DNA of 64,000 nt from Verrucomicrobiota bacterium (GCA_038214755.1 JBBQRQ010000013.1:9155-73154), one strand, 5' to 3'. Counted from the stretch's first letter, positions 1 to 64,000 are shown. Notes: generated by a model from the letters alone, not told the origin. Translations and numbers: made by a program.

Positions 1-96
1 GGAGCCGGTCGGCGTCCCGGCCAAACCGTAATTTCACCCTCGTAAAAAATAAAAATTTTGCTTTGCTTCCGGGCAAAAGCAGTCCAAATAACACCC

Positions 97-378
97 ATGC
101 CAAAAGCAACTACTAAAACTAAACGCAAACCAAACGCGGCTTTTATGAAACCGGTCCAACCGGATGACAAGCTCGCCGCCGTCGTCGGCTCCAAGCCGCT
201 GCCTCGCACCGAACTCACCAAAAAACTCTGGGAATACATTCGCAAGAATGGATTACAGGACAAAAAGAAACGCACCATGATCAATGCGGACGCTGCGCTC
301 AAAGCTGTTTTCAACGGCAAGGGCACCGTCAGCATGTTCGAAATGACCAAGCTCGTTTCCGGTCACGTCAATAAATAA
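97..378 (+). CDS. Stand-alone SWIB/MDM2 domain protein
   Basis: Lys-rich N-terminus, then FMKPVQPDDKLAAVVG..PRTELTKKLWEYIRKNGLQD..INADAALKAVF..SMFEMTKLV, a typical bacterial SWIB domain; ATG at 97. Confidence 0.9.
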   Translation: MPKATTKTKRKPNAAFMKPVQPDDKLAAVVGSKPLPRTELTKKLWEYIRKNGLQDKKKRTMINADAALKAVFNGKGTVSMFEMTKLVSGHVNK

Positions 379-398
379 TCGGATCGGTTCTTCACACC

Positions 399-435
399 GA
401 CACCAGAATTGCGTTGGCAATTCTGGTGTCTTTTT
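399..435 (+). terminator. Rho-independent terminator after the SWIB gene
   Basis: Perfect 14-bp stem GACACCAGAATTGC/GCAATTCTGGTGTC, 4-nt loop, followed by TTTTT. Confidence 0.85.
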
Positions 436-480
436 ATTCCTTCTGCGCTAAATTCTGCGCCACAGTGTCAACTCCGTTTT

Positions 481-557
481 GCATCGGTAGCTCAATTGGA
501 TAGAGCTTCTGACTTCGGATCAGAAGGTTGGGGGTTCGAGTCCCTCCCGATGCACCA
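481..557 (+). tRNA. tRNA-Arg, anticodon UCG
   Basis: Acceptor stem GCATCGG/CCGATGC, D-arm AGCTCAATTGGATAGAGC, anticodon arm TCTGA-CTTCGGA-TCAGA, T-loop GGTTCGAGTCC, encoded CCA. Confidence 0.97.
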
Positions 558-968
558 TTTTCCCTTTCAGAAAACCGCATATTTCTCTGCGGCAATTTTT
601 TCTTGGCTACCGCGCCACGGACTCGAGGGCGAACTGGGCAACGGAACTGACCGTAAATTTGTTCGCGCCAAAGTGCTGCGCGCGGGAAAGCGAGATAAAG
701 TCGTCGTCGAACCAATCGGCCATTTTCAGCTTGCCGCATCTGGTAATCCCGCAAAAAGTGCGCCCGACAATTCCATGAATATCGTTGGGTTCATTTTCTT
801 AATCGCGTGGCTGGGCGCAATGGGCGGTTTGGCCAGTTGTTTTCGAGTGGCGGAAAAATTCTGACGCTTCTGGCCCAGAAGGAAGCGGACAAAGTGGCGA
901 AAGATGAATTGGCCAGCGTCTCGAAAAAATTATCTGCTAAAACCAAAAAATAAGTGTAAGGTGCATCC

Positions 969-1154
969 ATGACCGAGCTTCAAGAAACGCAAAAACAGTT
1001 GGACGAGGTGCTGGATCGGATTCCGATAACCGGCTCGTTTGAATCGGCGCGGCTCGCCAAGCAGGCTTCCAAGCTTGCAGATAAAATCGTCGAGCTTTGC
1101 GCGGATGGTAACGCTCCTTACAACCGCGAACTTCAATTGGTTGCTCAGAAATAG
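969..1154 (+). CDS. Small hypothetical helical protein (61 aa)
   Basis: ATG preceded by AAGGTG; amphipathic helical composition; no recognised motif. Confidence 0.5.
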   Translation: MTELQETQKQLDEVLDRIPITGSFESARLAKQASKLADKIVELCADGNAPYNRELQLVAQK

Positions 1155-1241
1155 CCCGTATCATGTTTGGGGGATTGTGGCCGCTTCTGCTCCACCAAAA
1201 TGGATCGGCCGTTACTGATCTAATTTTTCCAACCGACTGCG

Positions 1242-3179
1242 ATGAAAAATTTGGTTCAGGATTTTTCCACTCATCCGTTTTTGTCCGGCGGCGTCCTGGC
1301 TTCCATCATCGGCGACGCGCAAATCCGAAAACTCCAGCCGCTCGATATTGATTCGATCCTGACGTTCAATAAACGGAGCACGACGGAAATCGTCCGCCAT
1401 TTTCAAAACGGCGCGATGCTCGACGAAGCGCAGGCCGCGAAAATTTTAAATTCCGATGCGCAATTCGTTCAGGCTTTCAAACTCCTTTCCGTGAATCTTC
1501 CGGAGGTCGCAGAAGTCGCGGGCTGCGATCTGGATGCCGCCACACGACTCGCCCGCGCTTTGTTCAGCGCGCGATTGATGTCGGACTATTTGGAAATTTT
1601 GACATCGCCGGAACTTTCCTACGAAAAGACCGCGACCGGCACGACGGATTTGCTGGAGGCGCTGTTCGATTCCTTTCGCCAGATTGTCGGAGGCGCTTGG
1701 TCGGAATTTTTCCCGCGCAACAATTTTGATTTGCTGGCTGACGCCTCCGCCCAATTTTGGATGGCATGTCTTTACAGCAATCGCCCCAGCGATATGGCGA
1801 ATGAATTCGTCGGCATTTATCGTCGGCCATTTCGCGACCGTCTCCTCGCGCTGAATCAGAATCACAAAGCGGACCGTCGCTTGCAGATCAAGGACGCCGT
1901 CACCGACTACATCGACAACGCGAAGGAAAAATTTTCAAAACTTCATGACGTGGTGGACAAACAGGTGAGCGTTGGACTGGATCAGGCGTTTCGGGAAATC
2001 GTGCGCATCATCACGAAACTCGAACTGCCACCGCTCGTGGTTTTTTATTACCAATTTCTAACCGAGGAAATTTGCGGAGCGTTTTCGCGAATGGATTCCA
2101 CCATCTCGTCGAAGGAAAATCGCTTCAATCAATATTTGCTGCGGCAAATCGCGACGATCGTGGATGAATACGCCGGGGCCAATGATTCTTCCCACGCGCA
2201 GGAAAATCTGGAGGAAGTTTTAGGGGAGTTGGAGGAACTCATCGGCATCAACGAGGTCAAAGAAAAAGTCCGGCAGACCGCGAACTTCGCGAAAATTCAA
2301 CAGCTTCGTTTCACGCAAGGTTTAAGAAAAATCCCGACGAGTTATCACTCCGTTTACACCGGCAATCCCGGCACAGGCAAAACCACCGTGGCGCGATTGA
2401 TGGGGCGGATTTTCAAATTGCTCGGCGTCTTGAAAAAGGGGCACGTGGTCGAGTGTGATCGCTCGGCGCTCGTGGCGGAATACGTCGGACAAACCGCAGT
2501 GAAAACCAACGCGGTGATTGATTCCGCGCTCGACGGAATTTTGTTCATCGACGAAGCCTACAGTCTGGATAAAGGCGAAAAAGATTTCGGCCCTGAAGCC
2601 ATCGAGACGTTGTTGAAACGGATGGAGGACAATCGTGATCGGCTCATCGTGATCGTCGCGGGCTATCCCGATTTGATGGAAAAATTTATCGGGTCCAATC
2701 CGGGATTGCACTCGCGCTTCACGCGCTTCATCGAGTTTCCCGATTACCCGCCGCTCCAGCTTTGCCAAATCTTCGGATCGATGTGCCGGAAAAATGGGTT
2801 GGTCATTGCGCCCGATTTGAAAGAGCGACTGATCCATCATTTTTATTTTTTGCACAACGAGCGCTCGGAAAATTTCGGCAACGCCCGGCTGGTGCGAAAC
2901 ACTTTTGAAAACGTCATCACCGCGCAAGCCTCCCGCCTTGCCGCGCTCGCGCAAATTGATCCAAAAACTTTGGCGACGTTGGAATCGAGCGATTTGATTT
3001 CACCTTCCGATGCGGCTCGGGAAAAGTTTTTGCGCGGGAAAGGGAATTACGTCGTCCCCTGCCCGAACTGCGGAAAAATTTATAGTTGGAGCAAAGACCT
3101 GGAAATCCACCTGGCCGAATGCGCGCAGTGCAAAAAAATCTACGATTGCGAGTTTGGGCAATTGGTCGCGTCTCAGTGA
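1242..3179 (+). CDS. CbbX/SpoVK/EccA-family AAA+ ATPase with long N-terminal domain and C-terminal Zn ribbon
   Basis: Walker A GNPGTGKTTVAR, LVAEYVGQTA, Walker B LFIDEAY, NPGLHSRF, FGNARLVRN; C-terminal CPNC...CAQC. Confidence 0.9.
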   Translation: MKNLVQDFSTHPFLSGGVLASIIGDAQIRKLQPLDIDSILTFNKRSTTEIVRHFQNGAMLDEAQAAKILNSDAQFVQAFKLLSVNLPEVAEVAGCDLDAATRLARALFSARLMSDYLEILTSPELSYEKTATGTTDLLEALFDSFRQIVGGAWSEFFPRNNFDLLADASAQFWMACLYSNRPSDMANEFVGIYRRPFRDRLLALNQNHKADRRLQIKDAVTDYIDNAKEKFSKLHDVVDKQVSVGLDQAFREIVRIITKLELPPLVVFYYQFLTEEICGAFSRMDSTISSKENRFNQYLLRQIATIVDEYAGANDSSHAQENLEEVLGELEELIGINEVKEKVRQTANFAKIQQLRFTQGLRKIPTSYHSVYTGNPGTGKTTVARLMGRIFKLLGVLKKGHVVECDRSALVAEYVGQTAVKTNAVIDSALDGILFIDEAYSLDKGEKDFGPEAIETLLKRMEDNRDRLIVIVAGYPDLMEKFIGSNPGLHSRFTRFIEFPDYPPLQLCQIFGSMCRKNGLVIAPDLKERLIHHFYFLHNERSENFGNARLVRNTFENVITAQASRLAALAQIDPKTLATLESSDLISPSDAAREKFLRGKGNYVVPCPNCGKIYSWSKDLEIHLAECAQCKKIYDCEFGQLVASQ

Positions 3180-3276
3180 AATACTTCCGTTTCCTCGGCC
3201 CGCAAAACATTCTTTACCCCTGATGCGCGCCAATCGTATCGACAGTTTGTCGGAACGGAGTAAACTTCGTGGTGCC

Positions 3277-6111
3277 ATGAAAGGTTTTGTTCGCATCGCA
3301 ATTTTTGGTTTCGCCACGATCATTTTGTCGCAGATCAGCGACGCTGCCGATACAAACCTCCATGCGACAAACCACTGGGCTTTCAAATCTCCTGTTTATC
3401 CAAAAATTCCCGGAACCAAAAATAAAAATTGGGTTCGTAACCCCATCGACAATTTTATTCTTGAGAAACTCGAACGCGAAAAACTTTTGCCTTCGCCGTC
3501 GGCGGATAAAATCACTTTGCTGCGCCGGCTCTCGCTCGATTTAATCGGCTTGCCGCCGACGATTGCCGAAGTGGATTCGTTTCTCACCGACAAATCTCCA
3601 GACGCGTATCAAAAACAAGTCGAGCGTTTGCTCGCCTCGCCGCATTACGGCGAGCGCTGGGGCCGCAACTGGCTCGACGCCGCGCGTTACGCCGACTCCG
3701 ACGGTTTTGAAAAAGATAAATCGCGCGCGGTTTGGCCGTACCGTGATTACGTCATTAACGCGTTCAATAAAGATTTGCCCTACGACCAATTTGTCATCGA
3801 ACAAATCGCCGGCGACGAACTTCCTAACGCGACGCAGGAACAAATTGTTGCCACCGGATTTTTGCGCAATTCGATGTTGAACGAAGAAGGCGGCGTCGAT
3901 CCCGAACAGTTTCGCATGGACGCGATGTTTGATCGCATGGAAGCCATCGGCAAAGGCGTGCTCGGCCTGACGATTCAGTGCGCGCAATGTCATAACCACA
4001 AATTCGATCCGCTGACGCAGGAGGAATATTACAAAATGTTCGCGTTCCTGAACAACGATCACGAAGCGTCGCGCGTCGCTTATTTGCCGAGTGACCTGAT
4101 GAAGATTGATGAATTGCGTCGCGGCATTTCTGAAATCGAAAATGATTTGAAACATCGCTCGACCGATTGGCAGGAAAAAATGGCGCAATGGGAAGCAGCG
4201 ATGAAAACGAACCAACCGGCGTGGCAAGTCGTCGTCGTGACGAACATCGGGGACAACGGCGAACGCTTTTACCAATACGCCGACGGCTCGATTCGCGCGG
4301 CCAGTTACGCTCCGACAAAATGGACGGCGCAATTTCGCGGGACAAATAATCTGCCGGGCATCGGAGCGTTTCGTCTCGAACAATTCACCGATCCAAATCT
4401 TCCGTGCAACGGGCCGGGGCGTTCGTTGAAAGGAATGTCGGCACTGACGGAATTTAATGTCGAAGCGATTGACGCAAATAATCCCACGAACAAAGTCGAA
4501 GTAAAATTCGTGAAAGCGACGGCGGATTTTTCCAACGCGGAAAAAGAGTTGGAAGCCGAGTTCGATGACAAGTCCGGCAAGAAAAGAATTTATGGGCCGG
4601 TGGATTTCGCCATCGACGGAAAAGGAGAAACCGCTTGGGGGATCGACGCCGGGCTAGGCCGGAGAAACCAGGCGCGCAAAGCGGTTTTCCTCCCGGACAA
4701 ACCCATTGCGTTCACGAACGGGACGACTCTCGTTTTCAAGCTGCAACAAAATCACGGCGGCTGGAATTCCGACGACAATCAAAATCATAACCTCGGCAGA
4801 TTTCGTTTGAGCGTGACGAGCGAAACAAATGCGGTGGCCGATCCATCGCCCGCAACCGTCCGTGAAATTTTTGAAATTCCCTCTGAGAAACGCTCTCCCG
4901 CGCAAGTCGCCGCCCTGTTCAGTTATTGGCGAACGACCGTCGCCGATGGGAAAGAGGCGAATGAAAAAATTGAAGTGCTGTGGAAACAATGGCCGGAGGG
5001 AACGGCGACGTTGGCGTTGGTCGCGCGAAACAACAGCGGCGTTGGAGACGAGAAGCGGGCGACAAAAATGTTGAAGCGCGGCGATTGGCTCAATCCGACA
5101 AGCGAAGTCGCAGCAGGCACGCCGGCTTTTCTCCACTCGCTCCCAAAAAACTCAGATGATTCGCGGCTCACTTTTGCGAAATGGCTCGTCGAAAAAAAAT
5201 CGCCGACGACCGCGCGCGCTTTGGTCAATCGCGTCTGGCAAACTTATTTTGGCATCGGCCTGTTGGATACGCCGGAAGATTTTGGCATGCGCGCCGAAAA
5301 ACCGTCGCATCCAGAGTTACTCGATTGGCTCGCCGTCGAATTGATGGATTCGGGTTGGAGTTTGAAAAAAATTCATAGGCGGATCGTCAGTTCCGCGACC
5401 TACCAACAATCCTCCAAAGTGACCCCGCAACTCTTCGCGCGCGATCAATACAACCGATTGCTGGCGCGCGGGCCAAGATTTCGCGTCGAAGGAGAAATCG
5501 TGCGCGACATCGCGTTGGCTTCGAGTGGATTGCTCAATGACAAAGTTGGCGGGCCGAGCGTATTTTCGCCTGCGCCAGAATTTCTTTTCAAGCCGCCCGC
5601 GAGCTACGGCCCATTCACGTGGACGGAAGCGACTGGCCCGGACCGTTACCGCCGCGCGCTCTACACCTTTCGCCGTCGCTCCACACCGTATCCGATGTTG
5701 CAAGTGTTCGACGCGCCGAATGGAGATTCGTCGTGCATTCGCCGAATGCGTTCCAACACGCCGTTGCAAGCGCTGACGACGCTGAACGAAATTGTGGCGA
5801 TGGAGTGCGCGCAATCGCTTGCGCAAAAAATTGTGGCAGAAGGTGGCAAAACTGATGCAGCGAAAATCGAATACGCGTTCCGGCGCACGCTCGCTCGAAA
5901 ACCCACCAGCCGTGAAACGACTGAACTTCTAAAACTGATCCAGAAACAGAAAAGACGCATTGCCGACGGTTGGATCAATCCTTTGGAGATCGCGACGGGA
6001 AAAAATGAGAAGCCAAATTTACCGGAAGGAGCAACGCCGACTCAACTAGCCGCTTACACGGTGGTGGCGCGTGTGCTGTTGAACCTTGATGAGACGATCA
6101 CGAAGGAATAA
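3277..6111 (+). CDS. DUF1549/DUF1553 (PSD1, planctomycete cytochrome c-type) exported protein
   Basis: Signal peptide from ATG 3277; HWAF, NPIDNFI, LLRRLSLDLIGLPPT, YGERWGRNWLDAARYADSDG, CAQCHNHKFDP, PSHPELLDWLA, NTPLQAL, LLNLDETITKE. Confidence 0.92.
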   Translation: MKGFVRIAIFGFATIILSQISDAADTNLHATNHWAFKSPVYPKIPGTKNKNWVRNPIDNFILEKLEREKLLPSPSADKITLLRRLSLDLIGLPPTIAEVDSFLTDKSPDAYQKQVERLLASPHYGERWGRNWLDAARYADSDGFEKDKSRAVWPYRDYVINAFNKDLPYDQFVIEQIAGDELPNATQEQIVATGFLRNSMLNEEGGVDPEQFRMDAMFDRMEAIGKGVLGLTIQCAQCHNHKFDPLTQEEYYKMFAFLNNDHEASRVAYLPSDLMKIDELRRGISEIENDLKHRSTDWQEKMAQWEAAMKTNQPAWQVVVVTNIGDNGERFYQYADGSIRAASYAPTKWTAQFRGTNNLPGIGAFRLEQFTDPNLPCNGPGRSLKGMSALTEFNVEAIDANNPTNKVEVKFVKATADFSNAEKELEAEFDDKSGKKRIYGPVDFAIDGKGETAWGIDAGLGRRNQARKAVFLPDKPIAFTNGTTLVFKLQQNHGGWNSDDNQNHNLGRFRLSVTSETNAVADPSPATVREIFEIPSEKRSPAQVAALFSYWRTTVADGKEANEKIEVLWKQWPEGTATLALVARNNSGVGDEKRATKMLKRGDWLNPTSEVAAGTPAFLHSLPKNSDDSRLTFAKWLVEKKSPTTARALVNRVWQTYFGIGLLDTPEDFGMRAEKPSHPELLDWLAVELMDSGWSLKKIHRRIVSSATYQQSSKVTPQLFARDQYNRLLARGPRFRVEGEIVRDIALASSGLLNDKVGGPSVFSPAPEFLFKPPASYGPFTWTEATGPDRYRRALYTFRRRSTPYPMLQVFDAPNGDSSCIRRMRSNTPLQALTTLNEIVAMECAQSLAQKIVAEGGKTDAAKIEYAFRRTLARKPTSRETTELLKLIQKQKRRIADGWINPLEIATGKNEKPNLPEGATPTQLAAYTVVARVLLNLDETITKE

Positions 6112-6147
6112 TTAACCAGTGCTTCTCTCACGCTGGCTTCGCTCTGG

Positions 6148-7134
6148 TCAATGCAGCTTTAGCTTGAACAAAAGAATTTGATTTGTCGCTGAGACCGTCT
6201 GACAGATTTCATTTCCTATGACTGACTTTGGCCCGCTCGCGACATTCCATGGACCGGCGATATTTCCCGCCCCATTCAAAACAGCATTGGTAAATTCGAG
6301 TGACCAATACACCTGAACGAATGAACCATTTGGCGCGATTCTAATCGGTGGCTTGAAGATAAGCTCAATCCACTCGGGATGGTCGATGAATGGATTCCGG
6401 TTGTGCTGATACATTTGAAAAATCCGGTCGTTGCGCAATCGCTCGGCGTCATCAATCGGATCTTGTTCGTTCCAAAGCAGCAAAGTGCTCAATCGCCCCA
6501 TTAAGTTTGTCGCGCTACTCACGCCCGTTGTAATGTCTTTGAGGATCAAATCCTGTTCATTCGTTCTATCCCCCTCATAGCGGACATCCATGTAAAAAAG
6601 AGATCGCGCGATATCGCCCTTGACTAGATCGGGTGGTTCCCACGAATCGGTATCCGTCGAAGTCAACGGCGCTTCAGCATGACCCGGTTTTTTGTAACCC
6701 GGAGAGTTGGTATCGCTGATGTCGTAAAACTTGTTGCCGCGCGCGCTGTTTACGTTGGCATCTTCAGCCCGCAGATTAAACAAGTCAGTGTAGGATGGGC
6801 GGATGTCATCCAGGCCGTATGAATCGGGCCATTGATGTTCGCGGTTCCAACCTGTGGTCGTGCCAAAGTTTGTCTTGGGCTCGGAACGCTGTTCGTAAAG
6901 CAGGATGACGCTGTTCGTATTGGCAGGGTCTTCATCCAATCGTTTTAACGCCTCCTCGGTATTGTTTGTTCCGCTGCTGCTGTAAGGAAGGTTGGTGTGA
7001 TCGTTGATAATTTCGTGCAACGCGCTTCGGAGTTCCGGGCCTTTCTTGCCAATCGCAGAATCGTAATAGCCAATCGGTGGAGCGCCTGAAGCTGAAAGCA
7101 CCGAGCCTATCAGAAATATAAAAAATGATTTCAA
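6148..7134 (-). CDS. Secreted endonuclease I / Bsn-type nuclease with C-terminal extension
   Basis: Signal peptide; WNREHQWP, DLFNL..NSARGN, KGDIARSLFYMDVRY, RNPFIDHPEW. Confidence 0.9.
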   Translation of the reverse strand: MKSFFIFLIGSVLSASGAPPIGYYDSAIGKKGPELRSALHEIINDHTNLPYSSSGTNNTEEALKRLDEDPANTNSVILLYEQRSEPKTNFGTTTGWNREHQWPDSYGLDDIRPSYTDLFNLRAEDANVNSARGNKFYDISDTNSPGYKKPGHAEAPLTSTDTDSWEPPDLVKGDIARSLFYMDVRYEGDRTNEQDLILKDITTGVSSATNLMGRLSTLLLWNEQDPIDDAERLRNDRIFQMYQHNRNPFIDHPEWIELIFKPPIRIAPNGSFVQVYWSLEFTNAVLNGAGNIAGPWNVASGPKSVIGNEICQTVSATNQILLFKLKLH

Positions 7135-7252
7135 TGAACGGACATCATAGCATATCCGACGCTTGAAACGAGCGGTGTTTTTCGCAGGAGATCTCCACGC
7201 AAATAAAGACGTTGTCAGGGAGAGATTCGATGATCCATCGCTGGGAGTGAAA

Positions 7253-8245
7253 TTATTTGCTCATTAAACCCAACTCGGTCGCCATCGCTTTTTCTTCTTT
7301 CAACTCATTCACCGTCGCATCGATTTTTGATTGGCTGAATTCGTTGATGGACAAGCCTTGAACAATTTCGAGTTTCTCTCCATCGCTGCGAATTGGGAAC
7401 GAGCAAATAATATCTCGTTCGATTCCGTAACTACCATCGGAGCAAACACACACGCTGTGCCAGTCGCCAGCATTCGTCGGCGTCGCGATGGATTTCACAC
7501 TGTCAATCACGGCGTTGGCGGCACTGGCTGCGCTGCCCGCGCCGCGCGCTTTCAAAACCGAGGTCCCGCGTTGCGCCACCGTTGTAACAAAATCATTCTT
7601 CAACCAATTCTCATCCTTGATTACTTCGGTCGCTGGCTTCCCGCCAATCTTCGCGTTGTAAAAATCCGGGAACATCGTTGGGCTGTGATTTCCCCAAACC
7701 GCCAAATTTGAGACTGCTGAAATGTCAACCCCCGCTTTTCTTGCGAGTTGAGTTTTGGCGCGGTTTTCGTCGAGGCGCGTCATGGCGAACCAGCGATCGC
7801 GGGAAATCTCCGGCGCGTTGTTCATCGCGATGAGGCAATTCGTGTTGCACGGATTTCCCACGACGAGAATCCGAATGTTTTTCGCCGCGTTTTTCTGAAT
7901 CGCTTTGGCCTGTCCGACGAAAATGTTGCCATTGATTTTCAACAAATCTTTTCGCTCCATGCCCGGCTTGCGCGACACGCTGCCGACGAGCAACGCCCAA
8001 TTCACGTCTTTAAAACCTTCATCAAGATTTGCCGTCGCGACCAAACCCTTCAACAGCGGCGACGCGCAATCTTCCAGTTCCATCACGACTCCCTGCAAAA
8101 CGGCCAACGCCTGCTCGATATCGACAAGGTGAATGATGACAGGTTGGTCCGGCCCGAAAACTTCACCCGACGCGATGCGGAACAAAAGTGAGTAACCAAT
8201 GGCGCCCGCCGCACCCGTGACCGCGATACGAATTGGATTGTTCAT
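7253..8245 (-). CDS. mdh: Malate dehydrogenase
   Basis: [46 protein letters not shown]. Confidence 0.96.
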
Positions 8246-8327
8246 AAAATTTTAGAGCGCGAAGTATGCGAGTCCGTTTTCAGCGTTCGCAAGTGGAATG
8301 TCGCGGCGAACGCTTCAGCATCTTGCA

Positions 8328-8363
8328 GACAAGTTTATGTTGCATATTCAACATGAACTTGTC
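8328..8363. promoter_or_regulatory. 36-bp near-perfect palindrome upstream of mdh (possible operator)
   Basis: GACAAGTTTATGTTGCAT|ATTCAACATGAACTTGTC with 2 mismatches; core shared with 38262-38293. Confidence 0.5.
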
Positions 8364-8426
8364 CAATGGGGATCGAACACGCCCGAGTCATCCACAAAAG
8401 TTGAATCACGAAATCGCCGTTCGCTC

Positions 8427-11400
8427 TCAGTGCTCCACGATTCGATAAAAGCGTTTCGGAAAATTCACCGTGTTCGTGTCGTTGAACAGCAGCGACCCGT
8501 TGGTCAGGGCGGGCGCGATGGGTAACGCAATCCAATCGGTGAGATCGGTGCTGGCCTGGATTCCAAACGCGGCGAGGTCTTCGGGCAAAAGTGTTCCGCC
8601 ATCAACATCGCGTGAAAGAAGAAACACGCTGCCATCCGCGAGATGCTGAAGTGGATTCAACTGTTGCGGGACGAGCACTTTCAAAATGGCGTTGCTGCTC
8701 GTGACGCTCCCTCCGGCATTGGAAACTTTCAGCGCATACGTCGCGGAGTCCCGCCTCGAGACGCTCGTCAAAGTGAGATATTGATTCGTCGCTCCGATTA
8801 GATTGGTGCCATTTTTCAACCATTGATAGTTCAACGGCGGAGCGCCCTCGGCAAAGGCCGGGATCGTCACATTTGCACCGAGCGAAACGGTTTGATTGAA
8901 AGGATGGCGAATGATCGTGGGCGAGAAGCTCACTTCGTCAACCCACCCCGCGTCACGGCCGCTGCTGACGGTGGCGTCCTTGGCGTAAGTCCAGTGTAAG
9001 ACATGCGAGCCGGATGAGATCGAAACGGTTTTTTGTTCCCACTCCGTTTCTCCTGATATACCGGCAAAAGGATTTTGATTATCTACCGTCAACCGAAGAA
9101 AATCGTAGCCCGCCTCAGAAGAAACTTTCCACCAAAAAGTCAATGTTCCCGGACCATTCACCATCGTGGTCAAAACGGATTGTTGGTTGTTGGAAATCGC
9201 ACCGCTTTGCGCGGCCGCGTCGCCATCATGGGTCTGGCGGATTTGCGCGAACCACACTCCCGTCGTTTTGCTCGTCCCGCCCGCTGGGTTCAGCCAGGAA
9301 AAAGTATCCCAGATAAGATTGGTCGCATTGAGCGCCGCCGGGAGATTCGTGCTGAACGGAATCGCGATTTGCGCCGTCATGCTGAAAACCGAGCCGAGCG
9401 CGTTGGACGCCAGCATCCGATAAGCGCCGGTGTCCTTCCCCTGAAAATTCGTGATGATTAAAGACCCATTCGTCGCGCCGGGAATATTCACAGTGTCCAA
9501 TTGCCATTGATAGGCGATGGGCTGGATGCCCGCCGCGCGCGAATGAAGTTGAACCGCATCACCCTTTTTCACGATTTGACTGACAGGCTGAATCGTGATG
9601 GCTGGCGCGCCATCGCCAATCAACGCGACGCCAAAATCTGTTTGCACACCGCCCACATCAATCGCCGTGACGTTGCTCAAGACCGGAAGAGGAGTTTTAC
9701 CAAAGGCTCCTGAGGAAACTAAAGTGCCATCGTTTTTCAACACCAGTCCCACAGTATTGTTGGCGGCGATGGCAATCACGTTGGACAAATTGGTGGACAA
9801 CAGAATTCTGCCGGTGGAGTTCCAAATCGTTCCATCTTGTCTTAACGCCAGAATGCCTGAAGAACCGCCCGCAATCGCGATGGCATTTGACAGTCCCGTC
9901 ACATTGGTCAACGTGAGAAAAGTCGCCCATGTCACAACGGTGCCGTCTCGTTTGAGCGCAAAGCTCGCGCCATTTGCGGAAGTTGTCGCGGTGATGGCAA
10001 CCACGTTCGATAAATTTGAGGGAACTATTCCATACGTTCCCCATCCGGCCACCGAACCATCGCTCTTGATCGCGAATCCACGACCCGGACCCGCTGCAAT
10101 CGCCACCACATTGGATAAACCCGCAGGCACATTGGTTTGCCCGGAAGCATTTCCTCCCCACGCAATGACGGTTCCATTGGAACGCAACGCGAGGTTGTGA
10201 TCCGGCCCGGCCGAAATCGCAATGATGTTCGTCGCACCGGCAGGAACATTCGTGACCGCAGCCGAACCAAAAATATAGTTCGCGTTCGCCAGCCACACCT
10301 TGACCGTCCCATCCGATTTCAATGCCGTGATATGCGACCCGCCCGCCGCGATGGCGACGACGTTACTCAATCCAAAGGGGAAGTTGGTGTTGCCCGTGAA
10401 TGGATCTCCGAACGCCACTACCTGGCTCACGTTCAGAAATATTTTAGCGCTGTTCGTTTCGCCGAACGAATTAGAAACCGTGACCGAATAAAATCCGATC
10501 TGGTCATATCGAAAGTTGGACAAAGTCAGTGTCGCGTTGGTCCGGGCAGGAATTTCCGCGCCATTGAACCTCCATTGATAACTCAACGGCAGGGAGCCTC
10601 TCGCGCCGACATTGAGGGTCACGCTTCCACCAATGGGAACGACGGGATTGGTCACGATACTTTGATCAGACTGGCGAACATAGGGCTGCTGCACGAAGTA
10701 GGGCGCGGCATTGGTTACGGTGAGATGGAGGTCGGCTTGAACGTCGCCATAGGGATTAGTCACCCGCAGAAAATAAGTGCCGGAATCACCGGGTTGAACA
10801 TTCAGGAGAGTGATTGAACTAGATGTTTTACCAGGAAGATTTGTTCCATTGAAGAACCATTGGAAGTTGAGCGGCGGTGTGCCATCGGCGAATACGGCGA
10901 ACGTCAAATCCGTTCCCGCCGCTACCGTGCGATCAGGCGATTGCGACGTGATGGAGGGAGGGCTGATGACGGTGAGAACCGCGCCAGCACTGGTCACGGA
11001 ACCAAACGCGTTGCTGACCACCACGGTGTAAGCGCCGATGTCCGCGAACTGCGCGTTGGAAATACTCAACGAAGCACTGGTCGCGCCGGAAATCCGCGCC
11101 GCGTCGTTCACCGGATTGCCATTCAAAAACCATCGATAAACCAATGGCTCCAATCCACGCGCTCTAACGGACAAGAGGATGTTTGATCGATACGGAATAT
11201 CCCTGCTCGCCGGTTGTTGAAGGATTTCCGGGGGGCCATCGAAAACCAGCGCGAGACTGTGACCCTCGCCCGCCGCGATGGCTTTGACGTTCGTCAGTCC
11301 AGGCGGCACAACGGTTTGGCCGTAGTCTGGAATCCCGTTATGCCCTGCCCACCACGCAACGACCGTGCCGTCCGCTTTTAGCGCCATGCTGTGATAAGCG

Positions 11401-12152
11401 CCGGCCGCAATCGCCACGACGTTGGATAATCCCGGCGGAACTTCCGGCGCTCCGACCGAACCCCAAGTAACAACTGTCCCGTCAGCCTTGAGCGCCAGAC
11501 TGTGGTAAAACCCAGCAGTAATCGCCACCACATTTGACAAGTCGGACGGAACATTGGTCTGGCCGTAAATATTCCATCCCCACGCCGCGACCGTTCCATC
11601 GGACTTCAGTACGATGCTGTATTCAATGCCCGCTGCAATGGCGACAATATTGGAAAGTCCTGGTGGAACGTTCGTCGGAGTATAACTCGCGGCGCCCACG
11701 CCCGCCGTGACAATGGTGCCGTCTGATTTCAGCGCCAGCCAATGATACCAGCCCGCCGCGATGGCAACGATATTGGAGAGGCTTGAGACGGGAGGCACGG
11801 TGGTTGAGCCGCCCCAACTAACAACGGTTCCGTCCGCCTTGAGGGCCAAGCTTTGACTGCTGCGCGCCGAAATGGCCGTAACATTATTCAAACCCGGCGG
11901 GACATTCGTCGCACCGCCATCATTATATCCCCAGGCGACGACGGTGCCGTCAGTCTTGAGAGCCAAACTGTGTCGCCAGCCCGCGGCAATCGATTTCACA
12001 TTGTCCAATCCGTTGGGAAGGGAAGTTTGTCCGTAATGGCTGTCTCCCCATGCAGCCACCTTGCCGCCCGCATGGCAGATGAGCGGCGCACAGACGCCCG
12101 TCAGCACGATCATGAAACCGAAGTCCCTTTTTATGCAGAATGGATTTTTCAT
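8427..12152 (-). CDS. Large secreted protein with RCC1/BLIP-II-like repeats and immunoglobulin domains
   Basis: Two blocks of VPxGLSNVVAIAAGxxHSLALKxDGTVVAWG repeats; multiple Ig domains (P.I..QP...YQW..NG...Y.V.VSN..G); C-terminal QASTDLTDW...RFYR. Confidence 0.92.
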   Translation of the reverse strand: MKNPFCIKRDFGFMIVLTGVCAPLICHAGGKVAAWGDSHYGQTSLPNGLDNVKSIAAGWRHSLALKTDGTVVAWGYNDGGATNVPPGLNNVTAISARSSQSLALKADGTVVSWGGSTTVPPVSSLSNIVAIAAGWYHWLALKSDGTIVTAGVGAASYTPTNVPPGLSNIVAIAAGIEYSIVLKSDGTVAAWGWNIYGQTNVPSDLSNVVAITAGFYHSLALKADGTVVTWGSVGAPEVPPGLSNVVAIAAGAYHSMALKADGTVVAWWAGHNGIPDYGQTVVPPGLTNVKAIAAGEGHSLALVFDGPPEILQQPASRDIPYRSNILLSVRARGLEPLVYRWFLNGNPVNDAARISGATSASLSISNAQFADIGAYTVVVSNAFGSVTSAGAVLTVISPPSITSQSPDRTVAAGTDLTFAVFADGTPPLNFQWFFNGTNLPGKTSSSITLLNVQPGDSGTYFLRVTNPYGDVQADLHLTVTNAAPYFVQQPYVRQSDQSIVTNPVVPIGGSVTLNVGARGSLPLSYQWRFNGAEIPARTNATLTLSNFRYDQIGFYSVTVSNSFGETNSAKIFLNVSQVVAFGDPFTGNTNFPFGLSNVVAIAAGGSHITALKSDGTVKVWLANANYIFGSAAVTNVPAGATNIIAISAGPDHNLALRSNGTVIAWGGNASGQTNVPAGLSNVVAIAAGPGRGFAIKSDGSVAGWGTYGIVPSNLSNVVAITATTSANGASFALKRDGTVVTWATFLTLTNVTGLSNAIAIAGGSSGILALRQDGTIWNSTGRILLSTNLSNVIAIAANNTVGLVLKNDGTLVSSGAFGKTPLPVLSNVTAIDVGGVQTDFGVALIGDGAPAITIQPVSQIVKKGDAVQLHSRAAGIQPIAYQWQLDTVNIPGATNGSLIITNFQGKDTGAYRMLASNALGSVFSMTAQIAIPFSTNLPAALNATNLIWDTFSWLNPAGGTSKTTGVWFAQIRQTHDGDAAAQSGAISNNQQSVLTTMVNGPGTLTFWWKVSSEAGYDFLRLTVDNQNPFAGISGETEWEQKTVSISSGSHVLHWTYAKDATVSSGRDAGWVDEVSFSPTIIRHPFNQTVSLGANVTIPAFAEGAPPLNYQWLKNGTNLIGATNQYLTLTSVSRRDSATYALKVSNAGGSVTSSNAILKVLVPQQLNPLQHLADGSVFLLSRDVDGGTLLPEDLAAFGIQASTDLTDWIALPIAPALTNGSLLFNDTNTVNFPKRFYRIVEH

Positions 12153-12250
12153 AAAACACTTTTTTTCTCAGACTTTACACTCGTTGTTCTTGGAACGGTG
12201 CGTCTGACTTTGCGCCTTGCTGGTGGTTGATGCAGTAGAAGTAAATCACA

Positions 12251-12395
12251 AACCACAGATGAACGCGAATGGATACGAATGAGAACAACAGGTGCACCGT
12301 GAAACTCAGCCCACAGAAAGTTAGTGTGCAAAAATCCGACCGACGACTTCATTTCGCATTCACCATCTGGATTTATCTGCGTGGTATCTGCGGTT
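12251..12395. repeat. Degenerate inverted-repeat element (AACCACAGATGAAC...ATCTGCGGTT family)
   Basis: Left arm AACCACAGATGAACGCGAATGGATACGAAT; right arm ATCTGGATTTATCTGCGTGGTATCTGCGGTT. Confidence 0.55.
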
Positions 12396-12443
12396 TCGAC
12401 AACAGGGTTCGTTTAAGGTCGCCGGGGTTCATGTGAAAAATAT

Positions 12444-13562
12444 TTAGCGAACTCGATATTGCTCGACTTTTTTTTCATCCAACTCCACGCCAAGTCCTGG
12501 CTTCAAACTGGCCCTCGCGTCTCCACCAAGAATCGGAAGTCGCTCGGTCAGCAAATCGTGTTCGTAAAAAAATGGACCAATGATATCGCAGGGAAAATTT
12601 TCCGCATCGATTCCGCGATTCGCCATCGCCAGATGAATCATCGCGGCGCTGCCCACGCCCAATTCTAAATTGCTGCCGACGGTGCATTTCAAATTTTTGC
12701 TTTCGGCGAACTCCGCAATTTTTTTCGCGGGGGCGATCCCGCCCGCCTTGCCCACGTAAATCGAAAAAATATCCGCCGCCTGCAACCGCGCCAAAGTCTT
12801 CGCGTCCTGCAAAGTGTAGAGACTTTCGTCGGCGATGATCGGAATGGAAATTCGGGCGCGAAGGTCCCCCATGCTCGCGACGTCCTCGGGGGAAACCGGC
12901 TGTTCGGCGAAATAAATATCAAACTCGCTCAACCGCTCAATCGTGCTCACCGCGTTCTCCATCGACCAGCCGCCATTGGCATCAACACCCAATTTGATTT
13001 CCGGCCCGATTGCTTCGCGAACCGCTCGCACCCGCGCAACGTCTCCGTCGGGGTCGATCCCCACTTTCACTTTCATTGAGCGAAAGCCTTGCTCCACCGC
13101 CCAGCGCGCAATCTCCGCCGCTCGCGCCGGCTCGACGCCGGAGACCGACCACTTGGTTGGAATCACCTCCCGCACTTTGCCGCCGAGCAATTCGTAAACG
13201 GGTTTGCCCGCGGCTTTGCCCGCGATGTCCCACAAGGCCATTTCCACCGCCGCTTTCGTAAAAAAATTTCCAGCGAACGCCGTGCGAAATTTTGCCGTCA
13301 GCCTTTCCATCTCAATTGGATTTTCGCCGACCAGGATCGGCGCAAGATAATTATTGATGAAATGCGCGGCGGTGACCTGGTCTTCGCCACTCCAGCGCGG
13401 CGTGCAGGAGGCCTCGCCCAGTCCGACGATTCCCGCGTCCGTAAAAACTTTTACCAGCAGAAAGGGCGAAACGGTGTGCGACCCGCCGCGTCCGCTGCGA
13501 ATGGCCAGTTCCGGTTTGATCGGAACATTGACCGGGATGGTTTCAATGCGAATAATTTTCAC
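12444..13562 (-). CDS. Muconate cycloisomerase / mandelate racemase-family enolase superfamily enzyme
   Basis: GTG start at 13562 (VKIIRIETIPV); GLGEA, AAVEMALWDIAGK, KVKVG, VDANGGW, EQP, ADES, CDIIGP, PGLGVELD. Confidence 0.88.
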   Translation of the reverse strand: MKIIRIETIPVNVPIKPELAIRSGRGGSHTVSPFLLVKVFTDAGIVGLGEASCTPRWSGEDQVTAAHFINNYLAPILVGENPIEMERLTAKFRTAFAGNFFTKAAVEMALWDIAGKAAGKPVYELLGGKVREVIPTKWSVSGVEPARAAEIARWAVEQGFRSMKVKVGIDPDGDVARVRAVREAIGPEIKLGVDANGGWSMENAVSTIERLSEFDIYFAEQPVSPEDVASMGDLRARISIPIIADESLYTLQDAKTLARLQAADIFSIYVGKAGGIAPAKKIAEFAESKNLKCTVGSNLELGVGSAAMIHLAMANRGIDAENFPCDIIGPFFYEHDLLTERLPILGGDARASLKPGLGVELDEKKVEQYRVR

Positions 13563-13576
13563 GGTGGCCGGGTAGC

Positions 13577-13650
13577 ATCTGCCTCCGGCGGGTGCGAAAC
13601 GATTTATTAATTCGATGTTCGATGTTGGTGGTTCGATGTTCGATGTTCGA
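13577..13650 (+). repeat. 22-bp repeat plus (TTCGATG)n heptamer tract, copy 1
   Basis: ATCTGCCTCCGGCGGGTGCGAA followed by TTCGATGTTCGATGTTGGTGGTTCGATGTTCGATGTTCG. Confidence 0.8.
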
Positions 13651-13731
13651 AAAACACTCGCCCCCTGTGGCGAAATTTGGGAAAGTTCCCCAGAGCGCGG
13701 CGCACCGAATCGCGCTGCCCAAAAAAGGAAC

Positions 13732-14523
13732 GTGAAGATCCTCGACGAAATCCTCCAGCAAAAAAAAATCGAAGTGGCGAAACTTCCCGCCCGCCTTATC
13801 GCTGCCGGTGATTTGCGCGACGCTATCCTCGAGCGGAACGAGAGGCGCGATTTTTTCTCCGCGTTGAAAGATTCCAAACAAGGATCGATCGCGCTGATCG
13901 CCGAGGTTAAGAAAGCCTCTCCCTCCGCTGGAATTATTTGTGAGAACTTTGATCCGGTTCGTATCGCTCGGGAATTCGAAGTCGCTGGCGCAAGTTGTTT
14001 ATCCGTTCTCACCGACGAAAAGTTTTTCCACGGCTCGCTGGATTATCTCAAACAAATCCGCGCTGCCGTCTCAATTCCTCTCCTGCGAAAAGATTTCATC
14101 ATCGACGAGCGACAGATCCTGGAGTCCATCGAGTGGGGCGCGGACGCGATTCTCCTCATCGTTGCCATTTTGTCGGATGAAAAATTAAAACAATTTCACG
14201 CGCTCGCCGTCGAAGCAGGTTTGGCCGCTCTGGTTGAAGTTCATGATGAAAGCGATTTGGCTCGCGCGCTGAAAATCGACCCGCCGTTGATCGGCGTGAA
14301 CAATCGCGACCTGAAAACGTTTCAAGTCGATCTGGCGACGACCGAAAGGCTGGCGGCGAAAATCGATTTGAAAAATAAAATTCTCGTGGGCGAAAGTGGA
14401 ATCCGTTCTCGCGCCGATGTGGAACGGTTGGAACGATGCGGGGCTGGAGCAATTCTGGTGGGAGAATCTTTGCTGAAAGGTGGAACTATCTCCAAAAAAA
14501 TAGAAGAACTTCTTGGTCAGTGA
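13732..14523 (+). CDS. trpC: Indole-3-glycerol-phosphate synthase
   Basis: ILDEIL, LIAEVKKASPSAG, LSVLTD..FF.GS, LRKDFII, LVEVH, GVNNRDL, ESGI, LVGESL. Confidence 0.96.
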   Translation: MKILDEILQQKKIEVAKLPARLIAAGDLRDAILERNERRDFFSALKDSKQGSIALIAEVKKASPSAGIICENFDPVRIAREFEVAGASCLSVLTDEKFFHGSLDYLKQIRAAVSIPLLRKDFIIDERQILESIEWGADAILLIVAILSDEKLKQFHALAVEAGLAALVEVHDESDLARALKIDPPLIGVNNRDLKTFQVDLATTERLAAKIDLKNKILVGESGIRSRADVERLERCGAGAILVGESLLKGGTISKKIEELLGQ

Positions 14524-14526
14524 TGG

Positions 14527-14635
14527 ATCTGCCTCCGGCGGGTGCGAAGACGTTCTGGATTCGACGTTGGTTGTTCGATGTTCAGAGTGGGATGTTGGTT
14601 CGCATTTTCAAACGTCGAACATTAAATATCGAGCG
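14527..14635 (+). repeat. 22-bp repeat plus heptamer tract, copy 2
   Basis: Identical ATCTGCCTCCGGCGGGTGCGAA at 14527-14548, then TTCGACGTTGGTTGTTCGATGTTC and an inverted AACGTCGAACAT. Confidence 0.8.
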
Positions 14636-14724
14636 GATTGTTTTCGCACCGACCGGAACCAGACGCTCCCCGGTCTTGGTGCGAATTTTTCTGGCCGCGA
14701 TTTGGGCCGAGGATTTTTCCGGAA

Positions 14725-15207
14725 CTAACAACTGGTCGGAACCTCCTGCAAAACTTCTATGCAATGCGGAATTGCGCCCTGAACGAAGCCGAGACATTCC
14801 ACCGCTCCGCTGGGTTTTCCGGGAAGACAAATCACCAAACTTTTTTCCACGACGACGGCGAGATTGCGCGAGAGAATTGCATTCCGGGTAATTTTCATCG
14901 ACTCGATTCGCATGATTTCGCCGAAGCCGGGCAATTCCCGAAATGCGATTTCGCGAACGGCTTCCGGAGTCACATCGCGCAAGGCAACGCCCGTTCCGCC
15001 TGTGGTCAAAATAAGTTGGCAAGCTTGATTGATCTGCCCGCGAATGGCGCGTTGGATTTCCCGCATTTCATCGGGCACCAAAATTTCCGCCAGAACTTTC
15101 CAGCCGTAACTTTCCGCCGCCTTCTTCAAGGCCGGCCCGCCGAGATCATCGTAAAGCCCTTTCGAGGCGCGATCAGAAATGGTGATGATGCCCGTTTGGA
15201 TTTGCAT
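14725..15207 (-). CDS. mog: Molybdopterin adenylyltransferase (MogA/MoaB family)
   Basis: ITISDRAS.G..DDLGGP, ILTTGGTG..RDVTPEA, ELPGFGE, LSR, LPGKP. Confidence 0.92.
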   Translation of the reverse strand: MQIQTGIITISDRASKGLYDDLGGPALKKAAESYGWKVLAEILVPDEMREIQRAIRGQINQACQLILTTGGTGVALRDVTPEAVREIAFRELPGFGEIMRIESMKITRNAILSRNLAVVVEKSLVICLPGKPSGAVECLGFVQGAIPHCIEVLQEVPTSC

Positions 15208-15217
15208 AGGGATATTT

Positions 15218-15293
15218 AACCACAGAGGCCCAGAGGCACAGAGAAAAGAAAATCAAATCTGCTTTCGCTCTGTGTCCCTGTGACTCTGTGGCT
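15218..15293. repeat. Inverted-repeat element (AACCACAGAG..CAGAG/CTCTGTG family) overlapping the moaC 3' end
   Basis: AACCACAGAGGCCCAGAGGCACAGAG ... CTCTGTGTCCCTGTGACTCTGTGGCT. Confidence 0.7.
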
Positions 15294-15744
15294 CCACTTT
15301 CGTTTTGGAAATGAGTTTTATGTCTGTGATCAGCATATTTTTGTCCACCGCTTTGCACATGTCATAAATCGTCAACGCCGCAACGCTCACCGCCATCAAC
15401 GCCTCCATCTCAACGCCGGTTTGCGCGATGATTTTTGCGGAAGCGGTGATGACAATGCGGTCGGCGCTTTTGGGAATTTCAAAATTAATCTCGCAATGCG
15501 AGATCGGCAGCGGGTGACAAAGCGGAATCAAGTCGCCCGTTTTTTTTGCCGCCAAAATCCCGGCGATACGCGCCGTCGCCAAAACATTTCCTTTGGCAAT
15601 TTTGTTTCTTTGGATCAGCGCAACCGTCGATTTTTGTAAAAGGATTTGGCCGCGCGCCACGGCTACACGCTGGGAAACAGGCTTGGGCGAGACATCGACC
15701 ATTCGGGCCTGACCGCGCGAGTCGATATGCGAAAGTTTTTTCAT
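15253..15744 (-). CDS. moaC: Cyclic pyranopterin monophosphate synthase
   Basis: LSHID..GQARMVDVS, KGNVLATARIAGI.AAKKT..LIPLCHP, TGVEMEAL, IYDMCKAVD. Confidence 0.96.
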   Translation of the reverse strand: MKKLSHIDSRGQARMVDVSPKPVSQRVAVARGQILLQKSTVALIQRNKIAKGNVLATARIAGILAAKKTGDLIPLCHPLPISHCEINFEIPKSADRIVITASAKIIAQTGVEMEALMAVSVAALTIYDMCKAVDKNMLITDIKLISKTKVEPQSHRDTERKQI

Positions 15745-15850
15745 TTCCGGGGCTGGAGAGTAGAACAACCGGCGCGATGCCTGGAGCTAATTCCTGGAGC
15801 GGCGCGTCTGCGACCGCTGAAGACAAATCCGCGAGTGAAATAAATTTCGC

Positions 15851-16990
15851 TCATTTCTTTTTTATTTTCGCCAGACTCCGCTTCAAAATTTTTTCCAAAG
15901 GCTCTTTCTCCTGCCCGAGTCGACGTTGCAACAAGTTCAGGACGACAGCCTCCTCCGGGCGCAACTTGCTCACGGGTGTTTTCCCTGGCTCGATGCGCTG
16001 CTTCACCCCGTCCAACATCGAGCCGTCGAGATACGAAGCAAAAACCGCCGGATGCACGTAACATTTTTTGCAAATCGCCGGAGTGTTGCCCAGCTTTTGC
16101 GCAACCGATTCAATCGCTTGCGCCAAATTTTTTTTGGCCTGAGTTTGCGTCGCAAATGTTTCCAATTCCTTCAACGCGGTCAGCGCCAGCACCGTTCCGG
16201 CCCAGGTCCGAAAATCTTTCGCCGTAAAATCTTCTCCGCTGATCTCGCGCAAATATTCGTTTACATCTTCTGACTTCACGTCTTCCCGTTTTCCATCGAG
16301 GTGGATGCATTGAAAAAGTTTCTGACCGGGAAGCTCCTGGCAGCGCTTGACAATTTTCGCGAGCCGCTTGTTTTGAACAGCAATCGAGTGGTGTTTGCCG
16401 CCTTTGCCGCGAAACTCAAATCGCATGGCCGAGCCTCTCACCGTCACGTGCTGATCCCGCATCGTGCTTAAACCGAAGGAATGATTCTCCCGCGCATATT
16501 CATCGTTGCCGACGCGGATGAGACTGGCTTCGAGCAATCGCACAATAGTCGCCAAAACTTTCTCGCGCGGCAATCCGCGCCGCGCTAAATCCCTGGCCAC
16601 GCGCCGCCGAATTTTCGGAAGCGCTTTCGCAAAAATAATCATGCGATTGAATTTGGTTTCATCGCGCACGGCGCGCCAACGGCGATGATACCGATACTGC
16701 TTGCGCCCGCGGTCATCACGGCCCGTCGCCTGTAGATGGCCGTTTGTCAGCGGACAAATCCACACGCCCGCCCAAGCCGGTGGGATGGCCAAAGATTTGA
16801 TGCGGCGAAGATGTTCGGGATTTGAAATCGTTTTCCCGCCGCGACCGATGAAGCGAAAGCCTTTGCCATTTTTCTCGCGGCGAATTCCAGGTATTTCGTC
16901 GGAGACATATCTCAGCCCGGCGACCTGCGCCGATTTTTTTGGATCCGTGACAATAGGGATTGGTGAAATGCTTTTATGCCTGACCTCCAT
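15851..16990 (-). CDS. DNA topoisomerase IB (poxvirus-like bacterial type)
   Basis: AIPPAW..VWI, LQATGRDDRGRKQYRYH, IRVGN, FRGKGGK, KDFRTWAGT, LGNTPAICKKCYVHP (catalytic Tyr). Confidence 0.95.
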   Translation of the reverse strand: MEVRHKSISPIPIVTDPKKSAQVAGLRYVSDEIPGIRREKNGKGFRFIGRGGKTISNPEHLRRIKSLAIPPAWAGVWICPLTNGHLQATGRDDRGRKQYRYHRRWRAVRDETKFNRMIIFAKALPKIRRRVARDLARRGLPREKVLATIVRLLEASLIRVGNDEYARENHSFGLSTMRDQHVTVRGSAMRFEFRGKGGKHHSIAVQNKRLAKIVKRCQELPGQKLFQCIHLDGKREDVKSEDVNEYLREISGEDFTAKDFRTWAGTVLALTALKELETFATQTQAKKNLAQAIESVAQKLGNTPAICKKCYVHPAVFASYLDGSMLDGVKQRIEPGKTPVSKLRPEEAVVLNLLQRRLGQEKEPLEKILKRSLAKIKKK

Positions 16991-17077
16991 GCGTCCTATT
17001 ATTCTCGCGAAACAAAAATGTGCAATCGGTTGATTCTCCGTTCGACACCGCGCCAAAAGAAATTTAATCTCGTCTCC

Positions 17078-17953
17078 ATGCGACACACTTTTTTCCTTCT
17101 CTTCGGCGGAGCCATTTTATTTTTTCTCACCGTGATGGAGACGGGCGCCGCCAACCCGCCGCGTGTCGTCTTCGTCACAGGCGACCACGAATACGGCTCC
17201 GAGCGAACGATGCCGGCGCTGGCCAAAGAGTTGGAGAAAAAATTCGGACTGAAGACGACTGTCCTTCTGGCGACGAATGAAAAAGGCGATCGTGATGAGA
17301 GTTACGAAAAAAATATTCCCGGATTGGAAGCGTTGGAGAAAGCCGATCTGGCCGTTTTCTTTTTGCGCTGGCGTCTCCTGCCCAAAGAGCAGGTCGCGCT
17401 CATTCAAAAATATTTGGATAGCGGCAAACCGGTGGTGGGGTTCCGCACGACATCGCATTCGTTTCATTATCCCAAGGGCGATGAATTGGAGCGATGGAAT
17501 GCATTCGGCGAATTTGCGTTCGGCACGCCGCCGGGCTGGGGCGCGTCCGGTCACACTCATTACGGCCACACTTCCAGCACGGATGTTTCAATCATTCCTG
17601 CGGCGGCGAAAAATCCGATTCTGACTGGAGTGGAGCAAAATTTTCATGTCCGCTCCTGGCTGTATCACGTATTGCCCAATTATCCGCCACGTGGCGCGAC
17701 GCAATTGCTCATGGGGAAATCGGTGGGACCGGAACATCCCGCCATCGAGAATCCTGTGGCTTGGACTTATCACACCGAGAAAGGCGGACGCGCTTTTTAC
17801 ACTTCGCTCGGGCATCCCGAAGATTTTCAAGTCGAGTCTTTTCAACGCCTGGTCGTTAACGCGATTCATTGGGCGCTGGGAAAACCGGTTCCAGAAAAAT
17901 GGCCGGGCAAACTCGACCTCAACGTTTCCTACGAGAAGCCGAAGAAAACTTGA
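17078..17953 (+). CDS. ThuA-like (trehalose utilisation) domain exported protein
   Basis: Signal peptide; VVFVTGDHEYGSE, IPGLEAL..ADL, GFRTTSHSF, PVAWT, GRAFYTSLGHPEDF. Confidence 0.85.
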   Translation: MRHTFFLLFGGAILFFLTVMETGAANPPRVVFVTGDHEYGSERTMPALAKELEKKFGLKTTVLLATNEKGDRDESYEKNIPGLEALEKADLAVFFLRWRLLPKEQVALIQKYLDSGKPVVGFRTTSHSFHYPKGDELERWNAFGEFAFGTPPGWGASGHTHYGHTSSTDVSIIPAAAKNPILTGVEQNFHVRSWLYHVLPNYPPRGATQLLMGKSVGPEHPAIENPVAWTYHTEKGGRAFYTSLGHPEDFQVESFQRLVVNAIHWALGKPVPEKWPGKLDLNVSYEKPKKT

Positions 17954-18060
17954 TGTAACTACCGTTGGGATAAAACGAGAGTCGCGCGAAGATATCCTCA
18001 ATGTTTCTGGCCTGATATTTTTTTTGTTCGCAAACTTGAGCACAAAACGTAAAATTCAAC

Positions 18061-18333
18061 ATGAGCGTGAAAGAACTCGAGAAACAGGTGAAGCATCTTA
18101 CCCCGCGCCAACTCGACAGTTTCGGTCAATGGTTCGAACAATATCGTGATGGTGCATCGCTCGGCGGAGAGACCGGTGAGGATTTGACAGCAGATCAGAA
18201 AATGGAAATCCGCCGCCGCCGTGATGAACTTATCGCCAACCCTGGCCTCGCCCAACCAGTGACCGATGAAATGTTCGAGCGGTTGAAACGAAAACTCGCT
18301 CATGCACGCCCTCGAAAAACATCCGCTTGTTGA
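18061..18333 (+). CDS. Putative addiction-module antitoxin
   Basis: Short protein with LTADQKMEIRRRRDEL..NP motif; overlaps the downstream ParE-type toxin. Confidence 0.7.
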   Translation: MSVKELEKQVKHLTPRQLDSFGQWFEQYRDGASLGGETGEDLTADQKMEIRRRRDELIANPGLAQPVTDEMFERLKRKLAHARPRKTSAC

Positions 18334-18607
18334 TTGTGATTTGGAAGAAGGCGCGCTCTGGTATCATCAACGCGAGCCGGAAGTTGCTCTGCGATTTATC
18401 GACTCCGCACGAGATGCGATGCGCGCAGCGGCAATTCGACCGTTGCACTTTTCCCGGCGATTCGACGACATCCGCCGGGTGAGAATGCGTGGTTTTCAGC
18501 ACAGCGTTTATTTTCAATTGCATCAAGACACAGTTTATGTGCTGGCCATCGCCCACGGCGCGCGAGATCTAACGCGGCTACTCGGGGCGCGGAAAACCTC
18601 TCGTTAG
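18302..18607 (+). CDS. RelE/ParE-family toxin
   Basis: HP.V..DLEEGALWY..RE..VALRF, IRR..MRGF.HSVYF, VYVLAIAHGARD. Confidence 0.85.
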   Translation: MHALEKHPLVDCDLEEGALWYHQREPEVALRFIDSARDAMRAAAIRPLHFSRRFDDIRRVRMRGFQHSVYFQLHQDTVYVLAIAHGARDLTRLLGARKTSR

Positions 18608-18808
18608 TTTTTTAGTTCAATACACCACCCCAACACCACCGCGTGTTCGGCAGAGTTCAGTCCTTTCGCCCATTGCGCCGGCACAACAGTTCATCGCGCC
18701 GCGGTTGGTTGGGACGACACAGCCGCGCTCGCAAAATGTCAACTTGGGCGCGGCGGATTTCGCGCTTGGCACGGTCAATTGATGCGCGGCGGGAACAACG
18801 ATTATTTT

Positions 18809-20713
18809 TTATGGAGTTTTCAATACGCGAAAAAATTGCCGCGCCGCTCCCGGTGTCGCGAAGCCGCTGTAGCTCGCATTGGTGACGATGGGCGTGACGG
18901 GATTTGTCGCCAGAGTCCACGAAGAAAAATCTGGTGAGGTTTGAATTTCGTAAACTTCATAAGGCTTGGCCAGGAACTGGAGATTGGACGTGGAGAAGCT
19001 GGTGATTTTCAAAACAGAGGCGGCGTTGGTGGGATTTGTTCCGGAAATAAATTCGTTCAAGTTGGAAATTTTATCTCCGTCAAAATCGTCGCTGGCATGG
19101 TGTTTTGTTCCCACATTGGGATCGATATTTGTGAAGTACTGCATCATCCAGGAATCGGGCAGGCCGTCGCTGCCGCCGTTGGCCGCAGTCGGTCGGCTAT
19201 CGTCTAAAAATGAAATCACTTTGACCTGAATAAAAGGAGACCAGTTCGTGCCGTCGAAAAATCTCGCATAAGCTCGATCATAAGCGCTTGTGCCCGCCGG
19301 GTCGAATCGAGCGGCGCCGTAAAAACCGGCGGCACTATATTTCAAAATCTGACCCGCCAGAGAAAATGCGCCGTTGCTTGCGGTCTGGTTGGTTACGGCC
19401 AATGTCAGCGCATTGTTCTGCAAATCGTATCCGCGCAAAGTCACTTCATTGATTCCGGGAACATTGGGTTGGGACGGCGAAGAAGTGACAATATCCATCA
19501 CTCGGCTGTAGCCGTAGGGCGGCGTGTTGAAGGGATGGACCAATTGAATTTTCGGTGGATCATACGCGCCCAAAGTCGCGCCGCGCCCGCCGCCATGCAC
19601 TTGAAAGTACATCATCGCGTTATTCAGAGTTGTGTCGGGTTCGCTCGGATTTTCACTGCTGTGATCCAGGCTCAAGACGTGACCGAGTTCATGGCACAAA
19701 ACTTCTTCGAAAAATGAAAGCGTTTGCATGGAGACATTCGTATGTTTGAGCATCAAATAGCCGCGGCTGCTTAAGAAAAATTCCTGGCCGGCGATATTGC
19801 CTCCAAACCCGCCCGCGCTGCCGAGGCCACCGGGAACCGAATAATTTCTTCCGCCGATTCCCAGAACATTCACGTTGGTGATGTATCCATACAGATCGTG
19901 CAATTGAATGCGGATTTTTCCGTCGTTGATCAACACATTCGCCGCGCTCGTTCCGAAGTTTTGCAAACCTTCAAAAACAAATTTCGCCGAACTCACCTGG
20001 CTCCAGGCGTTGAGCGCGTTGCTCACCGCGCCCAGTGCTTGCGACAACGTAATTCCAGCGGGCAAAGTCTGGGCATCCACGATGTAACCAATTTTTTCTC
20101 CGCGATCCGCCGTGGTAAAACGGCTGGAAATTCCGCTGCCATTGTCGATGAGTCCGCCGACGACCGATGGGAGCGGTGCGTTGGAGGAACTCGCGTTGGC
20201 GGCCTGGCCGGTTGTGTTGATTCCTTGTGCAGAAGGTTGGGGAACGCGCTGGCGAATTTCGTCGAGCAACGAATTTTCCACGGGAGTAAAATTCGCGACA
20301 ACGCCCTTCTGTTGACGGTGCAATAAGATCGCGCTCGGACGCCCATCGTAGGCCATGAGAGTTCCGTCGCCGCGCGCATCCAGAAAAACCAAACGCTCTT
20401 CCCCGACCTTGAACTGCGGCGACAAGCCATCCATTTCTCCCTCGCTGTCCACGACCCCGCCGCGATGAATCAGTTGAATGTTCTTTGGGAAAATTCCTTT
20501 CAACCCTTCGTCCACGCGAAAAATTGTTTTGGTATAAATTCCATGGTCCGCCGGATTGCGGAAGGAAGTTTTCTCCAAAACCGTTCCACGAAAAATCGCT
20601 TGCGCCAGATCGATCCGCTCGCCCCAATTCAATGGCAGGGTGGACGAAGCAAAAAGCAGCGTTGAAGAAAAAAGAGCAACCAAATTTGCCAGGAGGAAAA
20701 ATAAGAAACGCAT
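18809..20713 (-). CDS. Secreted matrixin (M10/metzincin) metalloprotease with C-terminal extension
   Basis: Signal peptide from ATG 20713; HELGHVLSLDHS zinc motif with Met-turn (NAMM); DGLPDSW, DFDGD..SNLNEF..GTNP; C-terminal QTSPDFSSW...FFRV. Confidence 0.88.
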   Translation of the reverse strand: MRFLFFLLANLVALFSSTLLFASSTLPLNWGERIDLAQAIFRGTVLEKTSFRNPADHGIYTKTIFRVDEGLKGIFPKNIQLIHRGGVVDSEGEMDGLSPQFKVGEERLVFLDARGDGTLMAYDGRPSAILLHRQQKGVVANFTPVENSLLDEIRQRVPQPSAQGINTTGQAANASSSNAPLPSVVGGLIDNGSGISSRFTTADRGEKIGYIVDAQTLPAGITLSQALGAVSNALNAWSQVSSAKFVFEGLQNFGTSAANVLINDGKIRIQLHDLYGYITNVNVLGIGGRNYSVPGGLGSAGGFGGNIAGQEFFLSSRGYLMLKHTNVSMQTLSFFEEVLCHELGHVLSLDHSSENPSEPDTTLNNAMMYFQVHGGGRGATLGAYDPPKIQLVHPFNTPPYGYSRVMDIVTSSPSQPNVPGINEVTLRGYDLQNNALTLAVTNQTASNGAFSLAGQILKYSAAGFYGAARFDPAGTSAYDRAYARFFDGTNWSPFIQVKVISFLDDSRPTAANGGSDGLPDSWMMQYFTNIDPNVGTKHHASDDFDGDKISNLNEFISGTNPTNAASVLKITSFSTSNLQFLAKPYEVYEIQTSPDFSSWTLATNPVTPIVTNASYSGFATPGAARQFFRVLKTP

Positions 20714-20946
20714 CCTCGGATAGTAGGAATCAAAAATTGCTCGAGCAAGATTGTTTGGTTTGTCCAATTTTCTGGTTGGGGGACAGCGCGACGTAATCCT
20801 CGTCCGCTTCCGGCAACAGAAGTTTTTGTTCCCGCAGTAACCCGCCAAATGATTCATGCTTGTTGCAAGCGCGCCCCGGACGTAAAAGTTTCACCGTGGA
20901 AAAGTTTTTCCACCGGCGCGCGACGCATTAGTTGTCCGCCCATTTC

Positions 20947-21183
20947 ATGAAAGCAAAAATTATTATCACGCCGAAAAAAGCCGTGCTTGATCCGCAGGGA
21001 AAGACCGTGCAGGGCGCCCTGGAGCACATGGGACTCAAAGTGGGCGCCGTGCATGTTGGAAAATATTTGGAGATCGAATTGCCCGGCGACGATCAGGAAG
21101 TCTGGCGAAAAAAAATCGACGAAGCGTGTCATAAAATGTTGAGCAACCCGGTGATTGAAGATTACAAGGTTGAGATGGAATAA
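20947..21183 (+). CDS. purS: Phosphoribosylformylglycinamidine synthase subunit PurS
   Basis: K..VLDPQG, VGKYLEI, C.KMLSNPVIEDY. Confidence 0.96.
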   Translation: MKAKIIITPKKAVLDPQGKTVQGALEHMGLKVGAVHVGKYLEIELPGDDQEVWRKKIDEACHKMLSNPVIEDYKVEME

Positions 21184-21191
21184 CTCTGCGA

Positions 21192-21285
21192 AATTTACGA
21201 TCTGTGATTTACGATTGACGCGCCGAATTTAAATCCGCAAAAACTTCCGGTCGGCCTGTAAATCCGAAATTGTAAATCCAAAATC
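21192..21285. repeat. Inverted heptamer tracts between purS and purQ
   Basis: ATTTACG-ATCTGTG-ATTTACG-ATT versus TGTAAAT-CCGAAAT-TGTAAAT-CCAAAAT. Confidence 0.65.
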
Positions 21286-21288
21286 CCG

Positions 21289-22008
21289 ATGAATTTTGCC
21301 GTTCTCCAGTTTCCCGGATCCAATTGCGATCAAGACGTCGTCCACGTTTTGAAAAATGTGCTCGGCCAATCCGCGCTACTCGTCTGGCATAAAAAAACTT
21401 CACTCGGCGATTCCGATGCGGTGGTTATTCCGGGCGGTTTCAGCTATGGCGATTATCTCCGCACCGGAGCGATTGCTCGATTCAGTCCCATCATGCCAGC
21501 CGTCCAGGAGTTTGCGGCCAATGGCGCGCCTGTCCTGGGCATTTGCAACGGATTTCAAATTCTTTGCGAGGCGGGGCTTTTGCCTGGCGCGCTCATTCGC
21601 AATCGCTCCCTGCGATTCCGCTGTGAAAATATTTTTTTGAAAACGCTCGCGAACGACTCTCCGTTCACGAACAAAATCCCGGCGGAAAAACTTTTGCGCG
21701 TTCCCATTGCCCACGGCGAAGGCTGCTATTTCGCCGATGAAAGCACATTGGAAAATTTGCAAGCGAACAAACAAATTCTCTGGCAATATGTGAATGAAAA
21801 AGGCGAAGCAACTGAACAATCCAATCCGAATGGTTCGGTGCTGAACATCGCCGGAATTTGCAACGAAGCCCGCAACGTCGCCGGACTCATGCCGCATCCC
21901 GAACGCGCCAGTGAATCCATTCTCGGTTGCGCTGATGGAAAATTTATTTTTGAAAGTTTGATTGGCTGGTTGGAAAGGCGAAACGTGCCGAAAGCGCAAG
22001 CTGCATAA
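21289..22008 (+). CDS. purQ: FGAM synthase glutaminase subunit
   Basis: [45 protein letters not shown]. Confidence 0.97.
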
Positions 22009-22018
22009 GTTTTTAGAA

Positions 22019-23476
22019 ATGTCGCCCGAGGAACTCAACCTACTGCTGCCTTCGCTTCGTGCTTTGCCGCATGAAACGGAATGGGTGGAATTCAAACATA
22101 ATGATGCTGATCCAGAGGAAGTCGGCGAATACGTATCTGCCCTTTCAAACTCCGCAGCGCTTCTTGGAAAAGATGCGAGTTATCTTGTTTGGGGCATCCA
22201 GAATCTGACCCATCACGTTGTCGGAACAAACTTCCAACCGCGACAGCGTAAAGTCAGCGGGCAGGAATTGGAAAGCTGGCTAACTCTCCATCTGACGCCG
22301 CGAGTTCATTTTGCCATCCATGAATTTGAGTGCAACAGCCAGGCAATTGTTCTTTTTGAAATTCAGCCGGCCAGTCATACACCGGTTCGGTTCATGGACA
22401 CAGAATTTATCCGCGTCGGTAGTTACAAGAAAAAACTCAAAGACTTTCCAGAAAAAGAGCGCGCATTGTGGCGGCAGCTTTCTCGCACCCCGTTTGAGAA
22501 GGGCTTGGCTAAACGCGGAGTATCGGGTGACGATGTGTTGGCACTTTTGGAATATCCGAAATTTTTTGAATTGGTCGGGCTTAACTTGCCGGCAAACAAA
22601 CAAGGCATCCTTGAACGATTGATAGTGGACCAACTCATTGTCGAGCGTGGGAGCAATCACTACGAAATAACCAATCTTGGCGCTATCCTTTTTGCAAAGC
22701 ATTTGAGGGACTTCGAGGGGCTGGCGCGCAAAGCAATTCGTGTCGTCCAATACAAAGGCACGAATCGGGTCGAGACGGTAAAGGAAATGGTGGGAGCTAG
22801 AGGTTATGCCGCAGGCTTCGAGGGTCTTGTTAGATACGTCAACGATCAGTTGCCACGCAACGAAATCATTGAAAAGGCACTGCGAAAAGAAGTCCCAATG
22901 TTTCCTGAACTCGCCATTCGAGAACTGATACCTAACGCTCTGATTCATCAGGACTTCTCCATCACCGGCGCTGGCCCGATGGTGGAAATTTTTGGCGACA
23001 GGCTCGAAATAAGCAATCCGGGATTACCGCTCATTGATACGCTTCGTTTCATTGACCATTCGCCCCGTTCGCGCAATGAAGGCCTTGCAGATTTGATGCG
23101 GCGGCTGCACATCTGCGAAGAGCGTGGCAGCGGAATTGACAAGGTGATTTTTCAAATTGAGTCCTATCAATTGCCAGCACCTGATTTTCGGATTGATGAA
23201 ACGCACACGCGAGTTGTGTTATTTGCCCAGCGCAAACTTTCAGCAATGGATGCGAAGGACAAAGTGCGAGCGTGTTACCAACACGCCTGTTTAGAATCTG
23301 TTTCAAACCGTCAGATGACGAACACGTCGCTGCGAAAACGATTTTCCATCACCGATGAAAACTACTCCATCGCTTCGCGGGTGATTTCCGATACAATTGA
23401 GGCCGGTCTGATTAAGCGGCATGACCCCGACAGTGCGTCAAGGAAGCACGCCAAATACATTCCGTTTTGGGGATGA
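22019..23476 (+). CDS. Schlafen/AlbA_2 domain + HATPase_c_4 (RecG-C-like) + putative HTH protein
   Basis: [20 protein letters not shown] (AlbA_2); [39 protein letters not shown]; codon usage visibly differs from the pur genes. Confidence 0.88.
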
Positions 23477-23596
23477 TTCTTATGTGATTCTTATGTGACT
23501 CAATATGCCTCAAGATGCCTCAATATGACTCAAAACAGCCTAAAACACGGAAGATTCTTATGTGATTTCAAAACTAGGAACTTAGGAATCTAGGAC
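23475..23596. repeat. Cluster of short direct repeats between the AlbA_2 gene and purL
   Basis: GATTCTTATGT x2 (third copy at 23553), CTCAA(T/G)ATG(C/A) x3-4, TAGGA x3 at 8-bp spacing. Confidence 0.75.
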
Positions 23597-23608
23597 TTCA
23601 TCTTTGAA

Positions 23609-26206
23609 ATGACCGAACCCGCCATCACTCTAGACTTGGTTGCCAAACACAACCTCACGCCCGACGAATATGCCCGCGCCAAGGAAATTCTGGGGCGCGA
23701 CCCGAATTACACGGAACTGGGAATTTTTTCGGTGATGTGGAGCGAGCATTGTTCTTACAAAAATACGAAGCCGCTGCTGAAAACATTTCCGACCAAGTCT
23801 GCAAAAATTCTTGTCGGCGCGGGCGAAGAAAACGCCGGCATCATCGACATCGGCGACGGACTGGCCATCGCCTTTAAAATTGAATCCCATAATCATCCGA
23901 GCGCGGTCGAGCCGTTTCAAGGCGCAGCCACAGGGGTGGGCGGAATCATTCGTGATATTTTTACGATGGGCGCGCGTCCGGTTTGCGCGCTGAATTCTTT
24001 GCGCTTCGGGCCGATTGCGGGAAATGGAGAAGTGGGTGGGAAAGTGGGAAAGTGGGAAAGTGGGGCAGAGGCGACAAATTCTGAAGCCTCACTTTCTCAC
24101 TTTCCCACTTTCCCACTCGCCCCAGTCTCCAACGAAATTCTTAACAACCGCCGCCTCTTCGCCAGCGTCGTCAGCGGCATTGCGCATTACGGAAATTGTT
24201 TCGGCATTCCAACCGTGGGCGGCGAAATTTATTTCGACGAATCCTACGAGGGCAATCCACTCGTCAATGTGTTTTGTCTCGGCGTTTTGCGGCACGAACA
24301 AATTGCCCGCGGCGCGGCGAAAGGAATTGGCAATCCAGTTTTCTATGTTGGCCCGGCCACAGGTCGCGATGGGCTCGCGGGCGCGGCCTTTGCCTCCCAG
24401 GATTTAACGGACGAATCAGCCCAAGGACAACGCGGCGCTGTGCAAGTCGGAGATCCGTTCATGGAAAAATTGGTCTGCGAAGCGTGCCTGGAACTTCTGG
24501 CGACCGATTGCGTCGCGGGAATTCAAGACATGGGCGCGGCTGGTTTGACTTGTTCGACGTGCGAAACCGCCGCGCGCGCGGGAACCGGAATTGAGATCGA
24601 GTTGAGCAAAGTTCCGCAACGCGCCCCGCACATGACGCCTTACGAAATTATGTTGAGCGAATCGCAGGAACGGATGCTCATCATCGTCAAACGCGGTCGC
24701 GAAGCGGAAGTGCAACGCATCTTCGACAAATGGGATTTGCCGTGGGCGGAAATTGGTTTCGTGACCGACACCGGAAAAATGGTCGTCAAAAATCGCGGCG
24801 AAATTGTTGTCGATATTCCAGCGAAAAAATTGGCCGATGAAGCGCCGGTTTATTTTCGCGACGCAAAAGAGCCGGAATATTTGAAAGCCGTTCGTGAATT
24901 TACTTTGGCTCAAATTGCCGATTGCCAATCGCCGATCGCCGATTTGAAAACTCTGCTGGCGTCGGCGAACATTGCTTCCAAGAATTGGGTCTATCGCCAA
25001 TACGATCACATGGTGCGCGATGGCTCGGTGGTTTGTCCCGGCTCGGATGCGGCGGTCATTCGCATCAAGGAAGATTCGCTGCCGATGAGTTCTTTGCAGT
25101 GCGGTAACTTGTCACCGCTTTCTTCCGCGGGCGACTTGTCGCCCGCGACTGCGCGAGAACTCGCGCAGTCAAAAAGCGGCGAGAACTCGCCGCACTCCAC
25201 GTTTCCGGAGAAGTACGTGGCGATGACCGTTGATTGCAACGCCGCTTACGTTTATCTCGATCCGTACGAAGGCGCAAAAACTGTCGTGGCGGAAGCCGCC
25301 CGAAATCTCGCTTGTTCTGGCGCGACTCCACTTGGTTCAACCGACAACCTAAATTTTGGAAATCCGCACAACCCGGAAATTTTCTGGCAACTTAAAGAAT
25401 CCGTTCGCGGCCTGGCCGAAGCCTGCCGCGCATTCAACGCGCCCGTCACTGGCGGCAACGTCAGTCTCTACAATCAAAATCCGAGCGGACCGATTGACCC
25501 GACGCCGACCGTCGCGATGGTCGGCTCGATCGAAAAACCGGAACACATCACGACCCAGTGGTTCAAGGCGGAAGGTGACGTAATTATTTTGCTCGGAGAA
25601 ATCGTGGATCAACAAGATCCGTTGCTCGGCTTGGGCGGCTCGGCGTATTTGCAAAAAATTCTCGGCCTGAAAACTGGCACTCCGCCGCGTTGCGATTTGG
25701 AAATGGAGAAAATTCTCCACACGACGCTGCTCGGTTTTATTTTTTCCGGCATTGTTAAAAGCGCGCATGATTGCAGCGAAGGCGGTCTGGCCGTCGCCTT
25801 GGCGGAAAGTTGCATCTCACAACAAATCGCGCGCCATACGCCGCGCCTCATCGGTGCGCAAATTGATTTGAGCGCGGTTGTTCCACCAAGCGCTGCCGAA
25901 CTCTCGGCAGATGCTTCTTCCGCGAAAGATATTGGCGACCAGAATTACCGACAGAATGTCGGCGGCCCTTTGCGCCTCGACGCTCTGCTCTTTGGTGAAA
26001 CGCAGAGTCGCGTCGTTGTATCTGTCGCGCCGCTGGATGCGGTCAAAGTTTTAGAGCGGGCAAAAATTTTGGGAGTTTCGGCCACCAGAATTGGAATCGT
26101 TGGCGGAGTTGATTTGAAAATTAAAACTTCTGACAAAGAATTTTCGTGGCCGATCGCTGAACTCCATGACCTTTGGTGGAACTCCATCGCGCGTGCCATG
26201 GCCTGA
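23609..26206 (+). CDS. purL: FGAM synthase subunit PurL carrying in-frame repeat insertions
   Basis: [14 protein letters not shown]-like, [66 protein letters not shown]. Confidence 0.97.
24036..24116. repeat. In-frame octamer inverted repeat in purL
   Basis: (GTGGGAAA)x3 ... (CACTTTCY)x3; encodes [17 protein letters not shown]. Confidence 0.85.
24914..24941 (+). repeat. Heptamer tract in purL
   Basis: ATTGCCG ATTGCCA ATCGCCG ATCGCCG; encodes [10 protein letters not shown]. Confidence 0.75.
25095..25199. mobile_element. REP doublet (TGGAGTGCG...CGCACTCCA family) in frame in purL
   Basis: TGCAGTGCGGTAACTTGTCACCGCTTT ... AAAGCGGCGAGAACTCGCCGCACTCCA; related intergenic copies at 32144, 42019 and 51977. 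Confidence 0.85.
25889..25969. repeat. Degenerate REP-like doublet in frame in purL
   Basis: Hairpins CTGCCGAACTCTCGGCAG and CCGACAGAATGTCGG inside an apparent peptide insertion. Confidence 0.6.
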
Positions 26207-26322
26207 AAAAACATCGTCCCAATTTAAACTTTTCCAGACGAGGGAGCTTGAACTCCAAATTTTCACGAGCCGTTTATCGCAAATCCAGGCGGCAGTGGTT
26301 ATTCCCAAGAATTTCTTTGACG

Positions 26323-26370
26323 CCCCAATATTTAGTATGCTACCTACCGTCGCGACACCTTTAGCAGTAT
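26323..26370 (+). promoter_or_regulatory. NrdR-box-like site(s) upstream of nrdR
   Basis: CCCCAATATTTAGTAT matches the acaCwAtATaTwGtgt consensus; weaker ACACCTTTAGCAGTAT 32 bp downstream; TTGACG immediately upstream. Confidence 0.5.
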
Positions 26371-26382
26371 GCGGCGAAATTT

Positions 26383-26838
26383 ATGCGCTGTCCGAAATGC
26401 GGAAATCAGGATGACAAAGTCATCGATTCTCGAACCTCCAAAAAAGGCTCGACGATTCGTCGGCGGCGCGAGTGTTTAAAATGCGAACATCGTTTCACAA
26501 CTTACGAAGAAATTGAGCATGAAGGTTTGGTCGTCGTCAAACGCGATGGACGGCGCGAACAATTTTCCAAAGAAAAACTTTTATCCGGCATCCGCAAAGC
26601 ATGTCAAAAGCGCCCCATCAGTCCGAAAGCCATTGAGGACCTCGTCGAGAAAATCGTCGATGAAATAACGGATAAGTTCGACAGCGAAGTTCCGGGCAAG
26701 GCGATTGGCGAGCGCGTCATGGAAGGGTTGCGGGAGCTGGATGAAGTGGCCTATGTGCGTTTCGCCAGCGTTTATCGCCGCTTCCAGGAAGCGACCGAAT
26801 TCGTGCAAGCCGTAAAAAATTTAGAGGAAGAAACATGA
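26383..26838 (+). CDS. nrdR: Transcriptional repressor NrdR
   Basis: MRCPKC, VIDSR, IRRRRECLKC..RFTTYE, ATP-cone VVKRDG, VAYVRFASVY. Confidence 0.97.
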   Translation: MRCPKCGNQDDKVIDSRTSKKGSTIRRRRECLKCEHRFTTYEEIEHEGLVVVKRDGRREQFSKEKLLSGIRKACQKRPISPKAIEDLVEKIVDEITDKFDSEVPGKAIGERVMEGLRELDEVAYVRFASVYRRFQEATEFVQAVKNLEEET

Positions 26839-27407
26839 TTCAACTCAATCCCGATTACCTTATTTTCAAAACCGCGGCAGGGGAAAATATCCCTTGCGCG
26901 GTGGAACTGGTTGCCATCGAACTGATGGGGGACGCCATTTCGCTGGTCGATCCAGATTTGATTCGCAACGCTTCCGCCGCCATCCTCCACTATTTTAAAA
27001 TTGAACTGGGATGCCACTCCGTTTCCGTGGGAGAATTTTCTCTGGCGCTCGAACGGGTGCTGCGCGGCTTTGGCCTCAACATCCAAACCGATGGCGACAC
27101 GGAGGAATTTCACATCGTGGAATCCGATTTGCGCGAAGTGGCGTCCTCGGCTGGCAAAGGTTTTGAATTATTTTTCTTTCCAAATCTTCGCGACGAGATG
27201 CGCCGCAACATCAACGAAAAGCCGCAGGTCGTCCGATTCAAAGGGTTGCGCGGCTGCGTCAAGCAAATCATCGGCGCGCAACGTTGGAGCGGACGCTGCC
27301 AAATACTCAGCGATCAAATTGTGGAATATCTTCGCACTTGTTTGAGCGCGGAATTTCTACCATCGCACCACTCCAAAAGAGAAACCTGTGCGCTCGTGGT
27401 GTTGTGA
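26835..27407 (+). CDS. Hypothetical protein translationally coupled to nrdR
   Basis: 190-aa ORF with ATGA overlap with the nrdR stop; host-like codon usage. Confidence 0.75.
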   Translation: MIQLNPDYLIFKTAAGENIPCAVELVAIELMGDAISLVDPDLIRNASAAILHYFKIELGCHSVSVGEFSLALERVLRGFGLNIQTDGDTEEFHIVESDLREVASSAGKGFELFFFPNLRDEMRRNINEKPQVVRFKGLRGCVKQIIGAQRWSGRCQILSDQIVEYLRTCLSAEFLPSHHSKRETCALVVL

Positions 27408-27423
27408 AGCGGAAATTCCGTAA

Positions 27424-27455
27424 CCGTTGAATCGTGAATCGTTGAATCGTGAATC
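27424..27455 (+). repeat. Short tandem repeat (CGT[T]GAAT)x4
   Basis: CCGTTGAATCGTGAATCGTTGAATCGTGAATC. Confidence 0.7.
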
Positions 27456-27464
27456 AAGCGGCCC

Positions 27465-27803
27465 ATGACTTTATTTGAAAAAATCATCGCGCGACAAATT
27501 CCTGGCGACATCGTTTACGAAGATGACCTCGTGCTGGCGTTGCGCGACATCAAGCCGGTCGCGCCCGTCCACATTTTGATTCTGCCAAAGAAAGCGATTC
27601 CGCGCATCGCCGACGCATCGCCGGAGGATCACAAAGTTCTGGGCCATTTGCTTTTGAAGGCGGCGGAAATCGCGGCAAAAGAAGGATTGGAAAAAAACGG
27701 TTACCGTCTCGTCATTAATAACGGCCCTGACGCTGGAGAATCAGTCCCGCATCTGCATTTGCACATTCTGGGTGGACGAAATTTTAGCTGGCCGCCGGGT
27801 TAA
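27465..27803 (+). CDS. hinT: HIT-family purine nucleoside phosphoramidase
   Basis: LFEKII..IP..IVYEDD, APVHILI.PK, GESVPHLHLHILGGR..WPPG. Confidence 0.92.
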   Translation: MTLFEKIIARQIPGDIVYEDDLVLALRDIKPVAPVHILILPKKAIPRIADASPEDHKVLGHLLLKAAEIAAKEGLEKNGYRLVINNGPDAGESVPHLHLHILGGRNFSWPPG

Positions 27804-27912
27804 AAGTTCTATCGCTCGTTCTGTCGATATTCCTTAGAGCGTGCGACGACCGCCGGCGAAATTCTGTCCGCCCACTCCGAACTCCGAAAACAACTTTGCT
27901 CCACCTACACCA

Positions 27913-28968
27913 ATGAACTCACGGTTGTTGTTTGCTTTTTTTATTTTGTTTTCGTTCATTGGCTCCGCCATGAACCAGGAGGAGGCGATCGATGATCTAT
28001 TTAAAGAATTTGACCGCCCCGGCTCCCCCGGCGCCAGCCTTACCGTGATCAAGAACGGCAAACCAGTTTTCGCCAAAGGTTACGGGTTGGCCAATCTGGA
28101 GAAGAAAATTCTTTGTTCGACCAACACCAATTTTCGGCTTGCCTCGCTGACAAAACAATTTACCGCCACGGCCATTTTAATTTTGGCGGAGCGCCGGAGC
28201 CTCTCGCTCGAAGATCACATCACGAGATTTTTCCCGGAATTTCCAGATTACGGAAAACAAATCAGCATCCGCCACTTGCTCACGCATACGTCAGGACTCG
28301 TGGATTACGAGCAAGTCATTCCTGCGGGCACGACGATTCCAGTGAGTGACCGCGATGTGTTGTTGCTCCTGTTGAAGCAGGACCACTTGAAATTTTCTCC
28401 CGGTGAAAAGTTTGATTACAGCAATACTGGATACTCCTTTCTCGCGCTGATTGTCGAAGCGGCGTCGGGGCAAAAGTTCGCCACGTTCTTGCGGGAAAAT
28501 ATTTTTCAACCGCTCGGCATGACGAACTCGCTCGCCTATGAGCCGGGAATTTCCTCCGTGCCCAATCGCGCCTTTGGCTACGCGAAAACTGAAAATGGTT
28601 TTGAGTTCAGCGATCAAAGTCTGACCAGCGCCGTTCTGGGTGATGGCGGAATTTATTCTTCCGTCGCGGATCTTTTCCAGTGGGATCAGGCTCTCTCCAC
28701 GGAAAAACTGGTCAGCCGAAAAATGCTTGAGCAGGCATTCGCGACGCATTCCACAAACTCGGATTCACCAGGGAGCGGTTACGGATTTGGTTGGTACATT
28801 GGAAAATATCGCGACGCGAAAAAAATTTGGCATTATGGAAGCACCTGCGGATTCTCGACGAGGATGGAACGGTTTCCTGAAAAGAATTTGACCGTGATTA
28901 TTCTGACCAATCGTCGTGATGCAAAAATTTCAGATGTCCCTCAAAAAATCGCCGACCTTTATTGGTAG
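27913..28968 (+). CDS. Serine hydrolase, beta-lactamase class C family, exported
   Basis: FRLASLTK (SxxK), LLTHTSG, FDYSNTGY, IFQPLGM, GDGGIYSS, WHYG. Confidence 0.9.
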   Translation: MNSRLLFAFFILFSFIGSAMNQEEAIDDLFKEFDRPGSPGASLTVIKNGKPVFAKGYGLANLEKKILCSTNTNFRLASLTKQFTATAILILAERRSLSLEDHITRFFPEFPDYGKQISIRHLLTHTSGLVDYEQVIPAGTTIPVSDRDVLLLLLKQDHLKFSPGEKFDYSNTGYSFLALIVEAASGQKFATFLRENIFQPLGMTNSLAYEPGISSVPNRAFGYAKTENGFEFSDQSLTSAVLGDGGIYSSVADLFQWDQALSTEKLVSRKMLEQAFATHSTNSDSPGSGYGFGWYIGKYRDAKKIWHYGSTCGFSTRMERFPEKNLTVIILTNRRDAKISDVPQKIADLYW

Positions 28969-28981
28969 GAGATCAAAAGTT

Positions 28982-30790
28982 ATGCAGAAACAATTTCTCC
29001 CATTCGCTCTGGCGTTTTCCGCCCTCGCCAGCTTTGCCGCAGCCGGCGTGGAGCACAACGATTTGCGAGTGGGAATCGCGGGCCACGCTTTCGATCACCT
29101 CGGCGATATCGCTGAGCAAGCGCGCGCCGCAGTGATGAGTGGTTCGACGATTATTTACAGCACCGGCTTCGGCGCCTTGGGCTATCAAGGTTGGCCCACA
29201 CCCAGCGAGGCCGAGAAAACTCATGACGCGACCTCTGCTTATTTGAGTGAAGCGAAAAAAAACGGATTGCGCCTCGCCCTTGGATATGTCTGCGCCACTT
29301 CGATCGTGAAGCTGGAAAATTTTGCGCGCAATTGGCCGGAAAAATTTTGCGCGCAATTCTCCGCGCCTCCGCAAAAATGGCTGCAGCAGGACCGCGAAGG
29401 CAAAGTTCTGGCCTCCTGGTACGGCGGTGATTATCAACCGGCCTGCATGAACAATCCGGACTGGCGCACTTACGAAAAATTTATTGTCCGCCAACAACTC
29501 GAAGCGGGTCACGACGGAATTTTTTTCGATAACCCGACCGTTCACCCGCAGGGATGTTACTGCCAATATTGCATGACGGAGTTTGCCTTGTTCCTCGTAA
29601 AAAGCGGGGAGAAAATTGCCGCGCCGTCGCAGAATTCTCTAAAGTTTCTGCGTGATCTCGCCGCGAGTCGGCCGACAGATTTCATGCGGTTTCGCTGCAG
29701 GATTGCGGCGGATTTTCTCGCGGAGATCCGAAGTTATGCGAGGACGATCAAGCCCGGCGCACTGATCACCTGCAACAATAGTTTGAATTCACCCGAGGTG
29801 TTTTTTTCGCAATGTCGCACTTATGGCTACAACATTTTTGAAATGAGCCAAGCGGAGGATTTGGTCGTGGTCGAAGACATGTCACAACAACCGCGCGTTT
29901 TGGCCGACGGAAATCTTATCGAATACGGACCGGTCTATGAACTCCTGCAAGCGATCTCGCACGGCAAGCCGCTGGTCGCGGTGACAATTGCCGACGGCGA
30001 TTATCACACGCCGCCAAACTTGATGCGGCTCGCGATCGCCGAAGCCGCTGCGCACAACGCTTCGTATCTTTCTTGGCCAACGTGGCCGGCAAACCAGCGG
30101 ACGCGAATGATTTCTGCCGTTCGACCGCAGGCAGATTTGCTCCGCCGAAATGCGACTCTGCTGAATGACACGGAGCAACGCTCCGACGCGCTTTTGTTTC
30201 TGCCGTTCCGTCGTTATTTGGAAACCGCCGATTGCCAGCCGTTGAAAATCGCCCGCGCTCTCAGTCGCGCCAATGTGCAATTTGAAGTTTTCTGCGAGGA
30301 AGATTTTTCCGAGAAATTGAAAGTGAAATCACCATCTGTCCTGCTGATAGAATCTCCTGCCGTTTTGCTCGCGCCTGAAATCAAGCTGCTTGAAACTTTT
30401 CAGCGTCGTGGAGGCGAAATCGTTTGGACGGAAAAAGAGAATTGGTTGGCGGAGTTGCAAAAGATGGTCGAAAAACCCTCCGTCGAAGTGCGAGGCTGGG
30501 CGACCATTCGCGCCACCGTGCGAGACCAGCCGAAAAAACGAATGGTGCATTTGCTCAACCTGAACGTCCAACGCGTCTCGTCATTTGAAGACAAAGTGAC
30601 TCCCGCATCTGACGTTCAATTGAAAGTGCGCGTCCCATTTTTTTCCGTTCATTCGGTGAAAGCTCTCACCGCCGATTCGGCGGCGACGCAGGGTCTGATT
30701 CCGTTCAAACTTCAACGGGATAAAACGGGCGCTTCTTTGGAAATCAAAATTCCGCGTTTGGTGGTTTCCACCATTTTGGTGGTTGAATGA
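28982..30790 (+). CDS. Exported putative glycoside hydrolase-like protein (GH42-like barrel plus trimerisation-like domain)
   Basis: Signal peptide; ACMNNPDWR, HDGIFFDN, GCYCQYC, C-terminal VHLLN; family assignment tentative. Confidence 0.55.
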   Translation: MQKQFLPFALAFSALASFAAAGVEHNDLRVGIAGHAFDHLGDIAEQARAAVMSGSTIIYSTGFGALGYQGWPTPSEAEKTHDATSAYLSEAKKNGLRLALGYVCATSIVKLENFARNWPEKFCAQFSAPPQKWLQQDREGKVLASWYGGDYQPACMNNPDWRTYEKFIVRQQLEAGHDGIFFDNPTVHPQGCYCQYCMTEFALFLVKSGEKIAAPSQNSLKFLRDLAASRPTDFMRFRCRIAADFLAEIRSYARTIKPGALITCNNSLNSPEVFFSQCRTYGYNIFEMSQAEDLVVVEDMSQQPRVLADGNLIEYGPVYELLQAISHGKPLVAVTIADGDYHTPPNLMRLAIAEAAAHNASYLSWPTWPANQRTRMISAVRPQADLLRRNATLLNDTEQRSDALLFLPFRRYLETADCQPLKIARALSRANVQFEVFCEEDFSEKLKVKSPSVLLIESPAVLLAPEIKLLETFQRRGGEIVWTEKENWLAELQKMVEKPSVEVRGWATIRATVRDQPKKRMVHLLNLNVQRVSSFEDKVTPASDVQLKVRVPFFSVHSVKALTADSAATQGLIPFKLQRDKTGASLEIKIPRLVVSTILVVE

Positions 30791-30864
30791 TCGTAGCCGC
30801 CGACGTGAGGAGACGGATTTCGGCTGATAGTCTCAAATCCGCCTCCTCACGTCGGCGGCTACGA
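30791..30864. mobile_element. REP doublet (GTAGCCGCCGACGTGAGGAGGCGG family)
   Basis: TCGTAGCCGCCGACGTGAGGAGACGGATTT ... AAATCCGCCTCCTCACGTCGGCGGCTACGA; related copies at 39127 and 47664. Confidence 0.88.
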
Positions 30865-30938
30865 AGTTTCATCCCTGAACTGACGTTGAGTTCCGCTTCC
30901 CCGCTTGTTTCGGCGAAGTGCTCCGCTAAATTCTTTCC

Positions 30939-32114
30939 GTGATCTACGACGCATCACTCGACGAGTTGCTCCAAAAAGTTTGGGATGGAAACCGGATTGA
31001 TTCCACCGAAGCGTTGCGTCTTTACCATTTGCCGTTGGAAGAACTCGGAGCGCTGGCGGACCAGCGCCGCCGGATCGCAAAAAAAACCGCTTACGAAAAT
31101 CGCGGCAACGAAATCGTCACTTATATCGTTGACCGGAACATCAATTACACGAACGTTTGCAACGTCTATTGCAAATTCTGCGCGTTCTATCGCACGGAAA
31201 AAGACGACGACGCTTACGTCATCACCCACGACGAAATCGATAAAAAAATCGAGGAAACCATCGCGCTCGGCGGCACGCAGATTTTGATGCAAGGCGGGCA
31301 TCATCCAAAACTTTCGCTGCAGTGGTATGTCGATTTGCTGTCGCACATCAAAACGAAATTTCCGCAAATCAATATTCACGGATTCAGCCCAAGTGAGTTC
31401 GTGCATTTTCAGGAGGTGTTTCAGAAACCGGTTGAAGAAATTATTCGTGAGTTTATGAAAGCCGGGCTTGGCTCCATTCCCGGCGGTGGCGGGGAAATTC
31501 TGGTGGATCGCGTGCGCAAAAAAATTTCGCCCTTGAAAGCGATGAGTGACGAATGGTTGAACGTGATGGATGTCGCGCACCGCCTCGGTTTGGCTTCAAC
31601 GGCGACGATGATGTTTGGCCACGTCGAGAGCATCGAAGATCGCATCGAACATCTGGAGCGAGTGCGCGCGCAGCAGGACAAAAGTAGGGCAGGCGTCTCG
31701 CCTGCCCATCCGGTCGCGCGAGCGACGTCAGTCGAGACGACCGTGCGGGCAGGCGAGACGCCCGCCCTACCTTGTTTCACCGCCTTCATCGCATGGACAT
31801 TTCAATCGGAGAATACAAAGTTGAAAGCGCCCACGGTTGGCGCGCACGAATATTTGCGAATGCAGGCGCTCTCGCGAATTTACCTCGACAACATTTCCAA
31901 CATTCAAAGCTCGTGGGTGACGCAAGGCCAGGAGATCGGCCAGGTTGCATTGAAATTCGGCGCGAATGATTTGGGCAGCATCATGATTGAAGAGAATGTG
32001 GTCTCGCAGGCCGGAACGACTTTCCGCATGGGCGTGGCCGACATGCAACGGCTCATTTCAGAACTCGGCTACGAACCGCGCCAACGGGACAACTGGTATC
32101 GGCTGGTAAACTAA
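30939..32114 (+). CDS. mqnC: Cyclic dehypoxanthinyl futalosine synthase (radical SAM) with in-frame REP insertion
   Basis: VTYIVDRNINYTNVCNVYCKFCAF, QILMQGGHHP, IPGGGGEIL, TATMMFGH, QSSWVTQG, GANDLGSIMIEENVV. Confidence 0.93.
   Translation: MIYDASLDELLQKVWDGNRIDSTEALRLYHLPLEELGALADQRRRIAKKTAYENRGNEIVTYIVDRNINYTNVCNVYCKFCAFYRTEKDDDAYVITHDEIDKKIEETIALGGTQILMQGGHHPKLSLQWYVDLLSHIKTKFPQINIHGFSPSEFVHFQEVFQKPVEEIIREFMKAGLGSIPGGGGEILVDRVRKKISPLKAMSDEWLNVMDVAHRLGLASTATMMFGHVESIEDRIEHLERVRAQQDKSRAGVSPAHPVARATSVETTVRAGETPALPCFTAFIAWTFQSENTKLKAPTVGAHEYLRMQALSRIYLDNISNIQSSWVTQGQEIGQVALKFGANDLGSIMIEENVVSQAGTTFRMGVADMQRLISELGYEPRQRDNWYRLVN
31684..31770. mobile_element. GTAG-type REP doublet in frame in mqnC
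   Basis: GTAGGGCAGGCGTCTCGCCTGCCC ... GGGCAGGCGAGACGCCCGCCCTAC; 87 bp = 29 codons. Confidence 0.9.
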
Positions 32115-32143
32115 AAGGTGTGATTCAAACTGGCGGTCGGAAC

Positions 32144-32245
32144 AAGAGCGCCAGAGGACTGGCGCAGTCCAAGACGCTGCGCGCCATTCATGCGCCCTCG
32201 AAATTCGCGCGAGCGTCTTGGAGTGCGGCGGCCCTCCGCCGCTTT
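32144..32245. mobile_element. REP doublet (GGAGTGCG family, head-to-head)
   Basis: AGAGCGCCAGAGGACTGGCGCAGTCCAAGACGCT ... AGCGTCTTGGAGTGCGGCGGCCCTCCGCCGCTTT. Confidence 0.8.
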
Positions 32246-32334
32246 CACAGCACCGGTAATGACCGCCACTGGGAATCACACGCTAAACTAAAAGCCGCGT
32301 TGCGCTTTCGCCAAAAAAACCTAGAATCATTTCC

Positions 32335-32607
32335 ATGACACCGGATGAATTTTATTTGGATGTGCAAATCGAATCGCTGGAAGAAGGCGGCTATCTCGCC
32401 ACCAGCAAAGATTTGCCGGGACTGATCGCGCAAGGCCGAACGAGGGCCGAGGCAATGGAAATTGCGCAGGATGTCGCTCGAAAATTAGTCGAATCTTGCT
32501 TGGAACACGGCGATCCCTTGCCCGCTAAAATTCGTGCGGCCCTTCGTCGATCCGTCAGGAAAGCTACCGTCAAAATTCCGATCGGCCTTTCTGCTCAAAT
32601 TGCATGA
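32335..32607 (+). CDS. hicB: HicB-family antitoxin
   Basis: IESLEEGGYLATSKDLPGLIAQGRT..EA. Confidence 0.9.
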   Translation: MTPDEFYLDVQIESLEEGGYLATSKDLPGLIAQGRTRAEAMEIAQDVARKLVESCLEHGDPLPAKIRAALRRSVRKATVKIPIGLSAQIA

Positions 32608-32824
32608 GCCGTTTGCCGGGTTTGAATACCGCGAAGTCGTGGAACGTTTGCGCGCTCACGGATTTATTTTTGATCGGCCAGCAAAAGGCAGTCACGAAAT
32701 CTGGTATAATCCTCAAACCAAACGCAGAACCACACTTCCTCATCATCCGGGAACTTTGCCACGCGGCACACTGCGGGCGATTATCAGCCAATGCGGATTG
32801 TCCGTTGAAGAATTTTTGAAATGA
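32604..32824 (+). pseudogene. hicA: HicA-family toxin split by a -1 frameshift (pseudogene, sequence error or recoded gene)
   Basis: ATG at 32604 overlaps the hicB stop (ATGA), but the HicA body GFEYREVVERLRAHGF..KGSHEIW..PHH.GTL..GTLRAII is in the -1 frame. Confidence 0.8.
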
Positions 32825-32881
32825 TCCGAAATATGAATGCTGCTGACTGACCTCGCTTTCGGTTTAGATTTTTATCACATC

Positions 32882-33616
32882 GTGAATTCCGCGCCGCACC
32901 TGAGCATCGTCCTTCCCTGCTTCAACGAAGAAGGAAACTTGCGCGCGCTGGTCAGCTCCATTCGCGATTCGCTCGATCCACTCAAAATCGATTATGAAAT
33001 CGTCATCACCGACGATTGCAGCGGCGATAATTCCTGGGCATTGCTCAAAGAACTCGCGGCGGCGGACAAACGAATTCGCCTTCAGCGTTTTGAAAAAAAC
33101 TCCGGGCAATCCGCCGCGCTCTGGGCCGGAATGAAAGCGGCGCGTGGGAAAATTTTCGCGACACTCGACGCGGATATGCAAAACGATCCGCGTGAGTTGC
33201 CGAAATTTTTAGATGCATTGAAAGACTTTGATTGCGTGTGCGGCTCGCGGGTGGAGAGTCGCGCCAAAGGCGACAACAAAATCCGCGTGATGTCTTCGAG
33301 GATCGCTAATCGGGTGAGAAACCAGTTGAGCGGTGAAACGATTTCCGATTCCGGCTGTTGTTTCCGCGCCTTTAAACGCGAGTGCATCGCCGATCTGAAA
33401 TTCTTCAAGGGCATGCATCGCTTCATGCCGACGCTGATCAAAATGGAAGGATTCAGCGTCACGGAAATTCCGGTTTCCACAAACCCACGCTTTGCCGGAA
33501 AGACGAACTACGGCGTTTGGAACCGGCTATTCTCCTCTTTCCATGATTTGCTGGCCGTGCGTTGGATGAAAAAAAGAATGCACCGATTCACCATTGCCGA
33601 ACGCATCAACGACTAG
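32882..33616 (+). CDS. GT2 polyprenol-phosphate glycosyltransferase (ArnC/DPM1-like)
   Basis: LSIVLPCFNEEGNL, ITDDCSGD, NSGQSAAL, TLDADMQNDP, DSGC, GMHRFMP; start could be 32837. Confidence 0.9.
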   Translation: MNSAPHLSIVLPCFNEEGNLRALVSSIRDSLDPLKIDYEIVITDDCSGDNSWALLKELAAADKRIRLQRFEKNSGQSAALWAGMKAARGKIFATLDADMQNDPRELPKFLDALKDFDCVCGSRVESRAKGDNKIRVMSSRIANRVRNQLSGETISDSGCCFRAFKRECIADLKFFKGMHRFMPTLIKMEGFSVTEIPVSTNPRFAGKTNYGVWNRLFSSFHDLLAVRWMKKRMHRFTIAERIND

Positions 33617-33622
33617 GCGCTT

Positions 33623-35092
33623 ATGCCGAACGCCGCCCTGACCGAATCTTCCCAGAAGAAATTCTTTTTAATTCTCTGCGTCTATTTTGGCCTGCATGTC
33701 GCGATTCGCACGTTGATTTCTGGAACCGCCGATCTCGATGAATCTGAGCAATTGGTCCTCACGCAAAAATTCGCGTGCGGCTACGGCTGGCAACCGCCGC
33801 TCTACACTTGGCTGCAAATATTTTTTTTCAAAACGTTTGGCGTTTCTATTTTCTCTCTGGCCCTGCTGAAAAATCTCTTGCTGCTCTCGATTTATCTTTT
33901 CACCTATTTCAACGTCCGCTTCGTCACGCGAAGCTCCCTTTGTGGAATCCTCGGCGCGACTTCGCTTCTCTTCATTCCGCAAGTCGCCTGGGAATCGCAG
34001 CGCGACCTGACTCATTCGGTCCTGGCTTCCGCCATTGTGACGGCGACGCTTTTTGTTTTCCTGCGATTGCGGAAGAATGCGTGGGGCGGTTACGTCGCTT
34101 TGGGAACCTGCATGGGTTTGGGCCTGCTTTCCAAATACAACTACGCCGCATTTTTCTCAGGGCTGGCTCTGGCAGCGGTGACGCTGAGCGAATTTCGCCC
34201 GCGTATTTTGAATAAAAAAATTCTTCTGTCGTTGGCGATCTGCTTTGTAATTCTGCTGCCGCATTTGCATTGGGCTTTTTTTAATCGCGCCGCGCTCGCC
34301 TCCACCGCTTATCAATTCCATCGGCACTCTGCTGGGGAATTGTTTTCAGACGCGACGCTCGGTGTGGGCCGCTTGTTAGCGGCAGTTCTATTTCACGTTG
34401 GGCCATTCGCCGCCATTTTTCTCGGGCTGTTTTTTCGGCGAATTGTTTCCGCCGGCTCGTTCGATAAAAATATTTTCGCTCAACTTTTTGCGCGCCAATA
34501 TCTTTTCATCGTCGCTGGCTTGCTGGGTGCGATTTTGGTTTTGCGCGCGACGGGATTCAAAGACCGCTGGTTTGAACCGATTTTTATTTCGCTGCCGCTG
34601 CTCGTCTTTTCGTTGGCAGGAGATTGGATTCAACCACGCCAAAAAAATTTCCTGCTCCTTTTCGGAGGCGTTGTTGCGCTAGCCGTCCTCACCATTATTC
34701 CTGGCCGGATTTTGTTTGCGGAAAAGCTCAGCCGCGTTCCGCTGCCCAACGCCCCGTTTCAGAAAATGGGCAACGAGTTGGCGAAACAAATTCCTCGCGA
34801 CGCGCTGCTCATCGCCGAGAACAAATGGATTGGCGGAAATCTTCGCCTGCTTTTTCCAGAGCGAAATGTCGTCACGGCAGACCTGGCAAAATTGTTTTCA
34901 GCGACGAACCGAACCTGCGTGGTGATCTGGGACGCAACTCGGCGGCAGACTCCTTCCTTGAAGCTCGATCAATTTGTTGGAGAGTTTTCAGAAAAAAATC
35001 CAAGCGAGGCCGAGATCCATTTCGCCGAGGCCGTTTATCAATATCACAACGCAAAAAAATTCCGCCTCGGAATTTCAACGCCGAATCCTTGA
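33623..35092 (+). CDS. GT-C membrane glycosyltransferase (ArnT/PMT-like)
   Basis: Multi-TM protein; DLDESEQ, GYG.QPPLYTWLQ, WESQRDLTHS, GLLSKYNY. Confidence 0.85.
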   Translation: MPNAALTESSQKKFFLILCVYFGLHVAIRTLISGTADLDESEQLVLTQKFACGYGWQPPLYTWLQIFFFKTFGVSIFSLALLKNLLLLSIYLFTYFNVRFVTRSSLCGILGATSLLFIPQVAWESQRDLTHSVLASAIVTATLFVFLRLRKNAWGGYVALGTCMGLGLLSKYNYAAFFSGLALAAVTLSEFRPRILNKKILLSLAICFVILLPHLHWAFFNRAALASTAYQFHRHSAGELFSDATLGVGRLLAAVLFHVGPFAAIFLGLFFRRIVSAGSFDKNIFAQLFARQYLFIVAGLLGAILVLRATGFKDRWFEPIFISLPLLVFSLAGDWIQPRQKNFLLLFGGVVALAVLTIIPGRILFAEKLSRVPLPNAPFQKMGNELAKQIPRDALLIAENKWIGGNLRLLFPERNVVTADLAKLFSATNRTCVVIWDATRRQTPSLKLDQFVGEFSEKNPSEAEIHFAEAVYQYHNAKKFRLGISTPNP

Positions 35093-35130
35093 AGAATTAG
35101 TCGCTCGGGAGAACGCCACCTGGCTTCTCC

Positions 35131-35298
35131 GGGCCGCATCTCAGAGGCGTGGTGACCAAATGGAAAGGAGCGCGGACGTTCTTCGTCCGCGTGTTTCCAA
35201 AACGGACAAAACCACCGGGCTCTCGTCCCTCACGATTCACGCGGACGAGAACGTCCGCGCTCCTACTGGTTTGGGCAACACGCCCGTGAGATGCGCCC
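35131..35298. mobile_element. Nested MITE-like element containing a RAYT-cognate REP doublet
   Basis: Outer IR GGGCCGCATCTCA/TGAGATGCGCCC; middle IR GGCGTGGTGACCAAA/TTTGGGCAACACGCC; inner REPs AGGAGCGCGGACGTTCTTCGTCCGC/GCGGACGAGAACGTCCGCGCTCCT. Confidence 0.85.
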
Positions 35299-35419
35299 GC
35301 TTCTACGCCAGGCCTAATTCTTTCTTGCAGCGCAACCCAAAATGTTCAGAGTCGGTTTATGAAAACTGAGTCGGAACAATGGCGGGGACGTTTCGGTGAT
35401 GGGCAATGGCCAGTTTTTT

Positions 35420-36112
35420 TCAGCCGCCTGTTTCCAGGATGCTGGCGAAAACAACCTCTTTGATCTTCCAGATCAGCGCCATCGTCATCGCGATCGGCAT
35501 GAGAATAAGAAAAATAACCAGCCAAATTCCCTGCGGCTTTACTCGGTTGAGAATTGACGTCGCGAAATCCGGCAACGCGGGAAGGAATCCAAGGGAAAAA
35601 TAAATCAATAACAAGACCGGAATCACGAGCAGTACCCGTCGATTGAACGTCGTAAAAAGCCCCGTTTCCAAGCGCAACGTTTCGTCCGGCAACATCGCGG
35701 CCAGCCGATCCAACACGCGATTCAAGATCAATAGAAAAACGAGGCTCGATGCGGCCAGCAGCAGGACGGCGACGTTGTAAAGCTGGACGAATGGGAGTCG
35801 ATGCCAAAAAAAAAGAAAGGGAGAAAGGCCGAGGTTGACGAAGCCAAAAAGCCTGGCGCGTTCCAATGTGTCTCGCCAAATGCGCTCTTGTTTTTGGAAG
35901 TGTCCAAGGAGCCAAAGTCCGTAAAGGAGCAGGGCGCTGACGAGGAACGGCGGAACAACCGCGAAGAAACCAAGAGCGTTAAAAAAATCGGTGCTCGCGG
36001 TTTCGACATAAATCAGGAGCGTCAGCGGCAATCCCCAAAATAAGGCGGACAGGCCGCGCACCAATTTACCCATACGGCGAAGCAGTTCTGCTTTGGGCGC
36101 AAGTTCAGACAT
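35420..36112 (-). CDS. Hypothetical multi-pass membrane protein
   Basis: 230 aa, about six hydrophobic segments, co-oriented downstream of speA. Confidence 0.75.
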   Translation of the reverse strand: MSELAPKAELLRRMGKLVRGLSALFWGLPLTLLIYVETASTDFFNALGFFAVVPPFLVSALLLYGLWLLGHFQKQERIWRDTLERARLFGFVNLGLSPFLFFWHRLPFVQLYNVAVLLLAASSLVFLLILNRVLDRLAAMLPDETLRLETGLFTTFNRRVLLVIPVLLLIYFSLGFLPALPDFATSILNRVKPQGIWLVIFLILMPIAMTMALIWKIKEVVFASILETGG

Positions 36113-36208
36113 GGAAATAAGGAGGAGAAGTTGGAAATTGGAAAATGGAAGGTCGCGCAGAATTTTTTTCCGCTATTCTCCAACTTTCATCCTCTATCCT
36201 CGCGTTCA

Positions 36209-38146
36209 TCAAATCGCGAGATAGGTGTATTCCTTCAACCCGCGTTCGTAGTCATCGAGCAACCGCATTCCTTCGGACGGTTTGAGCCGGTCGGATTTTA
36301 TCGCTTCATCAATTTGAACTTTCATCAGGCGTTTCAATTCGTTGTCGTCGTATTGCACCGCCGTTAGCGCCTGCAAAATAGTTGTGCCCTCAATAATTTC
36401 TTCCACGTAATAACCAGCGGGCTCATCGGGATCGAGGAAGACGTGGACTTCATTCACGCGACCAAAAAGGTTGTGCAAATCCCCCATGATGTCCTGATAC
36501 GCGCCCATCAAAAAAAAGCCGAGATAGTACGGCTCCTGGCCATTGCCGTTGGATTTTAATTTGTGCAAAGGCAACGTGTCGCGCACGTCGCGCAGGTCGA
36601 TGAACTTGTTTATTTGCCCATCGGAATCGCAGGTGATGTCAACCAGCGTTGCTTCGCGCGTCGGCTTTTCGCTGTGACGATTGACCGGCATGATGGGAAA
36701 AAGTTGTCCGAGCGCCCAGTGATCGAGCAGGGATTGGAACACGGAGAAATTGCAAAGATATTGATCCGCGAGGCTGTCTTCGAGTTTGCGAATCTCCTCC
36801 GGAATGTAGGCTTGCCCCGCGAAACTTTTCACGACTTCGAGACTGATTTCCCAATAGAGCGTTTCGATCTTTGCTTTGTCGGGAAGCTCCATCAGGCCGA
36901 GCGTGAACATATTGTGCGCGTCTTCTTTTCGTTCGAGCGCGTCGTGAAAGGCTTCGAGCTTGTTGAGCTTGCAAATATTTTTCCGAATATCGAGAAGCTC
37001 CTTGACGAGCGCGTGATCGTTCTCGCCGTATTGTAAATTCCCGTTGTCGCGAATTTTTTCAATCGCGCCAAAAACTTCCACGATCAACACGCTGTGATGC
37101 GCGACGATGGCGCGACCGCTTTCGCTGACGATGTCGGGATGCGGAACTTTCTCAGCGTTACAAACGTCGGCGATGTAATAAACGATGTCGTTGGTGTATT
37201 CCTGCAATGAATAATTGGTCGAACTGTCGAAGGCGGAACGGCTGCCGTCGTAATCCACGCCGAGACCGCCGCCGACGTCGATGTATTCAATCGCAAAACC
37301 CATCTTGAAAAGTTTTGCGTAAAAACGCGACGCCTCTTGCACCGCTTTTTTCACGATCAAAATATCTGGAACCTGCGACCCGATGTGGAAATGAAGCAGC
37401 TTGAAACAGTGCGAAAGATTCTCCGCCTTCAACAAATCAGTCGCGGCGAGCAACTCAGCGGTGCTCAAACCGAACTTCGCATTTTCGCCGCCGCTCTCCG
37501 CCCATTTGCCCGCGCCTTTGCTGAGCAGCCGCGCGCGAATCCCGATCAACGGCTCGACGCCCACTTGTTTTGAGACGGTGATGATTTGTTTTAGCTCCTC
37601 CAATTTCTCGACGACCAGGATGACTTTGCGGCCGAGTTTCGTTCCCATCAGCGCCATCTTGATGAACGCGCAATCTTTGTAGCCGTTGCAAATAATCATT
37701 CCGTTCGGCTGATTTTGCATGGCGAGTCCGGCGAACAATTCCGGCTTGCTCCCGACTTCGAGACCAAAATTGTAGGGCTTGCCCGCGTCCAAAATTTCTT
37801 CAACCACTTCGCGCAGTTGATTGACTTTGATTGGAAAAACGCCGCGATATTTTCCCTGATAATTGAATTCGGCAATGGAATTGCGAAAGGCCAAATTGAT
37901 CGACTCAACGCGGTGGCGGAGAATATCCTGGAAACGAATCAGCACCGGAAATTTTAAGCCGCGCCCCTTGGCTTCCTCAATCACGTCGGTAATGTCCACC
38001 GCTGCGCCGGCCTCCTGCAACGGTTTGGCCACCACCCGCCCGGCTTCGTTGATGTCAAAATATTTCGCGCCCCAGCGGTTGATGTTGTAGAGATTTCGCG
38101 CAGCCTCGATGTCCCAGGGCGGCGTGGAAGCGGGGGAATCACTCAT
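36209..38146 (-). CDS. speA: Biosynthetic arginine decarboxylase
   Basis: YNI..WG..YF.IN..G, VFPIKVNQ, GLEVGSKPEL, CNGYKD, SGG..AKFGL, LHFHIGSQ, DITCDSDG, GAYQDIMGDLHNLFG. Confidence 0.97.
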   Translation of the reverse strand: MSDSPASTPPWDIEAARNLYNINRWGAKYFDINEAGRVVAKPLQEAGAAVDITDVIEEAKGRGLKFPVLIRFQDILRHRVESINLAFRNSIAEFNYQGKYRGVFPIKVNQLREVVEEILDAGKPYNFGLEVGSKPELFAGLAMQNQPNGMIICNGYKDCAFIKMALMGTKLGRKVILVVEKLEELKQIITVSKQVGVEPLIGIRARLLSKGAGKWAESGGENAKFGLSTAELLAATDLLKAENLSHCFKLLHFHIGSQVPDILIVKKAVQEASRFYAKLFKMGFAIEYIDVGGGLGVDYDGSRSAFDSSTNYSLQEYTNDIVYYIADVCNAEKVPHPDIVSESGRAIVAHHSVLIVEVFGAIEKIRDNGNLQYGENDHALVKELLDIRKNICKLNKLEAFHDALERKEDAHNMFTLGLMELPDKAKIETLYWEISLEVVKSFAGQAYIPEEIRKLEDSLADQYLCNFSVFQSLLDHWALGQLFPIMPVNRHSEKPTREATLVDITCDSDGQINKFIDLRDVRDTLPLHKLKSNGNGQEPYYLGFFLMGAYQDIMGDLHNLFGRVNEVHVFLDPDEPAGYYVEEIIEGTTILQALTAVQYDDNELKRLMKVQIDEAIKSDRLKPSEGMRLLDDYERGLKEYTYLAI

Positions 38147-38261
38147 GGAAAAATTTCAAATCGCCGCACTATACGGACGGCCCATGAGAATTCAATAGGT
38201 GGGATGAAAAAAGTTTTCCCCTCGGAGATTTCGCCAGCCCAATGTTACAAAGAAAGGAAGG

Positions 38262-38293
38262 CAACCTTTTGTTGCATATGCAACAAAAGGTTG
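38262..38293. promoter_or_regulatory. Perfect 32-bp palindrome between divergent speA and the Nif3-like gene
   Basis: CAACCTTTTGTTGCAT|ATGCAACAAAAGGTTG. Confidence 0.6.
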
Positions 38294-38362
38294 TTGCAAG
38301 CGAAATCGTCGTGCAGGGAATTGCTCTCGAACTCCATTTGAAATTCAAAGTAGCTTTCGGGC

Positions 38363-39124
38363 ATGGCAAAAACTTCTCTGACCTCCATCGTTGGTTATTG
38401 CGATAAAATTTTGCACACGGAAAAATTCACCGATTGGGACGGCGCGGCCAACGGACTTCAAGTGGAGAACCGCGGTCACGTCACCAAGATTGCGGCGACG
38501 GTGGATGCGAGTCTGGCGACGATCAAATTGGCGACAGAAGCGAAAGCGGATTTGCTTATTGTGCATCACGGGCTTTTTTGGAGCGCGACGCACCCGTGGA
38601 CAGGCCAGCGGCGAGAGATGTTGCGCCTGCTGGTGGAAAAGAATTTGGCCGTTTACAGTTCGCATCTGCCGCTGGATGCGCATCCGAGACTGGGCAACAA
38701 CGCGCAACTTTGTGCTGCGCTCGGTTTCAAAAATCTGAAGCCATTTTTCGAGAGCAAAGGACAGTTCATCGGCTGGCAAACCAAAACGAAAATTGCGCGG
38801 GGCGAATTGTCGCGGCGTCTTGGAAAAATTCTCGGCAAAACGCCGACACTCTTGCCGGGCGGTTCGGAAATTTGTGGGCGAATCGGAATCGTCACGGGCG
38901 GCGCGGGAGCGGATTTAAAAAAAGCGGCAAACGGAGACGTGGACACGTTCGTCACCGGCGAAGGTCCGCATTGGACTTATGCGCTGGCGGAAGAATTGAA
39001 TCTCAACGTTTTTTACGGCGGCCATTACGCGACTGAAGTTTTCGGCGTTAAGGCGTTGGCCGCGCATCTCTCGAAAAAATTTAAACTGCCTTGGACGTTT
39101 CTCGATCACCCGACTGGATTATAG
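38363..39124 (+). CDS. Nif3-like dinuclear metal centre protein (YbgI/DUF34)
   Basis: NGLQVE, VDAS, LLIVHHGLFW, HLPLDAHP.LGNN, FVTGE, GGHYATE.FGVKAL. Confidence 0.93.
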   Translation: MAKTSLTSIVGYCDKILHTEKFTDWDGAANGLQVENRGHVTKIAATVDASLATIKLATEAKADLLIVHHGLFWSATHPWTGQRREMLRLLVEKNLAVYSSHLPLDAHPRLGNNAQLCAALGFKNLKPFFESKGQFIGWQTKTKIARGELSRRLGKILGKTPTLLPGGSEICGRIGIVTGGAGADLKKAANGDVDTFVTGEGPHWTYALAEELNLNVFYGGHYATEVFGVKALAAHLSKKFKLPWTFLDHPTGL

Positions 39125-39126
39125 AT

Positions 39127-39272
39127 CGTAACCGACGCCGTGAGGAGGCGGACTCCGGCCAACGGAACGCCGATCTCCAGATCGGCTCGCGCACAGTCGA
39201 GCATCTGCGGCCGATCGGGAGATCGGCGTTCCTGGCGCGAGCGAAATCCGCCTCCTCACGTCGGCGGTTACG
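39127..39272. mobile_element. REP doublet nested inside a REP doublet of another family
   Basis: Outer CGTAACCGACGCCGTGAGGAGGCGGA/TCCGCCTCCTCACGTCGGCGGTTACG; inner (39164-39232) GGAACGCCGATCTCCAGATCGGC/GCCGATCGGGAGATCGGCGTTCC. Confidence 0.88.
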
Positions 39273-39276
39273 GACT

Positions 39277-41895
39277 TCAACCTTCTTCGGCCTTCGGACT
39301 TTTCCGTTTTTTTCCGAAGGCGACGAAGGCGCAGACAACGATTCCCACGCACAGCGCGCCGAGGCTGACGTAGAGCGTGTTCACCGGCGGCTCGAAACGA
39401 AATTCAATTTTCTGATTGCCCGGTTCGAGTTGAACACCGCGCATGATGTAGTTGCAGCGCAGCAACGGTTTTTTCTCGCCGTTGACGAACACTTTCCAAT
39501 CCGCGTCATACTTATCGTTCAGCAATAAAACAGACGGCGCTTTCACATCGGCAGACAATTCCACTCGCTTGGGATGATAGCTGACGATTTGGACTGAGCC
39601 GGCGATTTGATTTGTCGAAACAGTTTTTTCCCGCCCGGGAATCTCACTGCTGACGAGCACCGTTTGCTGCGGATCGAACGCGGGGTCGCTCAATTTCTCC
39701 AAAACACTTTGATCGTTGGTCACGACTTGCCATTGACTGAAAAGTTTGGCGCGCGGCAATGCGCCCGTGAACTCGATCAGGGCAAAGGTGCCGGCCGGAT
39801 TGGTTTCAATGAGATAGGCGCCACTTTGCGGATCCTGAGAAATATTGAAAGCGGTGTGAAGCTTGAAACGTTTCTGCGCGGGGTCGAGTTGGAGATTGAT
39901 CGAATCGACGAAGCCATCGGCCAACCCAAACAAGTAGCGCACATTCGTCAGTTGCCACATCCGAACAAGTCCCGGTAGTCCCGCTTTGCGAAATGCCGCG
40001 CGATAGATCGCATTGTCCGAGGCTTCCCGAGGTTCCTGCGACACGTCGATCGAGGAGATGTTGTAGTAAAGAAAATGGTGCTGGAGCCACTCGGTGTAAT
40101 AAACATTGCGATGAAAAAATGTCGTCGCGTTGTTCACCTCAAACTCTCCCGGAAATGCGACGCGATGTTCGTAAGGCTTGTCCCGCAGTATATCGATCAC
40201 CGGATTGGTCGCGTATTTTTCTTTGTAGTTGTGATAAACAATCCACGAGACATCGGCGTGCGAAAGATCGGCAATCAACAAAGCGATGATCAAGCCGCAG
40301 GCCAGTTTGATTTTCCCCGCAAATCTCCCTCGCAAAATCTGCGTAAGCAAAATGACGGACGCGGCAAAAAAAAGAACAAACCAGCCCACTTCGCCGATGC
40401 TGAATTCGGCCATTTGCGCGGGCAGCCCGGTGTCCGGTTTGTCGAAATCAAACTTTATCAGGTGAGCGACCAAAGTTTTCTTTGAGGAAGCATAGACCAT
40501 CCAGCCCAACACGGCGGCCGCCAAGGCCACACCCGTTGAGACAACCCATTTTTTCTCGAAGGACGACGCCGTCGGAAAAAGTTTTCTCGCGCCATTGGTT
40601 TTGGCGGACAAGTCGCACAGGTAGCGTCGCACTAACGCTTCGCATCCGTAGCCGAACAAGAACAGAAGTGAGATGTGAAAGGGGTGCATGAATTTCAGCG
40701 GATTGCGGAAGGTGGAAAAATAAGGAAGCGCGAAAAGAAATTGGTAGAACGGAGCATGACGTCCCCAGGCCAGTAACAAAGCGGTGAAAGCAACGATGGC
40801 CCAAAACCAAACAAACTTTTTTTCCATCGCCGTGAAAGGGCTGTTTTGTTTCCGCAACGATTGGGCGATGGCAATAACAGCGACCAGGAGCACAAAAATT
40901 CCCCCGTATTCTCCTGTGCCGGAAAAGCGCGACAGTCCTTGTTTGGTCTCCGCGTACCCGGGCGATTGCGCAATCGAACCCCAATAAGATTTTTCGTAAA
41001 ACCGGCTTTCCCCTGTGACCATGCGATAGCCGAAGACTCCGGGAATCAGTAAACCCAATGTTTCGATTTTGGGCAGACTCCATTGCGTGGCCCAGATCCA
41101 TCGTTGCTCTTTGGTTTTGTCGTCTTGTTGAGCGATGGCGATATTTGTCACTTGCGTTCCTACCAACGTGGTGATGGTGTGCGCGGCAGTCAGCGCCGCG
41201 AACACAACCACGACCGCCATCAGGGAAAACGTTTTTAAAATCGCAGACTTCGAAATTTTTTCCGCTGCCAGTCCCGCGAACAATCCAAAGATGCCAACGT
41301 AAATACTGACGATGGCTCCAACATCGAAACCTTCCATTAACCCGATGCCAATGGCGGTTCCCGCTAGAATTCCTTTGATCCACAGTCGGGAGATTTTTCT
41401 CGTCACAATGACGGCGATGGCCAAAAACGCCATGGAAAAGGCAATGATCCACCCGCCCAAACCCCAGGCGGAAAAAGAAAACATGTGCATGTTGAGGGCA
41501 GCCGCCAAACCGCCGATCAGACAGACCCAGCGATGAAATGCCAGCTCGCGAAAACAAATCCAGACAGAGATGCCGAGCAGCAGAAGGGTGAAAGGAGCGT
41601 AGAGTTTCAGCAGAATTTCCGGCGGAAAAATTGTGGTGAGCAGGACAGAGATGTCGGGTGCGGCGCTGACGGATTTCCCACCGATCCAACTTAAATCCTG
41701 CCAGTTGCCGGCGAGAGTGGCGGGCGGGCGATTCATCTCCGCCTTCACCGCGCCGAGCGGGCCATCGTTGACAAACAGAACGTGTTTGGGATCGAAACTT
41801 TTGTAAAAAAGAAAGCAGAAGATGAGGAGCAGGAGACCCAGGAAAATTAGAAAATCCCGACCGGAAACTTTTCCCGCAGAATGATTGATTTGCAT
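39277..41895 (-). CDS. YfhO-like large membrane protein (putative GT-C glycosyltransferase)
   Basis: Many TM segments; LPYFSTFRNPLKF; C-terminal ALPRA, LLLND.Y..DWKVFVNG, CNYIMRGV.L.PG..IEFRF.P. Confidence 0.8.
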   Translation of the reverse strand: MQINHSAGKVSGRDFLIFLGLLLLIFCFLFYKSFDPKHVLFVNDGPLGAVKAEMNRPPATLAGNWQDLSWIGGKSVSAAPDISVLLTTIFPPEILLKLYAPFTLLLLGISVWICFRELAFHRWVCLIGGLAAALNMHMFSFSAWGLGGWIIAFSMAFLAIAVIVTRKISRLWIKGILAGTAIGIGLMEGFDVGAIVSIYVGIFGLFAGLAAEKISKSAILKTFSLMAVVVVFAALTAAHTITTLVGTQVTNIAIAQQDDKTKEQRWIWATQWSLPKIETLGLLIPGVFGYRMVTGESRFYEKSYWGSIAQSPGYAETKQGLSRFSGTGEYGGIFVLLVAVIAIAQSLRKQNSPFTAMEKKFVWFWAIVAFTALLLAWGRHAPFYQFLFALPYFSTFRNPLKFMHPFHISLLFLFGYGCEALVRRYLCDLSAKTNGARKLFPTASSFEKKWVVSTGVALAAAVLGWMVYASSKKTLVAHLIKFDFDKPDTGLPAQMAEFSIGEVGWFVLFFAASVILLTQILRGRFAGKIKLACGLIIALLIADLSHADVSWIVYHNYKEKYATNPVIDILRDKPYEHRVAFPGEFEVNNATTFFHRNVYYTEWLQHHFLYYNISSIDVSQEPREASDNAIYRAAFRKAGLPGLVRMWQLTNVRYLFGLADGFVDSINLQLDPAQKRFKLHTAFNISQDPQSGAYLIETNPAGTFALIEFTGALPRAKLFSQWQVVTNDQSVLEKLSDPAFDPQQTVLVSSEIPGREKTVSTNQIAGSVQIVSYHPKRVELSADVKAPSVLLLNDKYDADWKVFVNGEKKPLLRCNYIMRGVQLEPGNQKIEFRFEPPVNTLYVSLGALCVGIVVCAFVAFGKKRKSPKAEEG

Positions 41896-41994
41896 AAATG
41901 ATGTCGAGCCGCGCGGCCAACAGACGTTAGCGGGAAATATTCCGAAGCCAACTGCCAATTGCTGCGCGGCCAAATTTCGGGTATGATTGAAACC

Positions 41995-42164
41995 GGGTGA
42001 GGCGGGATTTGGTTTCCGTGGACTGCGGCGGCATGGCGCCGCTTTTCCTGCACGTTACGCGATGGAGAAAGTGCTCAATAGGGACCTTCCCCGCTCTTCC
42101 ACCGTGCAGCCAAAGCGGGGACTTGTCCCCGCAGTCCGAAATAAGATCGGTTCCCGCCTCACCC
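41995..42164. mobile_element. GGA(C/G)TGCG-family element (42019-42137) inside a 13-bp perfect inverted repeat
   Basis: GGGTGAGGCGGGA ... TCCCGCCTCACCC flanking TGGACTGCGGCGGCATGGCGCCGCTTT ... AAAGCGGGGACTTGTCCCCGCAGTCC. Confidence 0.8.
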
Positions 42165-42261
42165 ATTTTTAATCACACCCCTACATTTCGGAAGGCGGCG
42201 AGTCCGGTTCAATCGCTAGGCGTTTGGCAAAATCGATTTCCGAAACGTGTCAGTAACAGAA

Positions 42262-42326
42262 CGGAGCGCAGAGCATTCCTCTGCGCGTTGATCCCTCTAT
42301 TTTCGAGCGGAGCAATGCTCCGCGCT
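42262..42326. repeat. REP-like doublet upstream of panE
   Basis: GGAGCGCAGAGCATTCCTCTGCGC ... GCGGAGCAATGCTCCGCGCT. Confidence 0.65.
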
Positions 42327-42395
42327 TTTCGTGGCCTTGGTTGGCTTGTGTTTTAATTGAATCGTCCTGGCTTATGTTTTATTTCGTTTCGCGAT

Positions 42396-43376
42396 ATGAA
42401 AATCGGAATCGTCGGTTGCGGCGCATTGGGAAGTTATTACGGGGCGAAACTCTGTCGTGACGGAAACGAAACTCATTTCCTTTTGCGTTCCGACTACGAC
42501 ATTGTCCGACGCAATGGAGTTCGCATTCTCAGCGACGAAGGTAATTTTCACGTGAACCCCAAGTGCGCGCGCGGCCCGCACGAAATTGGCATCTGCGATT
42601 TGATTTTGATCGCTTTGAAAACCACGGCCAACCATCAATTTTCAAAATTGATTCCGCCGCTCGTGGGAGAGAAAACCGCCATCCTCACCCTGCAAAATGG
42701 GTTGGGCAACGAAGCGCAACTGGCAAAATTATTTGGCGCGGAAAAAATTTTGGGCGGTCTCTGTTTCATTTGTTTGAATCGAATTGAACCCGGAGTCGTT
42801 CGGCAAACCGGCGCTGGAAAAATGGTGATGGGCGAATTTCAACGCTGGCCGGAGCCGCGCACGCATGACATCGCCGCCGCGTTTCGCCACGCGGGCACAG
42901 TGTGCAAAGTGGCGGATGATCTGGAGCGAGCGCATTGGGAAAAACTGGTCTGGAACATTCCCTTCAACGGCCTCGGAGTGGCGGGCGCGGTGGAAATTGA
43001 TTCTGTGCTCAACGGAAAAATCGGATCGTCTGTGGTCGGCGCGTGTCTCGCCACCGACGCGTTGTTGTCAGATGCGCGTTGGGAAAAACTCGTTCGCGAA
43101 TTGATGGCTGAAATCATCGCCACTGCGCAGGCGCTCGGGCTGAAAGTAAAAAATGATCGCGCAGAAAAGGAAATCAGCCGCACGCGAAAGCTCGGCTCCT
43201 ACAAAGCATCGACGCTGATTGATTTCGAAAGAAGGCAACCGCTGGAATTGGACGCGTTGTTTCTTGAACCGCTTCGACAAGCGAAAATTTGCAAGGTTCC
43301 AACACCGCGACTGAGTGCGTTGTGCAAAATTTTGCAGGAACTGGATTCTGCTGGGGAGATAAAAACGCACAGATGA
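42396..43376 (+). CDS. panE: 2-dehydropantoate 2-reductase
   Basis: KIGIVGCGALGSYYG, LKTT.N, LTLQNGLGNE, WEKLVWNIPFNG, Y..ST..D....PLE. Confidence 0.9.
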   Translation: MKIGIVGCGALGSYYGAKLCRDGNETHFLLRSDYDIVRRNGVRILSDEGNFHVNPKCARGPHEIGICDLILIALKTTANHQFSKLIPPLVGEKTAILTLQNGLGNEAQLAKLFGAEKILGGLCFICLNRIEPGVVRQTGAGKMVMGEFQRWPEPRTHDIAAAFRHAGTVCKVADDLERAHWEKLVWNIPFNGLGVAGAVEIDSVLNGKIGSSVVGACLATDALLSDARWEKLVRELMAEIIATAQALGLKVKNDRAEKEISRTRKLGSYKASTLIDFERRQPLELDALFLEPLRQAKICKVPTPRLSALCKILQELDSAGEIKTHR

Positions 43377-43422
43377 TGGTCCCCTCACGTGGTAGCTCAC
43401 TTGCTTGAATTCGCCGTGCGGC

Positions 43423-44743
<1,321 letters not shown>

Positions 44744-44844
44744 TTCGGAATTATTTTCATGCGCGTCAATGCGTCAGCCTTGTTTCTCCTCATAGCTGCG
44801 ATTAGGTTTTGTCCATGAAGCTGAGAGAAAATCCGACACCCTAT

Positions 44845-45258
44845 ATGGGCGAAGTCAGAGCCAAAGTTAAATTGACGAACACGGCGGATGCTGCGGCTGC
44901 GGCCGAGGGCCGCTTGCCTCTCGATGCGGTGCGTTCGGTGGAAGCGGAGGCGTTGGTGGACACGGGCGCCATTCGTTCATGCGTGCCCGCGTCGCTATTG
45001 GAAAAACTCGGAGTGAAACCAGTCGAAAAAGTTGTCGTGGAATATGCCGATGGCCGCAAGGAGCCAGTGGATTTGATGGAAGCCATTCGTTTTGAAATTA
45101 TGGATCGTCGCTCGAGTGACGATGCGTTCGCTCTGGGTAACGAAATTCTCATCGGCCAAACGCTTTTGGAGAAAATGGATTTGCTCGTGGACTGCGCGCG
45201 ACAGAAACTCATTCCCAACCCCGCTCATCCCGACTTTGCAGTGACAAAGGTTAAATAG
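44845..45258 (+). CDS. Clan AA (retropepsin-like) aspartic protease
   Basis: MGEVRAKVKLTN, ALVDTGA, YADGR, LIGQTLLEKMDLLVD; start could be 44815. Confidence 0.85.
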   Translation: MGEVRAKVKLTNTADAAAAAEGRLPLDAVRSVEAEALVDTGAIRSCVPASLLEKLGVKPVEKVVVEYADGRKEPVDLMEAIRFEIMDRRSSDDAFALGNEILIGQTLLEKMDLLVDCARQKLIPNPAHPDFAVTKVK

Positions 45259-45285
45259 CCGAAGCCAGCAAGGCCGAATCATTCC

Positions 45286-45478
45286 GTGAAGAGAAACGCT
45301 CGACCTCACCCCGGCCCTCTCCTCCGCAGAGAGGGAGGATCATTTCCGCTTTTTTTAATTGGGCGCGGGCCAGTTATTATCCGTTTCTTTGCGAGTGGCG
45401 CGAATGCGGGATCGGCAAAACGCGCCTCGTGGTTTTCAAGAAATGTCCATGATGGTTCCCTCTCCGGCGTGGGTTTGA
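45286..45478. repeat. CCTCACCCCGGCCCTCTCC-family element with degenerate right arm
   Basis: 41 bp (45286-45326) identical to 60505-60545; partial GGTTCCCTCTCC at about 45454. Confidence 0.8.
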
Positions 45479-45518
45479 ATATTACTAACTGAGGCGGCGG
45501 CGGATTTACGAAAAATTT

Positions 45519-46142
45519 TTGAAGGCACTGATCGCAAACTTGGGCGCGTGGTATTTGGCGGCGTTGAAAACCGGCGGGTATCCCCTCATCGCCGCATTCA
45601 TGGCGATTGAAAGTTCGATCCTTCCGCTCCCCAGCGAAGTCATCATTCCACCCGCCGCGCATCTCGCCCACACGACGGGACAATTTACTTATTGGGGAAT
45701 TGTTTTGGCGGGAACCATTGGCTCGTGGGTGGGCGCGGCCGTCATGTATTGGATTTCGCGCGTGGCGGGACGGCCCTTCGTTTTGCGCTATGGAAAATAT
45801 TTTTTTATTCCCCCGGAAAAAGTTCACGCGGCGGAACGCTGGGCGGAACGAGTCGGTCCGTTCGGTGTGTTCATCGCGCGCTTGTTACCGGTCGTCCGGC
45901 ATTTGATCGGGATTCCGATGGGCATCGTGAAAATGGATTTCAAACTTTACTCGATTTACACGATTCTCGGCTCCGCCATCTGGTGCAGCATTTTGTGCTG
46001 GCTCGGCGTCGTTGTCGGCAGCGACGAAAAAGTTCTCAAAGGCGATACGACGCGAATCGCTCTGTGGTTGATCGGCGCGGTGGTTGTTCTTGGACTGCTC
46101 TATTATTTCGCAGTGCATCGGCCGATGAAGAAAAAAGTTTGA
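45519..46142 (+). CDS. dedA: DedA-family membrane protein
   Basis: MAIESSILPLPSEVIIPPA, GTIGSWVG, GRPFVLRYGKY, ARLLPVVRHLI.IP.G. Confidence 0.92.
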   Translation: MKALIANLGAWYLAALKTGGYPLIAAFMAIESSILPLPSEVIIPPAAHLAHTTGQFTYWGIVLAGTIGSWVGAAVMYWISRVAGRPFVLRYGKYFFIPPEKVHAAERWAERVGPFGVFIARLLPVVRHLIGIPMGIVKMDFKLYSIYTILGSAIWCSILCWLGVVVGSDEKVLKGDTTRIALWLIGAVVVLGLLYYFAVHRPMKKKV

Positions 46143-46192
46143 GCGGTAGCGTTTGCCTCTGGCGGCTTCGCGCTCCGTTTGGTTGGGCATGG

Positions 46193-46297
46193 GGAAACCG
46201 CTCAAGCGGTTGAACTCGCCTCACGACCTCAACACCCGGCTGAAGCCGGGTGCTAATGAGATTCGGAACGAACGTTGCAAGAAACTGAGATGCGCCC
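46193..46297. repeat. Palindromic intergenic element remnant
   Basis: Hairpins AACCGCTCAAGCGGTT and CACCCGGCTGAAGCCGGGTG; ends in TGAGATGCGCCC as at 35287-35298. Confidence 0.6.
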
Positions 46298-46360
46298 GCC
46301 AGATCTGCCCTCGCTCCTTTCCCCTCGACAACGCATTCGGATGTGAAAAATTATTGCCCA

Positions 46361-47200
46361 ATGAAAAACTCCCTTTTTCAGACGGTGTTGATGCTGCTGT
46401 TTGCTTTTTCCACTTTCGCGCGCGCCGAAAAAAAAGAGCCGGGCTGGACGCCGTTGTTTAATGGAAAAGATTTTAGCGGCTGGTATATCATCAGCGGCCA
46501 GAAACCAAAAAATGAAGACCCGACTCATTTATTCCAAGTTCATGACGGAATGGTGCACATGTATAAAGACGCGGAAAATGGGAGCAAACAACCTTCGGGC
46601 TACATCGTGACGGAAAAAGAATTTTCCAGTTATCACCTTCGATTCCAATACAAGTGGGGCGGAAAAAAATTTCAGCCGAAAGAAAATGCGAGGCGCGACG
46701 CGGGGTTGCTTTATCACGTGATCGGCAAGGACGGCGTCTGGCCCAAGAGCGTCGAGTGCCAGATTCAGGAGGGCGATACGGGAGATATTTTCACGGTTTC
46801 CACGAGGGTGACTACGACGGTGGATCCGAAAACGACTAACGTGGTTTCTGAGATTTTCACCAATGCCGCTGGTGTGATGAGGACGAACCAGACGGTGCGT
46901 CCGAAATTTATGGAGATGGGCGACGGTGGCGTGGTTTTTGTGCAGGGCGTTTCCAACAACATTCGGCGGGTGATAAGAAATCCCGAAAACGAACGCGAAG
47001 GGTGGAACACAGTGGAGGTGATCGTTCGCGGCGACAGCGCGACGCACATCATCAACGGAAAAGTGAATAACAGAATTTTGCATCTCGAACAGATGGTCGA
47101 GGACAAATGGGTTCCGCTGACCAAAGGGAAAATTCTTTTGCAACAGGAAGGGGCGGAAGTTTTTTATCGGAACATCGAAATTAAAATGTTGGCCGACTGA
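46361..47200 (+). CDS. DUF1080 (3-keto-disaccharide hydrolase-like) exported protein
   Basis: Signal peptide; GWTPLFNGKDFSGW, YHLRFQYKWG, RDAG, WPKSVECQIQEGDTGD, WNTVEV, LQQEGAEVFYRNIEIK. Confidence 0.9.
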   Translation: MKNSLFQTVLMLLFAFSTFARAEKKEPGWTPLFNGKDFSGWYIISGQKPKNEDPTHLFQVHDGMVHMYKDAENGSKQPSGYIVTEKEFSSYHLRFQYKWGGKKFQPKENARRDAGLLYHVIGKDGVWPKSVECQIQEGDTGDIFTVSTRVTTTVDPKTTNVVSEIFTNAAGVMRTNQTVRPKFMEMGDGGVVFVQGVSNNIRRVIRNPENEREGWNTVEVIVRGDSATHIINGKVNNRILHLEQMVEDKWVPLTKGKILLQQEGAEVFYRNIEIKMLAD

Positions 47201-47206
47201 TTTTTT

Positions 47207-47353
47207 GGAGCGGCGCGTCTGTGACCGCCGCGGTTTGGCAATTCGAGTTCGGTGGTCGGACGCGCTGCAACAATAGGATTTGAAATGCGGCGCTGACAGG
47301 GACCCCGCTACAATTTAAATTTAAAAATGCGGCGGTCACAGACGCGCCGCTAC
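47207..47353. mobile_element. REP doublet/triplet (GTAGCGGCGCGTCTGTGACCGCCG family)
   Basis: TGGAGCGGCGCGTCTGTGACCGCCGC ... GCGGCGCTGACAGGGACCCCGCTACA ... GCGGCGGTCACAGACGCGCCGCTACA. Confidence 0.8.
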
Positions 47354-47358
47354 AGGTG

Positions 47359-47667
47359 ATGACTGAGGAATTTGACGAGACCAAACCATTCGAGCTTGCT
47401 GTCGATGGAGTTTTGGATTTGCACACGTTCCAGCCGAAAGAAATTGGCGGTCTCATTCCAGAATATCTGGCCGCTTGCCAGGAGCGCGGGATTCTTCAGG
47501 CACGGATTATTCATGGCAAGGGGATTGGAAATTTGAAGCGGAGCGTCCACGCAATTCTCGGCAGGAATCCTGAAGTGGTTTCGTTTTCGCTGGCTCATCC
47601 CATCTTTGGCGGAGACGGCGCGACAATGGTTTTGTTAAGACCCTGTTTGAAAACCCGAATCCCGTAG
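47359..47667 (+). CDS. Stand-alone Smr/MutS2-domain endonuclease
   Basis: DGVLDLHTFQP, YL..C, RIIHGKG.G.L...VH..L, GG.GAT.V.L. Confidence 0.9.
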   Translation: MTEEFDETKPFELAVDGVLDLHTFQPKEIGGLIPEYLAACQERGILQARIIHGKGIGNLKRSVHAILGRNPEVVSFSLAHPIFGGDGATMVLLRPCLKTRIP

Positions 47668-47735
47668 CCGCCGAGGTCACGAGGCGGATCATTCTTTCGA
47701 TAGGCCATCATCCGCCTCCTCACGTCGGCGGCTAC
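47664..47735. mobile_element. REP doublet (GTAGCCGCCGA family) supplying the Smr gene stop codon
   Basis: GTAGCCGCCGAGGTCACGAGGCGGAT ... ATCCGCCTCCTCACGTCGGCGGCTAC. Confidence 0.85.
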
Positions 47736-47776
47736 ATTTTTTTCAGATCGGCTCTCAGACCAAAAACGGATTGACC

Positions 47777-47884
47777 GTCGCGCAGGTTTTTAACCTGCCG
47801 TATCGCGGGTTTGCAAGCTGCTGGATGTCGCGACGCCCTGCCGGTTGCAAACCGGCGATACTGCAGCTTGCAAAGCTGCGCTAC
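47777..47884. mobile_element. REP-like doublet (GTxGCGCAG...CTGCGCTAC family)
   Basis: GTCGCGCAGGTTTTTAACCTGCCGTATCGC ... GCCGGTTGCAAACCGGCGATACTGCAGCTTGCAAAGCTGCGCTAC. Confidence 0.75.
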
Positions 47885-47905
47885 GTTTGAATGCAAAGTC
47901 CCGCA

Positions 47906-49021
47906 TTAACGCGACTGGACCAGGACACGAAAGGGGCGGCCGAGATGTTCGGGATGGGTCAACGTTTGAAATTGTTTTCGGCGGGCGGAATTCCATTCCT
48001 CAAAAAGTTGAGGCATCGCCCAGGTTTTTTCCGCGATGGTTGTCAAAAACTTCGTTTGAGAAATCAGCGCATCGGTTTTTAACCCGGCGGACTCTCCCGC
48101 ATTTTTCAACGCGCTGAAATTAACATGAGCCGTTAAATCTTGTTCGCCTGGCCTCGCCAGCAAATCATTATTTCCATGATGACGCGAGAACGCCCGCAAA
48201 GTTCCAGCGCTTCTTTCCGGCACAAAAAATTCTTCGGCGAGCAATCCATAATCAATCGCGACCAGCTTGCCTTCCTGCAAAAAGTTCGCAGCCTCCGTCC
48301 ACCATCCAGTCGCAGCGGGACAAACTTCGGTGGTGAATTGGTCGGGCAAAACTTCTATTAGCTCGGGTGGAAGTGCGGGAGCCAAAATCGCCGGGCGTGA
48401 TTTTTCGGGAAGGCGTTTCCAATAAAAATTTGTGCCATCGAATCCGACGCCCCATTCGAACCAGGATTTGCTGTTGGCCTCCCATCCGAAACGGTGCGCC
48501 GGCAGCGCGTCGAGAAGTTCGTTGCAAAAAACGATTGTGAAACGCGGAACGCGGAATGCGGAACGCGGAAAATCGGACCAGTCGGCACGCCATGAAATAT
48601 TGTCTGCAAATTCAGCGAGAGTTTTGCTCTGCCAATTTTTGCGGCGCAGGGAAGGTTCGAGGATGCAGTAATCGAGGTGTTCGAAAATTTCCGGCCTGAA
48701 TTTTTTCAGCCAACTCAAGATGTCCGAGGCAAGTTGTCCATCGTGCGCGCCCGCTTCCAGAATTTGCAAATTCACTTTTCCGCGTTCCGCGTTCTGCGTT
48801 CCGCGTTCCTCCAGCCATTCCGCGAATTGAAAGGCGAGCAATTCGCCGAACAAAGTTCCCACGCTGACGCTGGTGAAAAAATCCCCGCGCCGGCCTATTT
48901 CCAGCTCGCGTTCGTAATAGCCTTCGCCGGGAGAATAGAGCGCGACTTCCATGAATCTGGCGAAGGAAATAGCTCCGGCATTTTCAAGCTCCGTTCGCAA
49001 TTTTGAAATGATTCCCGTCAT
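47906..49021 (-). CDS. SAM-dependent methyltransferase, MidA/NDUFAF7 family, with two heptamer-tract insertions
   Basis: ISFARFMEVALY.P..GYY, GDFFTS, ILEAGAHDG.LA.D, NELLDALP, IDYG, PGEQDLTAHVNF, LG..FRVLVQ. Confidence 0.92.
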   Translation of the reverse strand: MTGIISKLRTELENAGAISFARFMEVALYSPGEGYYERELEIGRRGDFFTSVSVGTLFGELLAFQFAEWLEERGTQNAERGKVNLQILEAGAHDGQLASDILSWLKKFRPEIFEHLDYCILEPSLRRKNWQSKTLAEFADNISWRADWSDFPRSAFRVPRFTIVFCNELLDALPAHRFGWEANSKSWFEWGVGFDGTNFYWKRLPEKSRPAILAPALPPELIEVLPDQFTTEVCPAATGWWTEAANFLQEGKLVAIDYGLLAEEFFVPERSAGTLRAFSRHHGNNDLLARPGEQDLTAHVNFSALKNAGESAGLKTDALISQTKFLTTIAEKTWAMPQLFEEWNSARRKQFQTLTHPEHLGRPFRVLVQSR

Positions 49022-49079
49022 TGACTTGCAGTATTGAGACAAGTTGGTAAAAAAGCTGCTATCACTCGGATTATTTTAT

Positions 49080-50180
49080 ATGGCAAAAATCGACGCGTTT
49101 TTTAATTTGATGTTCGAGCAAAAGGCTTCCGACCTTCATCTCTCGACCGGCAACCCGCCCATCCTGCGCATCAACGGTGAGATGCAGCGGGTGGACTATC
49201 CGCCGCTGGAAGCCGACCCGCTCAAGAGCATGCTCTATGAGATCACGCCGGAATATAAAATCAAAATTTTCGAGGAAACCGGCGATGTCGATTTTGGCTA
49301 CGAGATTCCAAATGTGTCCCGTTTTCGCGCCAACTACTTCAATCAAAAGTACGGCATGTCGGCCGTCTTCCGCCAAATCCCGTCGAAAGTTTTGTCCTTC
49401 GAAGATTTTGAAAAGTTCGACGCGCCGTTGCCGTCCGTGTTGAAGAAGTTCTGCATGTTGCACAAAGGTTTGGTCGTTGTCACCGGCCCGACTGGTTCGG
49501 GCAAATCGACCACGCTGGCGGCCATGGTCGATTACTGCAATCGGAACCGCCGAGATCACATCATCACCGTCGAAGACCCGATTGAGTTCGTGCACGAAAG
49601 CAAAAATTGTCTGGTGCATCATCGCGAAGTTGGGATTCACACCAAATCTTTTGCGGCGGCGTTGCGTGGGGCGTTGCGCGAAGACCCGGACATTATTCTG
49701 GTGGGCGAATTGCGCGATTTGGAGACGATTGAACTGGCGCTGGTGGCGGCCAGCACGGGGCATTTGGTGTTTGGAACGCTGCACACACCGAGCGCCTCCA
49801 AGACGGTTGACCGCATCATCGACGTGTTTCCAGCCGAGCAGCAAAATAAAATCCGCGCGACGTTGTCGGAGGCGTTGAAAGGCGTTGTCGCGCAAAACTT
49901 GTTCAAGCGAATTGATAAAAAAGGGCGGGTGGCCGCGCTGGAAATTCTGGTTTTCACCACCGCCGTGGCCAATCTCGTGCGGGAAGGGAAGACGCACCAG
50001 ATACCCGGCATGATTCAGGTGGGCAAAAAATGGGGAAACACGCCGCTGGACGACTCGATTATGGATCACTTAAAAATGAAACGGATTTCCGCCGAGGAAG
50101 CCTACGACAAAGGAATTGACAAAAAGAAGTTCCGTCCTTTCATGGCGCATCCGCCAGAGGACGACGATAACAACGGTTAA
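49080..50180 (+). CDS. pilT: Type IV pilus retraction ATPase PilT
   Basis: ASDLHL, GPTGSGKSTTLAAM, ITVEDPIEF, ALREDPDIILVGELRD, TGHLVFGTLHT, ANLVREGK. Confidence 0.95.
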   Translation: MAKIDAFFNLMFEQKASDLHLSTGNPPILRINGEMQRVDYPPLEADPLKSMLYEITPEYKIKIFEETGDVDFGYEIPNVSRFRANYFNQKYGMSAVFRQIPSKVLSFEDFEKFDAPLPSVLKKFCMLHKGLVVVTGPTGSGKSTTLAAMVDYCNRNRRDHIITVEDPIEFVHESKNCLVHHREVGIHTKSFAAALRGALREDPDIILVGELRDLETIELALVAASTGHLVFGTLHTPSASKTVDRIIDVFPAEQQNKIRATLSEALKGVVAQNLFKRIDKKGRVAALEILVFTTAVANLVREGKTHQIPGMIQVGKKWGNTPLDDSIMDHLKMKRISAEEAYDKGIDKKKFRPFMAHPPEDDDNNG

Positions 50181-50207
50181 TTTTTAATCAGCTAACCTTA
50201 ATCTCCC

Positions 50208-51443
50208 ATGCGCCGCGTTGAACTCGATCAAATCCTGACCATGATGTTGGACTCCACTCCGATGCTAAATCCATCGGTCGTGCTCGACAGCAAAAAGGAT
50301 GTTTCCGATTTAAATTTCACGGTCAACAAACCGCTGCAAGTCGAGTACTCCGGCCAACTGATTTCGGTGGCGACCGATCCGCTGATCAGCCAGTTGACTC
50401 CGTACCAGACGGAGTTGATCGCGCTCAACCTGATTGGAGGCAGCCCGCGTTTGACCGAGAATTTGCTGCGCTCAGGTTCTTCCGATTCTTCGTATTCGTT
50501 GAGCGACGTGGCTCGTTTTCGCGTGAACATTTTTTCGCAGCGCGGAAATTTTTCCATCGTGATGCGAAAATTGAACACGGAAATTCCCACGCTCAAAGAA
50601 TTAAGAATGCCGCCTATTTTCGGCCAGGTGGCGAAAGAGCAAACCGGTTTGGTTCTGGTCACGGGCGCGACTGGCTCGGGCAAATCCACCACACTGGCCG
50701 CCTTGCTCAACGAAATTAATGAATCAAAGTCCGTCCACATTATTACGTTGGAAGACCCGGTTGAGTTCGTGCATCCGCAAAGAAAATCCACCTTCAATCA
50801 GCGCGAAATGGGATCGGACTTCAACACATTTGCCAATGGCCTGCGCGCCGCCTTGCGCCAGGCGCCCAAAGTGATTCTGGTCGGTGAGATGCGGGACCGC
50901 GAAACCGTCGAGATCGGTTTGAGCGCGGCGGAAACCGGGCATCTGGTGGTGAGCACGCTCCACACCATTGACGCGGGCCAAACGATCAACCGTATTCTCG
51001 GAATGTTTGAGCAGGACGAACAAGAGCAGATTCGTTTGCGGCTGGCGGACACTTTGCGCTGGGTCATCAGCCAGCGGCTGGCTCCGCGAGTGGGAGGGGG
51101 CCGGGAAGCGCTGCTGGAAATAATGGGGACAAATCTCCGCACCAGAGAGACGATTGCTCAGGGTGAAAGCGAAGGGAAAAGTTTTTACGAAATTATCGAA
51201 TCGAGTTATCCCTTTGGCTGGCGCACGTTTGATAACGCCTGTTTGGAGGCCTACGAAAATGGCGCCATCACCGAAGAAACGGCTCTTCTTTATTGCAGCA
51301 AACGCGGCCCGATGTCTCGTGGCATCGATAACATAAAAAAGACGCGCGGCGAGATAACCAGTTCTGTGAGTGACTTGCGGATGAAAACCGCCGATCGAAA
51401 AAGCGCGAACTCCGCCACTCCCTCGACCCTAAAATTCAAATAA
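50208..51443 (+). CDS. pilU: PilT/PilU-family ATPase (second paralogue)
   Basis: SDLNF, RFRVNIF.QRG, GATGSGKSTTLAA, TLEDPVEF, ALRQAPKVILVGEMRD, TGHLVVSTLHT. Confidence 0.88.
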   Translation: MRRVELDQILTMMLDSTPMLNPSVVLDSKKDVSDLNFTVNKPLQVEYSGQLISVATDPLISQLTPYQTELIALNLIGGSPRLTENLLRSGSSDSSYSLSDVARFRVNIFSQRGNFSIVMRKLNTEIPTLKELRMPPIFGQVAKEQTGLVLVTGATGSGKSTTLAALLNEINESKSVHIITLEDPVEFVHPQRKSTFNQREMGSDFNTFANGLRAALRQAPKVILVGEMRDRETVEIGLSAAETGHLVVSTLHTIDAGQTINRILGMFEQDEQEQIRLRLADTLRWVISQRLAPRVGGGREALLEIMGTNLRTRETIAQGESEGKSFYEIIESSYPFGWRTFDNACLEAYENGAITEETALLYCSKRGPMSRGIDNIKKTRGEITSSVSDLRMKTADRKSANSATPSTLKFK

Positions 51444-51446
51444 AAT

Positions 51447-51914
51447 ATGGCCGACCGATTTGATTTCGTCAGCACCTCCGACAAGCCGGCCTTGCTCGCC
51501 ATCACCACGCCAGAGTGGTTCACGGCCGCGCAGGACGCTCTGGTGGAACTCGGTTACAAAGTGCAAAAGATCTCCGATCCCTTGGAACTAGCCGGACGTT
51601 TCAGCCAGGTGCAATATCACGTCGTTATCATCGAAGAACAATTTGGCGCGACGAGCGGCGCGGAGAATTTGGCTTTGCAGGAATTGCAACGGATGCCGAT
51701 GAACCAGCGGCGTCATGCGACCATCATTTTGCTCGGCCACTCCTACGAAACTTTGAACGCGCTCCAGGCGTTCCAACAAAGCGTTCATGCGGTGATCAAT
51801 TTTTCCGAAATGCCATTGCTCGCTCAACTCATCAAAAAAATCGTGACGGACAACGAATTATTTTTGAGAAACTTCCGCGAAATCCAACTCCGCGTCGCCC
51901 ACGCCAAGGATTAG
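51447..51914 (+). CDS. Hypothetical receiver-like protein in the pilT/pilU operon
   Basis: 3 bp after the pilU stop; alpha/beta pattern; MPMNQRRH..IILLG...TLN..QAF..SV. Confidence 0.7.
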   Translation: MADRFDFVSTSDKPALLAITTPEWFTAAQDALVELGYKVQKISDPLELAGRFSQVQYHVVIIEEQFGATSGAENLALQELQRMPMNQRRHATIILLGHSYETLNALQAFQQSVHAVINFSEMPLLAQLIKKIVTDNELFLRNFREIQLRVAHAKD

Positions 51915-51919
51915 GGTAA

Positions 51920-52144
51920 AAACCGAAACCCGAAATCCGCAGGCCGAAAGAAATCCGAAGCCCGAAATTTTCACTTGGGACTGCGGGGGCATGTTTCCGC
52001 TTTGACTGCACGGTGGGAAAGAGCAGGCGTTAATCCAGAGTTTGTTACCTCAGAGAGGCGCGCAGGAAAAGCGGCGTCATGCCGCCGCACTCCAAAAAAG
52101 TATCGCCATTCGGATTTCGGACTTCTGGATTAATATTCGGTTTC
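51920..52144. mobile_element. GGAGTGCG-family element (51977-52094) inside inverted CCGAAAT/ATTTCGG heptamer tracts
   Basis: Reverse complement of the inner part closely resembles 42019-42137; flanks resemble 53787-53947. Confidence 0.8.
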
Positions 52145-52170
52145 AATAGTTTTTGTGGCAACTTGCAGCT

Positions 52171-52914
52171 ATGCCACGACTCGACCAGGCACTCGTTGAA
52201 CGCGGTCTTTGCCCCAGTCGCGAAAAAGCCAAACGCGCCATCATCGCCGGACAAGTCCGCATTAACGAACAACTGGCTCACAAACCCAGTGACTCGGTTC
52301 ACCCCGAGGACCAGATCACTCTGGTTGCTCCCGAAAAATTCGTCAGCCGGGGAGGTCACAAACTCGAGCACGGACTGGCGCATTTTCAAATCGACGTGGT
52401 CGGAAAAATGGCCATCGACCTCGGCGCTTCCACTGGCGGTTTCACCGATTGTTTGCTGCAACGTGGCGCGGCCAAAGTTTTCGCCGTCGATGTCGGCCAG
52501 GGTCAACTCGCCTGGAAATTGCGACAGGACCCGCGCGTTGTCGTTCTGGAAAAAATCAACGCGCGCACGTTGACGGCGACTCAGTTGTCCCAGCCATTTT
52601 TTCCAGCGGATATTGTGGTAATCGATTGTTCCTTCATTTCGTTGCGCCTGATTCTTCCCACGGCGATTGCATTGCTCGCCCCATTCGGTAAAATTCTCGC
52701 GCTGGTGAAACCGCAATTTGAAGCCGGAAAAATGGAAGCGGATAAAGGCGCGGGCGTGATTACCGATCCGGAGGTTCACGAGCGAGTCATTGAGGAACTG
52801 GAAAACTTCGTCAGCAAAAAAACTTCGTTGCAATGGCGTGGCCAAATCGAATCTCCTTTGCTTGGCCCCGCTGGCAACAAGGAATTTTTAATCCTGCTTG
52901 AAAAAACCGTTTAA
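52171..52914 (+). CDS. tlyA: TlyA-family rRNA 2'-O-methyltransferase
   Basis: RLDQALV.RG, FVSRGG.KL, DLGASTGGFTDCLLQ, DVG.GQL, D.SFISL, LVKPQFE, SPL.G..GN.EFL. Confidence 0.95.
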   Translation: MPRLDQALVERGLCPSREKAKRAIIAGQVRINEQLAHKPSDSVHPEDQITLVAPEKFVSRGGHKLEHGLAHFQIDVVGKMAIDLGASTGGFTDCLLQRGAAKVFAVDVGQGQLAWKLRQDPRVVVLEKINARTLTATQLSQPFFPADIVVIDCSFISLRLILPTAIALLAPFGKILALVKPQFEAGKMEADKGAGVITDPEVHERVIEELENFVSKKTSLQWRGQIESPLLGPAGNKEFLILLEKTV

Positions 52915-53782
52915 AAAAATCGACCGCGTCGGTTTGATCGCTAATTCCGAAAAACCCGCCAGCCGAAGTCTTACGCAAAAGGCATCAGAGTGGGTGGCAC
53001 GAACGGGCCGCACGGTTTGCTGCGATATTCTCACCGAACAGATGGCGAATTTAAAAATCGATGGCTATCCCGATGCGGCGAGTCTCGCTCGCGAAGTTGA
53101 TTTGCTTCTCGTGTTTGGTGGAGACGGTTCGATGCTGCGAGTGGTGCGCGAAATCGACGGAGCACTCACGCCCATCCTCGGCATCAACGTGGGTCGGCTT
53201 GGTTTTTTGACCGCTGTTTCCTCGAACGATTTGCCGGCCGCGCTGGAAAAAGTGTGGCGGAATGATTTCAAAATCGAATCACGTCCTTTGCTCGAAGCGC
53301 GCGGAGAGAGCAGTGGGGAAAAAATTCATTTGCGCGCGTTGAATGACATCGTCATCAGTCGCGGCGCTGCTCCGCGCATGATCGAGTTGGAAGTCAGCGT
53401 CAACGGCGAGGTGCTGACCTGTTATCGCTGCGATGGATTGATCATCAGTTCGCCCACCGGCTCGACCGCGTATTCGCTTTCGGCGGGCGGGGCCATCGTC
53501 AGCCCGGAGGCGCAAGTTTTCGCCATCACACCCATTTGTCCTCACACGCTGTCCAACCGTTCGGTCATTGTGGGATCGAATTCCACCGTGCAGGTCAAAG
53601 TGATCAGCGAAAAAGTTGAAACGACCGCCACGGCGGATGGCCAGACGCAAGTGGATTTGCTGGCCGGCGACAGGATCACGATTCGTCGCAGCCGTCGCGC
53701 GGCGCAATTGCTGCATCCGGGCGGGAGTTCATTCTTTGACACGCTGCGCCGGAAATTGCACTGGAGCGGTTCGAACGTTTAG
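52898..53782 (+). CDS. nadK: NAD kinase
   Basis: GGDGSML, GINVGRLGFL, ALNDIV, DGLIISSPTGSTAYSLSAGG, PICPHTL, ADGQ. Confidence 0.95.
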   Translation: MKKPFKKIDRVGLIANSEKPASRSLTQKASEWVARTGRTVCCDILTEQMANLKIDGYPDAASLAREVDLLLVFGGDGSMLRVVREIDGALTPILGINVGRLGFLTAVSSNDLPAALEKVWRNDFKIESRPLLEARGESSGEKIHLRALNDIVISRGAAPRMIELEVSVNGEVLTCYRCDGLIISSPTGSTAYSLSAGGAIVSPEAQVFAITPICPHTLSNRSVIVGSNSTVQVKVISEKVETTATADGQTQVDLLAGDRITIRRSRRAAQLLHPGGSSFFDTLRRKLHWSGSNV

Positions 53783-53786
53783 GCGG

Positions 53787-53947
53787 AGATCCGAATTCCG
53801 AAATCCGAGAGCCGAAAGAAATCCGAAGTCCGAAGGCGCGGCGGAACTGTGCGCATCGCAAAGTACTTTTCCAGGTGCTGGCGGCAAGTCGTTTTCGGTA
53901 TTCGGATTTCGGACTTCTTTCGGATTTCGAGGATCGGATTTCGGATT
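53787..53947. repeat. Inverted heptamer-tract element (CCGAAAT/ATTTCGG)
   Basis: ATCCGAATTCCGAAATCCGAGAGCCGAAAGAAATCCGAAGTCCGAA ... TTCGGATTTCGGACTTCTTTCGGATTTCGAGGATCGGATTTCGGAT. Confidence 0.85.
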
Positions 53948-53984
53948 TAATGAAAAAGCAGATTTCAAATTTCCATAGATTTTT

Positions 53985-55049
53985 ATGGTTCGTTTAAAAG
54001 ATGTGGCGCTGCGGGCCGGTGTTTCGGTGATGACGATTTCCAAAGCGTTGCGCGATGCGCCGGACATTTCTCCTCGCACCAAAGCGCGCATCAAACTTCT
54101 CGCCGGGCAAATGGGTTATGTGCCGGATTCAGCCGCGCAAAATTTGCGCAATCGAACCTCAAAACTTTTCGGTCTCGTCATTCCGTCGGTGACAAACCCG
54201 ATTTTTTCGCGAATGGTTTCCGCGATTGAAGAACGAACCCGCGCCCTCGGCTATGATTTAATCCTGGCACACACCTTGAACGATCCCGAACGGGAAGAAG
54301 CCAGTGTGCGCCGACTGCTTTCCCGCCGGGTGGATGGATTATTTATTTCTCCCGTTTATCGTTTGGCTCCAACCGCGCCGATCTATGAAGAGTTGAAACG
54401 ACGCGGCACACCGACCGTGGTTCTTGGACACCGCGTCCCATTTTGTTATGACTTTGCCAACGTCGAAAGTGATGACGCGGGGGGCAGTCAGGCAGCGACC
54501 GAGCACCTGCTGCAATTGGGCCATAAACGAATTGCATTTTTCAGCGGCCCGCCCGCCGCGCCCTGGGCACAAGAACGGCTCGAGGGTTATCGCCGCGCTT
54601 TGCGGGCCGCACAGATTGAAGCGGATGATCGCCTTATTTTTTCGGCCGGCTCGACCATCGACGAAGGTGAAAAAACCGCGCTCCAATTGATCAACGAATC
54701 GTTGCCCGTGACGGCGGTGCAGGCGGTGAACGACCTTGTCGCCATCGGCGCGGCCAATATTTTTCTCGATCAAAGCGTCAAAATTCCGCAGGAACTTTCG
54801 GTTGTCGGTTTCGGAAATATTTTGGCCAGCGAATATTTTCGCGTCCCGCTGACCACGTTGCGTCACCCCAAACAACGGATGGGACACGCCGCCGTCGATG
54901 GCATGTTGCAGTTGTTGACAGGCCATCCCCCGGAGTCGCGGCGGTTGCCCGCGGAACTGGTTGTTCGCTCCAGCAGCGGTGCGGCACACTTCGTGCAGCG
55001 TTCGCCGAAACAGTTTGTTACAACAAACGAAATCGGGAGTCGCCTATGA
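53985..55049 (+). CDS. LacI-family transcriptional regulator
   Basis: LKDVA..AGVS..TISKAL HTH; GYVP...A..LR; HLLQLGHKRIA, ERLEGY, NDLVAIG, IPQELSVVGF, PLTT. Confidence 0.95.
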   Translation: MVRLKDVALRAGVSVMTISKALRDAPDISPRTKARIKLLAGQMGYVPDSAAQNLRNRTSKLFGLVIPSVTNPIFSRMVSAIEERTRALGYDLILAHTLNDPEREEASVRRLLSRRVDGLFISPVYRLAPTAPIYEELKRRGTPTVVLGHRVPFCYDFANVESDDAGGSQAATEHLLQLGHKRIAFFSGPPAAPWAQERLEGYRRALRAAQIEADDRLIFSAGSTIDEGEKTALQLINESLPVTAVQAVNDLVAIGAANIFLDQSVKIPQELSVVGFGNILASEYFRVPLTTLRHPKQRMGHAAVDGMLQLLTGHPPESRRLPAELVVRSSSGAAHFVQRSPKQFVTTNEIGSRL

Positions 55050-55456
55050 ACAAAATTATCTTATCTATTGTCGGTGTGGTGGTGTTGGTGGTCGTCGGAT
55101 GGCTTGCTCTGCCTTATTTGACTCAGCGGACGGATCCAAAAGTTGGCAAATTTAACGAAAATGCGGAGAGTCTCGTCATCGGCCTGCAACAATATAAAGA
55201 ATTCGTGGGCAGTTATCCTTCCGGGAGCCTGGTGGATATTTCGAGAGCGTTGACCGGGCAGACGGACAAAAAAGTCCTGATTTTAGTCACGCGCAAAAGT
55301 GAATTGAACACGAAAGGCGAAATCGTTGATCCGTGGGGCACGCCGATTAAAATTTATTTCAATCAGGACACGATTCTAATTCGCTCCGCCGGAGCCAACC
55401 GCGTTTTCGAAGACAGCAAGAATGCGCGGACGGATGATCTTTATCGGTCGAGCTAA
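55046..55456 (+). CDS. Membrane-anchored GspG/pseudopilin-like protein
   Basis: N-terminal TM helix; L.QY....G.YP, DPWGTP, IRSAG.N..F....DD. Confidence 0.6.
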   Translation: MNKIILSIVGVVVLVVVGWLALPYLTQRTDPKVGKFNENAESLVIGLQQYKEFVGSYPSGSLVDISRALTGQTDKKVLILVTRKSELNTKGEIVDPWGTPIKIYFNQDTILIRSAGANRVFEDSKNARTDDLYRSS

Positions 55457-56640
55457 ATGCGTTTCCAGGCAGCGACAAACATTCCGTTTCCGGCATAGTC
55501 TTGCGGCCAAAACCAAAGTGAATTCGCAAACTCGCCGGGCTTAAAGGGATTTTTCATTTCCAATTTCTCAAAATCCTTGCGCTCGTTCTGAAAAAATTCC
55601 GCGACACCGATTGTTTCGTCGCGCGACAAAGTGCAAACAGAATAAATCAATTTTCCGCCAAGCTTCACTGCCTCGGCCACGTGCAGCAAAAGTTTTCGCT
55701 GGATGCCGCTCAACTCGCGCACGTCGTTGGCTGAAGTCGTCCAACGCGCTTGTGGATTACGATGCCATGTTCCAATTCCGCTGCACGGCGCGTCAACCAG
55801 GACTCCGTCAAATTTTGTTTTCGTCGGCAGTTTTTTCCCGCCGTCCCAAAGCGACGCTCGATAATTAAAAACTTTTGCGCGCGCCGTTCGTTGTTTCAAT
55901 TTTTTCAAACGCCACTCCGCGCGGTCGCTCGCCCAGATCAGACCTTTGTTCTCCATCAACTCCGAGAGATGAAGCAGCTTGCCGCCTTCCCCGGCACACG
56001 CGTCCCACCAAATTTCGCCAGGCTGGGGCGCGCAGATGACACCGACCGCCTGCGAACTGAGGTCCTGTAATTCGAAATCGCCATTTTGAAATTCCGGCGA
56101 GCGAAATAAATCTTCTGAGCCGCGATATTCGATGGCGTCGGTCAGCGAAGTCTTTTGTTCCAGCAAACAAAAACCGAGCGCTTCGGCAATTCGGCTGGCC
56201 TGATTTCGTTTGGTGCGCAACCAAAGTTTCGGTTCGCATTGCAAAGCGCGCAGCCACTCCGGCGAGACCGTCACAAAATCTTTTACCCAGGCGGGAATGG
56301 CTCTGGCCGACAATTCTTCTTCAGAAAATTTCTGCGGCTCGCGCAAAAATTTCTCGGCGAGTTGTTGCGCGACGAAAATATTTCCGGCCAGCGGCTTTTG
56401 CGGATCGAGCCAACCGAGCCATCGGAAATAAGTAAAAACCGCGCGACTGATTTCGCGGCTGTCCCTTCGAGACAAACTCGTTTGCCGCTTAAGTTCGGTG
56501 CGAAGAACCGAATCGGCCGGATGTTCATCGTCAGACTTGGCAATAATTTCAGCCGCGATTTTTACGAGAGGTTGAGGAGCGCGGACGTTCTCGTCCGCGA
56601 GGCATCGTTTCGAGTTAGCGTTGCGAGAAAATTTTCTCAC
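55453..56640 (-). CDS. RsmB/NOP-family RNA m5C methyltransferase
   Basis: ELQDLSSQ, WDACAGEGGK, VLVDAPCSGIGTW.RNP, GGKLIYSVCT; GTG start overlaps the RAYT stop. Confidence 0.9.
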   Translation of the reverse strand: MRKFSRNANSKRCLADENVRAPQPLVKIAAEIIAKSDDEHPADSVLRTELKRQTSLSRRDSREISRAVFTYFRWLGWLDPQKPLAGNIFVAQQLAEKFLREPQKFSEEELSARAIPAWVKDFVTVSPEWLRALQCEPKLWLRTKRNQASRIAEALGFCLLEQKTSLTDAIEYRGSEDLFRSPEFQNGDFELQDLSSQAVGVICAPQPGEIWWDACAGEGGKLLHLSELMENKGLIWASDRAEWRLKKLKQRTARAKVFNYRASLWDGGKKLPTKTKFDGVLVDAPCSGIGTWHRNPQARWTTSANDVRELSGIQRKLLLHVAEAVKLGGKLIYSVCTLSRDETIGVAEFFQNERKDFEKLEMKNPFKPGEFANSLWFWPQDYAGNGMFVAAWKRI

Positions 56641-56677
56641 GTTGATGGCGACTCGCGGACGAGAACGTCCACGCTCC
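56575..56677. repeat. REP doublet downstream of RAYT
   Basis: AGGAGCGCGGACGTTCTCGTCCGCGA ... TCGCGGACGAGAACGTCCACGCTCC. Confidence 0.92.
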
Positions 56678-57302
56678 GGCGAGCGCTGCTAAACGCCCAT
56701 TCTTCGGCACATTGCGCCAAACCCGCTTTCACCGGATTATTTTCGATGTAACGGATCGCCCGTTGAAGATGCTTTTCATCCCGAATAAACCTGTCCCAAT
56801 AATCCGGCTGCCAAAAACTTCCGGTGCGATTCAATAGTTCATTTGCGTTTCGGGCGGAGAATGCTTTCCAACTTTTTATCAGTTTAGCCAACGGAATTTC
56901 CCAAACTTCAACAAGTGCGTGAACGTGATTGGGCATGATCGCCCATGCCAGCAAGCGGCAACGTTCGCCGTCGAAATGCAGCAATGTCTCCTCCACCAGC
57001 CGGGCGATTTGCGGTTGCCGCAAATAACACGATCCGTAACCACGATCCAAATAGCTTTCGATTTGAATTCGTTTTTCGCGCTCATCTTCAATCGCCAATA
57101 ATGCTTCCCACTCGTGGCGGCGGCTCGCGGGCATGGAATCGTGCAAACGATAAGTCACCATTTGGATGACGCCCGGTTTGTCGAAATGCGGCAGGTATCC
57201 GCGTGAATGCCAACCCAGAAAACCCTTGGCTTTTTCTTCAGTTTCTAAAGGGGAATGCCACGATTGTTTATCGAGAATGATTTGTCGGACATGCGCGTTC
57301 AT
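56637..57302 (-). mobile_element. rayt: REP-associated tyrosine transposase (RAYT/TnpA-REP, HUH Y1 family)
   Basis: GWHSRGYLPH, VTYRL..S, AWAIMPNHVH (HUH), SWK.FSA, FWQ..YWDRFIRD, YIENNPVKAGL (catalytic Tyr), W.FSS; REP doublets on both sides. Confidence 0.95.
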
Positions 57303-57312
57303 GGGAGATCAT

Positions 57313-57433
57313 AGGAGCGCGGACGTTCTCGTCCGCGAGTTTTTAATTTGTGGGGAAGGTTTGGAATAAAGTTTCATCGAAAACATGTTTGTTCCAAAAA
57401 AACAAACTCGCGGACGAGAACGTCCGCGCTCCT
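57313..57433. repeat. REP doublet upstream of RAYT
   Basis: AGGAGCGCGGACGTTCTCGTCCGCGAGT ... ACTCGCGGACGAGAACGTCCGCGCTCCT (28-bp perfect IR). Confidence 0.93.
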
Positions 57434-57437
57434 TTCT

Positions 57438-60380
57438 TTAGGCGCCCGCAACCAATTGCCGCAACACGAATGGTAAAATTCCGCCGTGCTGATAATAATC
57501 TATTTCAATTGGCGTATCGATTCGGCAGGTCACGGGAACTTCTTCGGATTTTCCTTCGACACGTGTGATGCGCAGGACCAAATCTTGTTGCGGTTTGATT
57601 TGCGCATTCAACCCGACCACATCGAAAGTTTCCGTCCCATTTAATTGCAGCGAGTGCGCGGAAACCTCTCCGTGAAATTGCAACGGCAACACGCCCATGC
57701 CCACGAGATTGGACCGATGAATTCGCTCGAAACTTTGCGCAACCACGACGCGCACGCCGAGAAGTTTTGTTCCCTTGGCCGCCCAATCTCGCGAACTGCC
57801 CGTGCCATATTCATGTCCGGCCAGAACAATCAGCGGCGTTTTCCCTTCCGCATATTTCATCGCCGCGTCGAAGATGCTCATCTGCTCTCCCGTGGGTTGA
57901 AAGATCGTCACGCCGCCTTCCACTCCGGGCACCATTAAATTTTTTATTCGCACATTGGCGAACGTGCCGCGCGTCATCACCCGATCATTCCCGCGACGCG
58001 ATCCGTAACTGTTGAAATCAATAAAATTGACTCCTTCGTCGATCAAATATTTTCCAGCCGGAGAATTTTTCCGGATGCTGCCCGCGGGCGAAATGTGGTC
58101 GGTCGTCACGCTGTCGCCAAAAATTCCCAGCGGACGCGCGCCGCAAATTTCAGTAATCTCAGTGGGCCGTAAACTAAAGTGGGTGAAGAACGGCGGCTCC
58201 TGAATGTAAGTGCTCTTGCCATCCCATTCATAAACCTCCCCAATGCTGGACGGAATCTCGTTCCATTTTGGATTTTGTTCAGTGAAGTCCGCGTAAAGTT
58301 TTCGAAAAATCTCCGGCTGCAACACCGTTTCCATTTGTTCGCGCACCTCGCGCGCCGTCGGCCAAATGTCTTTGAGAAAAACATTCTGGCCATCTGTCCC
58401 TTGTCCGATCGGCTCCTCCGCCAAATTAATATCGATTCGCCCGGCGAGCGCGAACGCGACGACCAACGGCGGCGACATCAGAAAATTGGCTTTGATGCTT
58501 TGATGCACGCGCGCTTCAAAATTGCGATTGCCGGAAAGCACCGATGCTGCGACCAAGTCATTTTCCGTGACGGTATTTTCAATTTGCGGCGAGAGCGGGC
58601 CGGAATTTCCGATGCAGGTCGTGCAGCCATAACCGACCAGGTTGAAACCGAGTTCATCCAAAAATTTTTGCAAACCGGCTCTCTCCAAATAATCACTGAC
58701 GACGCGCGAGCCAGGCGCGAGCGAAGCCTTCACGAAGGAATTTGGCTTCAATCCTTTTTCGACAGCTTTCTTCGCCAGCAAACCCGCGGCGAGCATCACG
58801 CTGGGATTACTGGTGTTAGTGCAACTGGTGATCGCCGCGATGAGCACGCTGCCGTGATGGATTTCGCCTTCGCAAATCATTTGCGGCGCGGGCACCGGAT
58901 CAGCCGTCGGACGGTTGTTGGCCATTTCCAACTCCGTGGTCGGATTGGTATTTCGCTCGGCAGATTGCCGGAGCGAAACCGGCTCCTGACTCCCGCCGCC
59001 GCTCGGAGCGACAACGCGATGACATTCAATTGGAAAAGTTTTCGCCAAATCTTCTGCCGGTTTGTTGAATCCATTTTCGGAAACCGGTTTGGAAAACGCT
59101 TTGACGAATTCCTCTTTTAACTTTGGTAATTCGATTCTGTCTTGCGGCCGTTTCGGTCCGGCAACGCTCGGAACAATCGTCCCCAAATCCAGTTCGAGGC
59201 TGACGGAGTATTCGATGTCGCCTTTGTCCGGCATGCCGAAAAGTTTTTGGGCGCGATAATAATTTTCGTAGAGATGGCAGTGCTTTTCGCTCCGGCCAGT
59301 GGCGCGCAAATAATTTACCGTCTCAGAATCAATTGGAAAAAATCCCATCGTCGCGCCGTATTCGGGAGCCATGTTGGCAATCGTCGCGCGATCCACCACG
59401 CCCAGGGCCGCCGCGCCCGGGCCAAAAAATTCCACAAACTTTCCGACAACTTTTGCTTTGCGCAACACTTGCGTGATCGTCAGCGCGAGATCGGTCGCGG
59501 TCACGCCATCGTTCAACGCGCCCGTGAGATGCACACCGACCACATCCGGCATGAGAAAATAAACGGGTTGGCCGAGCATTCCGGCTTCAGCTTCGATTCC
59601 GCCGACGCCCCAACCGACAATGCCGAGGCCGTTGATCATCGTGGTGTGGGAATCGGTGCCGACGAGCGTGTCGGGATAATAAACCGGAGCGCCGATCTCC
59701 TGATCGGCTCGGGTCGAGTCGTCGTGGTCCAGCCGATCAGGAGATCGGCGTTCCGAGTTGTTCCCTTCGTGCCGATCAGGAGATCGGCGTTCCGATAGAA
59801 CGCCTTTCGCCAGATATTCCAAATTGACCTGGTGCACGATGCCGATGCCGGGCGGAACAACTTTGAAAGTTTCAAATGCCTGCATGCCCCATTTTAAAAG
59901 TTGGTAGCGTTCGCGGTTGCGATGAAATTCCACTTCAAGATTTTTCTCCATCGCGTCCGCTGTCCCGGAAAAATCCACTTGCACGGAATGGTCCACCACC
60001 AAATCCACCGGCACGAGGGGCTCGATCATTTTGGGATTTTTTTTCATGAGCGCGACGGCGGAACGCATGGCGGCCAAATCCACCAGCAGCGGAACTCCGG
60101 TGAAATCCTGCAAAACAATTCGCGCCACGACGAAAGGGATTTCCTCGGTGCGCCGGCCCATCGCACTCCAATTGGCCAGCGCCTTGACATTTTCTTCGGT
60201 GACTTTTTTTCCGTCGCAATTGCGCAAAACGGATTCAAGCACCAAGCGAATGGAAACGGGTAATTTTGAAATCGGGCCGACACCGGCGGCCTCCAGCGCG
60301 GGCAGAGAATAGAACGAACCTTGCTGACCGTTTCCGAGATCAAACTTTTGCAGTGAGTTAAAGAGATTGTGCATGTTCAT
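57438..60380 (-). CDS. acnA: Aconitate hydratase A with in-frame REP triplet
   Basis: [91 protein letters not shown]. Confidence 0.98.
59686..59793. mobile_element. Three REP copies (GGARCGCCGATCTCCTGATCGGC family) in frame in acnA
   Basis: GGAGCGCCGATCTCCTGATCGGC, then GCCGATCAGGAGATCGGCGTTCC x2; 108 bp; same family as 39164-39232. Confidence 0.92.
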
Positions 60381-60504
60381 AAAATATCTTCGGCGCGACT
60401 GAGAATTCCAATGGAGAAATGAAAATGAAGTTGGCGCGCAAGCGTGTCAAGCGAGCGAGAAACTGCGCAGTGTCGTGGGGCGCGTCTTGAGCCGGAACTA
60501 TTCA

Positions 60505-60656
60505 GTGAAGAGAAACGCTCGACCTCACCCCGGCCCTCTCCTCCGAGGAGAGGGAGAATATTATTCAGCGTTGGAAAATATTCACCGTTGAATGCCTGAT
60601 TGCGGACCCTGCTGGCAGGTTCCCTCTCCGCGGGGGAGAGGGTTAGGGTGAGGGCG
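60505..60656. mobile_element. CCCTCACCC..CCCTCTCC-family doublet
   Basis: CCTCACCCCGGCCCTCTCCTCCGAGGAGAGGG ... CCCTCTCCGCGGGGGAGAGGGTTAGGGTGAGGG. Confidence 0.85.
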
Positions 60657-60689
60657 AACAATCTGTCCAACTGGATCGTTCCGGTTGAG

Positions 60690-60827
60690 GGCGGGTTGCC
60701 CAAACCAGTTGGAGCGCGGACGTTCTCGTCCGCGTGAATCGTGAAGGACGAAAGGACAGAGGTTTTGTCCGTTTTGAAACACGCGGACGAAGAACGTCCG
60801 CGCTCCTTTTCATTTGGGCAACACGCG
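60690..60827 (-). mobile_element. Second copy of the MITE-like element with a RAYT-cognate REP doublet
   Basis: Reverse complement aligns along its length, spacer included, with 35146-35284; ends GTTGCCCAAA/TTTGGGCAAC. Confidence 0.88.
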
Positions 60828-60942
60828 CTACGAAATCGAGTGGCCACGGGTCTATTTAAACTGCTCCTGCCCACCGAATGAATGAGAAAACTTCTTCATC
60901 GTCTGATCTTTCAGCGGTCAAAAACAAGCCGCGCTTAAAAAT

Positions 60943-61296
60943 ATGAAAAAAATTATTCTATCCGCACTGCTCCTGGTGGGTGTTGGTGTGACAACATCGC
61001 AAGCCCAAGTTTCGTTCGGGTTTTCATTTGGCGACAGCCATCATCACAACCGGGGTCATGGTGGATTCAGCGTCGTCCTTCCCCCGCCGCCCTTTTTTCC
61101 GCCGCCTCGAATTTACGTTCAACCTGCGCCCGTCTATGGGGGTGACAGCTACGGCTCGGGTCACGGTGGTGGTTACCGCAGTGAGTATAATGCGTTTCAT
61201 CGGCACGAGGCGCTGCACCACGAAATGGAACACGAACACCAGGCGTATCATCACGATGCCGAGCATCGCCACGAAGCATACCATTCTGGTTGGTAA
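60943..61296 (+). CDS. Small secreted His/Gly/Pro-rich protein
   Basis: Signal peptide ..SQA-QV, poly-Pro stretch, C-terminal HEALHHEMEHEHQAYHHDAEHRHEAYH repeats. Confidence 0.8.
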   Translation: MKKIILSALLLVGVGVTTSQAQVSFGFSFGDSHHHNRGHGGFSVVLPPPPFFPPPRIYVQPAPVYGGDSYGSGHGGGYRSEYNAFHRHEALHHEMEHEHQAYHHDAEHRHEAYHSGW

Positions 61297-61304
61297 GAAC
61301 AGAG

Positions 61305-61340
61305 GATCTTTCCTGCGCCCACGGGGCGCGCAGGAAGATC
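61305..61340. terminator. GC-rich hairpin between convergent genes
   Basis: GATCTTTCCTGCGC ... GCGCAGGAAGATC; no strong U-tract. Confidence 0.45.
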
Positions 61341-61417
61341 TCAGATCCCCGCGAAAAATTTCTTTCACGGGAAGGGGACAACTTCAACTTTTGTCATCAG
61401 TTTCTGTAGCCGATTGA

Positions 61418-62587
61418 TCACGCCTTCTTCAATTCGATCCAAAACCTGGTGCCTTTTCCCGGCTCGGATTCCAAGCCGACGCTGCCATCCATGCGTTCCA
61501 CACCTTTGCGCACGATGGAAAGGCCAATGCCCGTACCGGGAAAACGCGAGCCGTGCAAGCGCTCGAAGACGCGGAAGATGCGCTCGTGCTGATCGGGCGG
61601 AATTCCTTCGCCGTTGTCCTGCATCCAGAGCCGCACGAAGCCGGGAGGGGGACGGGATGAAGGGATGGCTGGATGAGGGGATTGTTGGATTGGTGGATTG
61701 TTGGATGGATGGATTGGTGGATTTGATTTCCCACCATCCATCCACTCATCCAACAATCCACCAATCCCTTTTTTTTCCATCCCTCCTTCTTCCCACTCCT
61801 CCGCCCAGAAACGGATCTTCGGCTGGACGCCATCCGGCACGAATTTTATCGCGTTGCCCAACAAGTTCGCCAGGACTTGCGCGAGCGTCGCTTCGTTTGC
61901 GCGCACCGATGGCAGCGGCGAGACCGTTTGGATTTGAGTTTTGGTTTGCTCGATTTGCGTGGCGTGTTGGTAGATGGCGGTTTCCCACGCCGCCTGGACT
62001 TTCACTGACTCCAGTTTGGTGTCGGTGCGCCCGACGTGCCCAAAGGCCAGCAAGTCGATGATCATTTTATCCATGAACTCGGATGAAGCATTGATGCGGT
62101 TGAGAAAATTGCGCGCCGTTTCGTCGAGAGAAGGCGCATAGTCATCCATCAATACCTGGGAGAAACCTTGCATCGAGCGCAGCGGGGCGCGCAGATCGTG
62201 CGCGATGGAATAAACGAACGCCGCGAGTTGCTCGTTGGTTTCTTTCAAGTCGGCGGTGCGTTCCCGGACGGTCCGTTCTAAAGTCGCCGCGTGTTCTTTC
62301 AATTGTTTCTGCGCTTGCCGCAAGGATTCTTCCGCTTGTTTGCGCTCGGTAATTTCCGCTTGCAGTTGCGAGTTCAACTTCTCCGCTGCTTCCGTGAGTT
62401 CGTGCTGGTGCAACCCGGCGATCAGCAAGGCCTCGTTGATCGCGGTCGTTTGCTCCTTGCTTTCGCGCAAGGCTTCCTGCGTCTGGAGGAGTTCCCGCTC
62501 CGCGCGGTCGCGGGCGAGCTGAATGCTCCTCGCGTTCTGGAGCGCGACCGAGCGCAGCAACTTCTCTTCGTCTTGTTCTTGTTCCAT
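61418..62587 (-). CDS. Cytoplasmic histidine kinase (coiled coil-HisKA-HATPase) with in-frame repeat insertion
   Basis: H-box FVYSIAHDLRAPLR, N-box NLLGNAIKF, G1 QDNGEGI, F-box IFRVFERL, G2 GTGIGL; no TM or PAS domain visible. Confidence 0.92.
   Translation of the reverse strand: MEQEQDEEKLLRSVALQNARSIQLARDRAERELLQTQEALRESKEQTTAINEALLIAGLHQHELTEAAEKLNSQLQAEITERKQAEESLRQAQKQLKEHAATLERTVRERTADLKETNEQLAAFVYSIAHDLRAPLRSMQGFSQVLMDDYAPSLDETARNFLNRINASSEFMDKMIIDLLAFGHVGRTDTKLESVKVQAAWETAIYQHATQIEQTKTQIQTVSPLPSVRANEATLAQVLANLLGNAIKFVPDGVQPKIRFWAEEWEEGGMEKKGIGGLLDEWMDGGKSNPPIHPSNNPPIQQSPHPAIPSSRPPPGFVRLWMQDNGEGIPPDQHERIFRVFERLHGSRFPGTGIGLSIVRKGVERMDGSVGLESEPGKGTRFWIELKKA
61654..61790. repeat. In-frame octamer (GGATTGTT/GGATGGAT) inverted-repeat insertion in the kinase
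   Basis: GGATTGTTGGATTGGTGGATTGTTGGATGGATGGATTGGTGGAT ... CCATCCATCCACTCATCCAACAATCCACCAATCC. Confidence 0.85.
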
Positions 62588-63648
62588 TATCGGCCTCCGA
62601 GTTTTCCCGCCGCCAGCGCCGTGCCGAGCACACGCGCCCGGATTTTTGCAAACGCAGTGTCGCGGCTGGTGGAAGTATCATCGCTGAAAGGCGAGAATCC
62701 GCAGTCGTCCGTCGTGCCCAGTTGCTCGCGGGGAATGTATTGGGCCGCCTCAAGCACCCGGTCGCAAACCTCTTCCGGGGTGTCAATGCGCGGATCAATG
62801 GGCGAGACGACGCCGACGAAAATCCGCTGATCGGGTTTCATGTATTCGCGGATAATCTTCAGGACGCGGACGCGATCCTTCTCGCCCGCCAGAGCGATGT
62901 AAAAATTCCCCGCGTTCAACTCGAACAAGCTGGGCAACAGTTCGGCGTAATCAACCTCCCCACTGTGCGTCGAGTCGCGATCGGCGCCGGGGCAGGTATG
63001 CACGCCGATGCGCTGGCGGTCAGCGTCGGAGAATCGCGCCGGCGCGAGATTGTTCAAATCAATGAAGCTGTTGAGCAGATTCCCAGTGGGATCGAGCTTG
63101 ACCGCCAGCCGCCCTTCCGTGAAATCGATCTGAACTTTGTGCGCGCCCTTTTGCAGGCAGCGGCGAACTTCGGTTTCGTGCTCACTCAACAGATCGTCGA
63201 TGAACTGCTCGCGAGAATTCTCGGCAATCCCTTCGGCTGGATACATGAGGCTCAAGGCCGAGGGCGAGATGACCGCTTGCTTTACCGGCACGTGCGCGTA
63301 ACGCAGGGCAGAGTCCAGGAAGCGGTCGGCCGATCTCTTGTAGCGAAACGGCCCCGCCGTGAGCCGATGCATCCGGCGCGTGTGACCGGCGGAGAAAGGG
63401 ATCTTGAATCCATCCGGCGCGATGTTCGGAAGCCCATGCACGGAGTAGGTCCAGAAATTGTGAAACTTCCTCTGTTCGCCGTCGGTGATGACCGGCGAGC
63501 CGGTGGCCTCGAAGCGTTCGATGGTGTCGCGGATGGCCTCCTCATAGAGAGGTTCCAACTTTGGGTTGTCGTCTCCCAACGCCGTGACCGCCTCAATCAG
63601 TGGAAGAGGTCTTGGAATACTTCCGATTGGCTCGGTGGGAATGGTCAT
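62587..63648 (-). CDS. Cobalamin-independent methionine synthase II (MetE C-terminal-like) family protein
   Basis: TEPIGSIPRP, ITDGEQRK, VQIDFTE, GVHTCPG (HxC), GVVSP..P.I.TPEEV..R, DDCGFSPF, AFAKI. Confidence 0.88.
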   Translation of the reverse strand: MTIPTEPIGSIPRPLPLIEAVTALGDDNPKLEPLYEEAIRDTIERFEATGSPVITDGEQRKFHNFWTYSVHGLPNIAPDGFKIPFSAGHTRRMHRLTAGPFRYKRSADRFLDSALRYAHVPVKQAVISPSALSLMYPAEGIAENSREQFIDDLLSEHETEVRRCLQKGAHKVQIDFTEGRLAVKLDPTGNLLNSFIDLNNLAPARFSDADRQRIGVHTCPGADRDSTHSGEVDYAELLPSLFELNAGNFYIALAGEKDRVRVLKIIREYMKPDQRIFVGVVSPIDPRIDTPEEVCDRVLEAAQYIPREQLGTTDDCGFSPFSDDTSTSRDTAFAKIRARVLGTALAAGKLGGR

Positions 63649-63666
63649 AGGTTTAGGATTTCCGGT

Positions 63667-63814
63667 GTAGCGGCAGCCATCCTGGCTGCCGTAGAGGGCG
63701 CGCATCCTGCCGCCCGGATTCGGCTTCGGAAAGATGACGCGCGATATATCTCGTGGGCGCTTTCCGCCGGGCTGGAAGCCACGGCTCCACGTCAGGCAGG
63801 ATGCCTGACGCTAC
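63667..63814. mobile_element. GTAG-type REP doublet between the kaiC-like and metE-like genes
   Basis: GTAGCGGCAGCCATCCTGGCTGCCGTAGAG ... CTCCACGTCAGGCAGGATGCCTGACGCTAC. Confidence 0.85.
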
Positions 63815-63838
63815 AATAAATTGTGTCGCACCCATAAT

Positions 63839-64000
63839 TCACCTCACTACTTTGGCCTTCGGTTCTGGCGGCAGCTCAGGCGGCACTTGCCCGATTCGAT
63901 CCGGCAGTCCGCTGATCAATCGCGCGTAATCCGTCTGGCGCGGGCCGATGACCTCCACGCCTTTGTCGGTGATGACATATTCGCGGATGTCTTTGCTGTG
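63839..64000 (-). CDS. C-terminal fragment of a KaiC/RAD55-like ATPase (truncated by the window edge)
   Basis: Own translation of the minus strand from 64000: HSKDIREYVITDKGVEVIGPRQTDYARLISGLPDRIG...*, matching the H.K.IREY.IT..G end of KaiC domains. Confidence 0.7.
   Translation of the reverse strand, partial: HSKDIREYVITDKGVEVIGPRQTDYARLISGLPDRIGQVPPELPPEPKAKVVR

Follow-up and report, generated by a model that had tools for sequence, protein, structure and literature searches.

How do palindromic repeats of many families come to lie in frame within core enzymes, and what becomes of them there? The question is raised by a window of 64,000 nt from a Verrucomicrobiota bacterium (GCA_038214755.1, JBBQRQ010000013.1:9155-73154), in which an earlier note had placed in-frame repeat inserts at nine sites between positions 23,609 and 62,587 (Table 1). 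The answer that we regard as reasonably probable is that gene-less hairpin cassettes of multiple families occupy a few tolerant loops in frame, are probably translated, and turn over as cassettes land within cassettes and recombine between lineages. Gene calls were made with a home-made caller, and the unpublished genome G009 was excluded from every alignment.

Table 1. Repeat inserts, host genes and related elements in the window
Feature	Position	Strand	Basis and remarks
purL, FGAM synthase II, intact; three inserts and one overwritten loop	23609..26206	+	Pfam AIRS/AIRS_C; dN/dS 0.09-0.11
purL site 1, inverted arrays of the 8-mer GTGGGAAA	24036..24116	+	orthologue loop alignment, hairpin z
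purL site 2, heptamer-like word (GGCAATC family), loop overwritten	24912..24945	+	length comparison; same family flanks four-helix-bundle gene at C20
purL site 3, GGAG-type REP doublet around two further hairpins	25096..25199	+	alignment, family pattern, hairpin z
purL site 4, degenerate REP cluster, CCGACAGAATGTCGG family	25871..25972	+	alignment, loci count, model, hairpin z
mqnC/CofH-type radical SAM gene, intact	30939..32114	+	profile match; dN/dS 0.07-0.08
mqnC insert, GTAG-tagged REP doublet, 87 nt, between Radical_SAM and CofH_C domains	31684..31770	+	
Intergenic copies, purL site 3 family	32147..32245; 42019-42137; 51975-52094	.	family pattern
Intergenic nest: acnA-family doublet (39163-39232) within other-family doublet	39116..39272	.	
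MidA-like SAM methyltransferase, PF02636	47906..49021	-	profile match; dN/dS 0.14-0.15
MidA half-tract, GGAACGC family, peptide FRVPR	48541..48572	-	common to G008
MidA half-tract, GGAACGC family, peptide GTQNAER, separate loop	48776..48807	-	
RAYT, Y1 HUH transposase, PF01797; NHVH motif, YIENNP tyrosine	56637..57302	-	
REP doublet upstream of RAYT	57313..57433	.	partner doublet 56575-56677; more copies 35147-35298, 60688-60829
acnA aconitase, intact	57438..60380	-	profile match; dN/dS 0.08
acnA insert, three units (single + doublet), GCCGATCAGGAGATCGGC REP family, 108 bp	59686..59793	-	
Histidine kinase, HisKA + HATPase_c	61418..62587	-	profile match
Kinase insert, inverted arrays GGATTGTT/GGATTGGT, inside HATPase domain	61654..61790	-	

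Six of the nine sites hold true inserts: three in purL and one each in mqnC, acnA and the histidine kinase. At purL site 1 the loop has 45 aa in the window and 6 aa in 57 of 79 PurL proteins from many phyla; among relatives at the level of the order, 7 of 28 also have a short loop, its hairpin is strong (z -10.7), and its repeat family occurs at 17 loci in the genome. Site 3 (25095) has 50 aa against 6, again in 57 of 79 PurL, with a z of -7.0 and a family pattern that matches 168 times in the genome and once in shuffled DNA. The alignment of PDB entry 3viu to PurL is interrupted exactly at sites 1 and 3. The insert at site 4 (25889; 34 aa against 6) is real but degenerate, with a z of -1.6 and 15 loci, and 21 of the 43 matches to its family lie inside genes. 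AlphaFold gave a pLDDT of 34 for PurL from a single sequence and 59 from a 29-sequence input; in the latter model sites 3 and 4 are low-confidence stretches between confidently modelled parts of the core and site 2 comes out ordered, while site 1 sits in the poorly modelled half, for which the model is uninformative.

The mqnC loop has 32 aa, compared with 4 in 7 of 23 relatives, and holds a GTAG...CTAC doublet (GTAG at 31684; z -9.6) whose family is found at 51 loci, 26 of its 31 matches being gene-internal. In acnA the loop has 39 aa against 6-7 in 13 of 22 aligned relatives (z -9.5; 99 loci in the genome). The kinase loop (78 aa; z -7.2; 24 loci) was compared with three paralogues of the same genome rather than with orthologues, and these have 27-29 aa. 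The remaining three sites were rejected as insertions. The purL loop at 24914 has 20 aa, equal to the orthologue median of 20, with no net length gain and a z of only -2.2. The two MidA tracts (48541 and 48778) are small, lie in separate loops 203 nt apart with conserved coding sequence between them, and leave loop lengths of 42 and 19 aa within the relatives' ranges of 36-49 and 11-36. The idea that inverted tract pairs of the MidA kind routinely bracket native genes was also dropped, as few such pairs exist.

The earlier note had reported intergenic copies of two of these families within the window, and they are there: for purL 25095 at 32220, 42020, 42112, 51978 and 52068, and for acnA a single copy at 39163. 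Nor are the six inserts ancient conserved loops, unique sequences or features of pseudogenes: distant taxa lack them, their motifs are multi-copy, and the host genes have a dN/dS of about 0.1 (0.07-0.15 in the four genes measured, purL, acnA, mqnC and midA).

A genome-wide survey with 19 REP motifs and 13 tandem families found repeat sites in 169 of 2989 genes of at least 450 nt, such that some 6% of these genes carry repeat-derived peptide loops, in support of the multi-family, ongoing addition of loops proposed in the earlier note. Genes with several sites are in excess (42 with at least two against 12.9 expected, and 13 with at least three against 0.9). Across the genome 669 inverted REP doublets were counted; 1753 of 2072 REP matches are intergenic, and REP density in genes is 0.05 of that between them. 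This 20-fold depletion would be expected if insertion were random and frequent, and if independent hits, with no targeting of hairpins, survived only in the few loops that tolerate them. Such a pure tolerance filter is also consistent with the expansion of purL site 1 in some Acidobacteria and with the neutrality in flexible loops proposed in the Opitutus terrae study (PMC3733652). The excess of multi-site genes counts against it, though tolerant genes could yield the same, as do the nesting of doublets in intergenic DNA and the sharing of insert and flank across bacterial families, both described below; we regard it as rather unlikely.

The inserts are likely translated, judging from the patterns in the sequences. 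With 603 queries, one frame-breaking repeat insert was found against about 52 in frame; the 18 stop-containing matches comprise 16 that precede start codons (by eye) and two internal ones, in weak paralogue matches, that may hold repeats. Frame-break counting replaced a multiple-of-three length test, which is meaningless on intact ORFs; doublet spans modulo three are flat in genes (20/25/23) and outside them because doublet boundaries are ragged. Orientation favours the more hydrophilic peptide in genes (51:24) and not between them (43:62; p 5e-4), and the low dN/dS of the hosts likewise speaks for translation.

These biases bear on an RNA-level role, raised earlier as mRNA-hairpin processing, in which the hairpins would be excised like intervening sequences, or would tune translation or mRNA decay, with the peptide incidental. 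Predicted hairpins are very stable at five sites (z -7 to -11), and tandem arms of the kind seen here flank PF05635 genes, a family named for 23S rRNA intervening sequences. Excised inserts, however, would need neither an open frame nor a hydrophilic peptide, and self-excision would go with fixed junctions, whereas junctions are variable. Site 1 is moreover absent in the 7 of 28 relatives with a short loop, and families are interchangeable. An RNA-level role appears very unlikely.

Comparison among relatives indicates that hairpin repeats likely land again and again in a few enzyme loops, since the same loops hold different repeats, none, or, in one gene, a whole transposase. About eight unrelated families (counted by eye) occur at purL site 1, and the mqnC and acnA loops likewise hold differing families. 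Junctions at purL site 1 vary by several nt between families, so that there is no exact target site, an imprecision that speaks against the favoured scheme and for a tolerance filter. Between G000 and 1.6 Mb of G059, three loops are filled in common against 0.5 expected; between G000 and G005, three of the eight G005 repeat loops are shared by threshold (0.9 expected) and six of eight by eye, such that co-occupancy genome-wide amounts to 3 + 3 loops, with G005 contigs partly picked for repeat content. The G000-G059 set comprises 54 repeat loops, two of which look spurious, and 27 loops filled in G000 are all free of repeats in G001.

Doublets of differing families also tend to lie one inside the other: 42 pairs are nested, 17 are side by side and none are interleaved, although the room available is 64 nt inside against 162 outside. 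Setting aside one possibly co-propagated pair leaves 28:17 (p 2e-6, under a rough null and with the possibility that nested pairs are copied as units). The preference holds in intergenic DNA, where no coding filter applies. Turnover at fixed loops, nesting and the exchange of alleles were not part of the earlier note and are added here.

What moves these elements may differ between two classes. The units of the mqnC, acnA and purL site 3 inserts are palindromes of 20-40 bp, as expected of REPs, and those of site 4 are degenerate; a 5′ GTAG foot is present in the mqnC doublet, while acnA and site 3 carry GGAA/GGAG/GCAG. By contrast, the tracts at purL 24036 and 24914, in MidA and in the kinase consist of non-palindromic 7/8-mers in inverted arrays and are not REPs. 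A RAYT-driven origin, as proposed earlier, is plausible for the REP class, given 17 Y1 matches in the genome, several of them flanked by REP families. Among the four REP families of the window inserts, only that of site 4 was found adjoining a RAYT (at C33); no RAYT neighbour was found for the mqnC, acnA and site 3 families among the RAYT flanks of the genome, the top flank words of which belong to other families. For the tandem tracts, by contrast, the matches lie in the arms of four-helix-bundle (PF05635) and GxxExxY genes: the kinase-insert family forms inverted arrays around a four-helix-bundle gene at C49, as does the purL 24914 family at C20. No gene-loaded copy of the purL 24036 or MidA families was seen in G000, and 4 of 80 metagenome matches to the site 1 octamer adjoin a four-helix-bundle gene, two of the four being identical.

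RAYTs that retain their HUH and tyrosine motifs intact are themselves embedded in PriA, DinG and a kinase/uridylyltransferase fusion. The PriA loop may be empty (43-48 aa) or hold a tandem tract, a REP doublet or a whole REP-RAYT-REP cassette, with an in-frame RAYT in 6 of 28 loci; the embedded RAYTs are of two types with about 43% identity and are associated with several REP families. The solo PriA doublet of G007 is an exact recombinant of a RAYT cassette, consisting of the left arm of the left doublet in G008 joined to the spacer and right arm of the right doublet.

Inserts are likely also exchanged between lineages, and purL alleles are mosaics in which insert and flank are shared across bacterial families. 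G005 and G059 have in common the site 2 purL insert and some 27 nt upstream of it, and G005 and G027 share site 3 with about 120 codons at 0.95 identity. The purL of G001 and G005 is nearest to that of G011, which belongs to another family (0.91), whereas the acnA, mqnC and midA genes of these two genomes are closest to those of other members of the genus. A gene for ComEC was identified. No significant breakpoint was found in three purL triplets that include G000 or G007. Because the G027 ORF is truncated, the strongest breakpoint of the G005/G001/G027 triplet (aa 182) was set aside as artefactual; from this triplet we retain just the block of 0.95 identity that follows site 3. A spacer common to purL site 1 of G002 and G005 was likewise rejected as proof of shared origin, since the element recurs elsewhere in its entirety, at 83% in G005 compared with 88% for the purL copy of G002.

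Draft genomes in many contigs, and the one frame break, which falls at a heptamer tract close to the end of a contig, might suggest an assembly or binning artefact. Yet dozens of assemblies made independently, among them G059 with its two contigs, have the same loops filled and the frames open, and G001 carries its foreign-type purL and genus-type priA on the single contig C66; such an artefact is extremely improbable. Exchange could also be driven by nucleases, if a RAYT or four-helix-bundle partner nicked loop hairpins and repair from foreign alleles co-converted the flanks, spreading the inserts like inteins that do not splice. Short shared patches centred on inserts, the replacement of purL across families and the motif-intact RAYTs within host proteins are consistent with this. 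Against it, acnA, mqnC and midA hold inserts yet track the genus, and most triplets show no break; the mosaicism figures cover insert-bearing genes only. We regard nuclease-driven homing as unlikely.

The favoured scheme, of landing within older cassettes followed by recombination, would run as follows. RAYT HUH nucleases would move REP-type doublets in trans, with a preference for the spacer of an existing hairpin, and selection would retain frame-preserving, stop-free and mostly hydrophilic versions in surface loops. Loop turnover would likely follow as new cassettes land in old ones and inserts are exchanged by recombination, with a different family left behind once the older arms have decayed or a cassette has collapsed between its direct repeats. 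The 7/8-mer tracts may be the empty form of arms that bracket four-helix-bundle/GxxExxY genes, patch conversion or slippage may have spread the short ones, and the insert peptides may be near-neutral passengers. More tentatively, coding-loop hairpins could be self-renewing docking sites, at which RAYT-type nucleases, some as translated domains of PriA, DinG and metabolic enzymes, nick hairpins, insert cassettes and trigger repair from foreign DNA, while a parallel four-helix-bundle system makes heptamer tracts. If so, loops and segments of core genes would be exchanged from one bacterial family to another by an intein-like homing that involves no splicing.

These observations bear on REPIN site choice and RAYT persistence. 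Conserved enzyme sequence on either side pins down the landing site, so that a loop can be aligned across genomes in its empty, nested, loaded and collapsed forms, which is rarely possible intergenically. The nesting bias predicts that the RAYT target is the spacer of an existing hairpin, and, in this order, mosaicism can affect marker genes, purL among them.

Among known systems, four-helix-bundle (PF05635) and GxxExxY (PF13366) cassettes carry a gene inside inverted 7-10-mer arms, whereas the window tracts are gene-less and coding; no paper was found that ties such tracts to these cassettes. REPIN/RAYT systems and REPtrons likewise have inverted doublets and REP-flanked Y1 HUH genes, and orthologous RAYTs bordered by different REP classes are described (orthogroups, 'orthoswitch'; PMC3337134, PMC3686654, PMC6006769). 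In the account of Pseudomonas fluorescens SBW25 in these sources, REPINs co-localise no more often than expected by chance, whereas different families nest here. Very long TnpA-Y1 proteins are set aside as fusions or errors in PMC6006769; the three long 'fusion' RAYTs here, of the kind dismissed as annotation errors, are real in-frame cassettes. In Rickettsia, the RPE are palindromes that have entered core genes in frame and that the folded protein probably accommodates (PMC10969869, PMC3184786), and the present inserts also lie in frame in intact genes. As described there, RPE units have about 105-150 bp and one conserved peptide each, whereas here length and peptide vary with family and spacer, the families are many and unrelated, and inserts turn over at fixed loops. 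Rfam gave zero matches across 23000-62500 of the window. The Wolbachia WPE named in the earlier note are mentioned in neither of the two reviews searched.

A close precedent is Opitutus terrae, of the same phylum, for which 70 intragenic GTAG REPs are listed (GTAG-17/18/19; Di Nocera et al. 2013, PMC3733652) as in-frame singles and dimers in genes including PurL (two dimers), UvrA and helicases, with peptides such as GTGVSPV that match those in relatives here. That study covers three families in one genome, at mostly different sites in related genes. Here many families, along with 7/8-mer tracts, return to the same loops, lie one within another and alternate there with whole RAYT cassettes. 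Intragenic REPs were thus already known, and the novelty lies in the turnover of families at fixed loops.

The window spans C13:9155-73154 in a genome of 5.1 Mb and 175 contigs; its PurL has its nearest named records in Verrucomicrobia, Limisphaerales among them, which suggests that lineage. Nine in-frame insertions had been claimed for enzymes of the window in the earlier note, and alignment of each host protein with relatives to measure loop lengths bears out six of them as extra loop length. At purL 24914 and at the two sites in the MidA-like methyltransferase the loops are of ordinary length. Hairpin folding greatly exceeds that of shuffled sequences at five of the six true inserts (z -7 to -11), though not at purL 25889 (z -1.6). 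A lack of further genomic copies, which was to have counted against the idea, is not what was found: all six belong to families that are multi-copy across the genome. Four of the five host genes, the four measured, are under purifying selection (dN/dS 0.07-0.15), and an artefact is extremely improbable.

Location and character of repeat inserts and other features (window positions unless a contig of the window's genome, G000, is named)
Feature	Location	Observation
purL site 1, octamer arrays	24036	loop 45 aa; 57 of 79 PurL across many phyla have 6 aa
purL site 2	24914	orthologue length kept, sequence overwritten by heptamer-like word; 7 residues longer in two genus mates (three heptamers)
purL site 3, REP doublet	25095	loop 50 aa; 57 of 79 PurL across many phyla have 6 aa
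purL site 4	25889	loop 34 aa; 6 in relatives
mqnC	31684-31770	loop 32 aa; 4 in 7 of 23 relatives
MidA-like methyltransferase	48541, 48778	two half-arrays in separate loops
acnA	59686-59793	loop 39 aa; 6-7 in 13 of 22 relatives
Histidine kinase	61654-61790	loop 78 aa; 27-29 in three paralogues
Nest of doublets	39116-39272	
RAYT	56637-57302	flanked by REP families
REP doublet downstream of RAYT	region 55453-56677	overlaps RAYT C-terminus and 5' end of RsmB/NOL1-like gene
Intergenic heptamer/octamer tracts	13614-14597, 27420-27460, 51906-51966, 53774-53834	further families (CGAACAT, CGTTGAAT, CGAAATC)
1241-aa ORF	8427-12152	tandem repeats of ~37-39 aa; presumably RCC1/ATS1-like
ATP-binding transcription-regulator-like gene	21962-23476	between purQ and purL; differing sequence style, possibly imported
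UbiD-like gene	C77:693-798	REP arm and heptamer tract, frame-breaking
PriA	C88:17590-20586	complete RAYT domain and flanking REP peptides, in frame
DinG-like helicase	C64:9580-12468	as for PriA
Kinase/uridylyltransferase fusion	C33:13409-17728	as for PriA; loop empty in relatives G001 and G005

The many repeat families proposed are present genome-wide, in two classes. The first consists of REP doublets, whose 19 motifs give 2072 hits; counted as the earlier note had suggested, 232 lie inside genes, 1753 are intergenic and 87 fall at gene ends, figures that hinge on a home-made caller (4321 genes). REP density within genes is 0.05 of that outside. Many of the 17 Y1/RAYT matches in the genome carry these REP families on their flanks. 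The mqnC family has 26 of its 31 hits inside genes, as if it were an old family persisting mainly within coding loops. The second class, inverted arrays whose units are 7 or 8 bases long, comprises 554 tracts in 13 families (three tracts in shuffled DNA), and of the tract pairs 60-150 nt apart 25 show one polarity and 1 the opposite. Among the genes whose flanks were viewed, such arrays border most of those matching a four-helix bundle (11) or GxxExxY (3); the kinase insert shares its family with four-helix-bundle flanks on contig C49, and the purL 24914 word with those on C20. Together the classes occupy 231 sites in 169 of 2989 genes of at least 450 nt, with at least two sites in 42 genes (12.9 expected) and at least three in 13 (0.9 expected). 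From reading the sequences we take the multi-site genes to include mfd, three uvrA-like genes, priA and purL; the names DinG, UbiD, MiaB, UvrC, Mfd, UvrA and kinase/uridylyltransferase fusion were likewise assigned by recognition.

We infer from sequence that the inserts are translated rather than excised. Across 437 orthologue pairs with G059, a relative (1.6 of 4.1 Mb), repeat DNA of G000 fills 54 of 1396 variable loops, two of the 54 being doubtful. A tblastn search with 603 G059 proteins returned one frame-breaking repeat insert, in the UbiD-like gene. Because adding or removing a 7-base unit there would shift the frame, this break may reflect phase variation or a slip in assembly. In eight tandem families that are stop-free in both directions, genes favour the hydrophilic reading by 51:24, as against 43:62 between genes (p 5e-4). 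Hairpins functioning at the RNA level would fit the strong folding; set beside this bias in reading, that explanation is very unlikely.

The occupants of fixed loops differ among relatives. At purL site 1 the loop is short in 7 of 28 and the rest hold about eight families, counted by eye; purL sites 3 and 4, mqnC and acnA show the same pattern. Among the 79 PurL, these sites account for most of the long inserts, which occur chiefly in Verrucomicrobia and some Acidobacteria; four Acidobacteria have an expansion at one more loop, near residue 670. Another verrucomicrobium (L265) has about 100 aa in frame at purL site 2, presumably resembling an S1 RNA-binding domain. That tolerance alone explains the recurrence of inserts in loops is a minority possibility, and genome-wide support for co-occupancy is modest: G000 and G059 share three repeat loops (0.5 expected), G000 and G005 share 3 of 8 by threshold or 6 of 8 by eye, and repeat-poor G001 shares none, with every one of the 27 loops that G000 fills standing empty.

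The clearest turnover series is the PriA loop, outside the window. In its empty state it measures 43-48 aa. Other genomes have tandem tracts or a doublet there, and 6 of 28 loci carry an entire RAYT in frame; these RAYTs fall into two types, about 43% identical to each other and with different REP families. The doublet of G007 combines the left arm of the left doublet of G008 with the spacer, and the arm that follows it, of the right doublet of G008, placing solo doublet and loaded cassette one recombination apart, in one direction or the other. The purL site-1 octamer also lies in frame in the PriA loop of a metagenome contig (L376) and, in L354, in the loop where G000 has the broken UbiD-like insert. 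On metagenome contigs L381, L393 and L408 the GTGGGAAA doublet occurs in genes for MiaB-like, UvrC-like and membrane proteins, again in frame.

Alleles of purL appear to have been exchanged. Around site 1, G005 and G001 are 0.92-1.00 identical yet carry different repeat families. Two genomes of other families match G005 in part: G059 has its site-2 insert together with ~27 nt of adjoining sequence, and G027 has its site 3 together with ~120 codons (identity 0.95). The purL genes of G001 (contig C66) and G005 (contig C33) are nearest to G011, of a different family of the order, at 0.91, and their acnA, mqnC and midA follow the genus; judged by these sequences, purL was apparently replaced by an allele from that family. 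Nuclease-driven homing could also spread inserts, but three triplets with G000 or G007 yielded no significant breakpoint, and it is improbable.

We favour, with some confidence, a mechanism in which gene-less cassettes, those of the REP class probably moved by RAYTs, would tend to land within existing hairpins; selection would retain frame-preserving hydrophilic inserts in tolerant loops, and the occupant may then change by decay, collapse or homologous exchange.

The intragenic inserts are real and the base phenomenon is already known. In the parts of the sources consulted, 70 intragenic GTAG REPs, PurL included, are listed for Opitutus terrae (PMC3733652), RPEs are reviewed (PMC10969869, PMC3184786), orthologous RAYTs are surrounded by different REP classes (PMC3686654), and very long Y1 proteins were dropped as fusions or errors (PMC6006769). 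New are the turnover, the nesting, the loaded-to-empty series and the exchange; no report of cross-family turnover at fixed coding loops, nesting bias or in-frame RAYT cassettes was found in literature whose coverage stopped short of subscription journals and preprint supplements. Doublets of different families are nested in 42 cases, side by side in 17 and interleaved in none, with unnested spacers averaging 64 nt of room vs 162 nt outside; the ratio is 28:17 once double counts are dropped along with a pair that may have propagated together (p 2e-6 against a rough null). This excess contrasts with Pseudomonas fluorescens, where, in the portion of the study consulted, REPINs co-localise at chance level (PMC3337134).
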